A DNA stretch of 62,347 nt, filler included, from Perkinsus olseni (taxonomy: Eukaryota): NCBI GenBank assembly GCA_013115125.1. It is 2 parts of 2 records of this genome, joined end to end, with 100 filler letters (N's around TTAATTAATTAA, not from the genome) between each part and the next. Parts side by side here need not be neighbours in the genome. Positions count along the whole stretch, not along the records: positions 1 to 31,135 come from JABANN010000415.1; positions 31,236 to 62,347 come from JABANN010000416.1. One strand, 5' to 3'. This document shows positions 1-62,347 of the stretch, in pieces. Numbering within the stretch: position 1 is the first letter of the stretch; each line of letters begins with the position of its first letter. The translations under genes and the position numbers were made by a program. The notes below the pieces were generated by a model that was not told the origin of the DNA, did no database searches, and saw only the letters and a list, made by a program, of their open reading frames with translations.

Positions 1-75
1 ATCTCTGCTGCCGCTTCCGACAATGGCATGAGTAATACGGAGGGAAAGAAAGTTGAGGGACAACCTCACGACTGA
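1..75 (+). CDS. possible 3' end of an upstream gene (fragment)
   Basis: Open frame from base 1, ISAAASDNGMSNTEGKKVEGQPHD, ending TGA; no homology recognised. Confidence 0.3.
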   Translation: MSAAASDNGMSNTEGKKVEGQPHD

Positions 76-1399
76 TAACGTGACGCACTGACGTACCCCG
101 GTCACATGTCCTCCCCTTTCAGCCTTATCCCATATTGAATCAACTTAGCCTCTTCAGCCAAGGAACACAAGAGCGTTCGCGCTCGCCCGAAACGACAACA
201 TCATCTCCTGTGCGCTGCTATTTCACCTTCCGTACCTAAACGGTACTCCTCAGGACCGCTTCCAGGCTCTCAGCTCATATCCCATTGGTGATCCCCTCTT
301 AGCGCTTCGCTCCCTGCCGAGCAGCTCGGCCCGAGCTGGCAGGCCGTGTCCGACCCCGACGGTCGTGCAAGATTCGGACTCGGTATCGTACGCCTTGACG
401 TGGACTGCCGACCACGCTGTCGACATCACAGGAACTTGCTAAGCTTTGATAGAGAATTCGTGTACACTATCCAGTACATGCGGCTGAACCCCCAGAAGTT
501 TAGTCCTGTTGGGCCAACAGCTTACGTGGGCAACAGAGCTTACGTGCCAACAGTTGGCACGTAAGCTCACTGAAGAGTTCTCCTAATCTCTGTCTAATGA
601 AGATCGGGTCCGAGCAGTGTAACGGGGGTATCTCGAATCGAGATCGAGAATCTCGATGACAAGGTAAATATTGCAGAAGCTAGTCGCAGTTGACCATCGA
701 CAGTTTCGCGATGATTCACTTGAGCGCAGCACGAGGCGATATTACGACGTGGGCTGTGCGCGCCTGCGACACGACAACCGGCAGATACCAACTAGACTAG
801 CACAGTTTCATGAAGTATGTTGATGTTGAATGAACAAATGTATAGGTGGGCCAGAGCTTAACGTGAATTGCAGCGCCGAACCTGATTCCACTAATCGTAC
901 ACCTCATGAGTTCCTAGCGGTTACCAGTATCGAGAGATTGGCATGCTTCTCCTCGGTAGTTCTTTTCTTCACCATGATCTCGAGAATTTCCAAGGTCTTC
1001 TCTACAGTACTTATCCTAGTGCTTGGCCAACGGGGTGATAAAAGGCCTCTGAGGCCTGGCCTCATGTTGGCACTGGCATACCGCATTCTTCACTGTTCAG
1101 CATTTTATCATACTATGCATAATTTGCGTCCTTATGCGGACCACCGTCGTAGAGTTTTAATCGCACTGCCGGAGCGTAGCAATTTCTCGTCCATCAGGTT
1201 TCCGGGTTAGATACTCTGAGGGAAGGTTCAGAAGACAAGAATTTGACTGCACATTTAGAAGCAAGAGTTCTCAACCCGCCCGTGGTGATTCGGCCCGTCG
1301 GCGATCCTATTGCTCTGATAGCAGCTGTGTGAGTTGGGGTTATCAAGCTGCCTCGCTTCAGCGTTGCTTATCTTAGTTATAATGTTGAAACTGATGATT

Positions 1400-4300
1400 G
1401 GGAGGCGACTAAGGCAGACGTCACCGGTCGACTTGCAGTTTCCCTCGATCGTGGAGGTGAGTTGCAATCACCGTTCTCCGTGGTATGAGACCAGAAGTGA
1501 ACCGCTCAGCAGAACTGAATCGCTGTCAACCTATGAGGTCGTTCCTGGCTGCTGGAGCATTGATTCCGGGGACCACATGAATTCGCCTCGCGACCATTCC
1601 CCATTGATTCAAGTCACCAATGCCTGTGGCAGTGACGTTCTCAGCGCCTTAGCTTGACAAGTGCTTCAAGTAATGTACGCTCGTGATGAGACCCTGGCCT
1701 TGAACGAACCCTATCTAGCGAAGGGTGTAGCGAGAATAGTTTACTCAATGCTTGGTCATCGCTTTGAAGGTCCGATTGAAGAAGCTCGGAAAATCCTGTC
1801 ATTCGACACCGTCGTGGATTTGCGGATGGACGGAACCTGCGAAGAGTAGGTCGACACTTCTTGGCGAATCATCGCTGCCTACTGTTGGTTCTTATAGATA
1901 CTTTCAAAGCCGCTCAGGTAAAGGTATACAGTAGCGTACGACAGATACACTCATCAGTTTTCAGCTTCGAGTGCCTCGATTACACCGAGCATTCATCCGA
2001 ATGTGACATCTAACGCAACGATATGGAATAGCACCGATTCCGGTAGGCGGCCTCCTGCTCCTCAAGATTCGTTGATTTCGTTTTGCGAATAGCAGCTCTT
2101 CGAGAGCTCTCGAGTGGCCCGTCAGAACAGTCTATGTTTGAGCAGAAGATTTAAGATGGTCCAGAATGCGAATGAATTCCGTGTCAAGAGAACTTCTTTT
2201 TCTTTCGTGGTGGTGAGAAATCGTCATCGAGAATCCCGTTGATCCAATATGATTGGTGTTAAGGACGTTCGCCGAGAGTAGGAAGATGCGCTGTTGCAAT
2301 CGAAGAGCGTAGTTTCTCAGGCAACACCACGATAAGTTTGCACAATTCAACTTTGACGACTCCCACGAATGCAACAACGGCAAACATGAGCACTTTCACG
2401 AACATTTCATCGTGGGTAGCGATGAATAGCAGCGTGCAGCCGCTTGTTAACTTCACCCGGCCGGCGGCAAATATATCATCAAACTCAACGAATTCGTCGG
2501 CGCGGAACGCAAGTTCTGGAACCAACTCCGTTGAGTCCCCGACAGAAAGTGAGTGATGACTAAGTGGTCCGACGAGCAGCATTGTGATGCCATCTGCAGT
2601 GATAATACCGACACAATTGCCTGGCGAGGAACGAGCGAACCCAGCATGGCTGCCGGAATGGCGCAACAACGCTCATTTGAGGTGAAGTCTCCGATTTCGA
2701 GCGAGCCCTTTCCTCGCCCAATCGAATGAATGATAGCAGTGTCTTCCGCATCCTTTCCTAAATGCTATGAGAGTGTGCGAGCTCTACGAGTTGGAGCGAC
2801 GCAGCCAACAGATCCTCTGCCACAAAGGGACCCCGAACTTAATCTCGTTCTCGAGGGAGATTCTCCGTTGTGGACACGCTTTCGGAGAGCAGATAGCTTG
2901 CTTTCGCGAGTATCGCCAGTATCCTTGGGAGGCAACCCTCCGAAGAACTGGCGTTTGAGTTTAACGGAGATGTCTTTTGTGAATTCCAGCGGGCAAATTG
3001 CCCACGTTGATTCTCAGGACCATCGCAGACACGGTGCAAGTTTGCGTCTCGCGGACAAACACGAGCATCATATTCGACGGTCATGTAGGATTCCGCGACA
3101 CGACGCGCTACCTCGAACCGCATTCGTTCGCCATCAACGGACGCCGTTTGAGGCAACGGATTGTCTTAGATACTCCCGGCTAGCTATATAACTGGGCTCA
3201 GAGATGCTGAGAATACGTAAGCTAGTGGAATGTTCGGGGTTTAGGAAAGTCTACAATCGGGGTGGTGATCCTTCGATCTTTGCTCTGCCCTTTGATCCGA
3301 GACCATTGGTCTCAGACCAAGCCTTGGTCACCAAGGAGATCTCGACCGGAGGCAACGTTCGGTTTGTTGAAAGAGATCTTAGAACTCATCCCATCGTAGA
3401 CTGTCCACTGTCGCTGCGCTGAGGTGGCTGCGTGGTTTCTACTCTGAAGTTCCTCGAACAAGTGCACTGACCCATCACAATGTGATGATCACATAGATTT
3501 CTTAGGGTAGCTATAGAGCTCTTATCCTATAGCTATTGCCCTCCACAAGCTGATCGTCATATGTCGTTTGTGCAGTCTCTTCTACTCTAGTTGTTAAGTA
3601 GAATAGTATAGAAGGGGAGGTCAGAGTTGGCGTGCGATGAATATGTAAGGTTAAACTCACATTTTTTGTTTAACCCTGCATAGCGCTTGGTGACTAGTAT
3701 GACTTTGAAGTGCGGATCGAACTGGTGAGTGCACTGTGCGATTGTCACTCCTGAAAAGCTCAGGTACCTTTACGGCAGCGAAACAGTACCCTTGCTTTGG
3801 TGGGTGGTTGGACGAGAATACTACCGAAGCTTAGTGCTACTCCACGAGCGTTGGCGAGACTTCCGGAATGAGAGTCTCAATTTCCCCAATGTCGGTCGAC
3901 GCCCGGGAAACTTCGTCGACTCTGCGTCTGATCTTGGACCCGGAGATATTGAACCGAATTTTGAGCCGCCTGACTGGTTCAAGAGTGCCAATCTTCTAAC
4001 TACACCGTTCACTCTCTCCATCTCAGTATCAAGCGGCTGAGGTCGAGCCTCCAGTGCTGTACAAGGAGATGGAGTGGTTTGCCGGCATCAGCTCCAATAT
4101 CACGATCCCCGTCTGCGATCCAGTCATTTATGAGGTCAGCCGAACGTAGACCGACTATAGCACACTAGGATAGCTGACCACTGCTAAGCGCACCCGCCGT
4201 TGAGCTCTCGAAACGTTGGATTTCCTTTCCAACAGGTGAAAGGATGCTTCGAGTTCACGCATACGCTCTACAGCCACTCCAATCTGACGTGAGAATCTTG

Positions 4301-7300
4301 GCCCTCGCGCTTTGGGACGCTTCAGTTTCAGCGAATACGCCGTGCGATATCATCTCGAGAGGTGGCCTCTGTACCTTGCGTCCCGAGCTTCTGACGATCA
4401 GCTCAAGTTCAATCTCACTACACCACCTATAACCGAGGAGTGGCCTAGGTGGGTGCATCAAACGAATGAATGGGGCATACTCCTGCCGACTAAGTCCTTT
4501 GTGAGGATGCGCCTCTCAGAGAGGCCCTCTCTTGCAGACACTACTTAATCTGCGAACGAATGATGTAAGTGAGAACGTTTATGAGAGTACATTGCCTCAG
4601 GGTGACTTGGTTGCTTCCGTCGACACCGTCAGAGGATCCATGGGAGTTCAGGAGGTATCGAGTCTCGCGACCGAGCCATAGAATGTTATTTGGCTCTCCA
4701 GTTTCCCTCATGAGGCCTGGCGCAAGCACGACCCGGAGTGCGTTGGTGCGATCGCATGTGATAGGATAAATATCGCGCCGAGCGCGAGATTCGCCCACAC
4801 GGCCGTCTTGTATAAGTGAGTTGAAAGCCAGGCTCGGGTGCACCAATGTCCTGCAAAATAAAAAAATATTTTTCCGCAAGAAGTTTGCGCAAAATACTCG
4901 CAAAATGCGCAAAATAACCGTAAAATACGAAAATTTTTCCTGTCGCCTCTACCGACGCGACTGAGAAGATCCGAGTGCTACTAGGACGATGCAGGTGATC
5001 ATGGAAGGAGCAGGCAACGCTACGCTTATCGCGAGGCATCACAAGCACCCGTAGCCCGCATAAACAACTTCCGAACCATATGCCACGCATCGCACTCGCC
5101 GAGCTGCGCATGAACCTAGCGCGCGCCCACCTGATCGATGGCAATTTGCATCGGTTCGCATAGCAAGGCCTACCGTGAGGGAAACAAGTGTACAGCGGTA
5201 TTACCGCCGTTGATACAACTGTCAATCACGCTTACGGGCGAAGGTGATGATCTGTAGGCACTCGGCCTACTTGTGTACGCTCAAGGCTCGAATTTTAGGC
5301 TTTTTTGGCAATTTTCGTATTTTTCCTATTTTTCGCCTATTATTTTTCTTGCCGCAAACTGCAAAATTGCAGATGGACAATGTCCAAATTTGGACAGTGG
5401 TTCACCCTGGCCAGGCTGCAGTGGCTCCGAACTACTGGTCTGACTAGGACGAGAATTGGGATGAAAGTATTTTCCTCAGGAGCTGGAATTTCGAGAGGGA
5501 CGTCAAAGAACATCCAACGCTTTGCAAATCGGTCGCAGGGGCGGGTGCACGGACATGCGGTCCAGAGTGCATCGAAGACACCTCTTGCATGGCGCCAGCG
5601 GGGATGGAAGATTCGTGGACCAACGCTAGGTGAGAAATCCCTACAACTTCGAAATTGAATAGACGAATGAACGGGCAGCAAGGGAGTGTCGGTATTCGAG
5701 AAACCATTATCGCTGGCATATACCTCACTGTGAATCGTCAACTTAGCACATCGGCAAGAATCTAAGTAAGCCGAAACCGGCATTGGACTATGAACTCGAA
5801 CACAGCCCACTGTACACTACATCGTTGTTACAGCAGAATGCAACATGCGTAGATTGGGCTCATACTGATTGTGATAGAGCGGAAAGAGCGAGAAGCAATG
5901 AAAAGAAATTGAGTCGGTAGCGGGAGGCTAGTGAACACACAGCACAATTGTGTTATGTGTGCGGTGCTGCTATGCTGACGGAGTTCAGCTCAAGCTCCTG
6001 AAGAAGCTTGATCTTTTGCATGCCTTACAATCCAATGATAGAATCACCGGAGAAAGTGAATCGCATCTGAAGTGGAAGAGTATTGCGAAGTCGCTTCTGA
6101 GATCTAGTACTGTACTAAGTCTTGCTAAGTCGCGGTACTGTGATAGAATTCCCAAGATTCTCTAATCGAGAATGTTGCTCGAATTCACAAGTCGTTCCAC
6201 TAGCACTCATGGAACGTCGTGAAATGTGCCATATAGGGACGTCAGGAAGGGCGCCTCCCTCTCTCGTGGCTATCGGAATCCCTGCTCTGACTCCTGCCGC
6301 GCCTAGATACTTCGACACGGCCCAGCCCGAATTCTGGTCATTGCCGTACTTCGAGATGGACGACGGCGAGTCTTTTCCTATGTTTGACCACCACGATATC
6401 GAATGCCCACCTTACTGTTGTGGAGAGGTAAGCCCTACGACCGGGTAGAGCCTACTTACTTCCAAGCTTGCTGCTGACTCAATAGTGTTGAGATTCAAGC
6501 CCCTTTCTCTGACCTTTCGTGCCTTGCTCAGCGTCGTATGTGCCTGAGAACGCATGATGAGCATGGAAAGAAGATACCCTTCGATCGGCCGTAAGAGGTG
6601 AAATCGCGTCTGCTTGATAGTTCAGCATAATATGGTGTATTAGACGCATCAAAGTAGCTCCTCGATGAGGATGATGTGAACTAGATATCAGCACTGCTTC
6701 ATGAATATCGTTGTCTGATCGACGTATGAATCGCCCTTAGTCAGGGTCTCGACGAGAAGGATTTGAATAGTTCGAACTTTCCCTTGGAGAGCTCGATCCG
6801 ATTCGGGGTCTGACTGGGGAAGCTTCCCAGTAAGACCCCGATTCGGATCGCTAAGCGATCACCGCTTGATTGAGAGTTGAAAACCCATCCTCCCGTGATG
6901 ATCTCGAGAAGGAGTTTCCATCATTGCGGACAGAAAAGGCGCGAAGGCATCTGCGCTTTCTCTCTCGTGACCGACAGGGATACGACCGCTGTGAAGATAC
7001 CTGCTAGTCTTCGGCGGGCGCACTTTCGAGAACAGAGAATACAAGGGGAAAAGTATGTACAATCACTGCGAGGAAATTCTCATGAAAGAGGCCAACATCG
7101 ACGAGGAGCTCCGCGGATGCCTTGAGTCAGGCTCTGTAGCGCGCAAGATGCTGCAGATTGCATGGCGTCCTCCACAGGTATCAGAGTGAAGAGCTTTGGA
7201 GATATGACCTCATGGAGAACCAGTGGGACTTTATCAAACCTCTGGTGAGCTGGGGAAACACAAAGATACGCCACGGTTCACATATCTGCCCTTCGCTGTC

Positions 7301-10300
7301 TTCCTTGTCCCTGAGATTTTGACTGCACAAATCGATCGGCAGAGCCTGGTTGTTCACTGAGGCCGCCAGTGAGCTTGACTATCCTGACGAGATTAAATAC
7401 TCTGATAATTTAGCTCCTGGCCACGCCGTCCTCGCCTTTTTAGTCGTCGGTTGACGATTCATCTGGAGAGGAGGTCGGTGTCCCTCACGGAAGATACGGC
7501 CATTCGGCGGCGATGGTCATCTTGGATGCTGTCGTTGACCCTGACAATGTCCGCCGACAGTAAGTGTAGAGGACCTTCTTGGCGACCCGCTGGGTGGGGG
7601 ACTTTTCCAGCTAAAAACACGGATACGTACGAATCGAGTCTAATTGCACAGTCGACACGATCGCTCTCTCATCGTAGCTTACGATGACAGTCCGGCTCAT
7701 TTCCCATATTGCGTTATTGGCCTTGGCGACTCGCTATTCTGCTAGACTTCCGCGGCCACCCTCTGCGTAATTGAGCGTCGGTATCGAGTGGTCGTTTCGG
7801 AATGTATTTGGCGGCCTAGGTATATGTACATCTACGGTGGTATGAGCATGAACTGTCTCAATGGCCTCTGTAGCGATATGTGGAGAATCGAGGTCCCATG
7901 GGCCCCTACAGCGTGGGTCCCGGCGATAAGGCGCCCTGATAATGAAGATTGAATGCTAGATACTGGCCAACGATGACGCCACTCAGTGAGTGGCGAAGTA
8001 GACGTCCTTCTCGATGGGTGAGAATGAAAGATTGCAAGTATGGTGGCAGGTAGCAACGTGGAGCATCCGGATTGACCGAATTACGCCTGCGCCAGATTCC
8101 GGCATGGCATGGAAGCAGCCCCCTCGGGAGACTTGATATTCGTTTTTGGTGGCAATGTTGTTGGGAAATGGGAGAACTCTTTGCTGGTGTAGGTGAAGTG
8201 CCGTGGAACTCACCTTGCCGGGTGACCACGTGATCGTGTAATCACTCACACGGCAACAGCAATTCTGATAAGAGGCTCTTGCGGCTCTTATTGAGAGCCG
8301 TAGTATTAAGCATCACTACAGGAACAAGGGCAGCCAGCGCTAGAAGCCACGTGGATTGTGTGGCCACGTTATCACAGATAGGGAGATGAGACGACACTTC
8401 TCCGCTGAGAAGCTGCCATCATCCCAGTCCATTGCTAGAGCCCAAGTAAAGGCGCGCTGGATGTGCTAAACGCTAAGAGCCTGGAAGCTGAAGGCACCCT
8501 TACTAAACTTGCGAGATGCCGAAGATAGTTGTGAATCGGGAAATGCGGACTAGGCTCGAATAAATGGAAGTTTTTGTGCGTCCGAGTTTTTTCGTCGAGA
8601 TACCGAACATCGTCTGACTCGTGGGAGGTTGAAGAGACCCGAGGGTATCGATACTTCACTCGGAGCGCTATAGATTATCTGGGAAATCAACAGACAACTG
8701 TGGTGAGAAGTATCTTGACGACCAGCGACCTCTTTGTCTAGAATGCCCCCAATCGGTATCGTGACCCTCTCAACTCAGCATCTTCGCTCTAGGTACCGGA
8801 TCTGTCTAAATTCCGAGAAGATAAGCCCGAAATGGATACTTATGGGCCGCAGGGCACACGAGAAGGAACCGCCGATTTGGGTTAGTTGAACTAACCTAGA
8901 ACTAACTTAGTTCCCATACTCGGGAAATCGACCGGATTGCAGCGCCTTTCTCAGGCAGTTCTAACTTGGGAAGTGTGAGCGAGGGAAGTTATCCCTCGCA
9001 GCAAGCAGTGGAACGGGGTCGGACCTCTCCTCAGGCTTTGATTCCCACGCTCTTCCTCAGGTGACTTCGCGATGTGTACAGTACAGAATCCCCCAGACGA
9101 CGGCGATGATGATGATGACCGGGTGGCGCTCAGCGATTTAATCGTGAGCCCGAAGCACCGCTCCGCTACTCATTCCTTGTCAAGGCCCAAGTATATACTC
9201 AGGTGATTGGCGGCTTCAGGACGTACGAGTCTCCGTATCCGAACGAGAATGCTTCTCTCAATCCGTACCCTACCTATCCGTAAGACCAGGGGTTTGCCGT
9301 GGGTCTGCGGACAGTACCCGATAGGTATTACTTGGACGATCTCTGGTACTATAGCACGTCCGGTCTCTTGTGGAGGGAAGTGTTCACAGCGGAGAAGAGA
9401 CCAACGCCACGAGTAATGATTAGCGTCAGGGCTCACGGTGACGCTAGCGTCCTTCGTGAGTGCTTTCTGTCCATTTCCGATGCCCGTGGATCCCGGTAAG
9501 CAAAAGTAGTTCTCTTTCCGTGATGGAACCCGTCCGACACTCTGCTCGTCTGAGTCCCCAGAATCGTACAATCCCTGGCGGAAGATGTATCGAGCCACAT
9601 GCCCTCGCAGCGGCCCGTATCCAATAACATTATTCGTACGGGGAAGCCTCACACATCAGTCCCGCAGGCAAAAACGGCATTGGCGGGCCCAAGTGAGACT
9701 TTCAGGTCAGACGCGGAGCGGCTGCAGTCACTCTGAGGGACCAGACAGGAGACGCTCAGCTGCTCATGATCGGAGGAAGGCATCATGACGATCTCTTCGA
9801 GGATATGTGGGTGAGTAAATGGCAGTGCTAAGTGCAGCATAACGTCGGGCGGCGGTCTCGGTCCATAGCGAGCGACGAGGATCGTCGTGACACGGAAATG
9901 AAGTCTGCCTTAAACGCAGCTTCACGCTCTACTCAGCAACACTCAGATTCTGGACGTCCAACGCTCTCCTAGAGGGGCGAGGCAGTGGAGCAGAATTGAC
10001 GGAACGATACGAGGACGGAAGCCACCACCAGCAGCTTATCATACGTAGGACATGCAACTGCGTTATGCAGTATCCAGCACACAAATTCTGTCCCGAAATT
10101 TCATATGTGTCTGTCCCTACATATCCTAGCTTGGCGCGGATTCTCGGTGAGAAATTCTCACTACCAAATTGGTAGTGAAAATTTCTCACCGAGAATCCGC
10201 GTAGTACCAATCCCGCTACTCATTCCTAGTAGAACTATTCTGCATTCTTGTGTTGTGACACCGTAGTTAAGACGCATGTTTCTTCGGATGACGTAGTTGA

Positions 10301-13292
10301 GAACTCATCTCAAGAAGCTGAGATTGGTCCTGGGGGTCATCGGCTGCGGTTCGTCGCCTCTAACCATTGGATTCTAACGCGAAGACGCGAGTAAAGCTCG
10401 GATATTAAATAGCTCCTTTCATCATAAAGATTCGTTCCCAATGTCTCGAGTCAGATTGAATTATGCTAGCACAGCCACTGGTGACATGGTGGTGCTGCTG
10501 GGTGGCTTGACCTGGTCGAAGACCCGCATTGCAGAGACGGACGTACTGCGCGATCTCGATAGGAGATGCTTCAAGCAAGCGAAGGTTGGTCAACCCTTCG
10601 CAAAAACGTATGATGAATCGCAAACTTCATGAGCCTCGGTTTGAGCTGACGACTCGTTATTGACGAGTCGCGATAGGACGGAGTCTGTAAGCGGCTAGCA
10701 GCCACTCTCATCGAAGCTAGTTGAAAGCCCGTAGCGGATGCCTTGCGGAGGTCTGTGAGAACTCTCGACGATCTCCTGTCCCTCAGGATATCTACAGCCA
10801 GTTCTGCACCGAGGACGGGAGCTCCTGTGATCTCGACAGAGCTTTCGAGAGTATCGAAATGCAGTGTAACACAACGAATTCTGAGAGAGATGGCGAGAAC
10901 CATGTTGGCACCTTCTGCTGCGAGGTGAGAATTTTCGTGGATACAAGGTTGCCAAAATCATTTTGGCATTTTGGCAAAATGACGATCCATTCACTGCAGC
11001 TTGCGGCCGAGCTGTCGATGCATTGATCTCAGCCAAGCTGTTGAGGCAGAGCGAGACGCAACTGTGTCCTGAAGATAATGCGTTTCATTGCGCCTGCCCG
11101 AAGCGGCCCAGTGCTGAGAGGAGCCTTTAGATTTCGCCTCGTTCCGAGGGAGAATTTGTCGCTCGCTTTTACCAGAGCTTGTGAGAGTTATTTGAACTAG
11201 GGCTGTTTTTTGAGTGAAGGAGAGACGACCTCTCTTTGAGACGGCGAGGAGGACCCCCGATCCGAGTGCAACTCGATGCGTGTCATTTCGACCTCGTCAA
11301 CCGATCCGAGTGTAAGTGCTGCTCAGGTCTTGGCGGATCGCGACTCTATCACGACGGCTTCTGAGCTGTCGAAGAAGTGCAAGGCGTTGTGCCAGACGAA
11401 CGCCTTCTCAGCCGAGTTCGATACCAGAATTTCGGAGGGCGTCTGGATCTTTCATCCGAATCGCTGCCCCAACGATTGCACCTCGCCAAGTCATGGAACA
11501 TGCGTAGGGGACTGCCGTTAGGATGCAAACAGGCTGTGGGCAACAGCCGTATCACTATCTAAGTCACTACCGTCCTCTTTGCTTTGGCTACACGTAGAGG
11601 CTCTACGGTAGAGCTCGTCCGGGGGGTTTTCCAGTCTACGATTGCTTTCGTGGGAACTTAGCAGGGGGGGGTCCAGGATCCCCGATGCCCTCGGATTTCT
11701 GTGGTGGACGTGGCCCACGCAATAGTGTCCACAATCCGCTATAACATACACGCCTCGATGGTTGAACCTCAGTGACGCTCGTAAGATGCGTTCGGGAGTG
11801 AGAAGCGATGAGAGCTTCAACCTTCGTCAGCGTGCGTCCTTCCCTCCGTCGCTTAGCGCGCTGAGGCTTCAGGTTGGAGCTGTGGCTGTAGCTCATATTT
11901 AGCTAACTGTTTCTCACTCCCTGTCGAGCGAGCTCTCTTCCCCCTCTCAAATATGGTCAAATCTATGTGACTGAGGTGCGGTCGACTTTCTGACCGTACA
12001 TGACTCTTGGTCAAATTCGCCTGGTTCGCTTTGTGATATGGTCCTTCGTTCAACATGATCGGAGCTCCTCCGCCCTCCTGAGTTGAGGGGACATAAGTGC
12101 TGTACGTGGAAAAGCTCATTCCATAATCTCCTGAATCTCATGGTCGTGATATATCTGGTCGGACATCATCGTACAGCTATAAAATGTCTTCCAGCTCTCC
12201 CCGAGGAATTTTCAAGAAATTAGTTTAGCGAAATAATCTCTTGTTTAGGAACTCTCCCGTTGTATTTGCAAGGTCGGATGGTTCGGGGACGACTGTAGTC
12301 GGCCTCTCTGCCCGGGCAGCTTCTGCGTCACCGAGGAGCGCACCCTGGCTCAACGCTGTAGAGAATGATCCCCATGACGTGGGGCCCAGGTGATGGTCGA
12401 CCTTTCCTTAGGTACATTCTGCAGTCAGCGAGGCACTTGTCTCGATTCGGGTGAATGTTCCTGCGAGGGTGGATGGTCTGACAGAGATTGTTCATCTGCT
12501 CACTGCCATAATAACTGTACCGCTCTGTTGGGACGTGTGGCCTCCTGGCTGTACTCATAGAAAGCCACTTTTCTTCGATACAAAAATAGCTCTGCTATAG
12601 TGAGTTGGGGAATTCATCACGCGTCCAGAAACCCCCGGTGGAAGTGAAAAGGCAGTGTTTCACAATTTCTCTTCTGGACCTGTGCATATAGTCAGCAACT
12701 AAGCAGGAGTGTATTATTCACACAGAGATTCTCGAGTCTTGCGCGTTCACTGGCAGGTTCATCGACTCCGGAGGTAACCCGAGGTGTTTGTATCAGGGAT
12801 TTCCCACACCACCAGTGCCACTGTCTCGACAGGTGGGAGCGACAAAGATCATGCTGCTTCGAATCGTGTGATCGTGCTATAGTAAAGTCGCCAAATGACG
12901 CTGACTTTTAGCATGCGCTTAGGGGTATGAGACTCAGAGTCTGAGAATCAGACGCTACTCAACTAAGCAAATATCTCAGTGGTGCTTACTTTGCCCCGGG
13001 CCCTTGCAGCTTTTGGATACTAGGTAGATACCACCGACCTTAGATACGCTGGCCATTTCTGTGAAAGAGAGATGTGCGTGAGCGACTGTAGTGGTCATGG
13101 CGACTGCATCGCTGGTGAATGCCGGTGTCATGAGTAACCCGAAAGACTGCTTGTAGTTTTTACTGCGCTTTGTGGCGTGTTAGGTTTTACTACGGAGATG
13201 ACTGCAGCATTCTCATACCGCGTGCGAGAGCCATCCAGATGACTCCCTCTATGGCAATGACAGTGATTATACTCAGTCACTTCCTACTGTAA
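1400..13292 (+). CDS. large multi-exon Kelch-repeat + tenascin-type EGF-repeat extracellular protein (attractin/MEGF8-like architecture), probably GPI-anchored; 5' boundary uncertain
   Basis: Kelch exons: APSARFAHTAVLY (~4770-4815), RYLLVFGGRT (~7000), EELWRYDLMENQWDFIKP (~7190-7245), YMYIYGGMS...CSDMWRIE (~7820-7890), RFRHGM...IFVFGG (~8095-8150), YYLDDLWYYSTSGLLWREV (~9325), LLMIGGRHHDDLFEDMW (~9760-9810), MVVLLGG (~10490). EGF exons join in phase across GT-AG introns: CPNDCTSPSHGTC|ELSRCICKVGWFGDDCS, CSQRGTCLDSGECSCEGGWSDRDCS, CHNNC|SSTPEVTRGVCIRDFPHHQCHCLDR|YAGHFCE, CVSDCSGHGDCIAGECRCHE|FYYGDDCS. Hydrophobic tail MAMTVIILSHFLL then TAA at 13290-13292. An N-x-S/T-rich exon lies at 2321-2550; exons at 1.4-4.5 kb may belong to this gene or to a separate one. 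Confidence 0.78.
4835..5409. mobile_element. 575-bp non-autonomous hAT-type MITE inside an intron
   Basis: Exact 8-bp TSD GCCAGGCT at 4827-4834 and 5410-5417. Imperfect TIRs: left CGGGTGCACCAATGTCC, right (revcomp) CAGGGTGAACCACTGTCC. A-rich and T-rich mirrored subterminal tracts. Removing the element plus one TSD leaves a 49-bp GTGAG...CTAG intron (4816-5447). Confidence 0.88.
6460..8613 (-). CDS. putative antisense exon clusters nested in long introns of the Kelch/EGF gene (unknown protein)
   Basis: Exon 6660-6578 (ATLMRLIHHIMLNYQADAISPLTADRR), a 34-bp GT-AG intron and exon 6543-6460 (AHTTLSKARKVRERGLNLNTIESAASLE, GTAAGT donor) join in phase. Exon 8613-8504 (DVRYLDEK...HNYLRHLASL), a 47-bp GTAAGG...CAG intron and RAFTWALAMDWDDGSFSAE also join in phase. 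Confidence 0.45.
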
Positions 13293-14340
13293 GGAGTGGT
13301 GACAATGACGACGCTACGGTTCGATGCGTTATGACTGTTTCGTATTCCTTGCATACGCCCACTCGCGTTTTTGGTAAAGTGATACCTGCTCTACCTGATA
13401 CAGTCTACCATGCGTCACACAAGATGAGACCATGGGGGGACTCGGGAACACTTTCTGGGCGAATAAAATGAGTAAGCTGGCCGGGCTTTCGGCTACGAAA
13501 CTGATGGTCCGGCAAGCGTGCGTGGAATGCTTGGGAAGTGTAGAAAACGGACTGGGTGAAGTGTTTTGGAATGAACGATCGTTGTGAGGGCGTGAATGGA
13601 TGAAACGATGTGCAAAAAAGGATTGACCGAAAAGATCGTGGATGAACTGGAGAGCCTCCAGTGGAGGCGGACGAACCGAGCTGGACTGAAGTATTACTTC
13701 AGAAGTAACGTGGACGAGTCTAGGTTTACGAATTCACTCATTGACGGAAAGATCGTGGCCGGAATATACCATGGGCGGAACGTGTCCGTTTGGAATCCAA
13801 ATAGCCCGGGGTAGCTCTATCCAAACCTTGGATGGAGGTGAAGATTCGCCATTCAGTATACGCACTGGTGGTTTATATTATCTCATCAGTGGTATAAACC
13901 CTTGCCAAGGGTCCTGACCAAGGGTGCCTTGGTCAGCAGTCGACCGTATCTAGGGTTCTAGGAGTACATCCCGCATCAGCTGGTACAGGGCACCACAGAG
14001 CGCTGACGAACAAAAAGTTTAGGACCGATGTCTATACCTCAGCGTGTCACTCAGCAGAGTCTAACAGTATGACCCACACTCCTTGGTGACGTTTGCTGGA
14101 GCAACACTCACGAGTGAAGTCGTCCTGCGGGGCTATGTGGGCTAGTGGCATGATAGTCATGCCATGATTCTCGCAAAGTCGTGTCTCGCTGCGCATACGC
14201 CTCTCGGCGACAGATCCTGGAGAATTCCGAAGTTCGCGAGAAGCATCGTATTCCGCGGCTGACTCAGCCGAGACTTCTTCTAATAGACCACCTAGCCTGG
14301 CTGAGTGGTCCATTGGAGGAAATCTCGCTGTGGATGCTAA

Positions 14341-14530
14341 AAATCCTGAACTGGTTTCTCGACCCCGCCTTCGATACGTTGCTATGAGGGCTGCCTGACG
14401 CCCAGTGGGGCCCGAGTTCGGTTCTCGTTTCCAGTAGCAGATTCGAGCCTAGCAGATTGTGCCGCAAGTTGAGACTGCCGTCGGGTCTCTGTCTCTGCAT
14501 GTGTCATGTCTCTGCATGAAAGTCCACGAG
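14341..14530 (+). repeat. diverged direct repeat, copy 1 (copy 2 at ~17754-17932)
   Basis: CCGCCTTCGAYACGTTGCTATGA..CTGCCTGACGC.CAGT.GGG..CCGAGTTC.GTTCTC ... TCGGGTCTCTG ... GAAAGTCCAYGAG is shared by both loci, with indels. Confidence 0.7.
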
Positions 14531-14546
14531 AAGGACCTGACTGTGT

Positions 14547-14591
14547 GGCTGTGTGGTCTAGTGGTATGATTCTCGCTTTGGGTGCGAGAGG
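14547..14591 (+). pseudogene. trnP: 5' part of tRNA-Pro(TGG), interrupted by a transposon
   Basis: GGCTGTGTGGTCTAGTGGTATGATTCTCGCTT-TGG-GTGCGAGAGG is identical to the intact tRNA-Pro at 26273 except for the first anticodon base. Confidence 0.92.
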
Positions 14592-15000
14592 GCTGCGCGA
14601 TATAGTGTGATATTCGCGCCGAAGGCGCAAAAAAATTCTTTTAGGCTGCTTTTTAACAGTAAATAGATGGAGAATACAGACGGCTGGAGGAGATTGAAAT
14701 AGCTCGCCTCTAATAATTAGAATAGCTGATAGCAGTAACGGAACTGGGTCGAAGCTGGATGCAGCATGGAGGGTGCAGAAAGTCACACATCTATTGGCAC
14801 ACAGCTTTGTGTTGCGCATGTATGCTCCTTGTTATTACCACTCACTGCGATATATGGTCCGAGTTACTAAGGGAAGTAGGACACACCCATACTACTGCAC
14901 CAGCTGCGACTATTGTTGAACAAATCATCAACAAGATCAACAATATGGATTATATAAGACGAACACTACATCATGCACATAACGCTGTTATTTACACTAG

Positions 15001-17274
15001 CTACCCCTCCCTCTGCATTTCTGAAGTTCGCGTCTCCAGCCACTCATCGAAAGTTCCGGGTATAGCCGGGCAATACCATCCGGCTGATCTACCAGCAATT
15101 CTGGGTTTGCGATGACCGGTAGCGGCGGTGCGAGGATTTTTGCAAATACTACAGCGCACCATCTTTCTGGGCGGCTCAGAAACTTGATCGTGAGCTTCGT
15201 GATGTGCACTCGCATCGGCTTCACCAGGTTTTGTATTCTGGTAACGAACACCTTCTACTGGCTCGCTTTCAGCAACCGGATCGGTGAGCCCTGGCTTGCA
15301 TTTAGAACGACCACGGTTGCGCTCGCCCGCCTGTCGAGCTGCCCTGATTCTCAGAAACTCGGCCATCTGACGGGTCTCACGCCAAACGTCGAAGTCGCCA
15401 TCATACGTAGGACAGTACCAAGGTCCGACGTGTCGTCGACCTTCATATACTACGTAGGGTCGGCGGTGTGTTCCTACATGGAAACACTGTGAGAAGCGGT
15501 CAGTCTCTGTGAGTCTGGACCTACCCTTTCGGACCTGGTGGCAGAGGCCGCACCTCACACCTTCTATGACTGGGATCTGCTTGGAATCCTTGTGTGGCAC
15601 GGGCGGCGCTGGTTCTGCAGGGAATTCTGGCTGGGCGACAGGTCTTGGTTGCTCCGCCTGGCTTGCTACAGCTGGCGTGTAAGGTTTTGACCCCGAACTG
15701 AGGACCGACCTCATGCGCGTTCTTCTCGCGCCTGTCTCAATATCTGGCACTCGAGCAGCCGCATTAGCCTGTTCTCGTTTCTTGGCGTTGGCATACTGCT
15801 CAATGTGGTATCGGGATGTATCGAAAATCAGAGCTTCCGGATTCTCAGCTTTTTCCGCCAGGAACCATCTAAAATACTCCTTGTAGACTGCATCAAAATC
15901 TTGACCATGTTTCTCGAGCAAGCTGTCAATCTTGTTACACATGATCAGACTGAACCTTTCGGGCCTAGTTTTTTGCAGGAAATTGGAATGTTCGCCGAAC
16001 ATGGACAGCTTCGCAAGACGTTTGGACGTACTGCCGCTCGATTCAGCCCGCGCGTGGCGTTGAAGCCGCTCTTCTTCTGCAAGTCCATGTTCTGCCTGTA
16101 GTATTTCCATGACGTGATCTAGGCTCATCCCGATTGCTTTGACCTCGTAATCGTGTAGCAAGTCGACATCATCAGACTCCGCTACAGTATCGGCTGGGCT
16201 TGGGGCTTTCTGTGTGTTATCCTCCACGTCTTCTTCGAGAAGAATTTTCCGAAGAGCAGCGGTATAGTGGAGACCAAAGCGTTCTCCTAAAAGATTTCAC
16301 GGCAACACAATATGTGATGGGATAGTCCCACAGTCGACATACCTGTATCGGTCATATTCATCACCAGCTTTGGGTATAGATCCACCCCTCCATTATCCAA
16401 CGCCGACCCTCTCAACCTCAATAACAGGTCATTATCAAGGAGAGGATATATCGCAGTGCTGTCCACCTTTCGGCGAGCACGTCGATTGTGGCGAGTGATG
16501 CCGTCCATAACTAGAACTTGAGTGGCTAGGGAGCCGACATTTGGGCCTGCCAGGAATTTGGCCTGCCACCCATGTATGCCTTCGAGTTGGCTGCTTCCTC
16601 TATAGCAGCGATAAGCGGGTAGAGATGCCTCAGGCTTCCCTTGAAAGTCTACGTTGCCGAGGTTTTCGTACAGAGGCAGAACGGATGGGTCTGGGTCAGA
16701 GACACATCCTCTTCGGATATGGCGCAGCTGAGCAGCGGAACACGAGTGAAACAGGTTTTTTAATCTGGCCGTACCTGGTTTTCCAGGCATTTATCGAACC
16801 CGTCGGGCCCGGGGGGTAGGAGAAGCTCTCCTTCCCACGATACGGACCTGGCCGCTTCGACAACGGCCAGAATCCGTTCTTCCAATTCTGCCGGTTGAGG
16901 TATTTGACGCCTCACATGACGATACACCCATGCCGGCGACGCTCTGATCTTTTTGGCAGCTTCTGCTGCATCCGAGATGCCAAAAGCCACCATCACGGAT
17001 TGGATGAGCAGGCGTAAATCGTCTTCATTGATCTTAAACATCGCCTGAGTGAAGAAGGAATACACATACGATATGGGTGACATAGCAAATGATCATGCGA
17101 CAGACGACGATTAGGTTGATCGTGATATGGCACATGATGATATGACAGATGATGATAAGGCTGACATGGCAGATGACGATATGGCAGATGATGATAAGGC
17201 TGATTTGGCAGATGATCAATGAATCAGTCAGCGAGCCATCTGTCGTCGACGAATGATGATCTCACCTGTGCCAT
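15001..17274 (-). CDS. N-terminally deleted Dada-type DDE transposase, 4 exons, 649 aa as spliced
   Basis: Exons 17274-17266 (MAQ), 17044-16775, 16727-16343 and 16286-15001 total 1950 nt, with all three GT-AG introns in phase. Motifs: HVRRQIPQPAELEERI, ENQ|LRHIRRGCVSDPDP, YRCYRGSSQLEGIH (catalytic-Glu region), TG|ERFG, and two C-terminal CxxC...H...WYCP...W Zn-finger-like units. These match from memory the Dada/DUF6729-associated transposase family. Confidence 0.8.
17075..17220. repeat. degenerate minisatellite (ATGGCAGATGATGATAAGGCTG-like units) in the first transposase intron
   Basis: Repeated GGCAGATGA(T/C)GAT and GATGATAAGGCTGA units are directly visible. Confidence 0.75.
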
Positions 17275-17294
17275 TTCAGAACGTCGCTCAGACG

Positions 17295-17329
17295 GCGAGA
17301 GGTCTCGAGTTCGATTCTCGACTCAGCCC
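17295..17329 (+). pseudogene. trnP: 3' part of tRNA-Pro (variable loop, T-arm, acceptor 3' strand)
   Basis: GCGAGAGGTC TCGAG TTCGATT CTCGA CTCAGCC C. Joined to 14547-14591 with one duplication copy removed, it gives a 72-nt cloverleaf. Confidence 0.9.
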
Positions 17330-17753
17330 TCGTTATGTCATCTGGCCTGTTGGAGTGAAGGTCCCGTAAGGGAGCAAGTTCAACCAACGGACGAGGCCAC
17401 CATGGCCTGGCCACGGGGCGCGCGCCGTTGGAAATTGGGTGTGGGCAAAACGATGGGGGCGACCATTTGAGTGGAATTGGGCTTGCGCTCAGACGGTTCT
17501 TTATAAGCTGATGGGTGACACTGTCACCGTGACAGTAGGTCAGCTCGGATTCACGTGGAGCTGATTCCTACTGTGGCAAGCCTCCGGGGTAACCCGGGGC
17601 TGTCCTCCGCAACACACCTCATCAACTAAACGAGAGTGGTAGCCACTCCGTGACATTGGCGATGTAAATACCCGTGCCCGGGGTAGCAAGGTTGAGGAAG
17701 TCTCACAGTGAGACTTGTAGCACTCAAAGTGAGACTCTCACTTTGAGTGCTAC

Positions 17754-17932
17754 AAGTCCTGAGCTCGGTTCTCGGTACCGCCTTCGACACGTTGCTATGA
17801 TAACTGCCTGACGCGCAGTAGGGCCGAGTTCTGTTCTCCTTTTCAGGTTGTGCCCAAAACGAGGCTGCAATCGGGTCTCTGCGTGTGTCATATTCGGCGA
17901 CATAAAAACCGAAGGATCCGAAAGTCCATGAG
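17754..17932 (+). repeat. diverged direct repeat, copy 2
   Basis: Aligns by eye to 14341-14530. Confidence 0.7.
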
Positions 17933-18259
17933 CTCCTGTTCTACTTTTCCCCGAGCACGTGAGTTATTTTCAACCCACGAAGCATATCAGGTGAGGATCA
18001 ACTCGGTGTGTTGGTCTGTAACGGTTACGGTGTAACTTCAAACAAAGGCAACTATCGTAGCCTTCTCCATCAGTGGCAGGCAACCGAACGAAATGCGGGA
18101 GGGGGCACAAGAAAATGTAAGGAATCTCTAGATTACTAGCCTTTAACCGTACAGTAGTACAACCAATGGTTTCACGGCAAATTCAGCTGTAACACCAATT
18201 ATTGACTTCATCAGCTGTAGCCGGAGACAGTATCAGTGATACTGTATCACGCACCAGTC

Positions 18260-18330
18260 AGACCTCGGAATTGAACCCAGGGACTTTTCGATTCGCAAAC
18301 ATACAAGTTGACCAACCCGGCCAAATGCTT
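18260..18330 (-). pseudogene. degenerate tRNA-like sequence / possible SINE head
   Basis: The minus strand has an A-box-like TGGCCGGGTTGG and a B-box GGTTCAATTCC at tRNA spacing, but the stems pair poorly. Confidence 0.4.
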
Positions 18331-19227
18331 CAGTGGAAGACCAAAGTCAGCCAAAGTAGACCCAATGACTTATGACTATAAGTCATAGTCAATGCAAGGC
18401 GAGGAGGAGCGTGAAGTTCATACACCTAGTTAAATGCGGGGGTCTAGAGTATTAGCTATGCACGTAGTAAACTAGCGCGATCGGCGCATAATGAGTGAAA
18501 AAATGCCAGCCATGATTATGCAAAGTGCTTCCAATACTCGGACACAGTCAGTCAGGCTCTGGCTCCCAGTGGAGCCGTTTCCCTCTGAAGCTCGAACCTC
18601 TGCGACTACGGAGTCGTCATGACTCAGTCGTGGCAACCGGGCGAATTTATTAACGCGCGAATAGCCAAAAGACTAGGAACCCTTGAACTCGGAGACATTT
18701 GAACCCTCTAGCTCACCCGTGCCACGTCGCCGCCTACACGTCTTATTTAGTTGTTGTCTCGACTCTTTTTTTGATGCGTGTGACCCTTTGGCGCATATCC
18801 CATCAGCTGACTTGCACGAGTGGCCGTTGGTGTCACTCCCTCGTCATCATACGAGCACTTTTTATCTCTATAACGGGAAGTCAGTGACGAACCGCTTGAC
18901 ACAACCACTAGTCTACCAGCGGTAGAGGCGCCTGTTACTGGAGACAAAGAGCGCCTACAGCATAGCTAGGCTAGGCTAGATCTAGTTGTGGCCTCAGCCT
19001 AGCCAGTTCAAAAGATTCTTGGCTACATGTGCCAGAATCGTCAAGTTGATGCTCCTGTCGAAAGTAGAACGATGCTCTTTCTGGTGTATGGCATACACTG
19101 TATGCATTTACATAGCCCACGTGTTGCCGTGGAAGCCACGACACATACAGCGTTTGTTACATGGTATCTGCTTCGGATTGTTTGCCTCCATGCTGCAGCA
19201 TACTCCCATAGGTTCGCTGCCTTCCCT

Positions 19228-20539
19228 ATGCGCATCTCGACCATAATTGTGTTCTCTCTCGCCTCGCTGATCGGGGCTTCCGCTCCTACAAGTGATACGA
19301 TCGTGTCCATCAAGTCTGGCTCCGCTGATGTTGATATTCGTCGCCTGCCGCAAATTATGAGGGATGCTGGCATGATTCCCGACCAGAAGATTGCCTCCTT
19401 CCTCGATACGGTCGAGATCACCCCTCTTGAATATGTTCACTCGCAAGTGGTTCAAACTTCAGCCTCCGCCATCGACAGCGACAGCGACGCTCTTTGTAAG
19501 TTCGTCACTGTGGCCAGCAGCAAGCTCTCGTTGCAATCTGAGTGCGGCGAGGATATCAGCGGGCAAGTCCAATACGATGACGACCTGAACGTCGGCGATC
19601 CCGATGCCCGCTATCAGAGTCCTTGGAAGTGGATGGATATGGCTGAAGTATGGCGGCTTGCTCTTCCCCATGTCACCCGAGATGTCAAGGTGGCCGTTTT
19701 GGACTCCGGTATCGACTGGGCCGACCCCGACCTCGCTCCCTTGAAGAGAACTCTGAAGAAGAAGAAGAGTGGTGGCTACGTGGATGGAGGATGGAACTTT
19801 TTCACCAACTCGTCGAACTTGACCTACGGAGAACCTCACGATACCAAAGTATGCAAAGTTCTTGCCGCCAAGGGTAACAACTCCGCCGGTATAGCTGGAT
19901 TCGCTCCCTTCAACGTCATTGACGCTCTTGCAGATAGTGGATGACAATAGAAATCTGCCTCTGTCTCAATTCCTGGCAGCCCTGAACATGGCAATCGACT
20001 TAGAGGTAGATGTGGTATCAATGTCTCTCAAATATGAATTCCACATACGAAACCATCCCCTGTATGTTCTGATGTATAACGCTCTTCGTTATGCACAGCA
20101 GCACAACATGCTGCTCGTGTCCGCCGCTGGCAACGACGCCCGCGAGGCCTCCTACGTCTACCCCTGTTGGTTTGGTGGTCCACGCAGTATGTGCGTCGCC
20201 GCTCTGAGTGATGACAGAACTGAGAATACGCTCGCTGGCTTTTCGAATTGGGGCCAAAGAGTCGACGTCGCGGCTTATGGTGAGGGCATCTTCTTCGGCC
20301 GTTGGGAGAACGGTACTGGAAGGTACTTCTACGGTACGTCAGCCGCGACTCCGATTGTCTCTGGTATTGCCGCCATACTATTATCAATGAACATTGAGCC
20401 GGGGATGGTGAAACGGCTCATAGATGCTAACTCAGATCCCATCTCTTTTGCACCTTCCCGAAGTATACTAGGTGGAGCCCTCAATGCGCTGAACACGGTG
20501 CAGCACGCCATACACATTCTCCAGGCGAAGTTCACGTGA
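19228..20539 (+). pseudogene. secreted subtilisin (peptidase S8), frameshifted near 19905-19920
   Basis: Signal peptide MRISTIIVFSLASLIGASA; catalytic motifs VAVLDSGID, PHDTKV..VLAAKGNNSAGIAG, SAAGND and YGTSAATPIVSG are split between ORFs 19027-19944 and 19919-20539, with no usable intron at the junction. Confidence 0.85.
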
Positions 20540-22036
20540 CTTCGTAAGCAATGACGCTTTCATGGACCATGAATCATGGTCGGAAACCACTTTTTCGCTC
20601 AACACAGCGTTCAAGTGCCGGCGTGATAGTGGCAGCCAGGGTAAGGTTTTTTTTAAATACCTCTCTGGCTTTTGCGTCATTTGCTTCATTTGGGGATTCT
20701 CGCCCTTGACGAAAAGTATTTCTTGTTTTCCTTATCCTTTGGTGAGGTCCTCGGGTGGACAGTCCTCAGTAGCCCACCCGCATGGTTCCTATCATCACTC
20801 ATCAATGTTCAGCGCTATCCCTCGGCTGATCGCTGGTGCCCATGGCTGTGCGGCCGGTGTCCCTGGCTGCGATAAGTCGCTTTCTTCTTGTTTTTTGCTC
20901 GGGCCGAGCTATGGCCGTCGACTGCGGTATATATTTATAATTCCGCTAACCAAGTGAGCTGGAGATCTTAACGGTGATGAGTTCAGTTCGAATGCCCGCT
21001 TCTAGCACTCGTTGTTCTACATTGACTCGGCCTGCAAGGCCGCTAAATCATGTAGGTGTCACCCACTAGGTGGCACTGCTAACAAGCTGTCAATAACCGA
21101 CTAGAAAAGCTTCGCAGGCTTAAGATAAGCAGGATTGCGAATTTTGGAATTACACTGTTAGTAACATTCTGTTACATCTCAAGTGCACACGTGCATGTTG
21201 AAGTTCTGAATCGCACCGCGGATGTCACGGTGACATTGTCACCTCGCCCCACCTCATCATCCTCGGGGGGTCTTTTTCCGAGGGGGAGAACCCTTAAAGG
21301 GTTACCCTTTCACGGAAGGACACGATATGACGACTCAGGTTCCTTCTGACAACTCAATACCAATTGGAACGAAGTGAACTGTGTTGAAAAATCCAGCTAC
21401 AAGAATAGTGTGATGTAACACCTTAACAAAACGAGCCGATTGACGCGAAGTAAATAACACTTACTAAAAACAGGGCAATCGCGCAAGGGCATGGGGAACA
21501 GCGATCTACTCAACCACAGATCATCATCTTAATTAACTATCGCTCGCCCTTTAACACAATCCACATCAGCGATACTAGTCCTTCAATTAAGGCGTTACGC
21601 CTCAGGCGTGGGCACTTGACTAAGACTACCACTTAAGGATATCAAATGCGAAGAATAGCACCGATTGCTGGCCGTGCGAACACGCATGTACCCTAACACT
21701 GGACCCGTCCAGCTTGGGACCGTTTATGGCAGAGCAACGGTGACGCGGTTCAGGTTGAAGGTGGGAGGGCTGAATCCCATTCGGAAAGGCAACGGGCGGG
21801 TCACGCAGAATGTCGCAGACCCGCTCAGGTCGACGTAGCATAGAGGAATTAAGAAGGCATCCGGGAGGTGGTCCACGCTCCTCCGCAGCAGCAGTCATTG
21901 TAACTGCCGTGCGTCAATTACCACTTCAGGTTTTGAAGATTAGATATAGGTGATTGTAACACAGCTAGAACAGGATCATCATCATCATCATCGGAAATCA
22001 CTAGGTTGCCCTCTGTAATGTTTATATTGCAGATCC

Positions 22037-22110
22037 GATAAGAAGCTATGCTCATGCTGAGCTAAGTGGCGGATGACCAGAAGACAGCAGAGAAAAGATT
22101 GGTTTCTAGA
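22037..22110 (+). repeat. short dispersed repeat (second copy ~30955-31027)
   Basis: CGATAAGAAGC.ATGCTCATGCTGAGCTAAG...CGGATGAC.AG.AGACAGCAGAG..AAGATTGG.TTCTA is present at both sites. Confidence 0.7.
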
Positions 22111-22275
22111 TGGCAAAACTCGGGTGTTGTGTTCTCAATCAGCCAATCTGTTTACACCTTCAGACGACCGGACCCCCATACTGTGCACAACAGCCCTCGG
22201 TTGACGACGTCAAAAGCTAGCACACAAGGCAAATCATGAAATGGCCATCAAATACAGGCTCGCTCAGTAAACTCC

Positions 22276-25200
22276 TCACTCTTCGCTCTTAACTAGCTTC
22301 CCTGAAATCAATGCCGTGAAACAGACTGCAAGAACGGCAGACTGACTGCCGCAGGAGCTTACCTCCCTCAACAACGTAATGCACATCGTGAACTTCTGCG
22401 AGCTTCTCCGTGTTGTGGCTGACCGACAGGACTCCCGTCGTCGGCGGCAAATTCTTCCGCAGAATCTTGTAGAGCTGAGCGTGCTGATCAGCAGCTAAAT
22501 TGCTTGTACCTGCGCCATCAACTCAGTGCCGCTACAATCAACGTTGCCAGCCCACTCTCGTCTAAGAAGAGCCACTCAGGTTTACTGAGGAGCGCATGAG
22601 CCATCTCAAGTCGCTGGGCCTCGCCAGCAGAGAGAATCATTGACCAGTGCTCACGACGGTCCAACGGATGCGGAGGGAGTAGTGCGGTATTCGGGAACTT
22701 GGACGACGAACCGAATAACGGCATCTCCAGAGGCGTGGGCGGAGCGAAGCTCGTAGAGAGAAGCTGAAAGACGACAGAACGTTAGCTAACACATGCCGAG
22801 ACTCTTCCGTGATTCAAAAGCAAGCATAGATTCTGAATGATCGCCACGCTCTTTCCCATTCCCCTATGCGAGAATATACCCGCCGAAATTTTCCCCACTA
22901 TTGCGTACCGATTCGACATCCGTGTGCTCTTATAAGCGAGCTACTCTGCAGAGAACGGTGAATACCCCGACAACAGAAAAAAATCGGCGACAACAGGTAG
23001 GTCTAGATGGTAATTCCGCGGCAGAGACGGGAAAAGCAGGTCTCGAGTTGCCATCTAAGGGTTCCGAACCTAGTGATCCCAGTATCATTCCCCGGGCCTG
23101 ACTAACGTCTGATACCGCCTTAGGTTATTGCTTATGAAGCCATGAATCGATTGAGCTGAGTTAGCTGTAGCACCAAAGATGATGCTGTCTGTTACAAGTG
23201 CCAACTAAGTGCCCAATATAATGCTGCCTCCGGGATCTCGAATGTAGACAATTGTGTTCTCATCATCGCACACCATTTCGACAGCTTCTTGGGTCCTGTC
23301 ACTACATCCTCAGCTATGCTAGTAGCATAATGCTACGATCATTCAAGTCATCTTTCCTATACCCATGTAAACCGTAAGCTTTTTCAGGATATATTTCCCT
23401 TAATGGTCCACATCTGCGTTGGTTACCGGAGCACACCAAGGACGATCTTCTACACGTTCAATTCAATGCCTGGAGCGCTCCTTGATTTCGAGATAGGGCT
23501 GATGAACACCCCCAGAGATTCCCAATATTCCCTCTTCTCCCGAATTGCGTTGAATCAGCATTACGTGGGTCAGGCCGACTAAGTGAAGAACGCATTCGAT
23601 TTGGCGATCAGAGTATGCCGAGGTATCCTCAGGATAGCAGACAGCCTCTCGAAGGGAACCTGCATTGGCCTGCTATGTTCGGCAACTGAAATCTTGCATT
23701 CTTACCATCTCTCAACGGAGCTTTCCTAGAGGGCAGGAACAAGGACCTGTCTCCAGGCGGCATGCTCAGACGAGACTTCGGGCTGACGAATCTACAAGGA
23801 ATCTTTCATCCCGCGAAAGCCCTGGGTGGACCAAAGATACCAAGCCAAGCGTTCACTTACGGCCAAACCCCGGCCAGCGCTCTAAGAAGACTCGTCTTGC
23901 CGCTCCCTTCAGGTCCGCTAAGCAACGCCCATTCGCCTTTGCCGATCTTCAAGTTCACTTTGGTGAGGAGGGCCAGATCGTCCTCTCCCTTGCCGGGTAG
24001 GAAGAAGAGGCCCTTCGCTTCCGTAGGGGTGTAGACGTCACAGGACTCGAGCGAGAGTGTATCATCATCACCTGACGACTGACCAATGGGCAGCCTGCTA
24101 GTAACCGTGAAGGGAAACGAACACGCCGATGGAGCTGGGCGAAGGTATTATTCTAAACATGCTGGAAGGGATGCTTATTGCCTTTTCAGAATATACTGAA
24201 ATTTCTAACTTTGTTACACAGAGACCGATGTTGAGGGCATCACCGCGGAAGAGGGCATCACCACAGCATCACGCTACTGTGAGCTCACAGTGGAACAGAT
24301 ACTCTTGTTGAGACGGCCAGTCAGGCGAAGCTCTAGACCCGAAGTTCAAGACGATCAACCAGCAGTTGCTGAACAGAGCGTCCTTCCAGCTGCGGCCAAG
24401 TTCGAATCAAGTGCTCGGTCAGGCCCCACGAACTTACCAGGAACTGCCTTCAAACCACTTCTTGACTTCGATAGCAGATTCAGGGCCGACTCGAATTCGT
24501 AGAGACGATTGCCTGCCGCTCTCCACTTGATGATGATACCTGACCAACGTCCCTCGCTTCCCCTCTGCCGACAACCACGCCATTTCTCTTGTGCAGAAAG
24601 TCGCGCGGAACGTCAGGGGAGTGGCACGAATGTTCTGGCGTGCAGATCTCTGTGGGGCAGCTAAGCTGATATCATTACGTCTTGTTAAGCTTAGGTTAGG
24701 TTATACTGTATCCTCTAAGCGCAGTACAACGTGAGCGTTGTTGACGGAATTCCAAGATCACCACTTCCATCATCAACGCACTATTATTGTATCATCCATA
24801 ACCAGCACACAGCCAGAACAACGAGCCCCTCGCCGTGGCCTGCTAACCCGTGCTCACCGTAAGATTGCACGAACCATCTGAGAGCCTCCAGGACGTATCG
24901 GAGGGCGTGCACTGTCTGGTTCAAGTGGCCAAGGGTAATCTCACTGGAGAAGTACGCTCCCGACAGAACCTAACAACTTACCAATCGACCGATCATCGAG
25001 CTGAAATGTGACAACGCGAAGCCCAGGACGTACGAAGAGAGGAAAGATGTTGCCAGTGTACTCGAAGAACGAGTCGAACAGCTTCAACCGCTTCGTCACG
25101 AACATGGATTCGTATCTGAAAAATACCGGCTCTGAGGATCGAACCTTCGCGGGTCAATAGCCCCTACGTTATGCGCTTGATGTTCATGAAACTCCTCTCT

Positions 25201-27350
25201 AGTCTGGACAACTCCCGGCCTGCAGTGCATAGCCTACACGCCTCCAACAGCTGCCCCAGCCCACCTTGCGCGTGGAGCATCGCTACAGCCTCTCCATGAT
25301 CTCTGATTCTAATGAGATCCGATCGGAAGTCCGCTTCGACTCGCTGCGCTGCGTAGTCGAGGACCTGCCCAGAACGCATCAGCAGGTTTGCAGCTCCTTC
25401 TTGTTGATTCTTACAATCAATCGCTGGCCGACCAAGTGGGTACCCAGGGAGCCCAGAAGGCAGTATATCAGGGACGTGTATCTGCGACAGGGAGATGCCC
25501 TCAGTGGCCGCCACCGCTGCTGGCGAAAGGCCAGCTCCTCCTTACAGTAGCCATCCCGGGAGTCGAAGGCCGTGAACGCCGAACGCGTCGATAGGGGACA
25601 ATCGAAACAACAACGGTAAGAAGACAACTGAGAGAGAGGCGTCCTCATTACTGTGCGGGCTGACTACCCACCTAGAGTCCCTCCAGAGAGCAGCATGCCC
25701 GACACGAGAGCCCAGCTGGCATCAGTAAAAACATTAACCTGAAATAAATGCAAGTCTGAAAACGCCATGAAAACCACTTGAACTCACATCGTTCGCTATC
25801 CGCTGATCAGGATTGTCCAAGGTCGTCGTCCTCGTCGTGGAGCCCTCCAGACCAACCAGTTGCATGCGATAGTGACTGAAGGAAATCCGAATGAGAAGAC
25901 CTTCGCCGAGGAAGGCTGAACCCTCACGCGGCGTCCTTCAACCACATCTTCTGCAGCCTCGCTGTGTGATGGGCTCGCCACTCCAAGAGAAACATCGAGC
26001 GGAGGTACATGCCATAGGCCGAGAGAAGGATGTCCCCGAGGACGCAGAAAATCTGCGATGATGAGAGGCAGTCGGTGGAGAGTTTTGTGAGTAGACTTCT
26101 TACAAAATTGAAGATGTTGAGGAGGAAGTTTTCAAAGTCTTTGGCTTGGATGCAGTTCCAATAGCGAGCGGTGATGTCGTTGACCAAATAGGAAAGTCCA
26201 ACATTGCACAGGGAGAGCAGAGTGAGCACCTAAACACCGGCTTGGGGAACCAAGATTAATAACAAATACATCGGCTGTGTGGTCTAGTGGTATGATTCTC
26301 GCTTAGGGTGCGAGAGGTCCCGAGTTCAATTCTCGGCACAGCCCATTCCCATCAACTCACCATCGCGTATCTCCATGAGCTCTTCTTCCCCGTTCTTCCC
26401 GAAAAGTACGGCCGAACCAATGATAACATCTTGTTCACCTCTAAAGGGTTCGTGCTGCCTGAAAATGGCACGATCATCCGCGGAGTTGAAAACTCCGCTG
26501 CTGCTGACCTCCTTGTGTGTTCTCCTGCGGTGTCGAGATATTCTCATTGAAGTCTGTCTCAGACCAGCGCAAGTGAAGATACTCGAAGACGATAACCGAG
26601 ACCTGACGAGGGTCCTCGACGACGGTAAGGACAACCGTGAGAGCTTACCAAAAGGAGCCCGAGCATCGCAGCGTATACAGGCCATGGTTGAGCAGACTTC
26701 CGACCCTCGTCATCACCACCGTTAGCTACCGCTGGTGGACGCCCCGCCTGCCGAGGAAGCACTCAGCCGTCTTCACAATAACAACCGGCGGAGCGATGAT
26801 GAGGCGGTTCGTTGAAACAGCGAGGACAATCCGATCACAACAGTGCACGAGGTTCACCTCACCTTGTTGGTGCCGTTCTCACTGGGGCCGACGATAAAGG
26901 CGTTCATAAGACTGTCGGTACTGATGAGAGACGACTCTATCCCCTGCCTCCACATGAGTGGCTCATCTATCTCTACCAACTCGCTACCACGAAGGGCTCC
27001 GGCCTGAATCACCACATGACCCGGGTTCGATCCCCGGACGCGGCATTTAATCATCTCACCGCCCCTCTGCTGTCCAAACCTATTGGCAGCGCCTTATGAG
27101 TCAGCCCTGGAGCCTCGCTACACGGGCTAGTAGAAGTGTCATCGCACGGGGCCGGGTCCACGAGGGAGTCACCACCGGCCAGCAAAACCTAGGAAACAGA
27201 AAACCAACGCCCGTAGGAAACGCCCGAGAGGGCAACTCCCAGTCGTAGAGCAATTGCACCTACCGTTTGAGGAAGCAGCACGACTAGTAGGCCGCAGAAA
27301 AGATGCACCTTCGGAGCCTTCGGGACCACTTTGGAAGATTGAGGACAGAA
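22276..27350 (-). CDS. ABC half-transporter, ABCD/SbmA-YddA-like subfamily, multi-exon; 5' end uncertain (~26955-27350)
   Basis: TMD exons LVRPYFSG...[23 protein letters not shown]...YWNCIQAKD and [10 protein letters not shown]; Walker [22 protein letters not shown] (~23860-23920); [10 protein letters not shown]; signature [13 protein letters not shown]; Walker B WLFLDE; SVSH; final exon GKLVKSEE then TGA at 22278-22276. Confidence 0.88.
26273..26344 (+). tRNA. trnP: tRNA-Pro(AGG), intact, in an intron of the ABC gene on the opposite strand
   Basis: Acceptor GGCTGTG/CACAGCC, anticodon stem CTCGC/GCGAG with loop TT-AGG-GT, T-arm CCGAG-TTCAATT-CTCGG; 72 nt. Confidence 0.95.
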
Positions 27351-28975
27351 AATAATGGCTGCAGAGACCTCACTCAGCTCCGATATTCACAACACAACAG
27401 ACAGAGCAGCGGGGAGAAAACAGCAACAGCGGCACGGCGAGATAGCTGAAAATCATCAATCGGACGCCCGAGCATGCGAGGCTTCGGCCATCTCGTCCTT
27501 GAGAGGATCAAGACTAGGGAGAATGAGGGATCGCTCAACCCACCACCGAAATCTTATCGCAATAGCCATTCTCCTTCCAACTGAATTTTCTCTGCACTTG
27601 CCAAGCAATGTTGTGAAATTGAACTTGACTTATTTCCAGGTGTCACCCTTCGATCCTTCAACATATTGTCGTAGGCCATAAGCGACACTGGTAGTGAGGC
27701 TGAGAACGACCCCCACCCTGACGCGGGGCCCTCCGGCGGGTTCAGGCCGGCTCAGGCTTACAGCGGGACCAGTATCGTAAGCTTGTATAGTTATGGCCCG
27801 AAACAACGCCGTTTAGGTTTTCGGACTACGAGCATGCTCTCATAAAAATAAGATATTTCCAGTCCCAGTTTACTACAATCGCCTCTGATGTCCTCTTAGC
27901 TGCATCGAGCAGCTCCCTTAGCAAGACGACATCCCCTCAACCTGGCACTTGACGGCGCTGAAAGATACCCCCTCAGAACAAGACTCGACAGCTCTATCTG
28001 ATGTACTGCGAAGAGAGACCCTCCTCCTCCTCCTCGTCCTCCTCAAGCGCCTGCACCCAATACTTGCACAGAACGGTCTCTCCTCAACATCGCAGGTGAG
28101 TGACCGCAGCGACTCCGACCGGCTCTGTCATGAACGTTGTGGTCCAATGTAAACGTCAAAAATTTTGTTCGATACGGAACGGTGAAGGCGCGCGAGTATT
28201 CGCAGTGAACGGTCGATCGCGAGCGGTCCTCGAAATCGGAATTAACAGCGTGAGAGCTCAAAGCCCGAGGCTGAGGCCCTCAGCTGCAGTAGCCCTATAA
28301 TTTTAACTCGAGTGCCGCCACCCTGTACTGATGATAATGGTACGTACCCTAGTGTGCATCAGCGAGGTGATGCTTCGACTGAGTTGATCGGTACACGTGA
28401 GCAAGGCTCGCTGAAAATCCTGTCGGAAACACTCTGGTCGTGTGAAAGCCTTATGGCCCGTAGTTTCGACAGAATAATCACAATTTTTACCAGGTGGCCA
28501 ACCCAACCAATGCCACACCTTGCCCAAATAAACAGCGTTAACGATCGATTCACAGGGGCAGCACTCAGCGGCCAACCGTTGCAGCACCCTCACAGCCACC
28601 AGGCCTCAAAACCCGGTTGCTACTACCCTCCGCCGGTCCTCCGATAAGCATCGCCTCCATCCCGCCGCTGACCAGACTCTATATACCATGCTGTCGCGTA
28701 TACACGACCCGAGGACCATCTTTGCATGGTTTCTACCCGACGATCGCGCAGCACGATTTTGCGCAGCTAATCGATCACTTGGGCGAGCGCTAGTTTCCCG
28801 CGCGGATTTTGGAATTCGTACTTTGCCGTCGTGTGATTCCCCGATCCTGACATCCTTATTTTGGGCTCTAGCCATGCTTGCGTTTACTCGTTCGAACTGT
28901 GGAATGAAAGTGCGCGTGAGCTGTGGAAGTGCAAGTTCCCATGTTCTACAGGAGTTCGTGCTGTTTCTCGTAAAG

Positions 28976-30189
28976 ATGCGCCGTCGTTCTTTCCTACCAT
29001 TCGGGCGTCATCTGCTGTATCTTGCTATCCCAATACACGGGGAACCTCTCATATTACCCGAGGGAATCTACCGTAATCGAGATCCGATCGTAGGCGTGGG
29101 TAAACTGAGCGCCGCTCAGTGAGCGGTATCGAGATCGACGCGAGGGAGAGTACACGGGGGAGCCATGGTAAAGTGAAGTTGAAGTTGTTGAGCACTTTGC
29201 CAAACTACGATCTTTTGATACCGATGCACGAGCATTGCGAGCTGGAACTTCCTGGAGAAGCTGCAATTTTCCAACCCGGTAACCTGAAGTCAAAGCATTG
29301 CCTGCAGTTCGCGCCGGTCACGAGCGATCAGCAACATGTTCTTTATAGTTTCATCTCTGCAGCGTACGCCGAGCTCGGTATAACCGTCGCACCGCGTACA
29401 AAAGTTCTGAAAAGGATCACTATATGCTCGGTTGAAGGCAAGGGGTGGACTGTCTATCTCGGCAGGGGGCTTGCTTCAAGAAAGTCCGGAAATACCATTA
29501 ACTTGATCCATCCGGTCATGCTTGAATACTCAAGACCATCATCGAGTCTCGTGAGAGAGGATCATTCTCCTGCGGCAGCGAATGAAGCATTCACTCTGAC
29601 TCGCAGGATTCTTCCCAGGCCCGGCACCTTGGTTGAAGACGGCGAAGGTCCAAACGCTGTTCACGTTTTTATCAAGGAAATGTCGATTGAGGAGAGACAG
29701 GCGGAGATGATTATCACGTCCATCTTGCTAGAGCCGACTGATCCCATCATCAATGAGCATCACATGAAGTACACCTATCGCGACGTCAGATTTTCCGAGA
29801 ATATAACGGCGCTCTCTCTGCCTCCCCTTCCGCTAATACAGCTCAAAGATTGTGTTTTCATTTCGTACTCAGCGCCGACGAGCAAGATTCTCTCGGCTAA
29901 ATTGTGCTGGCGAATTGTAATTGACGAGAAGGGCGATGAGAGTCTTCGCGGATTCGCGACATCCGCAGCGGAAGCGCTGAGGGTCGCTAAGGTTGACGTT
30001 AAAAACATCTTGCTGTGCTACATGGACCCGGCCTGGCAATTAATAATCGGTCCAAAATTGATCAAGATGAAATATAACGAAGAGATCTCTGATGTCGAAT
30101 CGGCGAAGGGAAATTCCGGCTCGGATAAGCGACCATCGGTTGATCAAAATGAGGGAGCATCGTCGAAGAGGGTCAAGCTGACCCACTGA
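28976..30189 (+). CDS. hypothetical protein, weak N-terminal signal peptide, basic C-terminus
   Basis: Exon 28976-29072 (MRRRSFLPFGRHLLYLAIPIHGEPLILPEGIY) and a 47-bp GTAATC...CTCAG intron (29073-29119) join in phase to the 356-codon ORF ending 30189. Confidence 0.7.
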
Positions 30190-30954
30190 AAGTATCAGTG
30201 GGTCAGTCTGAAACGTTGCGTGTAATGATTGGCATGATGTTAATGAAAAGAAACGCGAATCAACAGTTGTTCTTCATTTGATCGGTGTTCTGTTGACTCT
30301 ACCATAGAGTCTTTTTAATGGATGCTGTTGAATTATTTAGCATGATAAGCGTGTGAGGTGTACCACGATTCGTCCATGAGCGTTTCTTCCAGGGTATATT
30401 CGGCGCCAAAGTGTTTGATCCATTGTTCATTGTCCACGAGCCGGTATGAATGGAGGTACCTCGAAACCTGTGTTGCATTTGTCGAGCGATAAGAGAGCCG
30501 CTTCATGAGGCCACCGCCAGAACCGTTCTGGCAGAACGTTACATGATGCCTTGAAGAATCGCAACTTGAGATGGAGATAGCCTGTTATGTTGCGCGAGAC
30601 GGACTAGACATGTTAACTACATTGGCTAGCCCAGGGAGCGGTCCCCTAGCAGCCGGGAATGCCCCAAAGGTGTCGTTCCAGAACGACCACGTCGTTCCAG
30701 AATGCGCGTGGAGCGTGCCATGAGGTGCTTCAACAGCGATCGCACAATTAAACTGCAACCTTAGGAAACTAAAAAATCATTAATGGTTGCACTCGCGGAG
30801 GTAAGCAGAACTCAGCCTTCTGCACCCGAGATGTCGAGGTATGAGACCAGTGACCGCTGCCTTGGTCAACTGTGGACACAGAGTAGTGGTAGACCCTACC
30901 GGGTAGGCTACCAACCGTAGTACTGAGCATGTTTCGCTGATCCTATCTTGCTGC

Positions 30955-31027
30955 GATAAGAAGCGATGCTCATGCTGAGCTAAGCGTCGGATGACAAGTA
31001 GACAGCAGAGGGAAGATTGGATTCTAT
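30955..31027 (+). repeat. short dispersed repeat, copy 2, near contig end
   Basis: Aligns to 22037-22110. Confidence 0.7.
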
Positions 31028-31135
31028 ACCATTCAGAAGCGTATTTGGCGGATAAGGCCGCATATATGGGGGTCGAGGATGATATCATCACATTAGCGAG
31101 TTGTTGTTGTTGTTGAGACATCAGCAAATTGGCGG

Positions 31136-31235
31136 NNNNNNNNNNNNNNNNNNNNNNNNNNNNNNNNNNNNNNNNNNNNTTAATTAATTAANNNNNNNNN
31201 NNNNNNNNNNNNNNNNNNNNNNNNNNNNNNNNNNN
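31136..31235. other. assembly gap with artificial six-frame stop linker
   Basis: 100 nt of N surrounding TTAATTAATTAA (31180-31191). Confidence 0.99.
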
Positions 31236-31348
31236 GTTATTCAATATTTTTAATACGTACTAATTCTCCGTACCCGTACTAAGTTGACAGTTTGGAACGT
31301 ACTCCGTAGTACCGTACTTTCCTCGACCCCAGTACGGTTGCCCAGCTC

Positions 31349-34300
31349 TATTCCAAGGTGCTCGAGAGGGTTAAATCTGCTCGAATTCGGGCTAAGATCG
31401 TCCACGCTTTGGACTTGGATGGCGATGGTGAGTACAGTACTCCTGCGAGGCCTGGGGGAGCCTGCCTTAGATGTGCCGGTTTTGCAGGGTCGGCCCCCCC
31501 CCTTCCTCTATTCTCAGATAAGCTCAGTGAAGAGGAAATCCTCAATCTGCGGATACTCCACCGTGCCGAGTTCCTCCTCCTATGTGAGAGCCTTCTCTAC
31601 CACGGCTTCGCTACCATCACTGAGGCTGGGGGCAGCAGTTTCCTGGAAGGAGCCAGGAGGTCAGGAAAGGTGGGGTCGGGCACTCCGCTGCCAACCTGCA
31701 GTCGAGGATGCCTGTCAGACGCTGGTTGATGCCCATCCAGAAGCGGCCTTAATAGAGCTGGACTCGGTGAGGGAACCATCACTTGCTCATCTCACCGAAT
31801 CTTGCATTTCCTCAAGTTATGCATGCTTCTTTAGATCTACCAAGCGCATAATCCGAGTGCACATCATCACGCCCCAAGACAAGTAGGACGGAGATCAGCA
31901 CTCAACAATTTTCACCGTCGCTCCGCTGTTGGGCAAATCTTAATTTTCGTTCTCAGGGAAACCCTCTGCAATGGTCTCGACGGTTTGGTCATAATGAGAG
32001 GAGGACGAAGCATCACTGGGGGAAGAGGAAACAGGGATATGGGAGGACTTTGAAGGCTGGTGAAGAGCAGCACATCGGAGGAATAGCCGCGGCGCGTCCA
32101 CCGCTGGGCAGCATGGCGTCAGTGGCGTCCGACTTGATTGGAGCAGTGAGCAGTGTAGCAAAGGGGAAGAGGGAGGGGGCTGCCGGCGTTGACGGTGGTC
32201 GGGACGAAGAAGGGGTTGCTGAGGATGATGGAGTAGAAAGTAGAAATGCGAATGTTGGAGGCCTCAAGGGAGAGCAGCACGGAGGCAGTCATTACACTGA
32301 GTCTGTAGAGGAGGAGAAGTCTGGTCATACAGGGGACCACTACAGTGAGACTGTAGAGGAGGAGAAGTCTGGTCATACAGGGGACCACTACAGTGAGACT
32401 GTAGAGGAGGAGAAGTCTGGTCGTGGAGGGGACCACTACAGTGAGACTGTAGAGGAGGAGAAGTCTGGTCATACAGGGGACCACTACAGTGAGACTGTGG
32501 AGGAGGAGAAGTCTGGTCATACAGGGGACCACTACAGTGAGACTGTGGAGGAGGAGAAGTCTGGTCATTCAGGGGACCACTACAGTGAGACTGTGGAGGA
32601 GGAGAGGGACGACAATGCCAAGAAGGAATACCACCGCGAAGTGAATGTGGAGCCCACTGTTGGAGAGGGTTCGATCCCGGGCCCCGACAGAGCTGCGGTA
32701 GGAGGGACCACTCCGACAGCTGGGCCAGCTCCAGAGGAGGGGGTACAGGCTGATAATGATGATGATGAAATGGTCGTAGAGGAGTGGGACGATGAGAAGG
32801 ATGATGATTACGGAGCTGACCTACAAGGAGGACCTCAGAGTAAGGACAACAATGCTTGGAGCATCTCTATGCACGTAATAAGCCTTGGGAGCCGCTAAAG
32901 CGGCGGCCTGCACACAGCCACCACGCCCATTATTCATATGGTCAGGAGTACCCTTCGAAGGGCTTCGAGGAGATCACCGGACACACCCTCAGTGACACAA
33001 TCTCCGTAGAGGAGTTCCAGCAGATCGGTGATCGACTAGGGGTCAGCCAGGCCTACAATAAGGAGGTGAGCCCTTCCCTGCAGCAAGGCGGTTCCTCCAC
33101 GCCTTTCTGCTGCTTGTGACAGCTCTTCGGCCTGGTGGCGGGCAGGGACGCTGCAGCCCTTGAAGGCGGTCGATATGCTGATCTGTATAAGAGCTTCAAG
33201 GACGTCAGGTGAGGGGCTTTACGTCCAACTTGCGGGACCCCTCCCATCAGGAACTTGGCACGAGTCTTCCACATCTTGGATGCCATCAAAATGGAGATGC
33301 GGTTTTCCGATCTTGATCTGGACCGGGACGGCTTCGTCTCCCTGTCGGAGTTTGGGTGCGGAGATTGCAAGTCGGACACGGTGTCCGAAGAACAATGTGT
33401 AAGTCAGAGTAGGCGGAGCGAAGCTGCTATTCTTTCCGTCTTTCAGATGGCCGTTGGAGAGCTCTTCGCTTACGTTGTCGATGGCTTCAACCAATCGTCC
33501 ATCTCTCGACGCAACTGGCAGAAGCTAGTCAGTGTTGGGTCGGAGGTCATCCCACCGGCGGTGTCGGTGGTCCTGGAAGGGTGAGGAGAGTGACACTGTG
33601 TAGTGGCTATTGGAGTTGGGAGATTGTCAGCATGGGAGAGGTTCCTAGGCTAGCTTCCGATGAAGAGTTCATAGAGCAGTACATGGCTGAGGCGAGCAAG
33701 TATCCAGGCGCCAGGGAGGAGGCAGCTGCGTTCCTCAAGGACGGGTCTGGTCGGTCGGCGTACCATCCCGATTACCGTCCCTCACCCCGGGGTCGATTAG
33801 GTCAGAACCGCAACACCGGCGTCTTAAGAGTCGCAGCAGCTGGGCCACGGCTTGCGGGTTTCCTGCCAAGTTCTTTCGACTTCACTCGAGAATTATCAAC
33901 GCTATTCAAGGCAGACGCGAAGGAGCTGGACGAGGGAACCTTCGAGGAGATAGGCCGTCATGCCGAGGCCGCTGGGGACTGGTTCAGAGCCAAGGTAAAC
34001 CCTCACTCAACTGAGGGGCAAACCCCCCTCCTGCAGTCCTTCGGAGCCCTCCTCTATCCTATCGGAGAGACCTTGCCGATCCACATTGTGGATACCTATG
34101 TGGCGGCAAGGAGGGGCGGGTAGGGCTCGTACTACTTCCTAGTGTAGTGATGGTTAGCGTAGTTACCTACACGACTTGGCAGCCTCTCTTGGGGCTATCA
34201 GTCTGGCTGCGAGGTTTGATGCTATTGATTTGGATGGAGATGGCAGCCTTAGTAGGAAGGAGCTGGCAGCGAAGGAGTGGAGGAGTTCCATCGCGGGGTC

Positions 34301-37300
34301 GATGGTAAGTAGTGTCGGGTGAAAGCGATGGATCAATCTGAACACCTTCGGGAGAATGAGTTCGACTCGCACCAGCGGGAACCGGGCGAAAATACCATTT
34401 GTTGCATCGCCTAACAGCGAGAAGTAGTTTAACGTGTGTTGGGTGCTTAGATTGAGTCAGGGCCAAAGCGTAACAAGGTAGGGAGGCCGATCCATAGTCT
34501 CTCCAGAGAGGAGGTCAGATAAGGAACTCATCATGCCAATGATAGAACCAGAAGGAACTATCACACCGCTTGATATGTGTCTGCGTGCAGCCTCTGTCAA
34601 CTGTGAATTGGGGGAGGAGTGGTACGCGCTAAAGCACTGTTGAGAAAAATCGAGATTTCAAGTATTCCTGCATTGTCCCTTTGTGCAACTATCGTAGCAT
34701 GATTCGCTCCTCCCCATTAAACAATTCTCCTTCTCTCAGCTATTCACCCTGCTTGACCTGGACCGCAACGGAAGCATCAGTCGTCCTGAGTGGCAGCAGT
34801 GGGGGTATCTGGTGGCCCAGGCTCGGCCGCACATGCGGGCTCTGGCTCTGAGAATCTTACCGGAGATCAAGATCTCAGCCGGTGAATACGCTGAGAAATA
34901 TCGGGCTGCTGTGAAGGAGCTGCCGTCTGATGAGGTTGAGCTGATAGAGAAACGTTTGGACTTCGATGGCGATGGTGAGGATCGAACCTGTGCCGTCGTG
35001 GGAGCATCGAGGCCAGCGGCCAGCTCACACGGTTGTATCAGTGGCGAGGCGATGTTCGTCTTGTTAAGGTAAACTGTCAGAGTCGGAGATCAGCCTCCTC
35101 CGAGTAGTTGGTGGTGGACGGTCCCTCCGAGAACTTCTGTACAGGGAGCTGTTCTTTGGCTTTGAGATTGGCAACACTGGCACTGGCTCGGGTCAATCTC
35201 TTCTTCAAGAGTCGACCCTCGCCGACGACGACCGAACTCTGACGGGCTTCATGGTAGTTTTCAGAACAGTAAAGCTGACGGGATGGTACCTCTCAGGGCC
35301 GCATAGGAGCCGTCCAATCCCCATATGTCGAGTCAGCGCGCTTCGCTTTCCAGTTCCTTGATACTAACAACGACGGCAAGCTCTCGGATGTAAGGTCGTG
35401 AAACTTGGGTTGCCTGAGGATCCCGGCACTACGTCCTTCTGGTTTCAATACCGGGGGGGGCAGCCGTGTCTACGAGAGAGGATCGGTTTGCTAGGCTGAG
35501 ACGAAGGAGTTCGAGCTTATGAGGATGCTCTTCGCGGACTACGGCTACCTTCGCTTCATCTCTGACTTCACGGCGTTGACCGTCTTCAAGGTGGGCCAAC
35601 CCTCGGCCAGCCCCCGCTGTATTCTGATCTGCTCCAGAAGTTGAAAGGCCCAGCGGGGGCTGTGTCCTTGAAGGGGCTGATCAAGTCGGCCAAGGCCGGG
35701 GACTGTACTCCCAGTGAGCTGGCATTGGAGATCCACGACGTGGGTCGGGGGGTTGTATGTTGATACGATACGTCTTTCACCTAGGCCTTCGAGATAGACC
35801 TACCCGATGATACTGTTGAGGTCCCGTGGGCTATCTGGCGGCTCATAGTGTGGCGGCACCTCACCAACGAGCATGTGAGTTGGTCGAGGTGCTCTTGTGT
35901 CGGCCAGTGGTTGGACGCTGTCAGACGGTGAACCAGCTGGAGGGTCGCTCACCCTTCGCAGCGAGGGATAAGGAGGACTACCATCATACTGCCCATGCTA
36001 GGAGGCGATTGCCTCATCCACCACCTCATGTCACTCGACGCTCGTACGCCCCTCTTGGGCCAGAGGTCATCGTCACTGCCACCCTACTTCCGCTTTTAAC
36101 CCTCCTTGCTGCCTTCAGGACGATGCCTTCCTGCGGACTTTGATGAACGTCAATTAACGCCGTGCCTCACTGAGTGGGGTCGTCATGAACTTCGGCTCGA
36201 TGAGACGGCACAGTCGTACGATTTCCGGCATGGGCTGCTGTTGTGTTGAAGTCAATCATTCTTCCACCCGAAGCTGACAGCGTGGACAGCGTTCGTCGCA
36301 GTGCCTCGGACATGCTAGCAGTGGTGGCCCTCCTAGCCCAGCGGCTGCTCTCCTCAACAGGAGTGCCGCACCAAGAGGCTCACCAGACACGATGTCTGTC
36401 GGATATGGCTGCGGCGGTGTGTGGACCGTACGGTGAGTACTTCCAACAGGGTGCGACGGGCCTCCCACAGTTGATCGAGGTGGGCGGCCGCACCGACTAC
36501 CACCCGCCTCTCGAGCTCCCGTGCCATCAGATCGTTGAGGCTGCGGCGAGGGTCTGCGCTGACTACCAGTACGACATGTTAGCCTATCCGCAGTGCGGTG
36601 TAGGCCTTACGCACCTTCGAGTCCTCTCATAGCGCTGCTGCATTCACTTAGTGCAGCGTCTTACTTGAGGACCTCCAGCCGGCCAGCTTCATCCAGCTGG
36701 TCAACTCCTTCGCCCTCGCCCCTTTGCCAGCGCTCAGGTCTCTGCCCATCGATCGACGGCCCTCTTCGGTAGGCCCGTCTCCATTGTCACCGTCGGAGTA
36801 TCCTCCTGTAGGTGATCGTAGGGGAGGTCCGACTCCTTGAAGCTCCCAGCTCCTTCGCTTGGCCTCCCATCGAGACGGTGAAGTCCGCGATGTGAACATG
36901 TTCATGGAAACGCGGTCTTGGAACGCTGTATGCTATTCAGATTGCGTGCTCTGGTCGATGCTGGCTTTGACAGCGATTATTCTGTTGTCTACGACACAGG
37001 GAAGGACCCCAACAAACTTGTCTTCTCTGTAATGCCTGGTCGAGTCGTAGTTGCCGGATGAGCTGCCAGGCGGATCCGAGGGCCCAGCCTCAAGCTGTCG
37101 ATGATCACGCTGTTGCCGCCAATGCGGCCAGCTGGGCTATTCACGTGAGTCTCCAAGGCGGCCATCGTGTCACCCATTGCTTCCTCAGAACGCTCTGCAA
37201 TCGATGGTCGGCGGAGCGGAGGTCGGTATCCCCTTCGAGGTGGAGGTCTATCGAGGGTCGTCGCTAGACATCTCCCCCTTAGAGGTTGAAGGGGACATCG

Positions 37301-40300
37301 AGATCACCAACTGGAGCCAGGCTCCAGGCTTCAGGACCACAGTAGCCCAACTCCCACTGCTGCTGCTGCCGGTCATCAGAGCCTACGCACGCTAGTGCTC
37401 CTCAGTTGGCTCGGATACTGGAAGGTCCGGCTGGGAACACTGCCCACAGAGTTCTTCGACACGGTGAGACACTGGCAGTAACAGCTACTATCTGTCAGCT
37501 AGCTTATATCACTTTGCGTTATCAGTAATCTAGTTTAGCCCACTCTGGAGCGGGGGCACGGGTTCGATCCCCGGCTCCAGCGCATTTACAAAACCCGGTC
37601 ATCGCCAACCTCTTCCGTATCCTTGAGTAACACGCAGCAGAGCTCATGCAGGTATCACCGGAGACGAGGTCCTCTTGAGTTCCCGTAAGGAAGGCGTCCT
37701 CCTGGCCTACGAAGTCCCGGGCCCCCACATTGGGTGAGTTGGACTTCGGTAAGGCGGCCCTCTATAACCCCTCTGTAGATTCACAGCGTACGCCGAAGCC
37801 GCCTGGGGAGGGGCTCGATCTCATCTGGAGGTCCTCGATGACCTGCGGGCACTGCAGCGGCGGCTCCTGCAGTCCGGTATCGAGTCCTCCGTAAGGGTTC
37901 GGGACGTGAGGATAATGAGCGGCTTGTCGTATAGGGCCAAGCGGGTAGTCCAGGGGGGGTCGCCCGGGGCTGACGGGTGGGCTGCTTCAGGCGTTGTACT
38001 CGTACTGTTCCCACCTTGACCATCACAGCCTGCCGTTCATGGCCCCGACTAGTGTGCAGGAGGAGTGGGGCAGGGAGGAGGCTCAAAGCGAGCTGATGTT
38101 TAGGATGATCACATCTTATTACGAGGTTAAGGGGGGCCGCGGAGGGGACCCTGCAAAGGTATCAGCTGAACGTCCCTTAGGGGAGGTCCTCGAGACACGA
38201 TCTCGGAAGAGGAGGTTTGGGGAGCCAGGACCGTTGGTGGATCCTCTGCCGGAGATGGACGGGCAGCCAGTTGTTGAGGCTACGCCAATCGAGGGCGGGA
38301 GAGCAGAGGAGGGTATGCGGGATGAAGGTGAAGGAAGCGACGGGGTTATTGAGGGGGACCAGCAGGAAGCGGCAGCGCTAGATGATGGCGGCCGTGAGGG
38401 GGAACCTGAGGAGTTTGTTGGAGGCCGGGAGGGTCTGGAGGAGGGCGGACGGTTTGAGGAGCAAGTTAGCCCGGTCAATCAGGAGGATCTCCCGGATCAT
38501 GAACAGGTCGCTGCATTTGGATATGACAAACCCACCACACCGGGAGACCGTCATCCCGAAGAGGAGGACGGTCATCCTGAAGAGGAGGATGGTCACCCTG
38601 AAGAGGAGGAGGATGGTCACCCTGAGGAGGAGGATGGTCACCCTGAGGAGGAGGATGGTCACCCTGAAGAGGAGGACGGTCACCCTGAGGATGGTCACCC
38701 TGAGGATGGTCACCCTGAGGAGGACGGTCATCCTGAAGAGGATGGTCACCCTGAGGAGGAGGACGGTCATCCTGAAGAGGACGGCCACCCTGAGGAGTAC
38801 GGTCATCCTGAAGAGGACGGTCACCCTGAGGAGGACGGTCATCCTGAAGAGGACGGTCACCCTGAGGATGGTCACCCTGAGGAGGATGGCATCGGCGAGT
38901 ACGTTGGTAACCTCGAGCAGCTGAACACAGCCTTGATGGGGCCGGAGAGGTCCAAGGACCTCTCTTCACGGGAGGTTATAGCTTCGAGTGGGGAGGACTT
39001 CGATCCCGGCCAAAGTGAGGAGGGGGTGCCGGAGTTACCGGCTGTGGGAGTCAGTGGAGACCCGGGGCAGATGGAGGAGGAGGACGAGGATGGCGTCCCC
39101 GAGGACCATCACGAGCCAGATCTGAGCTCTCCTATGGAAGACTTTAAGCCAGAAGCGGCGGCCGAGGATGTTAACCCTATCGCCCCTATCGAGGACTTTG
39201 GCCCAGGCTTTGGCCCAGAAGAAGCGGTCCCCGAGGATGGTAACCCTACTGGCCCTACTGAGGACTTTGGACCAGGCTTCGACCCAGGAGAAGGGGTGGC
39301 CGAGGATGGTAATCCTACTAAGGACTTCGGACCAGGTTTCGGCCAAGGAGAAGGGATTGTCGAGGAGCCGACCGGGGTGGCGGGGCCGGGAGTGGATGAT
39401 GATCTCACTTACCACTTCGATGAGGATACGATGGAGGCAGCAGCCCGTCTCGCACCATATCCAGTAGATAGCAGTGCCCTCCGTCCAACTGCCAGTCCCT
39501 CCACCAAGCCTGCAAAAGAACCATTGGAGGGTCTCAGTAGGCCTCCTAGGAAGTCTACGGTGGAAGATGATTATGACGATACGGTTGTTGAGGACGCTGC
39601 CCGCCGACCGAGTACTGCCGAACCTACTGATATCATCACCACCGAAAGTCCTCAGCCAACGAAGGTTACTACTCCCGGGAGAACCAGGGCCACTGGTCCT
39701 CCAAGAACAGTAGGGCATTTGAGGCTGCCGGGCCTCAATCCCGTGACAGACGCCGAGATTGAGCATCATGGTGCCGCTGAGATCGCGGTCAACCCTGTTG
39801 TTGGAGAGGCACAGCCTCCGGAACCAGACTTCGGTCCCGGCTTTGACGGCTACGGCGGAGACACAGACGCTGGACCGCTGTGGGAGGACCATGGCGAGGA
39901 TGGGGTGGTAGAGGACGTCGATGAGGGTAGGGAGGGGCTGTTGGAGCCGGACCATGGTGAGGATGGGGTGGTAGAGGACGTCGATGAGGGTAGGGAGGGG
40001 CTCTTGGAGCCGGACCATGGTGAGGATGGGGTGGTAGAGGACGTCGGTGAGGGTAGGGAGGGGCTCTTGGAGCCGGACCATGGGGAGGACGGGGTAGTGG
40101 AGGACGTCGATTACGGAGAGACAGAAGACGGGGAGGCCGAGGAAGCTTTCAACGACAAGTTATTCGGGAAGGAAGGGGAGGAGGAGACCGATAGGGCCGG
40201 GGCGGAGAGGGTGGGCAATACTCTTGGGGGTGAGGCTGCTGCAGCAGCCGACAGAGTGAGGCCTCCTTCCGGGGCACGGCCTGCCAAACCAGGGCCGAGG

Positions 40301-43300
40301 GTCCTACCTTCCAGGACCCACCGCTATTCACTGAGGGACGGCGGTGGTGGCTTTGCTTGCCCAAACTGCACTGAAGGGTGCGTCCATGGCTCCTCTCGGG
40401 AGCGCCCCACTCTCCCCTCATCAGGCCCTACTACGACCCCCTCTTCGATCTCCATCCATATGCCCCGACCCTGGTATACAACCCACCCAGCCCACACCCT
40501 CCTGACTGGGTCCTCATACCGATGTCCCCGGCACGCGATGGAGTGCCGAGAGCTTCGGCGGCCTTCCGCCGCAGGTGGGCCATTCTGCTGCATCTTAGCC
40601 AGGTGAGTTGCTCTCAGGTTGGAGGAGGCCTCCACTACCCCACGGGGACGCAAGGATGAGCTCTATCCGCCACCGCAATGGCAGGCTTTTGAGGGGATGT
40701 AGGGATGGCGCCGCCGGCTACGATTCTACAGGATCTGAGTAGATACGAGTCCGGTGAGGGCGAACCTCGAGAGCCCACGCCCTCTGATGCAGAGTTCATG
40801 ATCGGCATGAGGGGCTTTGTAGGGCTGTTGTGGTATGAGGAGGGTTGAGGAGGTGGTCTCAGACTCCTCCGGGGGAATGCTTGGGTAGGGTCATGCAATG
40901 GATCGACAACTCGTCCGTGTACCGAGTGGAGGAGATACGGTCCCTGATGGAGGAGGTGGGCTGTCCCTCCTCACCGTGAGAAGAAGTTGTTGCAGGTTTA
41001 CGACGCGAAGGCGCCGATGCGTGACAGGCTGGTGTTTGGGACTTTCGTGAGGGAAGGGTTGCTCGGAGAGGATCCTCATCGTACTGCCTTCCATCGACTG
41101 CAGAGGGGGATCGAGCATCTCAGAGGGCGTAGGACGGTTTGCCCTTCACGACCTCCGAGACGAGCAATCTCTTGTTAGTCCTGGACACTGGGGAGCCCCT
41201 TCGGGGAGGTCTGACGGCGGCCACGGATGCCTGCTTGTTGTTACTGAGGGCACCGGAAAAGCTACCGATGATCAAGGTCCCTCGCCGCGGGCCCATCTTG
41301 GGCTATTGACCTGCTCTCAGCTCTTCCGTGATGCCCCGGGTGATGTGTACGTGGTGATGGACGAAGACGGTGATGGCCTTATCAACTTACCGGAGTGGCT
41401 GAAGTTTGGCCGTACCATACGGGCTCCGGCATTCGTCTTCACGGAGGAGGTGGGAGTACCTGCCTTAGTGATGCCTAGTCATCGTGGTCGCAGTCCTTCG
41501 CCTACTTTGCAACGAGGGGCGATCCAGAGCATATCAGAGTGAAGGAGATCGATGAGGTCTTCCGCACCATCGCCCAGGGGGAGTAGGGACCGTCTCCTTG
41601 CTGCTGCTGCTGCCGGGCTCATCCCGCTCACTGTGTTAGGTTGCTCAGCACAATGGAGGGTGGGGATGGCTACCCTCGTTTGGTGGCGGACTCCCTTGCC
41701 CTCGAGAGCCGCTTCTCCCAGTTGGACAATTTCAGAAGCTTCGAACTATCTATTGAGGAGCTCGGCTGGGCCCGGTCTCTATCCGGCAGAGGGGTGGGCC
41801 TGGCGACACTTTTGTAGGGTGAAGTCGGTTGCCTCAGTTGTTCCACTACCTCGACACCAATCGTGACGGGTACATCTCCCGGTACGAGTGGCAGAGGATG
41901 CTCATTATTGATAGAGCCCCGATGGCCGTCAAGCGCTTCGCTCTCTGGTGAGGGACTCTGGCTGTGGCTGGGAACGACGCTTCGGCGACAGGCTGACTGA
42001 AGGCTTTGAGGACGGCCCTTTTCCTATTCCCGAGAGGCCCTTCCTCGCTGCAACCCATGAGAAGCTCCTTCGGCTGCCTCCTGGGTATGTGCGGCTCATC
42101 GATAGGGCTCTGGACTCCCTCGGGGATGGTGAGTTGGACGTGTGTGAGAGAGCAGTGGGACGAGACTTGCAGGCCGACCCAGTGACGCGGACTACAGCAT
42201 CCTACGGGCCATTGGTGGTGGCACTGAGATGGCCAACTTGGTGGCTTCGGAGGTGCTACTCGGGTACGGCCAACGACCTAGGCTCACCTGGCACTCGATG
42301 GCACGGGATAATAGTACTGGCCTGACAGAGGAACCCTTGGATGAGTTGCCTGACCCGGGGGCTGATGGTGTAGCGGAAGAGGATGGCGAGGAGGAGCAGG
42401 TCCTTTCTGGGGCCCTCGACGAGGGGCTTCCGGGGGCTTTCATGCAGCTAGGGGAGGGCGAGGTAGGGTGCCCTGCCGCTCACGACCAGGGTCAGCTATT
42501 GTGATTTCCCAGGTGGCGGACGGTGGCAGCATAGCGACGTCTCCGTATTCGATAGGGACTCTCGCCTTGGGCCCGACGGTATCTTACGAAGCCTTCAGAG
42601 ATTTCGGCAAGAGCCTGAAGGCTCCGGCGGGGGCATTTTCTGAGGAGGTAGGAAGACCGAGGATGGAGAGGGCCCTTCGTCCAGCTGCTGATTGCCTCCG
42701 TGCAGGTATTCCATCTGTTCTCTGGAGGGGACGAGGGGAGCCCTCTGAGCGTGGATCTGTTCGATCGGCTGCATCTTGCTTCGAAGGACATCAGGTACCG
42801 TCGTCCGGTCATGGTGGTGAGGTATGGGTTTGTGCTTAGGAACGCTCGTCGGCTCTACTTCGTGTTTGATTCGCTCGTTATTGAAGCCAAGTTCCGTGCG
42901 ATGGACCGGAATGAGGACGGACGGCTGAGCGGAGAGGAAGTCCCTCTCGAACCCTACCAACTTTGGGTGGGCATCTCAGCTGTTGCTCCATCTCTGACGA
43001 TTGTTGGCTCGCTGCAGTGATTATTTTGAAGGACGTCGTCCACAGGTGTTGGATGCTCTGGACCGGGACGCATCGAACTCGATCAGCCTATCGGAGCTGC
43101 AGGGCCTGGCTGCCATGCACGCTGAAGCCGCGCCCCCGAGCGCGGTGTTGCTGAGCAGGAAGTGAGTCCCTCTGTCGAAGTCACCTTTACCCACACCACG
43201 CCTCAGGATCTTGGCTTCGTCCCAGTGGACGCCGGAGGCCGTGAGGAAGGAGTTCGAGAGACTGTCACCGTATGAGCAGGCGGAGGTTGAGCAGCTGCTG

Positions 43301-46300
43301 GACGTCAACGGCGATGGTAGGCCTGCTGCCGCTACGGCGCTGCGCTTCGCCATAGCGTCATGCAGGTTACGTTGACGACCATGAGTTGGGATTGATACGC
43401 TTCCTCGCTGAAGGGGAAGTCCTCGACGTGTTGCTGCCACCGTCGTTGTACAACGCCGATAGACTGTCTCTCGATGGGCCGTGGACCAGAAAGCAGTTCC
43501 TGGCCTACTCTGGGAGACTGCAGAGCAACCCCAGTGCCTTTAGTGGGAAGGTCCTGACGGTTCACAGCCCTTGCGGTTAATATTCAACTGACTGTTAGTC
43601 GTTCGAAGCCCTCGCCCTGCTTGGAGAGGGCCCCGTTGAGATTCCTGCTGAGGTCTTGAGGGTTTGGCTGCTTGCAGCGGGGCAGAGGTGAGAGGGAGCA
43701 GAAGGAGAAAGAAGAAGGGACGATAGTCTTCAGGCGTGTGAGGGAGCTGCTGAGAGTCTTCAGTTTGATTAACACTGAAGCGTTCTTCTCGAGTGTGGAT
43801 ATTGACATGAGCGGGAGGATAACCCCTGATGAGCTGATGGACTTACGGAGAGACTTTCCGTTGCTCAGCACTGCCGAGGTCAGATTTGGCGCTCAGGTTG
43901 GGCGAAGGAGGCCCTGGGGCTGCGCGGCAAGGCTTCTTCGTACTTGTCTGTGTGTCAATACTCTTCGCCGGGCGATGACTGATACGGGCGATCACCTAGA
44001 ACAGTGTATTGGCTCAATCCATGCGACATCCTGAGGGGGTGTGTGGTGGCCGGGACCCCTCATTCAGTACGGGAGATGATGGTGGTGATGGAATAGCCCT
44101 CCGACCTGATAGGAAGTCAATACCAACTTAACCGGACTGTTCCTTCGAAGCCACCATCACAGTCCGTGACTTGCAAAGCGCTTCAGGCGGCCTCCACAGG
44201 CATTCGGAGGCGTCGTGATGGTCAGATATTCGACACCATCGGGAGGGTGGATTCTGACGGCATCGCCTACCTCGATCGACCCGCCCTGCAGCAGCTCACC
44301 TACACCTTCACGGCGCCCTCGTCGGTGTTGGTCTTTGCCCTCGAGTAATGCCCGCCAAGTTGCCGCCTCGTCCCCTCTGGACAATTCTCAGCATCGTAGC
44401 CGAGTCCGGTGGATCGGACATCCGCCTAGCTGCGAGTCGGGGTCTACAGGATGCAGCTCCTGAGGATAGGAAGGCGATTCTGGACACGTTCGATGTTGAC
44501 GACAATGGTGGGTCTCGGCTTCAGTGGAAGACACCTCCTGTCTGTCCTCGTCGTTGCACCAGGCGAGCTTGACGAGGAGGAGGCCCGCCTGTTGCATCTT
44601 GTGGGACGGAGCGAAGCAATGGAGCTATTCAATGCCATCCAGTACCGTGGCTTCAGCGTGGTCATGGAGGCCTCTTCCAAGGTAATGTCAACGGAGAGTG
44701 TTGTCATGTGGACACCAGTGCGAGGTAGGTTGCTCCCTCGGCGCTGCTTGAAGTCGGTAGGTCGGACGGCGAGGAGGCGGAGGTGGGCTTGTTGGTGCCG
44801 TCTCTGCCCGGGCGATATGACCTGCCATCACTTAGGCTTATGCCACTGCGTCGGGCTACAGGGCGGATGCTGATGGGGATCGTCGCCTGTCTGTGGGAGA
44901 GTTCAAGGACTTCCGAGACGCTATAGGAGCGAGCCATCAAGTGCTGTCGCGACAGGTAGGTGGCTTCCGCTGGTCTGAGGTCTGAGATAGAGATGCGCTC
45001 CCAGGTTTTCAAAGACCTTGGTGGGGACGGGGACGGCGTGATCGAACTCGACTCCCTGGTGGAGCTGCACCTCTGCACCAAAGACCATCGGTGGGCAAGC
45101 TCAAGGGGGTGTCGGCCCTCTCAGTGTCGTGCACCTTAGGACAGTCCGTCTGATCTACGCCGTAGTGGAGGCGCAGCAGCTTCACTCCAAACTCGTCGAA
45201 TTGGATCGTGATGGTACGGAGGAGCTCAGCGTGCAGGAGCTCGAGGGCGTCGGCATCGAACCTGAAGAGGCGGGTTGGGTAGGATGTTCGTGCCGTTACG
45301 TCTGTCTAGAGGGATCCGCGTCCAGTTGGTGCAGCTCCTTGATGCCGATAACAGCTCATCAGTTTCGGCAGCTGAATGGATGACCATGGCGGGGTTCTCC
45401 TACGAAGCTGCGCCCGACGGGGCGGTGTGGCTGGCCAGCAGGTAGGGAACGGCAGCTCCTCGTGCCGCTGTGAGCAGCACCTCAGGCTGCCAGCTCGAGA
45501 GAAGGAGTATGTGTTAGACTCGGCTAAGGTGATGGCGACCGCACTGCAGCTCCTGGACAGTCTGCCAAGCGACGAGATTAGAACTGTCAAAGACTTTATT
45601 GATGCAAACGGAAATGGTAAGTGCCCGTATGAGGCTCCGAGATACCCTATTCCGCTCACTACGAGCCCAATCTACTCATGCGGTGTGCTACAACTACACG
45701 AGATGCTACAACGAGATGGTGCAGTTTTGCGTACTCCTGTCACAGGACTCCTGTGGTATGATCAGGTCAGCTGTCTCCCTCGGAGTTCAGCCGTCTGCGG
45801 TTGTTGCGTGACATGCGCCCAATAGCGGACGCCGTCCTACCCCTGGAAGGAGCCCCGGTGGGCCCGCCTGTCCCGGAAGATCTGACCGCTCAGGCGTTCG
45901 AGGAGTTGGGCAAACGGATTGGAGCCTCTGAGAAATTGTTCGGCTCTGAGGTGATGGAGTTCGATCTGGTGGTGCAGTGCCACAGGCTCTGTCAGGCCTT
46001 TGAACTCTTGTCGGACCCTCGACGGCAGCTCATCCCCCTCAGCGTCCTTGCCCGGTGGATGGAACTGCGCAAAAGAGGGTAAGGCAGTGCGATGGATTCC
46101 AGTTGGTACACTACAGTAGACGCTAAGCAACGCAACACAGACCTGGTCGTAGAGCTGCCAGCGCATCGGATTCGAGTCTGATTGAACCGGCGACGGCGTT
46201 GGACTTGAAAGTGGCACACACACGGTCCTGATCAGGGCCCTCCGCTCGACAGCAGCGATGTTTTCGGCCATGAATATGGACGCTCTATTCTACAGTATCG

Positions 46301-49300
46301 ATGAGGATAGGAGTGGACGCCTGTCGATGGAGGAGCTCGGCTGGGATGATGATGCTCAGCCGGTCGGTCTACTGCCGGTCGTCGTGGAGGAGCCTTTGAT
46401 TCAGCTCTTCGAGGACCTGACTCGGAGTGAATTTCGGATGGGTGGAGTGTCAAGGACGATGCTGCAGCACTGGGTCCTCGCCAACACTGCCTCGCGAGAG
46501 AGGGTTCTCGCTGTGATGAAGTAAGCTGAGCGCTGGCCGGTTATGGGAGGAATGGCATGTTCTTCAGTCAGCTGGGCGGTGTAAACTCCTCAGAGCAGGA
46601 GAGAGTGGAGGGTCAGCTGCCGCCGAAGGAGGATGTATCCGGGCGGCTAGACTCTAATGGTGCTGGTGAGGCGCTGGGCTGTCTCTACGCACAGAAAATG
46701 AGGAGTTCAGGTCGTAATGGTTTCAAGGAGGACCGAGTCGATAGCCTTATGTATGGCGAAAGTCCGGGGGGCGTTTCTTATCGGGAGAAGTTCACCGAGG
46801 CCCTGAAGAGAGGCTTCGAGTCTGATATTAGTATATCCACAAGGAGCCTGTTCGACAGCATGTCGTGGTTACAGCATGATGTAGGAGCAGCTCCCAGGGA
46901 GAAGAGGGACTCCGTCTCCTTAGGAGCAGCAGCAGCAGCAGCCACCTTCCTTCCTTGGAGTTGCCTGGGAAACCTCGGTAGCAGTCGTGTTCATCGCCAT
47001 CTCACAGTTACCATCTCAGCCCTACTCGACTGTCTCGGCCTACCTCTCGGATCTAGATGGCGATGGCTCCCTCTCCCCTGCAGAGCTGAATACCATGAGA
47101 GCCCACAGTGGATCATATAGAAGGCTCTTCCCATCTAAGGTGGGTACTGCTGCCCTACAGAGTCATCATCGCCTTTTAGGTGCTGAAGCTACTGGCTGGC
47201 AATGAGTCAGGTACTGTGGGTGTACCTGAATATGAAGGACTCCGCCTGGCTACGAAGCACTCAGGGTACCGTGGCCGTCGCCGAGCATTCGTCGTTGTCG
47301 AGAGCACTCAGGAACCTACCTCTGATCTATCGCTTCATCGAGACGCTAGCGCTGCATGATCGATTCATGCAGTTCGACAGGGACGGTGATAATGAGCTGG
47401 CGCTGGAGGAGGTAGATGTTGAAGCTGAGGATGGGGACAAGAGATGGGTGGGTATCCCGCTGGCTAGAGGCCGCTGGAGTCCGCCCCGTTCGCCGTCCTT
47501 CAGTTCTTCGCCGTACTTGACTCCGATAGATCGGGAAAGCTGTCCCGAACGGAGTGGCAGAGGCTTGCTGGCCGAAGCCCTGATGCGAACCCGGCCGTGG
47601 TACAGTGGATAGCCAAAAAGTAGGGCGGGGCGAAGCTGGGATATCGGTTGGCCGCATCCTGTGGGCATAACGCCGCCCTCTCAGACTCGCCAAAAGGGAG
47701 GGCAGCTTTGACAAGGACACCGCCATCATCACTGTGAAGGTTATGGAGGAACTGGGGAAGTTGGGGAGGCAATACACTAAAGAATTGATCAATTTCCTGG
47801 ACGAGGATGGCGATGGTGGGGTCGTTGGTAGCCTCTCCTTGTGGCCTTGTCGTCTTCAAATAACCTGCTCGAGGGTGGGTGGTCAAGGTAAAGTTGCTCC
47901 CGCTGAGTTCGCCCTCATCCGTCTCGCCTCGGACCTCATTCCCATCGTTGAGGAGATGATGCCTTACGAGCCACTAGGCCATGGTGTCGTTTCTGCGGAC
48001 CTCTCCCGGAGTACCTTCCTAGAACTTGATCAAACGTTGAAAGCAGGGAGCAGGATATTCTCGGATTCGGTGGGTCCGCTGAGATCGACTGTGACGGACA
48101 GGAGATCTTCACTACAGAACTTCGATCATCTATCGGTCGGTGATGCAATCCCGTTGGCAGTCATCACTCAGTGGATGAAACTGAGGGGCGCCAGGTAGGC
48201 CTGTCTGTTCAGAATTCACGGACTCCGGTTAGGGTCCACCTCAGGTTGCTCCGGGAAGCGGCAGCGCTATTCGGTGCAGCATCTCTCGGGCCGCTGTTCT
48301 ACCGATTAGACGCCGACAGGAGCGGCCTTCTTTCGGGGGAGGAGCTCAGCTGGGATGAGGCTTCGGAGGTAGTAACCATGCCTGCTATGACTCACTACGG
48401 CTATCCTGTTGTTAGTTACTCGATATCCTCGATGGTTCCAGCGAAGGGCAGGGAGTGTCGCGCCGGGCGCTGCAGAGCTGGGCTTATATCAGGACCGTCC
48501 CTCTAGAGACCCGATTCCTCATTTTCGAGTTGAGCCTCGTAGCGGCTCTTAGGGTGATATATCCCGTCGTAGGCACCGCCACAGACTGGGGGTCTCTAGC
48601 CGCTCAGAGCTGAGACTTCGGCTGAGTTCGCTGCTGAGGAATGGTACGAAGGAAGATCGCGAGGAAGGGAAGAAGGGCAGGAAGGGCAGGAAGCATCATC
48701 CTGACGTGGTCGACGGATTTGCATTTTTCGACTTAGACGGCAACGGTGAGACAAGCTCACTGTCTCTTGGAGGGAAGCCAAGCCCTTGTCAGGCGAGATC
48801 GAAGAGGGGGAGGCCGTGTTGGTTCGGCTACTCCTGGGTCCCGATCTCGCCAGTCCGACGTTCGAGGATGCCTTCTATGAGCTACTTGACAGAGCCTTTG
48901 AAGCCGACACGGATCAAAGCGGCTCTTTCTTGGCGTCCATGTGGCGTCCTCATACCACTGTGAGACCGAAGCGACGTCCGTTGTGGTATGATGACTTTCT
49001 TCGGGCCCTCAGGGTTCCCTCTTCGAGATCGGTGCGCCACGTCCTGAGGAGCCCAGCGGAGACCCTGACGTCACCGTCTCCTATGTATTCCGCCTCTGCA
49101 CACCTCCTTCCGACCTCCTCCTTCAGAGCCAACCAGCGGCGGTGTTCCCGCGCTCCAGACTGAGCCGGACGAGTTGGGTAGAGTTTGGTCGGGAGCTCGG
49201 TTCTAATGGAACCTTCACAGACGAGGTGGCCTTCGATATTCCGGCCTGTTGGTGATACATGGGCGCCACGCTCAGTTGTACGACCTGCTGCAAGACAGCT

Positions 49301-52006
49301 GCGGCGGGGCCCGGCCATCTTGGCGGTTGGTCGAGAGCCTGTATCGTGCCTTGAAGGACGGCCGGTAGACAGTAGTCAACACAGCTGACCCGCTATGACT
49401 CCTTCAGAGGAACTGGTCGCCTGCTCAAGCTCCTGCGGTCGCTCGAATCGGAGTCGCGGTTCGTCGAGCTGGATGCTGACGGCGATGGACGGATATCCCC
49501 AATGGACGTCGGATGTGCTTCTGCAGCGTCAGCTGGCGGCGGACCGAGCCTCTGCGTAGTCTGGGTCGATCACGCTGGGTGCCTGGGAACCGTGGCTCCT
49601 TCAGTCGGCCTATACTAAGCTCATGTCCCTCATCCCATCGGAGGATCTGGGTCGACGGGAATGGCAGGTCCTGGTGCTGACGGATCCCGAGGCGTTGCCG
49701 TCCGGGGCATCCCTGTTTGTCTCTAAGTTAGCCCTCTCCGCTGCCGCGACTTTAGAGTACCATCATTTCAACCACTCAGATTGGCTGAGCTGTATGATGG
49801 GTCTGGCGATCCTCTCGCGCACCACGAGGAGGTTCTTCGATCCTTCCCTGAGGCCATCCGTGCGTCTATAAGGGAGTACATCACTTCTGATGACGGTAGG
49901 CCGCCCTTGTCTCAATGGCGGTAGGGTCATTACCCGATTTACTTCAGTCAAAACCACCACTACGATCCTGCGCGTAGCCGTCGCGCGAGGGGAGTTGGCG
50001 CCCCTGCTCGAAAGCGGGGAGGGCACTGTTGTGGATGTGATCGGCCCTATCGATGCTAATGGTGACGGACGTATCGATGTTGAGGAGTTCATGGACTACG
50101 GTTTGGCCATGGAGGCCCCGAAAGGCGTCTTCTCCACGGAGGTGAGGTTTGATTATCCTCGCTTCCCCACGTGGCCCCTTGAAGGCTTCAGGCAGGCGCC
50201 TCTCGCGTCATCCGCTCAGGCCTTCGACTCCCTTCTCGATATTGGCGATGATACGATACCGAAAGACATCCTGGTCATGCTGGGTCGGCTATGGAGTCGT
50301 CACAGGTACCCCGTTCTTGAGTATTCATGTCCATCCTCGCTCCCTTCAGGCAGTCCATAGTCCTTCTTGGAGCAGCCTTCAGTGCCCTTAATATGGAAGC
50401 GAGATTCGGCCTGCTGGATACCGACAAGGACGGGGTCCTCTCCCCTGGCGGGTTGCCCGCCTCTGAGTGGACGGCAGACAGTTGGGGGTTGGAGGTGAGG
50501 TCCGTGATCACTTTCTACTGTGTGGCTGCCTTCCGTGGATGAGAGTACTTCAATACAGCGATGATTTCAGTTGCTCTCCCTCATCGATCTAGACAGCAGT
50601 TGGAGTATTTCGCTCGGGGAGTGGCAGCATTGGTCTCGTCTGGAAGCCGCGGCGCCGTTAGAGCTCCGACGAGCAGCCCTTCTGGTGATGCCAAGGGGGC
50701 GCATGCGAACTTCGGGTGGTGCACTCCGAAGGGCTTTCAATGAGCTAACTAGGGAGACGCGAGCAGTCGCTGAGGAGTACCTCGATTACGATGGCGATGG
50801 TAGTAGGTGCAGATGGATCGATTCGCCCGAGTCGCGCTCAGGTACCATCTCTGCGGGTGAGTTGGGCATGTTAGGGGTGTTGGCTGATGACAGTGAATCC
50901 CGAAAGTTATGGTATAAGCAACTTTACCACGGGTTTGAGTCGGTGCGTGGAGCCTCGTCGGGCCCGGCAATATCGCTGTTACAAACCGGACATGGCACGG
51001 CGGATAGAACAGAGAAGCCTGGACGAGGGATGGACCTGCAGGGGTTCGAGGTGAGCCCTCGTCCTCGTCTGTCGCACAGGAGGACAGGAGGGACTCCATT
51101 GGAGGTTTAAGTATTACTTGGGCATGTTGACAGTATTTACCAGGCCTCTATGGGTTTGATGATCATAGCCATCTATGATGGCCTTATTGGGGCAGGCGAG
51201 TGCGATCATTTCACAGATAGGCCGCTTGAGGGAAAGACTCTCCCGAGCTGGGCCGGCTTCGAGTCGCCACAGCGAAGCCCTACCTTTTTCGCTCCCTTTT
51301 CTGACACCATTCGACTGCAGTTCTGCACTTCCGCACCTTTGTAGCCGCTGCCCTTTGTAGGAGTATCTCGAAGCAACTTCCTCGAAGACACGCGCTGCGG
51401 CATCAGCAGCCTTCAACTACCTCGATACCGATGCTGATGGAATAATCAATAGCGTGAGCTGCCTCCTTCACACGATCATCTGTGCGGCTCGCATTCTCGA
51501 CGTTGACCTCAGGATGAAGCATTGGCCCTTGAAGGGGTGAGGAAGTTCCTCAGTGACTATGGATTCATCCGCCTTGTGGCAGACACTATCGCTGTGTGGG
51601 CACAGGAGGTAGCGTTGCGAACTCTCTCGGGATATGCCTGAGTAGTGTCTTCGACTTTCCGTGCCCTCCCCTTCAGGTTTCTCAAGCGTCCTCCATGGAC
51701 GTCATCTCTTTGGATAAGCTCGCTTCTCACGGTGACGGCGGTCAGTGCAGTGGTCGTCAACTCGGGGCCGAGCTTTATGAGGTGGGCGATAAGCCACGAA
51801 AATTCAATAAGCCTTTGCCGCTGTCCATCTGTCTCTCTGTCGACGCTAACCCGAAATCATGGCAGGCATACAATATTTTCGTACCGGAGGAGCTCGACGA
51901 GATACCCTGGCAGCTCTGGCGGCTGGTCGTCTGGCGGCACCTCACCAGTGAATTCGTGAAGGGAGCGGACGAGATCGGTCCATGGGCATCCCTGCATATT
52001 GAATGA
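31349..52006 (+). CDS. giant multi-exon EF-hand repeat Ca2+-binding protein locus (one gene or two tandem paralogues); 5' end lost in the gap
   Basis: About 30 EF-loop-like motifs across exons, e.g. DLDRDGFVSLSEF (~33315), DLDGDGSLSRKEL (~34226), DLDRNGSISRPEW (~34755), DEDGDGLINLPEW (~41360), DTNRDGYISRYEW (~41853), DRNEDGRLSGEE (~42904), DIDMSGRITPDEL (~43798), DEDRSGRLSMEEL (~46300), DLDGDGSLSPAEL (~47050), DANGDGRIDVEEF (~50052). Large acidic exons at 32.0-32.9 and 38.1-40.6 kb. Final exon ...PWQLWRLVVWRHLTSEF...LHIE ends TGA at 52006. Confidence 0.8.
32284..32605 (+). repeat. coding tandem repeat, 48-bp unit (GDHYSETVEEEKSGHT) x ~7
   Basis: Visible in the DNA and in ORF 32050-32898. Confidence 0.95.
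38549..38890 (+). repeat. coding tandem repeat (DGHPE1-4), 15-24 bp variable units
   Basis: GGTCAYCCTGARGAGGA units in ORF 37994-40606. Confidence 0.95.
39887..40110 (+). repeat. coding tandem repeat, 63-bp unit (DHGEDGVVEDVDEGREGLLEP) x ~3.5
   Basis: Visible in ORF 37994-40606. Confidence 0.92.
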
Positions 52007-52095
52007 AACAGCATGTGTCCACTACGTCTAGTTTCGCATCCGAGACGTCACCTTTCTGATGTTCGAACGCCTTTGTGTTGACCCTGAGTGTTATC

Positions 52096-52755
52096 ATGCC
52101 TCCCCACTGCGTCTCGTCACTACTGCGAGTGAGCTACACTACAGCAGGCCATTTCCCCGATGGTCGTGTCGTTGCCTTGGCCGCTGTCAGTCTTTCGGAT
52201 AGTACAGTCGTTAGTACAGCCCGGCACCAGTGCTCATTGCAGGCCACCCATCGGTGCAGGTGTTACTTCGAACGGAGAGTATGTCTCGAGGGACTCAGCT
52301 GGGCTTCGACGGAAGCCCACGACCCCCACCTACGATCCGAAATCACGAGTGACACGGGAGGAGCGAGGCATCGTGCCCGCGCACGTACGCGATGTTAAGT
52401 TAGAAGAGCCTGTCGCTCGCCTGGCTACTGGTGGCAGCAGAATGAGCTCGCCTGAGGCGCCTCTCGCTACTCGTACATCCTTCAAAGGTTGTGTTTGATA
52501 AGGAACCTTCCTCGATTCAGTACCCATCGCGGTCCTGAGATACATCAACCCGAGCCCTGGTTCCGAAATCGATTAGTGGGGCGGTCGCGGTTTCCCTCAC
52601 GACGACGCTGGCAGGACAGCAGCCAAACCTTCATGCAAGATGGGTCTCGGAAGAAGGTTGTTACCTTTCAAGGACGCAGCTTGGATATCAAATTTTGGGA
52701 TACTTTCGGCGAATTAAGAGAAAGGTATTGGCTGCAGCTGAGGAGAAGGGCCTAA
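52096..52755 (+). CDS. possible small multi-exon hypothetical gene
   Basis: Protein-like exon candidates flanked by AG/GT, ending DIKFWDTFGELRERYWLQLRRRA-TAA; splicing not fully resolved. Confidence 0.35.
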
Positions 52756-53057
52756 AACCGGTTTCACGGCTACGGGAAGCTGCCCCCGTTGGAAGGGGAG
52801 AGTGGTTGCCATATTGTGGAGTCTTTGGACTTAGTGTGGACATGGCGGCGAGGCTGTTGGGTTACATAGTTGCTGCTAATGGGTATTCCTTTTTGAGGCG
52901 GAATGGGAAAATAGTGTCTTCGTTATCAAATTTTGAACTGTAGCAGCAATTCCATAACACTTAGCAGGAGCGATGCCATTCATATTCTCTCCAACGGGGT
53001 CATGCGTTAGGGAAGGATCTGAGCTCCTCTGTTTGATAGTTCATTGCTATACGCACC

Positions 53058-54503
53058 ATGGCCGCCTCACCGGCTGCCGCTGCCGATGGACCTTCGGAAG
53101 GCCATGAATCTAGTATTGCCGAGACGGCCGAAGATTTTACTGGTAGTCCAGTAGCCTCAGGGAGTGATACCAAGAGAGCTTCCAATTCTGCGATTGATGC
53201 TAAGCCCATCGCGAGAAAGTCTTTCCTCGCTCGGTTGTCACAGTTGAACATTCTGGCACCTGATGGACGGTTTAGTGCTGTATTCAATCTTGCGGCAGCT
53301 ACTTTGGGTGCCGGAGCCCTGGCTGTTCCTGTATCGATACTGGATGCGGGTATAGTGGGTGGAGTACTACTGTTGTTCGTGATGGGTATATTGTCTCTCT
53401 TGTCGATCGTGATGATCGCTAAGGCCTGTTACATAACAGGGAAGCCCTCTTATGAAGAGCTATTGGAACATCTCTTCGGCAAAGGCGTGTGCTATGGCTT
53501 TGACGTGGTTATGATTCTTTTCTGTTTTGGAACCTGTGTTACTTACCTCATCACGTTGTTCGATATCCTTTCTCCGGTTCTCATTCACTTCATTGGACCC
53601 GACCCTACCAACTGGTTCCTCAAAATCTGGGTGCACCGCATTCCCTTCACGGCCGTCATCGCTATCGTCATCTTGCTTCCTCTCTCTTTGAGGAGTCAGA
53701 TTAGCGAGATCCGTTATGTTACATTTCTCGGTGTACTCGGCGTCTTATTTCTGGCTATAACATCCATCTACGTTCTATGCCGTTACGGCGTCTCAGATCA
53801 TCTGCCATCAGATATGGTGTCCCCAGTGAATGGCTGGACCAGCATGCTGGCGGCCATCAATACGTATACGTTTGCTTACTGTAATCAACCCAATGTCCCT
53901 GAGATCTACATCCAGGTCCGTGACCCTACCCCCAAGCGATTTATTCCTGTTGTGGTATGGACGATCGCCGTGTGCTTTATCGTTTATGTAACCGTCGGAC
54001 TTATGAATTTCTTGGCCTTCGGAATGGATGTAAAATCCTCAATCATCATTAACTTGGGACAGTACATTTCACAAGGTGATGTGATGGTATGCATTTCCTT
54101 TGCTTTGGAGTGCATCACCATTATTGGTGCCTTCCCCCTCGTCGTCTACCCTCAGAGGAGCTCCATCGTTCATGCCATCTCGGCGTGTATGCCACCTAGG
54201 AATGCATGGTGGAAGAAGATCTACGGCTGGATAGTGGTGGTACTCATCATTGGCCTATCCTATGCCGTGGCCATCGCATTACCCGATGTTAATGTTATGT
54301 TGGGATTGGTTGGATCCTTGACCGGTTCAATTGTTACATTTTATTCGCCGGCCGCCTTCATATTGAAGATATCCAAGAAGCCCCTCCTCACCTTTGACGT
54401 TGAGCATATCGTATGTTACGTATTGATAGCCGTTGGAACGTTCGCCTTCGTGCTGGGGACCTACGCCTCAGTTCAAAGTGTCATCGAATACTACTCGTCG
54501 TAG
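53058..54503 (+). CDS. transmembrane amino-acid transporter (AAAP/Aa_trans, SLC38-like), single exon, 481 aa
   Basis: Motifs FNLAAATLGAGALAVP, SYEEL, FAYCNQPNVPEIY, GLVGSLTG; many hydrophobic helices. Confidence 0.95.
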   Translation: MAASPAAAADGPSEGHESSIAETAEDFTGSPVASGSDTKRASNSAIDAKPIARKSFLARLSQLNILAPDGRFSAVFNLAAATLGAGALAVPVSILDAGIVGGVLLLFVMGILSLLSIVMIAKACYITGKPSYEELLEHLFGKGVCYGFDVVMILFCFGTCVTYLITLFDILSPVLIHFIGPDPTNWFLKIWVHRIPFTAVIAIVILLPLSLRSQISEIRYVTFLGVLGVLFLAITSIYVLCRYGVSDHLPSDMVSPVNGWTSMLAAINTYTFAYCNQPNVPEIYIQVRDPTPKRFIPVVVWTIAVCFIVYVTVGLMNFLAFGMDVKSSIIINLGQYISQGDVMVCISFALECITIIGAFPLVVYPQRSSIVHAISACMPPRNAWWKKIYGWIVVVLIIGLSYAVAIALPDVNVMLGLVGSLTGSIVTFYSPAAFILKISKKPLLTFDVEHIVCYVLIAVGTFAFVLGTYASVQSVIEYYSS

Positions 54504-54782
54504 GAGCAGCAGCTGCTGTTGTCTTTGCCTTTGCTGTGAACGATACCCCGCTTGTGAGCGGTTTCTGATTCTGGTATTTGATATCTGACAGTAGAACGAC
54601 CTGCATGCGTATGCAGGAACATCTGACTTGGCTTGTTGCGTTGGGTGGATTGATTCGCTTCGCATTGCCGTTGTAGTACGCAGCATGCGCCGTACCTTTC
54701 CCATCCTAAATCCGTGTTGACAGTTCCTCCTCTGATGGTCGTTCACTCGACGGTTTGGCGACCATTCTCTGACAGAAGAGTA

Positions 54783-55093
54783 TCATCGTTGCTGAAGGCC
54801 GTGGAGCGAGAAGTTATCGGTTATAGAAGTGTTCACACTATTACCCTTCAGGTGTCTGTTCGACGGGTGAGGTCGTTGACCAGCCGTCAAGGATATCAGC
54901 CCGTATAGACAGAAGTTGGGCGACGGGCCTCGCATAAGGAGTTCAATTTCGTTAAGGAGTCCCTCAATTTCCAAGATCAACTCGAGGTAGGAACTGCGGC
55001 TGTACACGGGCAATGGGCCTGCCACGTGCCTCCCTCTCGATAGCATCGGCCACCACCCGGGTATAGTGTCCTCGAGCGTATCGTCGAGAATCT
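54783..55093 (-). CDS. possible exon of an unidentified minus-strand gene
   Basis: After a CCCAG acceptor the frame reads ILDDTLEDTIPGWWPMLSRG...YLELILEIEGLLNEIELLM; no family recognised. Confidence 0.3.
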
Positions 55094-55358
55094 CTGGGCA
55101 CCCAGCTCAGTGGTGATGTGGGCGATCGTGACAGACTTGAGTTCGCTATGTTACAGAAGCGGGCGACGCCTGATGAACCCGGTCACCGATGGGATGAACC
55201 AAATCGTTTGGAGTCCCTCGATATGCATTGATCCAACGCCCGACCACGTGTCCATGGCTCCGCCTTTCTCATGTCAAAGATGCCTTGTGTTCAGCGGTAG
55301 TGGTCACCACAGGGTGCGGTCATATAAGATTCTCGTAAATGAATCCTCACTCATCCCC

Positions 55359-57242
55359 ATGAACTCGTCCACCCTACAAGCGATTTTCTTTGTGTCTGTT
55401 GTTTTTCTAGCCCGGCTGGGTGCAGTCCCTCTGTTGGATTGTACGGGCCAAGTGGAGTGGGAAAGGTTCCGTCACCTCCTCGCACAGGATCACCTAGCTG
55501 GTTATGCCATCTCCAGCGAGACTTTAGCTGTGGCCTCGAGGCTGGTCGAGGAACACCAGTCCGACCTGCTGCCAGATAGCAGCCTCCCGTACAGCGCCTC
55601 CCCTATGATGATGCAGTTCTGGCTGCAGGCCAACGGTCACGAGCATCGGCCGCAGTGCCTTTACGGGGCGGCAACTGCCTTGTGGATTCTGGGACGTGCC
55701 GGAGGTGACGAGGAGCTCCTCAGGTTGGCCGACCACCTGCTCGGAGCTACAGAGACAAAGCGGAACCTGGCTTTCCTGGAAGACTCCGGGTGGCCCTTGA
55801 GTGTAGTAGCGCTGGTCGAGGCCGCGGAGCCGTCCGAATCGTCCATACAGCTGCTGCACGAGGATCGGCCGCGAGAGCCGCGACTGTCCCCGCCGATACC
55901 AGCTCGTTATACTGGTGAACTGGCGGGATTGGTGGTCTGGGAGGTGGGAGTTCACGCCTCTCTCAGTGCCGAGGTGCTCAACATGTTACGGCTCGTTGGT
56001 GGTTCGAAGCTCGAGGGTCATCGAAGGCTGTTGCAACGGCAATATCCTCCCTGGTTGTTGGACATCTGTGGTCAGCTCTACTCTGGCTCCATTGGCTGTG
56101 ACACGCACCGAGATGAGCTCACCGACATATTTGAGTCCTACCTACCCGACTCGGACACGTCGAATAGGGAGCTCAGTTGGGAGTCTATAGAGGCCATGAG
56201 GGATAGGCTAGCTGCGGCTGGCTCGAGGGCAGCAGGGCCGATGCCTGGCATGATCGTGTGCACTGTACCGGTACTCTGTGTAGTCATGGCGGGCCTGGCG
56301 GGGAAGGTCGGAGCGATGGTGGTGGGCTACTTCGGCCACCCTGCCCTCTTTATGGTCGATAGAAGCAGTGATGATGGCGATACCAGCGCGATGGTCTGGT
56401 CGGCACTTGTGGAGATGTCTCGGAGTGGGGTACTGATCACCTCCGATCCTTTCCTTAGCATGCAGTACGAGTACCAACTAGGACTTCACCTACCGTTCAT
56501 CCGTACTCATGGCCTATACACTCATGCCACCCATCGGCCGATCTTCCGGAATCACGTTTTGGTTTGGGACAGACCACACGACACGGCTCTGATGGGGACG
56601 CTACAGCACGTCGTGGACCATCTATTCGGCAGTGCCGATCAGCCGTCAGCAGAACAGCGATGGAGCGATGAGCCCGAACTTCGGGGCAGCGGACATGACC
56701 CTGAAGGCCAAGGCTTCCGTACTATTGCCGGCCGTTCTCGCTTTCGGTATACCCTGGTCACCCGCAAGGCGTTGAAGGATACCAGCTACCGCTACCTGAG
56801 CCGTTTCAACGCAATAGTGCTCTTCCCGTACGACATGGACCTGGTCACTTTCTATGAGATCTATTCGATGTTCATGCCCATCTTCATGCCATCATCGCTC
56901 GACAAGTACATTTTCTTCCAGAATCACAAGGCCTACGATGGTCGGTTCACTGCAGAGCCTGCTCAACTGTGGCAGAGTAACTCGACCAGCCCCTTCGATG
57001 AAGGCGATCCTCGAGCTGTTCAGGAAATTCTTGAATTTGTGGACTACTTTGCCCTGCCGGGGATAAGGCATTTCGGCAGCCTGAGCGACCTTTTGAAGCA
57101 ACTCCAGGATTTTGGTGTTCTAGAGGTTGAGCAGGCGAGCCGACAGATGCGTGATTTCTTCCATGAAGAGTTGACTAGGAGTGTGGAGTCATGGCGGAGG
57201 GTGTGGCTTCAGGCGCAGCACTACGGATCGTCAGAGAGCTGA
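55359..57242 (+). CDS. secretory-pathway protein, putative glycosyltransferase-like, single exon
   Basis: Long ORF (55110-57242) with probable start MNSSTLQAIFFVSVVFLARLGA (signal/anchor). The C-terminal YRYLSRFNAIVLFPYDMDLVTFYEIYSMFMPIFMP resembles the GT-B nucleotide-sugar-binding segment (inference). Confidence 0.65.
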   Translation: MNSSTLQAIFFVSVVFLARLGAVPLLDCTGQVEWERFRHLLAQDHLAGYAISSETLAVASRLVEEHQSDLLPDSSLPYSASPMMMQFWLQANGHEHRPQCLYGAATALWILGRAGGDEELLRLADHLLGATETKRNLAFLEDSGWPLSVVALVEAAEPSESSIQLLHEDRPREPRLSPPIPARYTGELAGLVVWEVGVHASLSAEVLNMLRLVGGSKLEGHRRLLQRQYPPWLLDICGQLYSGSIGCDTHRDELTDIFESYLPDSDTSNRELSWESIEAMRDRLAAAGSRAAGPMPGMIVCTVPVLCVVMAGLAGKVGAMVVGYFGHPALFMVDRSSDDGDTSAMVWSALVEMSRSGVLITSDPFLSMQYEYQLGLHLPFIRTHGLYTHATHRPIFRNHVLVWDRPHDTALMGTLQHVVDHLFGSADQPSAEQRWSDEPELRGSGHDPEGQGFRTIAGRSRFRYTLVTRKALKDTSYRYLSRFNAIVLFPYDMDLVTFYEIYSMFMPIFMPSSLDKYIFFQNHKAYDGRFTAEPAQLWQSNSTSPFDEGDPRAVQEILEFVDYFALPGIRHFGSLSDLLKQLQDFGVLEVEQASRQMRDFFHEELTRSVESWRRVWLQAQHYGSSES

Positions 57243-57410
57243 AGGGGTCGAGAATCCGCCGGGCATGATACATGGCAAAGTGCATATGGTTTCGTTAGCA
57301 TGATGACTGGGGCCTGGGGTTCTTTGGAGATCGCGGACAAGAGTCGCCGTTGTGACACCTCCACGTTGGGCTGTTTGCTCCTCCTCCTCCTCCTCCTCCT
57401 CCTTCACATC

Positions 57411-59754
57411 ATGGCTAGCAAGCATTTGTCGGAGATCCTAGAGGCAGCGGGGGAGTGGTTCGAGCTGCAGGTGAGCAGCTGTATGCTCACCTACACGCTC
57501 TACCTGGGGTCACCAGGTCCTGGCCGCCGAAACAGAGTTCAGTATTCTCACGAAGGCCAGTGTGGACTTTCGGGCTGCCGTCAGCAAGTTGAACACATTT
57601 GAGGAGCAAGCATTACAGCTGGTCGCGGGAACGCCTCTGCCAAGTGACTCGGATCACTGCGGTGCGCACCATAGCCGAGTTCCTGTCAGCGATACCGGAA
57701 CTGAACGAGGACGCGGTAATGAGGCAGGTGAAGAGAATGGAGAAGGCGGTAGACGCCCTTGAGCGGACGGAGGCTCCGAAAATACCCAAAACAGCACCGA
57801 ATCTGCAGGGTCAGTTCACGGGTTACGGTTACTGGGATTTCGGCCAGAGCTAATACGCTCATTATTTCGATTGCGCAGGCACTGTGCATCTTCACACAGC
57901 GGCGAAGACACCGGCTCGGTTCGTACCACCTCCGCAGCCGCAAGCAGAAGTAACAACCAAGCATGCGAAGGCCGTGCCTGAGAATAAGGCTGCTGTTGTA
58001 CCTATTGATGTTGCGGATGAGGAGGCTGAGGATAGTCTCAAGGATGGCGTAGGCTCTTTATCACTGGACGAACGGGAAGGAACTGGCTGGCGAATCTTGT
58101 TGATTCTGCCGAAAAAGGCGTTCGGATTGCTGTGTTCAACGGTCCCCAACTTTGTCAGGATCCTAGAGTTGACATCTCCGAGGCAGTGGTAGACATAACA
58201 GCACGAGAAGAGAACACTCCACCACAACCGAGTGGTGCCGGGGGAATCGTCAATCAGCTGAAGAATCGGTTTATGCTGAATAAGAAACAGCCGGCAGCAC
58301 CGAAGACCCCCAGCGCGGAAGGTCGGGTCATTTCTGACCAAATTTTCGGAGATACGTTGTCAGATCTGCGGCAAATCCCATCGCAGGCAAGTAATCCCTT
58401 CAAAGCCGGGGACAAGGGTAGGTGACCTCAGTGGTATTTGTTTATTGCTGCAGCCGTTTCTCCTAGGGAGAGTCACTCCAGGGTTCCGAACTCCGCGGTT
58501 TGTGCCGCCGCCTCCCATGCGTGAGGAAGATGTTGTTGCATGCGAACCCGGCGAAGCGGTGAGCGGCCAGTGGGGGCCCCAAGCTATTCTCCCCTCCCCC
58601 AGGCAATGCAAATAGATGAAGCTGAGGATGCCGATGATGAGAGTGAGGAGAGCGAGCACGAGAGGAGCATCATGAAGACCTGCTATGAGAGCAACGGTGG
58701 GTTTCGGATATCGTCATCTTTTTTTCGGAGTCTCCCGTCAGCCTTCGACTCCTTGCCGGGCTATCCAACCGAGAAGGGGCGACACGAAGACGATGTGAAG
58801 TAGGTCCCGGCAGGCCGCTCAAGTGGCGCGAATCTGCAGACTTTCGCGCTTTTCTCTTGGCTGTTATCAGGAGGGTACGCGGTACTTTTTGGCTGTCATC
58901 GAGACACGTTTCCGGTTTCCTTCGTTCCGCGTGGTAGCGATCGTTCGATAGGTTTGTCGACGCCCTGGAGTCATTCGGGTCGATGAAGAAGAATGCGCCG
59001 CCAACACCGGTGAAGGCATGTGATGCGCGCTCCTTGCCATACTCTGTTGAAGTCGCAGGCCGCAGGCACCCTTACCCTCAACACCACTCCAGTGGTCATC
59101 GGTCGGAGGAGTTGTGCTCCTCAGCGACAAGAATTGAAGCCACTGCCCACCCTCGATGCGAACGACCAAGTAAAGAAGTGGTTTCATACGCGTTGCACGG
59201 CTTCTTCTTCTTGAGCTTCGAGGGCCCAAGATGGAGGTGCCAAGATTTTTGTTTGCGATATTCCCTCAGTACGACGTGTCTGAGAAGGATACGGATAACT
59301 CTGATCAAGAAAAGGGAGGCAAGCCGAAGATCAAGAAGCGAATCCCGGAATGGTCTCGGCAGTGGAAACGACTGGTAGCAGAATATTCCGTCTCATCAGA
59401 ATATTCTCGTCAGAATATTGTTACTTATCATTGTTATTTAGAGTGTTACTCAGGTCAGGGACCAGGCTAGTGTGGACCCCGAGTCCGTGTTCGGCTGTGC
59501 TGTGCCTGCCACGGACCTCGATCAAATCTTCAACGACGGCAATTACAGGCATATGAGAATGGATAGGCCTCGGCGGAAAAGGTGGATGGTGGAGTCGCTG
59601 AGTCGTCAATGAGTGGTGTTTTATGTTTGTCAGAGGGTCGAGTGCGTGCTGGTACTTCGATGCCCTCACCCAGAAGGAGATTGATGAGTATCGTCTCAAC
59701 TGCGGACAGACGGAGAAGGTTGAGGATATCTTTGTTGGAGGGAGGCGGCCATAA
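57411..59754 (+). CDS. INCENP: INCENP-like inner centromere protein (C-terminal Aurora-kinase-binding IN-box), multi-exon
   Basis: Spliced C-terminus YDVSEKDTDNSD...KKRIPEWSRQW...VDPESVFG...DLDQIF...RRKR|GSSACW...LTQKEIDEY matches the IN-box pattern (IPxW, DPxxxFG, LxxIF, RxSSAxW); many [S/T]P sites in the middle. Confidence 0.78.
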
Positions 59755-60594
59755 TTCATACAAGCATGACTACGCTAGGCTCGATGAAGCTTTCTCTTTG
59801 CAACTGACTTTGCATTCTGCGTTGAGGGTATACAGTGGGAGATGACCATTAACGGGATGAAGGGATATGGAGGGTATACTCGGCTCATTCTTTGATGCTT
59901 TCGAGTAGAGAGTTGTGAGTAGTTTTCCGAGCTGGCAAAGCAAGTTCAGCGACATGCCTTCAGGAGGGAGTTCGATCTGATGATCAACAAATGGAATTTT
60001 GCCGAGGAAGGCAGAGCTTCCAGATGGCTTCCCTGTTGTCTGATATCTTTTCTTACACAGTGACCCAGTCCACCTATAACCCATCATTAACTCCCGCCGA
60101 TCCGCTGCATCCGAGCTACTCTTGGAATTCGATCGCCTTCACCAGTTGGAGTGTCTGATTGCAGCGGACTGCTACTGACCAGTGGTCAGTGACCACTCAA
60201 GGTGGATAATGCCAGGCTATTGCCCCTTTCGAGGCTACACACTACTCCGAATGTTCTGAATGAACTCGAGCCGAGTTCGATCCCGGGACGTCGCACTTTT
60301 CTGTCATTATCAAAACCAACTTGAATTCGGCGTGGCAACCAGAATCCCGATGGCTACCATATCGGCGGAGCGGTTATGGAGGACAATCAGAAGCCGGACG
60401 ATTGTTGTACAAGGCTGAGCTTTCACTCAGGGGAGCCGCAAACCGGCTGAAGCGGGAGAGACATGCCTTCTTTGGAAGAGTTCTCTTTTTTCCAGAACTT
60501 GAGGGGTTATCTTGGAGGTTCGAGTTCGGGACTTTGGAGCCGCTGATGTTATTTCTGTGTATCCTAAAAGCTGTAGTTGTTGAGTGTCCCCAGA

Positions 60595-62347
60595 ATGGCC
60601 CGTGAACCTTCTTCATCATTGAAGAGCTTTTCCTCTGTACCACATAAGGTGGTTGTACATTGTGGTGCTGGTGATCATCGTGATGGTAAATCTAGTGGTG
60701 TATTCTGCGCCAAGCACTTCAACCAAATACATACATTAGACGAATCATTACAGTCTCAACTGAAACATCTTGGCTATGACGTCTGCACTAATGTAATAAC
60801 AACAAAAGTAGCAAGGGGTAATACTGAGGGTCTTTGCAGGTACAATCTAAGACGATACCCATAGCACTACAAGGCAAGGATTGTCTGATACGGTCAAGTA
60901 CAGGTATGAAGAATAATACGCTCGTTCTTGTCGGCCCTTGTGTAATTTTTCTTCCACAAGGTTCTGGTAAAACATTATCCTTCGCTATACCCATAATAGA
61001 TAGAATAAAGAAGCTAACCCCTGAACCCGTGAGGAAGGATGGTGTATTATGTAATGATACGTATGAGGGTCGTTGGTGGGGAAAACCGTTATCATAGGTG
61101 TTATACTGTCACCTACTAAAGAGCTGGCGCTTCAAACTCTCAACGTTATGGAGAAGCTGACACAAATGATGCCGAATATCGTCTGCGGTAATCACGATAT
61201 TGAAAGAGCGCGATAGTTATACTACATCATAGGTTCGTTGACTGGTGGTGAGAACCCCAAAAGCGAGAAGTCGAGAATCAGGAAGGGTATTAACATACTC
61301 TGTGCGACACCTGGACGATTGAAGTAATAGGAGAAGTGGTATGATGGTGGTGTTGTTGGGGGAAGCTCATGCCTGTCTTAGTTATCATCTGGCTAATACC
61401 GCATCATTGAAAATTGACAAATGTATGGTATTGGTTATGGACGAAGCTGATAGATTATTAGATATGGGGTTCGAGAAACAAGTGAAAGACATCTATGATA
61501 AATTGCACCAGAACGACAACCATAAAATACAGTGTATGTTGGTATCAGCCACATTGTCTAACAAGGTCAAGGAGCTGGCTAAGTGGGCGTTGAAGGATGA
61601 GGCGAGGTAGTAGTGGTAGGAGGGTATCATGGAGTAGTTGATAATAGATGGTATACATGGTGAGATATAGATTTTTAATATCAGTACTTTCGTTAATAAT
61701 AACTAGACATACTGTTTCAAAAATCCATGAAGATAGATGAACCATATATAAGGGAATCATAATATGGAGTTCATGGTTTATAGTAATGAGACGTGTAATG
61801 GAATGTGACGTACTACGACGTGTATGGTTATAGAGTTGTACTGTCGTTGCCAGTTGGATCGATTGTGATAATGCACCACCGAAGAAGTTAAAGCAGACGG
61901 CAGTGATCTACAAGGAAGAAAAGGATAGAATACCATTACTATTATCGCTGATACTGAAAGTGATAATTGCCGGGTTAGGGGAGGTGGAGGGTTGTTAGTT
62001 TCGTTATCAGGCCGCCAATAAGCAGCTGACTCCTCGAAAGGGCGATGGTGACGATGACAGTGTGCAGCGTATAATGGTATTCACGTCCAATTGTGCTACT
62101 GTGGATTATCTACACAACCTGTTAACGACGTTACCGTGGCCGATGGGTGGAAAGAGGAGAGACGGGGGAAATAATAGTCAAGATTCTTCCGAACAGAACT
62201 GGCCCAAAAGTAATATAAATGGAGGGCAAAGGGATGGGTAGGGGATTTGCTGTCAGGTCGACGTCAATTGAAGCGAGAGATGAATGCCCAGACTACCGCA
62301 TCGGGGGCTCCGGCTGGAATCAGTGATGAAGCTATGAAGCAAATTGC
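60595..62347 (+). CDS. DBP7: DEAD-box RNA helicase DBP7/DDX31 (ribosome biogenesis), multi-exon, runs off the window end
   Basis: Q-motif (CTN|VQSKTIP), [59 protein letters not shown]. Confidence 0.88.

What the first reader, a model, noticed from the sequence alone, without database searches (positions are those of the whole stretch)
8268..60196. About eleven paired palindromes that fit the hAT hairpin-excision footprint of an 8-bp TSD
Seen: repeated pattern ABCDEFG h' g'f'e'd'c'b' a' BCDEFGH (primes = complements), i.e. two odd palindromes whose centre bases are complements of the 8th and 1st base of one 8-mer. Exact compact cases: 17514-17535 (8-mer GGTGACAG), 21222-21243 (ATGTCACC), 21289-21310 (AACCCTTT), 30517-30538 (CCAGAACG), 60175-60196 (CTGACCAC). 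One mismatch: 21154-21175 (ACTGTTAC). Extended cases with longer arms: 8880-8913 (GTTAGTTC), 10135-10211 (CTACCAAT), 17698-17758 (GTCTCACT), 8268-8300 (ATAAGAGC), 13898-13936 (ACCCTTGG). All lie in introns or intergenic DNA. Established: hAT transposases leave hairpins on the flanks, and Ac/Ds footprints are palindromes centred on the complement of the base next to the element. Inference: this is a dense fossil record of cut-and-paste excisions, repaired by opening hairpins far from the tip and annealing within the TSD (microhomology-type repair). Six of the 11 8-mers have T at position 2, weakly like the Ac-family nTnnnnAn preference.
Basis: partly seen in the sequence, partly recalled or inferred. 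Interest (0 to 1): 0.85.

Follow-up and report, generated by a model that had tools for sequence, protein, structure and literature searches.

The report
Palindromic transposon excision scars in Perkinsus
This stretch of a Perkinsus (mollusc parasite) genome is peppered with identical-format 22-base palindromic scars of the kind a cut-and-paste transposon with an 8-base target duplication would leave on excising, giving a rare readable record of past transposition and of how this organism mends broken DNA.

Summary
The 22-nt form X[1-7]+revcomp(X)+X[2-8] occurs 18 times exactly. About 0.00025 are expected by chance. The 6-, 7- and 9- to 14-mer versions occur 0 times. Nine more copies have one mutated column and 14 have two. 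Only odd palindromes are enriched, not even ones. Extended cases are two separate flank palindromes joined through 2-5 nt of microhomology or a short filler.

The window is two contigs joined by a spacer. Contig A is Perkinsus olseni.

One scar, at 29105-29126, splits an ORF that would otherwise be 547 aa. Two P. olseni proteins from another assembly read straight through the site, exactly as a single 8-mer would translate. An in-window paralog also carries a single 8-mer where an extended scar sits.

Best reading (0.8): these are excision scars of an 8-bp-duplication element that makes flank hairpins with a 1-nt offset, as hAT elements do. The hairpins are opened 8 nt or more from the tip and joined by annealing of the inverted duplications.

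Not shown: the element itself, its transposase, or any filled allele.

I file it as a new variant of a known kind. I found no report of it in the searches I ran.

The parts
316..337 (.). compact 22-nt scar, 8-mer GCCGAGCT
   Evidence: exact
1043..1064 (.). compact scar, AGGCCTCA
   Evidence: exact
3299..3336 (.). two overlapping compact scars (GAGACCAA at 3299-3320, GACCAAGG at 3315-3336): two events 2 nt apart
   Evidence: both exact
3473..3494 (.). compact scar, CATCACAT
   Evidence: exact
4511..4532 (.). compact scar, GCCTCTCT
   Evidence: exact
11593..11614 (.). compact scar, CGTAGAGC
   Evidence: exact
13687..13708 (.). compact scar, TGAAGTAA
   Evidence: exact
17514..17535 (.). compact scar, GGTGACAG
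   Evidence: exact
18229..18250 (.). compact scar, AGTATCAC
   Evidence: exact
19084..19105 (.). compact scar, GTGTATGC
   Evidence: exact
20559..20580 (.). compact scar, TTCATGGT, between two ORFs of the subtilase gene region
   Evidence: exact; subtilase ORFs
21222..21243 (.). compact scar, ATGTCACC
   Evidence: exact
21289..21310 (.). compact scar, AACCCTTT
   Evidence: exact
23315..23336 (.). compact scar, TATGCTAC
   Evidence: exact
29105..29126 (+). compact scar, CTGAGCGG, interrupting an ORF that is continuous in two homologous P. olseni proteins
   Evidence: exact; in-silico removal of 14 nt merges 192+354 aa into 547 aa; P0016 and P0022 read through the site
30517..30538 (.). compact scar, CCAGAACG
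   Evidence: exact
60175..60196 (.). compact scar, CTGACCAC (the only exact one in contig B)
   Evidence: exact
6846..6867 (.). compact scar with one mutated column
12370..12391 (.). compact scar with one mutated column
13647..13668 (.). compact scar with one mutated column
14148..14169 (.). compact scar with one mutated column
17394..17415 (.). compact scar with one mutated column
18611..18632 (.). compact scar with one mutated column
37481..37502 (.). compact scar with one mutated column (contig B)
45734..45755 (.). compact scar whose right centre base equals, rather than complements, the first base of the 8-mer (contig B)
630..657 (.). extended scar, ATCTCGAT: arms 7 and 7, centres 13 nt apart, 2-nt overlap, right centre not complemented
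8268..8300 (.). extended scar, ATAAGAGC, with one later substitution in the right copy
   Evidence: read by eye
8880..8913 (.). extended scar, GTTAGTTC: arms 8 and 7 joined by a 2-nt filler
10135..10211 (.). extended scar, CTACCAAT: 33-nt left palindrome arm, 2-nt right arm; an older small palindrome is nested in the flank
10950..10981 (.). extended scar, CCAAAATG: arms 9 and 7, 2-nt overlap
13898..13936 (.). extended scar, ACCCTTGG: arms 7 and about 11, with one later substitution
   Evidence: read by eye
17698..17758 (.). extended scar, GTCTCACT: arms 9 and 23 joined over 5 nt of microhomology; 35 nt extra compared with an in-window paralog
14314..14334 (+). paralogous uninterrupted site (a single 8-mer-like ATCTCGCT) matching the 17698-17758 locus
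29073..29119 (+). 47-nt GT..AG intron implied by the public gene model P0015, which steps over the scar; its acceptor AG is made by the scar
   Evidence: deduced; no RNA evidence

Best explanation
These are donor-site scars left when a cut-and-paste DNA transposon with an 8-bp target-site duplication excised.

Steps shown by the sequence:
- Each scar holds the two copies of one 8-mer, each lacking the base that adjoined the element.
- Each copy is followed (on the left) or preceded (on the right) by its own reverse complement.
- The palindrome centre is the complement of the missing base.

Inferred mechanism:
1. The transposase nicks one nucleotide into each flank.
2. [quoted passage not shown]
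3. The host opens each hairpin on the 3' side of the tip, at least 8 nt and up to 23-33 nt from it.
4. This gives two 3' tails that end in inverted copies of the duplication.
5. These tails are complementary over 8 nt. They anneal, flaps are trimmed and gaps are filled.
6. The result is the stereotyped product: a net gain of 14 nt over the empty site.

When other microhomologies (2-5 nt) or direct joining are used instead, the extended forms arise.

The element is most likely hAT-like. It is absent from the window.

The scars have different ages (perfect, one change, two changes). At least one is absent from homologous P. olseni proteins of another assembly.
For: - Strict 8-mer specificity: 18 exact copies for k=8 and 0 for k=6, 7 and 9-14. 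The pairing test gives 26 pairs at t=8 against 4, 3, 0 and 0 at t=6, 7, 9 and 10. Only offset 14 is enriched among direct repeats.
- Only odd palindromes are enriched. In 21 of 26 pairs both centres are the complements of the 8th and 1st base.
- Extended cases show two independent flank palindromes, with arms up to 23 and 33 nt, joined at 2-5 nt overlaps or a 2-nt filler.
- A single-8-mer state is seen at homologous sites. P0016 and P0022 read ...KLSGIEID... through the 29105 site, which is 2 of 2 informative homologs. P0017 and P0023 start downstream of the site and say nothing.
- In-silico removal of 14 nt at 29105 fuses the flanking frames into a 547-aa ORF. A comparable fusion (spanning ORF of at least 300 aa with at least 150 aa on each side) arose in 0.1% of 2000 random 14-nt removals in contig A.
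- An in-window paralog has one copy of the 8-mer where the 17698-17758 locus has 35 extra nt.
- Mutated copies exist (9 with one deviant column, 14 with two, against 0.05 and 0.9 expected). This argues for real, ageing sequence.
- Published chemistry, from passages I saw: a one-nucleotide 5' overhang for hAT (PMC8151067), and Ds footprints explained by a flank hairpin plus microhomology joining in Arabidopsis and yeast (PMC1978519).
Against: - No element, terminal inverted repeat or transposase is in the window. No transposase family appeared in the 182 ORFs scanned.
- The scan for a duplication plus inverted repeats is at chance level: 36, 8, 5, 1, 1 and 0 hits for duplication lengths 5 to 10.
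- No filled allele was seen.
- Papers found on Perkinsus transposons report Dada and Merlin-related sequences, not hAT (PMC3706591 and PMC8101967, passages).
- The hAT-type target preference is weak (p=0.04).
- The empty-site evidence is at protein level, for one scar only, and the two proteins could be paralogs rather than alleles.
- Classical short hAT footprints (near-tandem 8-mers, offsets 8-9) are not clearly enriched. The repair route would therefore have to be unusually uniform.
- Hairpin opening 8-33 nt from the tip is inferred, not shown.
Confidence: 0.8

Rival explanations
1. The excision-scar mechanism is the same, but the element belongs to another superfamily with long duplications. 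Candidates are a Mutator-like element, Dada, Merlin, or another 8-bp-duplication family, rather than hAT.
For: - Muta1 (a MULE) has 8-9 bp duplications and makes flank hairpins (PMC5499845, sections and passages read).
- Dada and Merlin-related sequences are reported in P. marinus (PMC3706591 and PMC8101967, passages).
- No hAT is reported for Perkinsus in the papers found.
- No transposase is in the window to decide the matter.
Against: - The length is strictly 8, with no 9-mer or 7-mer scars. MULE and Merlin give 8-10 or 8-9 bp, and Dada gives 6-7 bp.
- The Muta1 flank hairpin ran as 43+43 nt, which suggests no offset. That would give even palindromes, and these are not enriched.
- More than 90% of Muta1 excisions were precise.
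- The one-nucleotide offset is reported for hAT (PMC8151067).
Confidence: 0.13
2. No transposon is involved. A host process writes the pattern directly at single 8-mers. Candidates are a hairpin-forming nuclease (for example a domesticated transposase acting without an element) or polymerase template switching.
For: - No element is present in 62 kb despite about 45 scars.
- The product is very uniform.
- Template switching is known to create inverted repeats (recalled, not from a call).
Against: - A polymerase-based switch has no reason to use exactly 8 nt every time.
- The pattern needs two copies of the 8-mer, each with its own independent palindrome. This is clearest in the extended cases with fillers and unequal arms. 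A single cut at one 8-mer cannot supply that.
- The centre bases match the chemistry of a nick one base into a flank next to an inserted element.
Confidence: 0.05
3. The pattern is a sequencing, library or assembly artefact.
For: The window is a draft assembly. It consists of two contigs joined by a spacer.
Against: - Mutated copies of different ages exist.
- Scars are sparse in the ORF-rich contig B.
- The public gene model works around one scar.
- The 10-kb stretch is held at 0.96-0.99 of its sampled words by six runs from two studies. Some of these may be the source of the assembly, so this is weak support.
- I know of no library method that gives an 8-bp signature with a 1-nt offset (recalled).
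Confidence: 0.02

Closest known systems
hAT excision footprints (maize Ac/Ds, Tam3, insect Hermes)
   Same: These have an 8-bp duplication and a nick one nucleotide into the flank. The flanks form hairpins. The footprints have the base next to the element replaced by its complement, with short palindromic additions, and are joined by microhomology (PMC1978519 and PMC8151067, passages seen).
   Different: Published footprints in the passages I saw add 1-3 palindromic bases. Here the whole 8-mer is inverted in the dominant product, and arms reach 23-33 nt. The record is genome-borne and very dense instead of coming from a reporter locus. The element is not identified.
Ascot-1 (Ds-like) footprints in Ascobolus immersus, and Ac/Ds excision repair in yeast
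   Same: By their titles these deal with diverse palindromic footprints and with host-dependent opening of transposon-induced hairpins followed by microhomology-dependent joining. Only the titles were seen, in reference lists. The rest is recalled.
   Different: The papers are not held, so I could not check whether the 22-nt full-inversion product was seen there. Those are experimental reversion events at single loci.
P nucleotides in V(D)J recombination and Transib
   Same: Coding-end or flank hairpins are opened off-centre and give palindromic additions.
   Different: RAG and Transib cut flush, leaving blunt ends (PMC8151067). That gives even palindromes, which are not enriched here. Transib has a 5-bp duplication (recalled).
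Introner elements with inverted and direct repeats in Amoebophrya, a related alveolate
   Same: Short direct repeats bracket inverted repeats in or at introns of a related lineage (PMC7789003, passages).
   Different: Those are whole repeated introns with 3-5 nt direct repeats and 8-20 nt inverted repeats at the two intron ends. They are not 14-nt palindromic insertions of local sequence.

Membership tests
hAT superfamily (as the element that left the scars) | 8-bp target-site duplication | tested here: met
   Inferred from the scars: 18 exact for k=8 and 0 for k=6, 7 and 9-14; 26 pairs at t=8 against 4, 3, 0 and 0 at the other lengths.
hAT superfamily (as the element that left the scars) | Flank hairpin formed after a nick one nucleotide into the flank, giving an odd palindrome with a complemented centre | tested here: met
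   Only odd palindromes are enriched. Both centres are complemented in 21 of 26 pairs. The chemistry is from PMC8151067 and PMC1978519 (passages).
hAT superfamily (as the element that left the scars) | hAT transposase (catalytic core with C-terminal hAT dimerisation domain, often a BED finger) | tested here: inconclusive
   None in the window: no transposase family in 182 of the 204 ORFs of at least 90 aa. No whole genome is held, so absence from the organism was not tested.
hAT superfamily (as the element that left the scars) | Short terminal inverted repeats flanked by the duplication | tested here: inconclusive
   The duplication-plus-inverted-repeat scan is at chance level (1 hit for 8 bp). 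No filled site is available.
   T at position 2 or A at position 7 is 21 of 62 symmetrised (p=0.04). A stronger signal is avoidance of T at position 1 or A at position 8, 6 of 62 (p=0.005).
Mutator-like elements | 8-10 bp duplications of variable length; flank hairpin without offset in Muta1 | tested here: not met
   No 9- or 10-mer scars and even palindromes are not enriched. Caveat: the 43+43 nt hairpin size comes from a gel, so a 1-nt offset is not strictly excluded.
Transib / RAG-like | 5-bp duplication, flush hairpin | tested here: not met
   k=5 gives 3 exact copies and even palindromes are not enriched.
Dada | 6-7 bp duplication, insertion into small RNA genes | tested here: not met
   0 exact copies for k=6 and k=7. 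The targets are diverse 8-mers with almost no consensus. Dada features are from PMC3706591 (passages).
Merlin | 8-9 bp duplication; excision chemistry unknown | not testable with these tools
   The length is compatible, but no 9-mers are seen. No hairpin chemistry is described in the passages seen (PMC8101967).
P element | 8-bp duplication; footprints that keep pieces of the element ends (recalled) | tested here: not met
   Compact scars contain only local 8-mer sequence and share no common sequence.
Template-switch mutation clusters | Inverted copies of variable length set by local sequence | tested here: not met
   The unit is fixed at 8 nt.

The most novel reading that the evidence does not exclude
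The excision scars are not just fossils but raw material for gene structure. A 14-nt palindromic scar that frameshifts an exon can be rescued at once as a new short intron, because the scar itself supplies a splice acceptor. At 29105 the public gene model removes a 47-nt GT..AG intron whose AG is made by the scar, while two homologs from another assembly read the same stretch as exon. If this splicing is real and recurrent, transposon excision combined with Perkinsus-type hairpin repair would be a route to intron gain. It would operate in a lineage (perkinsids and dinoflagellates) known for repeat-bounded introns.
Probability: 0.12. Interest if true: 0.85.

Novelty: new variant of a known kind. 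Interest (0 to 1): 0.72.

Why it matters
Cut-and-paste transposition normally erases its own history, because excision sites are mended with tiny, unrecognisable changes. Here the mending is so stereotyped that every event leaves a 22-nt signature. That signature can be counted, dated by its decay, and mapped.

Extrapolating from this window is an inference, not a measurement. On that basis a Perkinsus genome may hold tens of thousands of such scars. They would give:
- a direct record of target choice and activity through time for a transposon family that is no longer at those sites;
- a natural readout of how this parasite processes hairpin-capped breaks (opening far from the tip, then annealing at microhomology), which bears on genome editing outcomes in Perkinsus;
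- a source of 14-nt frameshifts in genes, with one case seen here;
- presence/absence markers between isolates and haplotypes of a commercially important mollusc parasite.

Tried and rejected
- Whole genome: not held. No genome-wide scan or transposase search was possible.
- Reads from other isolates: eight runs were found, two of them diverged holders with a word share of 0.29. No DNA-level comparison of orthologous sites and no RNA check of the 47-nt intron could be made.
- Metagenome scan with P0022: 46 pattern matches, none a relative.
- ESM Atlas on the 431-aa ORF 15004-16296: no usable hit. On the amino-acid transporter it gave only the family.
- Element search in the window: the duplication-plus-inverted-repeat scan was at chance level. 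Self-BLAST found only three dispersed repeat pairs.
- Pfam: 179 of the 204 ORFs of at least 90 aa, plus the three longest. About 22 ORFs were left out. All of them overlap longer ORFs or coding repeats in contig B. No transposase family was found.
- Restoring ORFs by in-silico scar removal: convincing only at 29105. The other 26 compact and 5 extended sites gave ORFs of 49-314 aa that are not distinguishable from chance.
- MAFFT alignment of the paralog pair misplaced the gap. It was redone with a long-gap aligner.
- ARAGORN calls no tRNA in the paralogous repeats, so 'tRNA-like' rests only on 69% similarity to part of tRNA-Pro.
- Papers: Colot 1998 and Yu 2004 are not held. Searches on Perkinsus with palindrome, hAT, transposase, target site duplication or DNA transposons found no report of this pattern. 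General searches on footprints, hairpins and inverted duplications also found none. The Perkinsus CRISPR paper says nothing on its repair genes. The search for the P. olseni genome paper found nothing useful. Supplements were not opened.
- Classical short footprints (near-tandem 8-mers): not clearly enriched.
Full report
WHAT THE WINDOW IS. The 62,347-base window is two contigs joined by a spacer of 44 N, TTAATTAATTAA and 44 N at 31136-31235. Contig A is 1-31135 and contig B is 31236-62347.

The 361-aa ORF at 29104-30186 is 100% identical to a Perkinsus olseni protein (P0015). That protein's longest recorded contig is 31,135 bases, which is the length of contig A.

Contig B encodes an amino-acid transporter and a 732-aa ORF. 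Their best database matches are Perkinsus proteins at 86% and 81% identity. Contig B is therefore Perkinsus, but this region is not in the protein collection at full identity.

Other genes recognised are a subtilase at about 19.0-21.0 kb, pieces of an ABC transporter on the minus strand at about 23.9-26.2 kb, EF-hand-bearing ORFs across contig B, and a DEAD-box fragment. There is a tRNA-Pro at 26273-26344.

THE OBSERVATION.

An exhaustive scan for X[1-7]+revcomp(X)+X[2-8] gives 18 exact 22-mers, 17 of them in contig A. The analytic chance expectation is 0.00025. None appeared in 20 Markov-2 simulations.

The same construction on other word lengths gives 29 for k=4 and 3 for k=5, which are short patterns. 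It gives 0 for k=6, 0 for k=7, and 0 for every k from 9 to 14.

Counted by columns, 9 further copies have one deviant column and 14 have two, against 0.05 and 0.9 expected. At least four of the 14 are shifted re-reads of stronger sites.

Odd palindromes are enriched: arm 7 gives 42 against 3.9, arm 8 gives 11 against 0.6, arm 9 gives 4 against 0.2, with single cases at arms 10, 16 and 23. Even palindromes are not enriched: arm 7 gives 1 against 2.8 and arm 8 gives 3 against 1.2.

Direct 6-mer repeats are strongly enriched only at offset 14, with 50 against 10.3.

ANATOMY. I paired all odd palindromes with arms of at least 4 that lie within 90 nt of each other. For each pair I asked whether the 7 bases left of the first centre and the 7 bases right of the second centre overlap as one t-mer.
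- For t=8 there are 26 pairs, 20 of them at spacing 7.
- For t=6, 7, 9 and 10 there are 4, 3, 0 and 0 pairs.
- In 21 of the 26 pairs both centre bases are the complements of the 8th and the 1st base of the 8-mer.
- Two pairs have the right centre unchanged, and three are otherwise irregular.

The non-compact cases show that the two palindromes are independent objects:
- 8880-8913 has arms 8 and 7 with a 2-nt filler.
- 10950-10981 has arms 9 and 7 overlapping by 2 nt.
- 630-657 has arms 7 and 7 overlapping by 2 nt.
- 17698-17758 has arms 9 and 23 overlapping by 5 nt.
- 10135-10211 has a 33-nt arm on the left and 2 nt on the right.

The arms run beyond the 8-mer into the unique flank. They are therefore copies of the local flank, not of a shared mobile sequence.

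Two compact scars overlap at 3299-3336, with target 8-mers shifted by 2 nt.

The 31 target 8-mers have almost no consensus. T at position 2 is 10 of 31 and A at position 7 is 11 of 31 (symmetrised p=0.04). T at position 1 and A at position 8 are avoided, 6 of 62 symmetrised (p=0.005).

THE EMPTY-SITE TEST. For each of 27 compact scars I removed the 14 extra bases in silico and measured the ORF spanning the site.

Only 29105-29126 stands out. A 192-aa frame and a 354-aa frame fuse into a 547-aa ORF. In 2000 random 14-nt removals in contig A, a fusion of comparable size arose in 0.1%.

A homolog search with the downstream half found three clusters of P. olseni proteins, and cluster look-up added two more members. 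Two proteins cover the site: P0016 (355 aa) and P0022 (419 aa), both with the FOZ60 locus-tag prefix and on different contigs.
- Both read ...GVGKLSGIEIDAR... without a break.
- In the window the upstream frame ends ...GVGKLS and then runs into a stop inside the scar.
- The downstream frame resumes at SGIEIDAR.
- P0022 matches the 53 residues before the site at 100% and the 356 after it at 95%. P0016 behaves the same way.
- K-L-S-G-I-E is exactly what a single copy of the 8-mer CTGAGCGG in its context translates to.
- The other two homologs, P0017 and P0023, start downstream and are uninformative.

So 2 of 2 informative homologs show the single-8-mer state. This is protein-level evidence for one scar. 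The two proteins may be alleles or close paralogs.

A second, weaker case comes from within the window. The repeat at 14323-14434 is 80% identical to 17736-17846. A long-gap alignment shows the paralog running uninterrupted through one 8-mer-like word, where the 17698-17758 locus carries 35 extra bases.

MECHANISM. The following steps are inferred from published hAT chemistry. [quoted passage not shown] Applied here, after insertion the 8-mer flanks the element on both sides.
1. On excision each flank loses its element-proximal base from one strand and is sealed as a hairpin whose tip is the complementary base.
2. If the hairpin is opened on the far side of the tip at 8 nt or more, each end carries a 3' tail ending in the inverted 8-mer.
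3. The two tails are complementary over all 8 nt.
4. Annealing, flap removal and fill-in give exactly the 22-mer.

This accounts for four things: the fixed length, the odd centres, the complemented centre bases, and the dominance of one product. The extended forms follow from the use of other microhomologies.

Opening 8-33 nt from the tip is what an Mre11-type endonucleolytic cut on the 5' strand would give. This is my inference from general knowledge and was not tested.

Opening at the tip followed by annealing of the direct copies would give precise excision, which leaves no trace. The ratio of scarred to clean events therefore cannot be read from the sequence.

WHAT IS MISSING.
- No transposase family was found in 182 of the 204 ORFs of at least 90 aa.
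- No element with a duplication and terminal repeats was found above chance.
- There are no dispersed repeats that look like such elements.
Filled alleles, DNA-level orthologs in the diverged runs X7 and X8 and transcripts could therefore not be examined.
- The superfamily therefore rests on two features only: the strict 8-bp duplication and the one-base offset.
- A Mutator-like element is the main alternative. Muta1 has 8-9 bp duplications and flank hairpins, but its hairpin ran as 43+43 nt and more than 90% of its excisions were precise (PMC5499845).
- Dada (6-7 bp) and Merlin-related sequences are the DNA transposons reported for P. marinus in the papers found.

DENSITY AND AGE. Counting 18 perfect, 9 one-change, about 10 independent two-change and at least 8 extended scars gives roughly 45 in 62 kb. 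Most are in the 31 kb of contig A.

The mix of perfect and decayed copies indicates different ages.

The density does not require many resident elements. Scars accumulate at the rate of excision, whereas the element itself moves on. This is an argument, not a measurement.

SIDE OBSERVATION. The public model of the window's own gene (P0015) reads ...EGIY then LSGIEID.... On the DNA this corresponds to removing 29073-29119. That is 47 nt starting GT and ending AG, made up of 33 nt that are exon in P0016 and P0022 plus the 14 nt of the scar. The AG lies in the scar. Whether this intron is spliced in the cell or was invented by the gene predictor to step over a frameshift could not be tested.

NOVELTY. 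The kind of feature is known: a hairpin-derived palindromic excision footprint of a hAT-type element.

What I did not find described in any paper reached by the searches:
- the stereotyped full inversion of the duplication;
- arms of up to 33 nt;
- the genome-borne density;
- the host, a perkinsid.

Two older papers that may show similar long palindromic footprints at reporter loci are not held. Supplements were not opened. I therefore rate it a new variant of a known kind.

Noticed in passing
window 31136-31235: A spacer of 44 N, TTAATTAATTAA and 44 N. The window is two contigs laid end to end. G+C content and ORF density change across the join (about 51% in contig A against 56-60% in much of contig B).
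   Followed up: partly
window 29073-29119: The public gene model of the window's own protein (P0015) implies a 47-nt GT..AG intron that steps over the 29105 scar and uses an AG created by the scar. Two homologs read the same stretch as exon. There is no RNA evidence either way.
   Followed up: partly
window 3299-3336: Two perfect scars overlap, with target 8-mers shifted by 2 nt. This means two separate insertion-excision cycles at almost the same spot. The order of events cannot be told.
   Followed up: partly
target 8-mers of 31 scars (list): T at position 1 and A at position 8 are avoided (6 of 62 symmetrised, p=0.005). This is a stronger signal than the weak T2/A7 preference. It could reflect target choice, or which hairpin tips give this repair product.
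   Followed up: no
window 14299-14434 and 17736-17846; tRNA-Pro at 26273-26344: A repeat pair, 80% identical, whose 5' part resembles the tRNA-Pro gene (69% over 45 nt). ARAGORN calls neither copy a tRNA. Both copies have scars at or next to their 5' part (14256-14305, decayed, and 17698-17758).
   Followed up: partly
window 506-568: A complex cluster: an arm-7 palindrome, a near-duplicate 17-18 nt filler and an arm-16 palindrome. Its two 8-mer readings are offset by one base. It may be two events or a templated insertion at the junction.
   Followed up: no
window 32233-32664, 38546-38922, 39151-39288, 39823-40116: Coding tandem repeats (periods 48, 15-33, 69 and 63 nt). All but the first lie inside the 885-aa ORF 37949-40606, which has no Pfam family. 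The acidic Glu/Asp-Gly-His-Pro-type repeats are at 38.5-38.9 kb.
   Followed up: no
window 31408-48750 and 41746-52303: Short conserved motifs recur every few kb (repeat families D5 and D10), together with weak EF-hand matches in six ORFs of contig B. This suggests a large multi-exon or tandemly duplicated EF-hand gene array.
   Followed up: no
contig B, ORFs 53040-54503 and 55044-57239: The best database matches are only 86% (P. chesapeaki) and 81% (P. olseni) identical, while contig A's ORF 29104-30186 matches P. olseni at 100%. Contig B may be a diverged haplotype or paralogous region, or an unannotated part of the assembly.
   Followed up: partly

Follow-up and report, generated by a model that had tools for sequence, protein, structure and literature searches.

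A tRNA-Pro gene of Perkinsus olseni split by a truncated, probably Dada-type DNA transposon

In the shellfish parasite Perkinsus olseni, a tRNA-Pro(TGG) gene is divided by an insert that encodes part of a transposase. The gene lies in a stretch of 62,347 nucleotides, made of parts of two records of assembly GCA_013115125.1 joined end to end, which was analysed as a whole and is called the window here. The insert is very probably a non-autonomous, internal-deletion derivative of a P. olseni cut-and-paste transposon of the Dada superfamily that integrated into tRNA-Pro. Dada transposons are a known kind of mobile DNA that goes into genes for small RNAs, and what looks new here is only the choice of a proline tRNA. 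Coordinates of all features are collected in Table 1.

Both parts of the tRNA gene were located, separated by 2703 bp, and each carries a copy of the exact repeat GCGAGAGG, as the original prediction had stated. The window contains a single intact tRNA, the tRNA-Pro gene at 26273-26344, and the 5' part shares 97.8% identity with its nt 1-45. Once the insert has been excised in silico together with one copy of the repeat, what remains is recognized by ARAGORN as a 72-nt tRNA-Pro(tgg); its cloverleaf is complete, and the acceptor stem contains one T.T mismatch. At 67/72 identical positions, the restored gene is indeed nearly identical to the intact one, although the latter has the anticodon AGG and not TGG; because the two also differ by a compensatory change at one T-stem pair, they are different isoacceptor genes. 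A 21-nt target-like pattern, allowed up to 3 mismatches, has three matches in the window against 0.01 expected. These are the two junctions and the intact tRNA only, and they are not due to chance. Decayed tRNA-Pro copies and a second tRNA-Pro gene are found near the split gene. The ~230 bp between the upstream tRNA-like fragments show no similarity to the insert ends. The split-locus stretch occurs in sequencing reads of two studies; of the 8 runs, six have word shares of 0.93 to 0.96 and two of about 0.51, figures that speak to presence only.

Table 1. Positions of the split gene, the insert and its coding parts in the window
Feature	Position	Strand	Remarks
tRNA-Pro(TGG) 5' part, 45 nt	14547-14591	+	acceptor, D arm, anticodon arm, left duplication copy
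Apparent 8-bp target-site duplication (TSD) GCGAGAGG, left copy	14584-14591	.	likely true 6-bp TSD GCGAGA at 14584-14589
Insert, internally deleted, probably Dada-superfamily DNA transposon, 2703 bp	14592-17294	-	single copy in window, without terminal inverted repeats
Sub-terminal repeat CTGCGCGA	14593-14600	.	nt 4-11 from left end (6-bp TSD model); inverted partner 17284-17291
Exon 4	15001-15473	-	remainder of first and complete second C-terminal CCHC-type motif; stop TAG 15003-15001
Intron 3, 51 nt, in frame	15474-15524	-	GTAGGT..TAG; absent from protein models P0170, P0168
Exon 3	15525-16286	-	starts within DTGERFG motif
Intron 2, 56 nt	16287-16342	-	GTATGT..TAG
Exon 2	16343-16727	-	conserved HxxxGCxSDP and YRCxRGSSQLEGxH blocks
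Intron 1, 47 nt	16728-16774	-	GTACGG..CAG
Exon 1	16775-17083	-	annotated ATG 17083-17081; second ATG 17041-17039
Sub-terminal tandem repeats, period 15/39 nt	17123-17215	.	between truncated ORF and element end
Sub-terminal repeat, CTGAGCGA in transposase sense	17284-17291	.	nt 4-11 from right end
tRNA-Pro(TGG) 3' part, 35 nt	17295-17329	+	opens with right duplication copy (17295-17302)
Intact tRNA-Pro(AGG) gene	26273-26344	+	same target sequence unoccupied at 26299-26319

The insert has no terminal inverted repeats (TIRs), and hairpins at its termini are no better than those of shuffled sequences (z 0.05 and 0.60). The exact flanking repeat does measure 8 bp, as predicted, but apparent 8-bp Dada duplications described earlier have been reread as 6 bp (PMC3706591). 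A 6-bp duplication, GCGAGA, would make the insert 2705 bp long (14590-17294), and it is under this model that symmetric sub-terminal repeats arise in the one copy at hand. These inverted 8-mers match at 7/8 positions at equal distance from both ends, a short match in a single copy that 69/20000 random pairs reach, with 5 TSD models tried. At the same distance, the target flank equals the sub-terminal repeat at 6/8 positions, 5 of them consecutive (AGCGA), again in a single copy. To judge from the ends, the 6-bp duplication appears to fit better than the 8-bp one, and the two extra G's of the apparent repeat are probably part of the element end. Equidistant sub-terminal inverted 8-mers and a target-like element end are both traits of Dada-U6 and Dada-U1.

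The insertion lies at tRNA nt 38-45, past the 3' strand of the anticodon stem, with the transposase gene antisense to the tRNA. The original prediction had counted this site among the signs of an undescribed family, but the anticodon arm, in antisense orientation, already belongs to the two regions of tRNA genes known as hot spots for Dada (PMC8869645, section 4.2). The claim that tRNA-Pro lies outside the known Dada targets is supported: it is absent from the targets given in PMC3706591 and PMC8869645, and literature searches on Dada and tRNA-Pro gave no report of it. Read in the transposase sense, the target is TCTCGC followed by A, resembling the published TTGCGC followed by AG, TGGCGC followed by AA, and TGAACGC followed by AG. 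From this one insertion we infer that specificity for tRNA-Pro may extend to the whole family. It is unlikely that a Dada lineage without strict specificity, or an aberrant mobilization, landed in tRNA-Pro by chance and that no tRNA-Pro-specific family exists. A chance landing would agree with the single insertion observed in the window, with the fish Dada-tV copies, which are found in tRNAs of several types and, in one case, in a hAT element, and with P. marinus Dada-2, -3 and -4_PMar, for which no target is named (PMC3706591). Yet the insert occupies a known Dada hot region in the known orientation, its target resembles published ones, its end mimics the target flank, and the share of tRNA genes in the genome is tiny.

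The gene within the insert has three GT..AG introns, and the spliced coding sequence is open over 1929 nt (642 aa). Three peptide motifs quoted in the original prediction were found in the minus-strand frames. The deposited gene model P0001 is identical to our spliced product at 486 of 487 aligned residues, while its last ~37 residues represent a spurious exon outside the insert. The family-invariant E of the YRCxRGSSQLEGxH block is taken as the third catalytic residue, and the two CCHC-type motifs start at residue 477 (end of exon 3) and residue 593. ORFs of the window had no match above cut-off in Pfam.

An antisense, intron-containing transposase gene is thus present, as anticipated, but the product covers no more of a transposase than its C-terminal ~60%: it keeps the E block and the two CCHC-like motifs, and lacks the N-terminal zinc finger, D1, D2 and DxxH. 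It aligns with its P. olseni relative P0002 over residues 410-874 only. Homology to full-length relatives begins at ~residue 12, just past their DxxH motif, which marks the deletion breakpoint, and no N-terminal transposase homology was found anywhere in the window. The window copy is thus an internal-deletion, non-autonomous element: with neither catalytic aspartate, no zinc finger and no DxxH, it cannot move by itself. All ten residues of the retained region that are near-invariant among 50 long relatives are intact in the ORF. An open frame with these residues intact could reflect either a very recent deletion or selection for another role. A search for a longer protein of the same family found none, although it was weak enough to miss known relatives too, and the search for close relatives returned only lineages that are 44-63% identical.

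Selection for another role would mean that the truncated ORF, at a fixed locus, has been kept or domesticated as a fragment of a transposase, for instance as a repressor of related Dada elements or a host DNA-binding protein; we give this reading slightly less credit than a chance landing. Besides the open 642-aa frame with canonical introns and intact conserved positions, it draws on gene models of five P. olseni assemblies that share the truncated N-terminus, on two haplotypes of the truncated protein that differ at only 10/540 aa, and on the precedent of a domesticated Dada gene, dDada, in cyprinoid fish. These gene models are automatic, however, and no orthologue of the truncated ORF was found in another Perkinsus species. 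The perfect flanking duplication suggests a young insertion, in which an open frame would be expected anyway.

Assignment of the insert to Dada rests on the architecture and distribution of its relatives, which were matched to Dada by published description. HMMER retrieved 222 relatives at E<=1e-3. The 30 that were looked up include proteins from Perkinsus, ray-finned fishes, a mollusc (Lottia), a chytrid fungus, Chromera and Heterosigma, the remainder being metagenome proteins. The published Dada transposase comprises an N-terminal Cys finger, D, D, DxxH, E and a C-terminal CCHC motif (PMC3706591, section 5), and some lineages carry a DEDDy 3'-5' exonuclease after the second D, ahead of DxxH. 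The full-length relatives, of the type of KAF4663562, display the same order (N-terminal Cys finger, D, D then CC, DxxH, E, C-terminal CCHC), in agreement with the predicted Dada-like nature of the insert. In 50 long relatives, counted where the residue is present, the catalytic columns are conserved in 31/33 (D1), 38/41 (D2), 46/48 (D of DxxH) and 49/49 (E). The D1-D2 spacing is 67 aa in the relatives versus 68 published; the D2-E spacing, 188 aa in P0002 and 217 aa in fish relatives, departs from the published 176. In P0002 the three catalytic positions correspond to D292, D359 and E547. A C-x2-C-x9-H-x8-C motif is present in 2 relatives, and P0002 has His at the second finger position. The insert also sits in a multicopy small RNA gene, as Dada elements do.

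The N-terminal zinc finger was identified as DUF6729 in 21/50 long relatives and a 3'-5' exonuclease (PF01612) in 24/50; the exonuclease sits between D2 and DxxH in P0019 and P0033, and the Perkinsus members themselves are without it. Against the PDB, the profile of the relatives matched the WRN exonuclease (3.6e-11) as well as EXD2, MUT-7 and Pol I exonucleases. The PDB sequence-profile searches gave no transposase match, and a study from 2013 likewise reported no such match by BLAST (PMC3706591). Literature searches returned no paper on DUF6729 and, among the titles listed, nothing relevant on transposable elements of P. olseni, and the main text of PMC8869645 does not say which fish and mollusc species host the relatives. 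A metagenome scan for relatives with flanking sequence yielded one 3.7-kb contig (L001), which had no tRNA or Rfam match and is uninformative.

Membership in another DDE superfamily, either hAT or P, which have 8-bp duplications, or MuDR or KDZ, is very improbable. The apparent 8-bp duplication would suit such an origin, DxxH is common to hAT, P, Kolobok and MuDR, and Atlas gave weak feature-level leads to Mutator-like (0.80) and KDZ (0.78) clusters. Those scores are under the tool's own bar, however, the insert is without TIRs, and 0/50 relatives match the hAT, MULE, P or KDZ Pfam families (E<=0.01), while 21/50 match DUF6729 and 24/50 the exonuclease typical of Dada. A giant 2.7-kb tRNA intron or an assembly artefact, suggested at most by the proximity of the insert to the anticodon loop, is ruled out by the 8-mer duplicated on both sides and by the transposase-derived coding content, and is further contradicted by a position after the anticodon stem that is not the canonical intron site, by the occurrence of the split stretch in the eight runs and by the gene model in five assemblies.

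Several named systems resemble the Dada derivative described here. In fish Dada-tL, -tA, -tD and -tV, too, the element sits in the anticodon arm of a tRNA gene and its transposase runs antisense to that gene. The fish tRNA families have 6-7-bp duplications ending in GC, followed by A, and no TIRs; the insert is likewise without TIRs, and its duplication would conform under the 6-bp model. These fish families target Leu, Ala, Asp and Val (plus Gly) instead of Pro, their hosts are ray-finned fishes, and protein identity between fish relatives and the family in the window is only about 20-30%. The P. marinus elements Dada-tL, -tIA, -tIB, -tG and -tY_PMar and Dada-2, -3 and -4_PMar (PMC3706591) share genus, superfamily and tRNA targets with the insert. 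According to their published descriptions, they are set apart from the window family: in P. marinus the tRNAs hit are those for Ile, Leu, Gly and Tyr, the insertion site of four of the families is nt 8-13 of the tRNA (A box) instead of nt 38-45, and the elements were reported to be intronless, in contrast to the three introns found here (PMC3706591).

Zebrafish Dada-U6N1_DR is, like the insert, an internally deleted, non-autonomous element in which little of the 5' end but a longer stretch of the 3' part was kept. It lies at the specific site of its own family, which is U6 snRNA and not tRNA-Pro, and only the window copy retains a long open truncated ORF. The dDada gene, a domesticated Dada-U6 of Cyprinoidei, resembles the window protein in being Dada-derived and without a functional catalytic centre; it occupies an orthologous locus of its hosts as a gene of full length whose D residues are mutated, whereas the window copy has its N-terminal half deleted and is still flanked by a duplication within a tRNA gene. 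Specificity for tRNA-Pro has also been reported for NeSL-1_TV, a non-LTR retrotransposon of Trichomonas (PMC4640811). That element encodes a reverse transcriptase and an endonuclease, and its mechanism and protein are unrelated to the insert.

The insertion may have proceeded as follows. A Dada DDE transposase, acting in trans or made by the intact progenitor before the deletion, would have recognized the anticodon-arm sequence of a tRNA-Pro gene. Staggered cuts would then have led to integration antisense to the tRNA and to duplication of GCGAGA. The resulting copy would retain about 225 bp of the 5' end, tandem repeats included, and about 2.5 kb of the 3' part. The tRNA-Pro(TGG) copy was presumably inactivated, a loss that may have been tolerable given the other tRNA-Pro genes nearby. 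We tentatively raise the possibility, which we consider somewhat less than even, that the insert represents the first tRNA-Pro-specific Dada lineage ("Dada-tP") and, among the Dada elements reported from Perkinsus, the first in the anticodon arm instead of the A box and the first with introns, and that its truncated, conserved ORF may regulate transposition.

The insert leaves the known picture of Dada biology unchanged. If other copies confirm the site, tRNA-Pro would join the list of Dada targets, and targeting of the anticodon arm, known from fish, would be established in Perkinsus too. This would help to work out how targets are read by Dada transposases, a question of interest for site-directed integration tools. 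In addition, the filled versus empty state of the tRNA-Pro site might serve as a strain marker for this shellfish parasite.

The tRNA-Pro(TGG) gene is split into two parts that lie 2703 bp apart and both contain GCGAGAGG. When positions 14592-17302 were excised by script, ARAGORN returned a 72-nt tRNA-Pro(tgg) cloverleaf whose acceptor stem contains a single T.T mismatch; it is identical to the intact tRNA-Pro gene of the window at 67 of 72 positions and shows a compensatory change at one T-stem pair. The duplication occupies positions 38-45 along the 72-nt gene, covering the anticodon stem's 3' strand and the initial bases of the variable loop. The split is real, because a target-like 21-nt pattern (up to 3 mismatches) matches the window three times, once at each junction and once within the intact tRNA gene, against a chance expectation of 0.01. 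Thus, the split, the duplication, and the restorable cloverleaf of the original prediction all stand, the one correction being that the intact neighbor is another isoacceptor, with the anticodon AGG.

Coordinates of the tRNA-Pro sequences and of the features of the insert
Feature	Position	Strand	Basis or remark
tRNA-Pro(TGG), 5' part	14547-14591	+	reading of 14400-17500
tRNA-Pro(TGG), 3' part	17295-17329	+	reading of 14400-17500
Exon 1	17083-16775	-	script splicing
Exon 2	16727-16343	-	script splicing
Exon 3	16286-15525	-	script splicing
Exon 4	15473-15001	-	script splicing
Tandem repeats, 15/39-nt	17123-17215		within ~210 bp upstream of the ORF
Intact tRNA-Pro, anticodon AGG	26273-26344	+	ARAGORN and Rfam; sole intact tRNA of the 62-kb window
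Decayed tRNA-Pro-like copy, upstream	14299-14369		score 56 vs shuffle maximum 35; best of the upstream copies
Decayed tRNA-Pro-like copy, upstream	14131-14188
tRNA-Pro-like fragments/copies, upstream	14236-14269, 14408-14427

The insert is present once in the window, and a search for terminal inverted repeats found none at it. On its minus strand, the largest ORF matches a deposited Perkinsus olseni protein (KAF4656412, here P0001) with 100% identity; the first two introns of that model are those that we derived from the sequence. Splicing out three introns (47, 56, and 51 nt, all GT..AG) leaves a coding sequence of 1929 nt (642 aa, with the sole stop terminal); the third intron is in frame and missing from the gene models P0170 and P0168. 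The deposited model has a last exon at 14047-14448 (minus strand), joined after ...VRKG and overlapping the tRNA-like pseudogene region; since it splices to a frame outside the insert, this exon looks spurious, apparently an annotation artifact. Pfam gave no match above the cut-off for the insert's gene among the window ORFs.

A full HMMER scan with P0001 detected 222 proteins at E ≤ 1e-3, 23 of them at ≤ 1e-10 and 5 at ≤ 1e-30, the nearest being further P. olseni and P. chesapeaki proteins (44 to 63% identical). The sources of the 30 matches looked up by name include ray-finned fishes (Cyclopterus, Nothobranchius, Hemibagrus, Leuciscus, Doryrhamphus, Chaenocephalus, and Ataeniobius), Lottia, a chytrid, Chromera, and Heterosigma, the remainder being metagenome proteins. 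The aligned relatives have a single architecture in common, in which a Cys finger (DUF6729 in Pfam) is followed by D1 (…ADHT…), D2 and then CC (…VDxxCC…), LDxxH, HxxxGCxSDP, YRCxRGSSQLEGxH, DTGExFG, and a C-terminal CxxC…H…C. In 50 long relatives, of which those lacking a residue in a given column were left out of its count, D1 is conserved in 31/33, D2 in 38/41, both the D and the H of DxxH in 46/48, and the QLEG-block E in 49/49. A 3'-5' exonuclease domain (PF01612) was detected in 24 and DUF6729 in 21 of these 50, none of which matched the hAT, MULE, P, or KDZ families. The exonuclease lies between D2 and DxxH in the relatives P0019 and P0033, and the family profile matches PDB exonucleases of WRN (3.6e-11), EXD2, MUT-7, and Pol I, and no PDB transposase.

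The architecture of these relatives is the one given by Kojima and Jurka (2013; PMC3706591) for Dada transposases, which carry an N-terminal finger of the CCCC type, a DDE triad whose second D is followed by DxxH, and a C-terminal CCHC motif, have no BLAST similarity to other transposases and, in Laccaria and Ectocarpus, harbor a DEDDy exonuclease that lies between this second D and DxxH. The D1-D2 spacing is 68 aa in Dada-U6_DR and 67 aa here, while D2 and E, reported 176 aa apart, are separated by 188 aa in P0002, a full-length P. olseni relative, and by 217 aa in the fish relatives. The membership of the insert in the Dada superfamily is predicted from the architecture and distribution of its relatives; on this basis, the proposed Dada-like insertion into tRNA-Pro is upheld.

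The insertion site is also of a known kind. In Kojima (2022; PMC8869645), the Dada hot regions in tRNA genes are nt 8-13 and the anticodon arm, and anticodon-arm elements lie antisense to the tRNA, as does the window copy. Read in the transposase sense, the target is TCTCGC/AC, resembling the published TTGCGC/AG (U6), TGGCGC/AA (tN/tR), and TGAACGC/AG (tL). Of five duplication models compared, the 6-bp one alone yields symmetric ends (target-site duplication GCGAGA on the tRNA strand, element 14590-17294); CTGAGCGA and CTGCGCGA, each at nt 4-11 of its own end, then match at 7/8 positions, a level reached by 69/20,000 random pairs from the insert interior. Because of these symmetric ends, and because repeats of Dada-U1 and Dada-tIA_PMar that looked like 8 bp were reread as 6 bp (PMC3706591), a 6-bp duplication is tentatively favored from this one copy over the 8 bp first proposed, although the exact 8-bp repeat does exist.

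The target is locally multicopy, as Dada would predict, since decayed tRNA-Pro-like copies lie upstream and the AGG gene, 9 kb downstream, has an identical, unoccupied target. The decayed copies just upstream of the split gene suggest that tRNA-Pro genes form a small tandem cluster here; the stretches between these copies have no similarity to the element ends. Elsewhere in the window, two genes seem to be ordinary host genes: a subtilase at 19003-20539 (PF00082), which introns divide between frames, and an amino-acid transporter at 53040-54503 (PF01490, 4.2e-48). Directly after the N runs 31136-31179 and 31192-31235, over 32001-52000, G+C increases from about 0.50 to 0.56-0.60 and the GC skew is strongly positive; Pfam gave no match for the 885-aa open frame at 37949-40606.

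In alignments, the window protein matches residues 410-874 of P0002 and 709-1089 of P0152 (a relative of 1091 aa), its homology starting at residue ~12, directly after the relatives' DxxH. As it lacks the zinc finger, D1, D2, and DxxH, as only ~210 bp remain between the ORF and the tRNA 3' part, and as TBLASTN with seven relatives found no N-terminal homology in the whole window, this copy is incapable of encoding an active transposase. Three P. olseni relatives (P0157, P0185, and P0189) have gene models without the segment of D2 and/or DxxH and resume at ...QAxFKxNE..., where the homology of the window copy also starts; this point may mark either an exon boundary that they share or a site of recurrent deletion. 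In its retained part, the window protein preserves all 10 near-invariant residues, and gene models from five P. olseni assemblies, representing two haplotypes that differ at 10/540 aligned residues, have the same truncated N terminus. This fits a young deletion; conceivably, the truncated ORF has instead been retained for a function, with which the same observations would agree. As a deletion derivative, the copy resembles Dada-U6N1_DR, an internal-deletion derivative at its parent's own target site (PMC3706591). Protein searches did not find a full-length copy of the same family: that for longer proteins was weak, and that for near ones returned only other lineages.

P. marinus Dada elements target tRNAs for Ile, Leu, Gly, and Tyr, and tRNA-Pro is absent as a Dada target from the accessible portions of both studies (PMC3706591 and PMC8869645) and from the literature searched, where the sole tRNA-Pro-specific element is a non-LTR retrotransposon. 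A metagenome scan for relatives with their flanks yielded a single 3.7-kb contig, which had neither a tRNA nor an Rfam match. The P. marinus elements are described as intronless in PMC3706591, and four of their five tRNA-targeting families as inserting at nt 8-13 in PMC8869645, whereas the P. olseni element has three introns and occupies the anticodon arm. No target is stated for Dada-2, -3, and -4_PMar, and Repbase may already have an equivalent entry. The window copy is a dead, truncated element whose mode of insertion has been described before for the Dada superfamily, of which it is probably a member, with tRNA-Pro probably being a new target tRNA for Dada.
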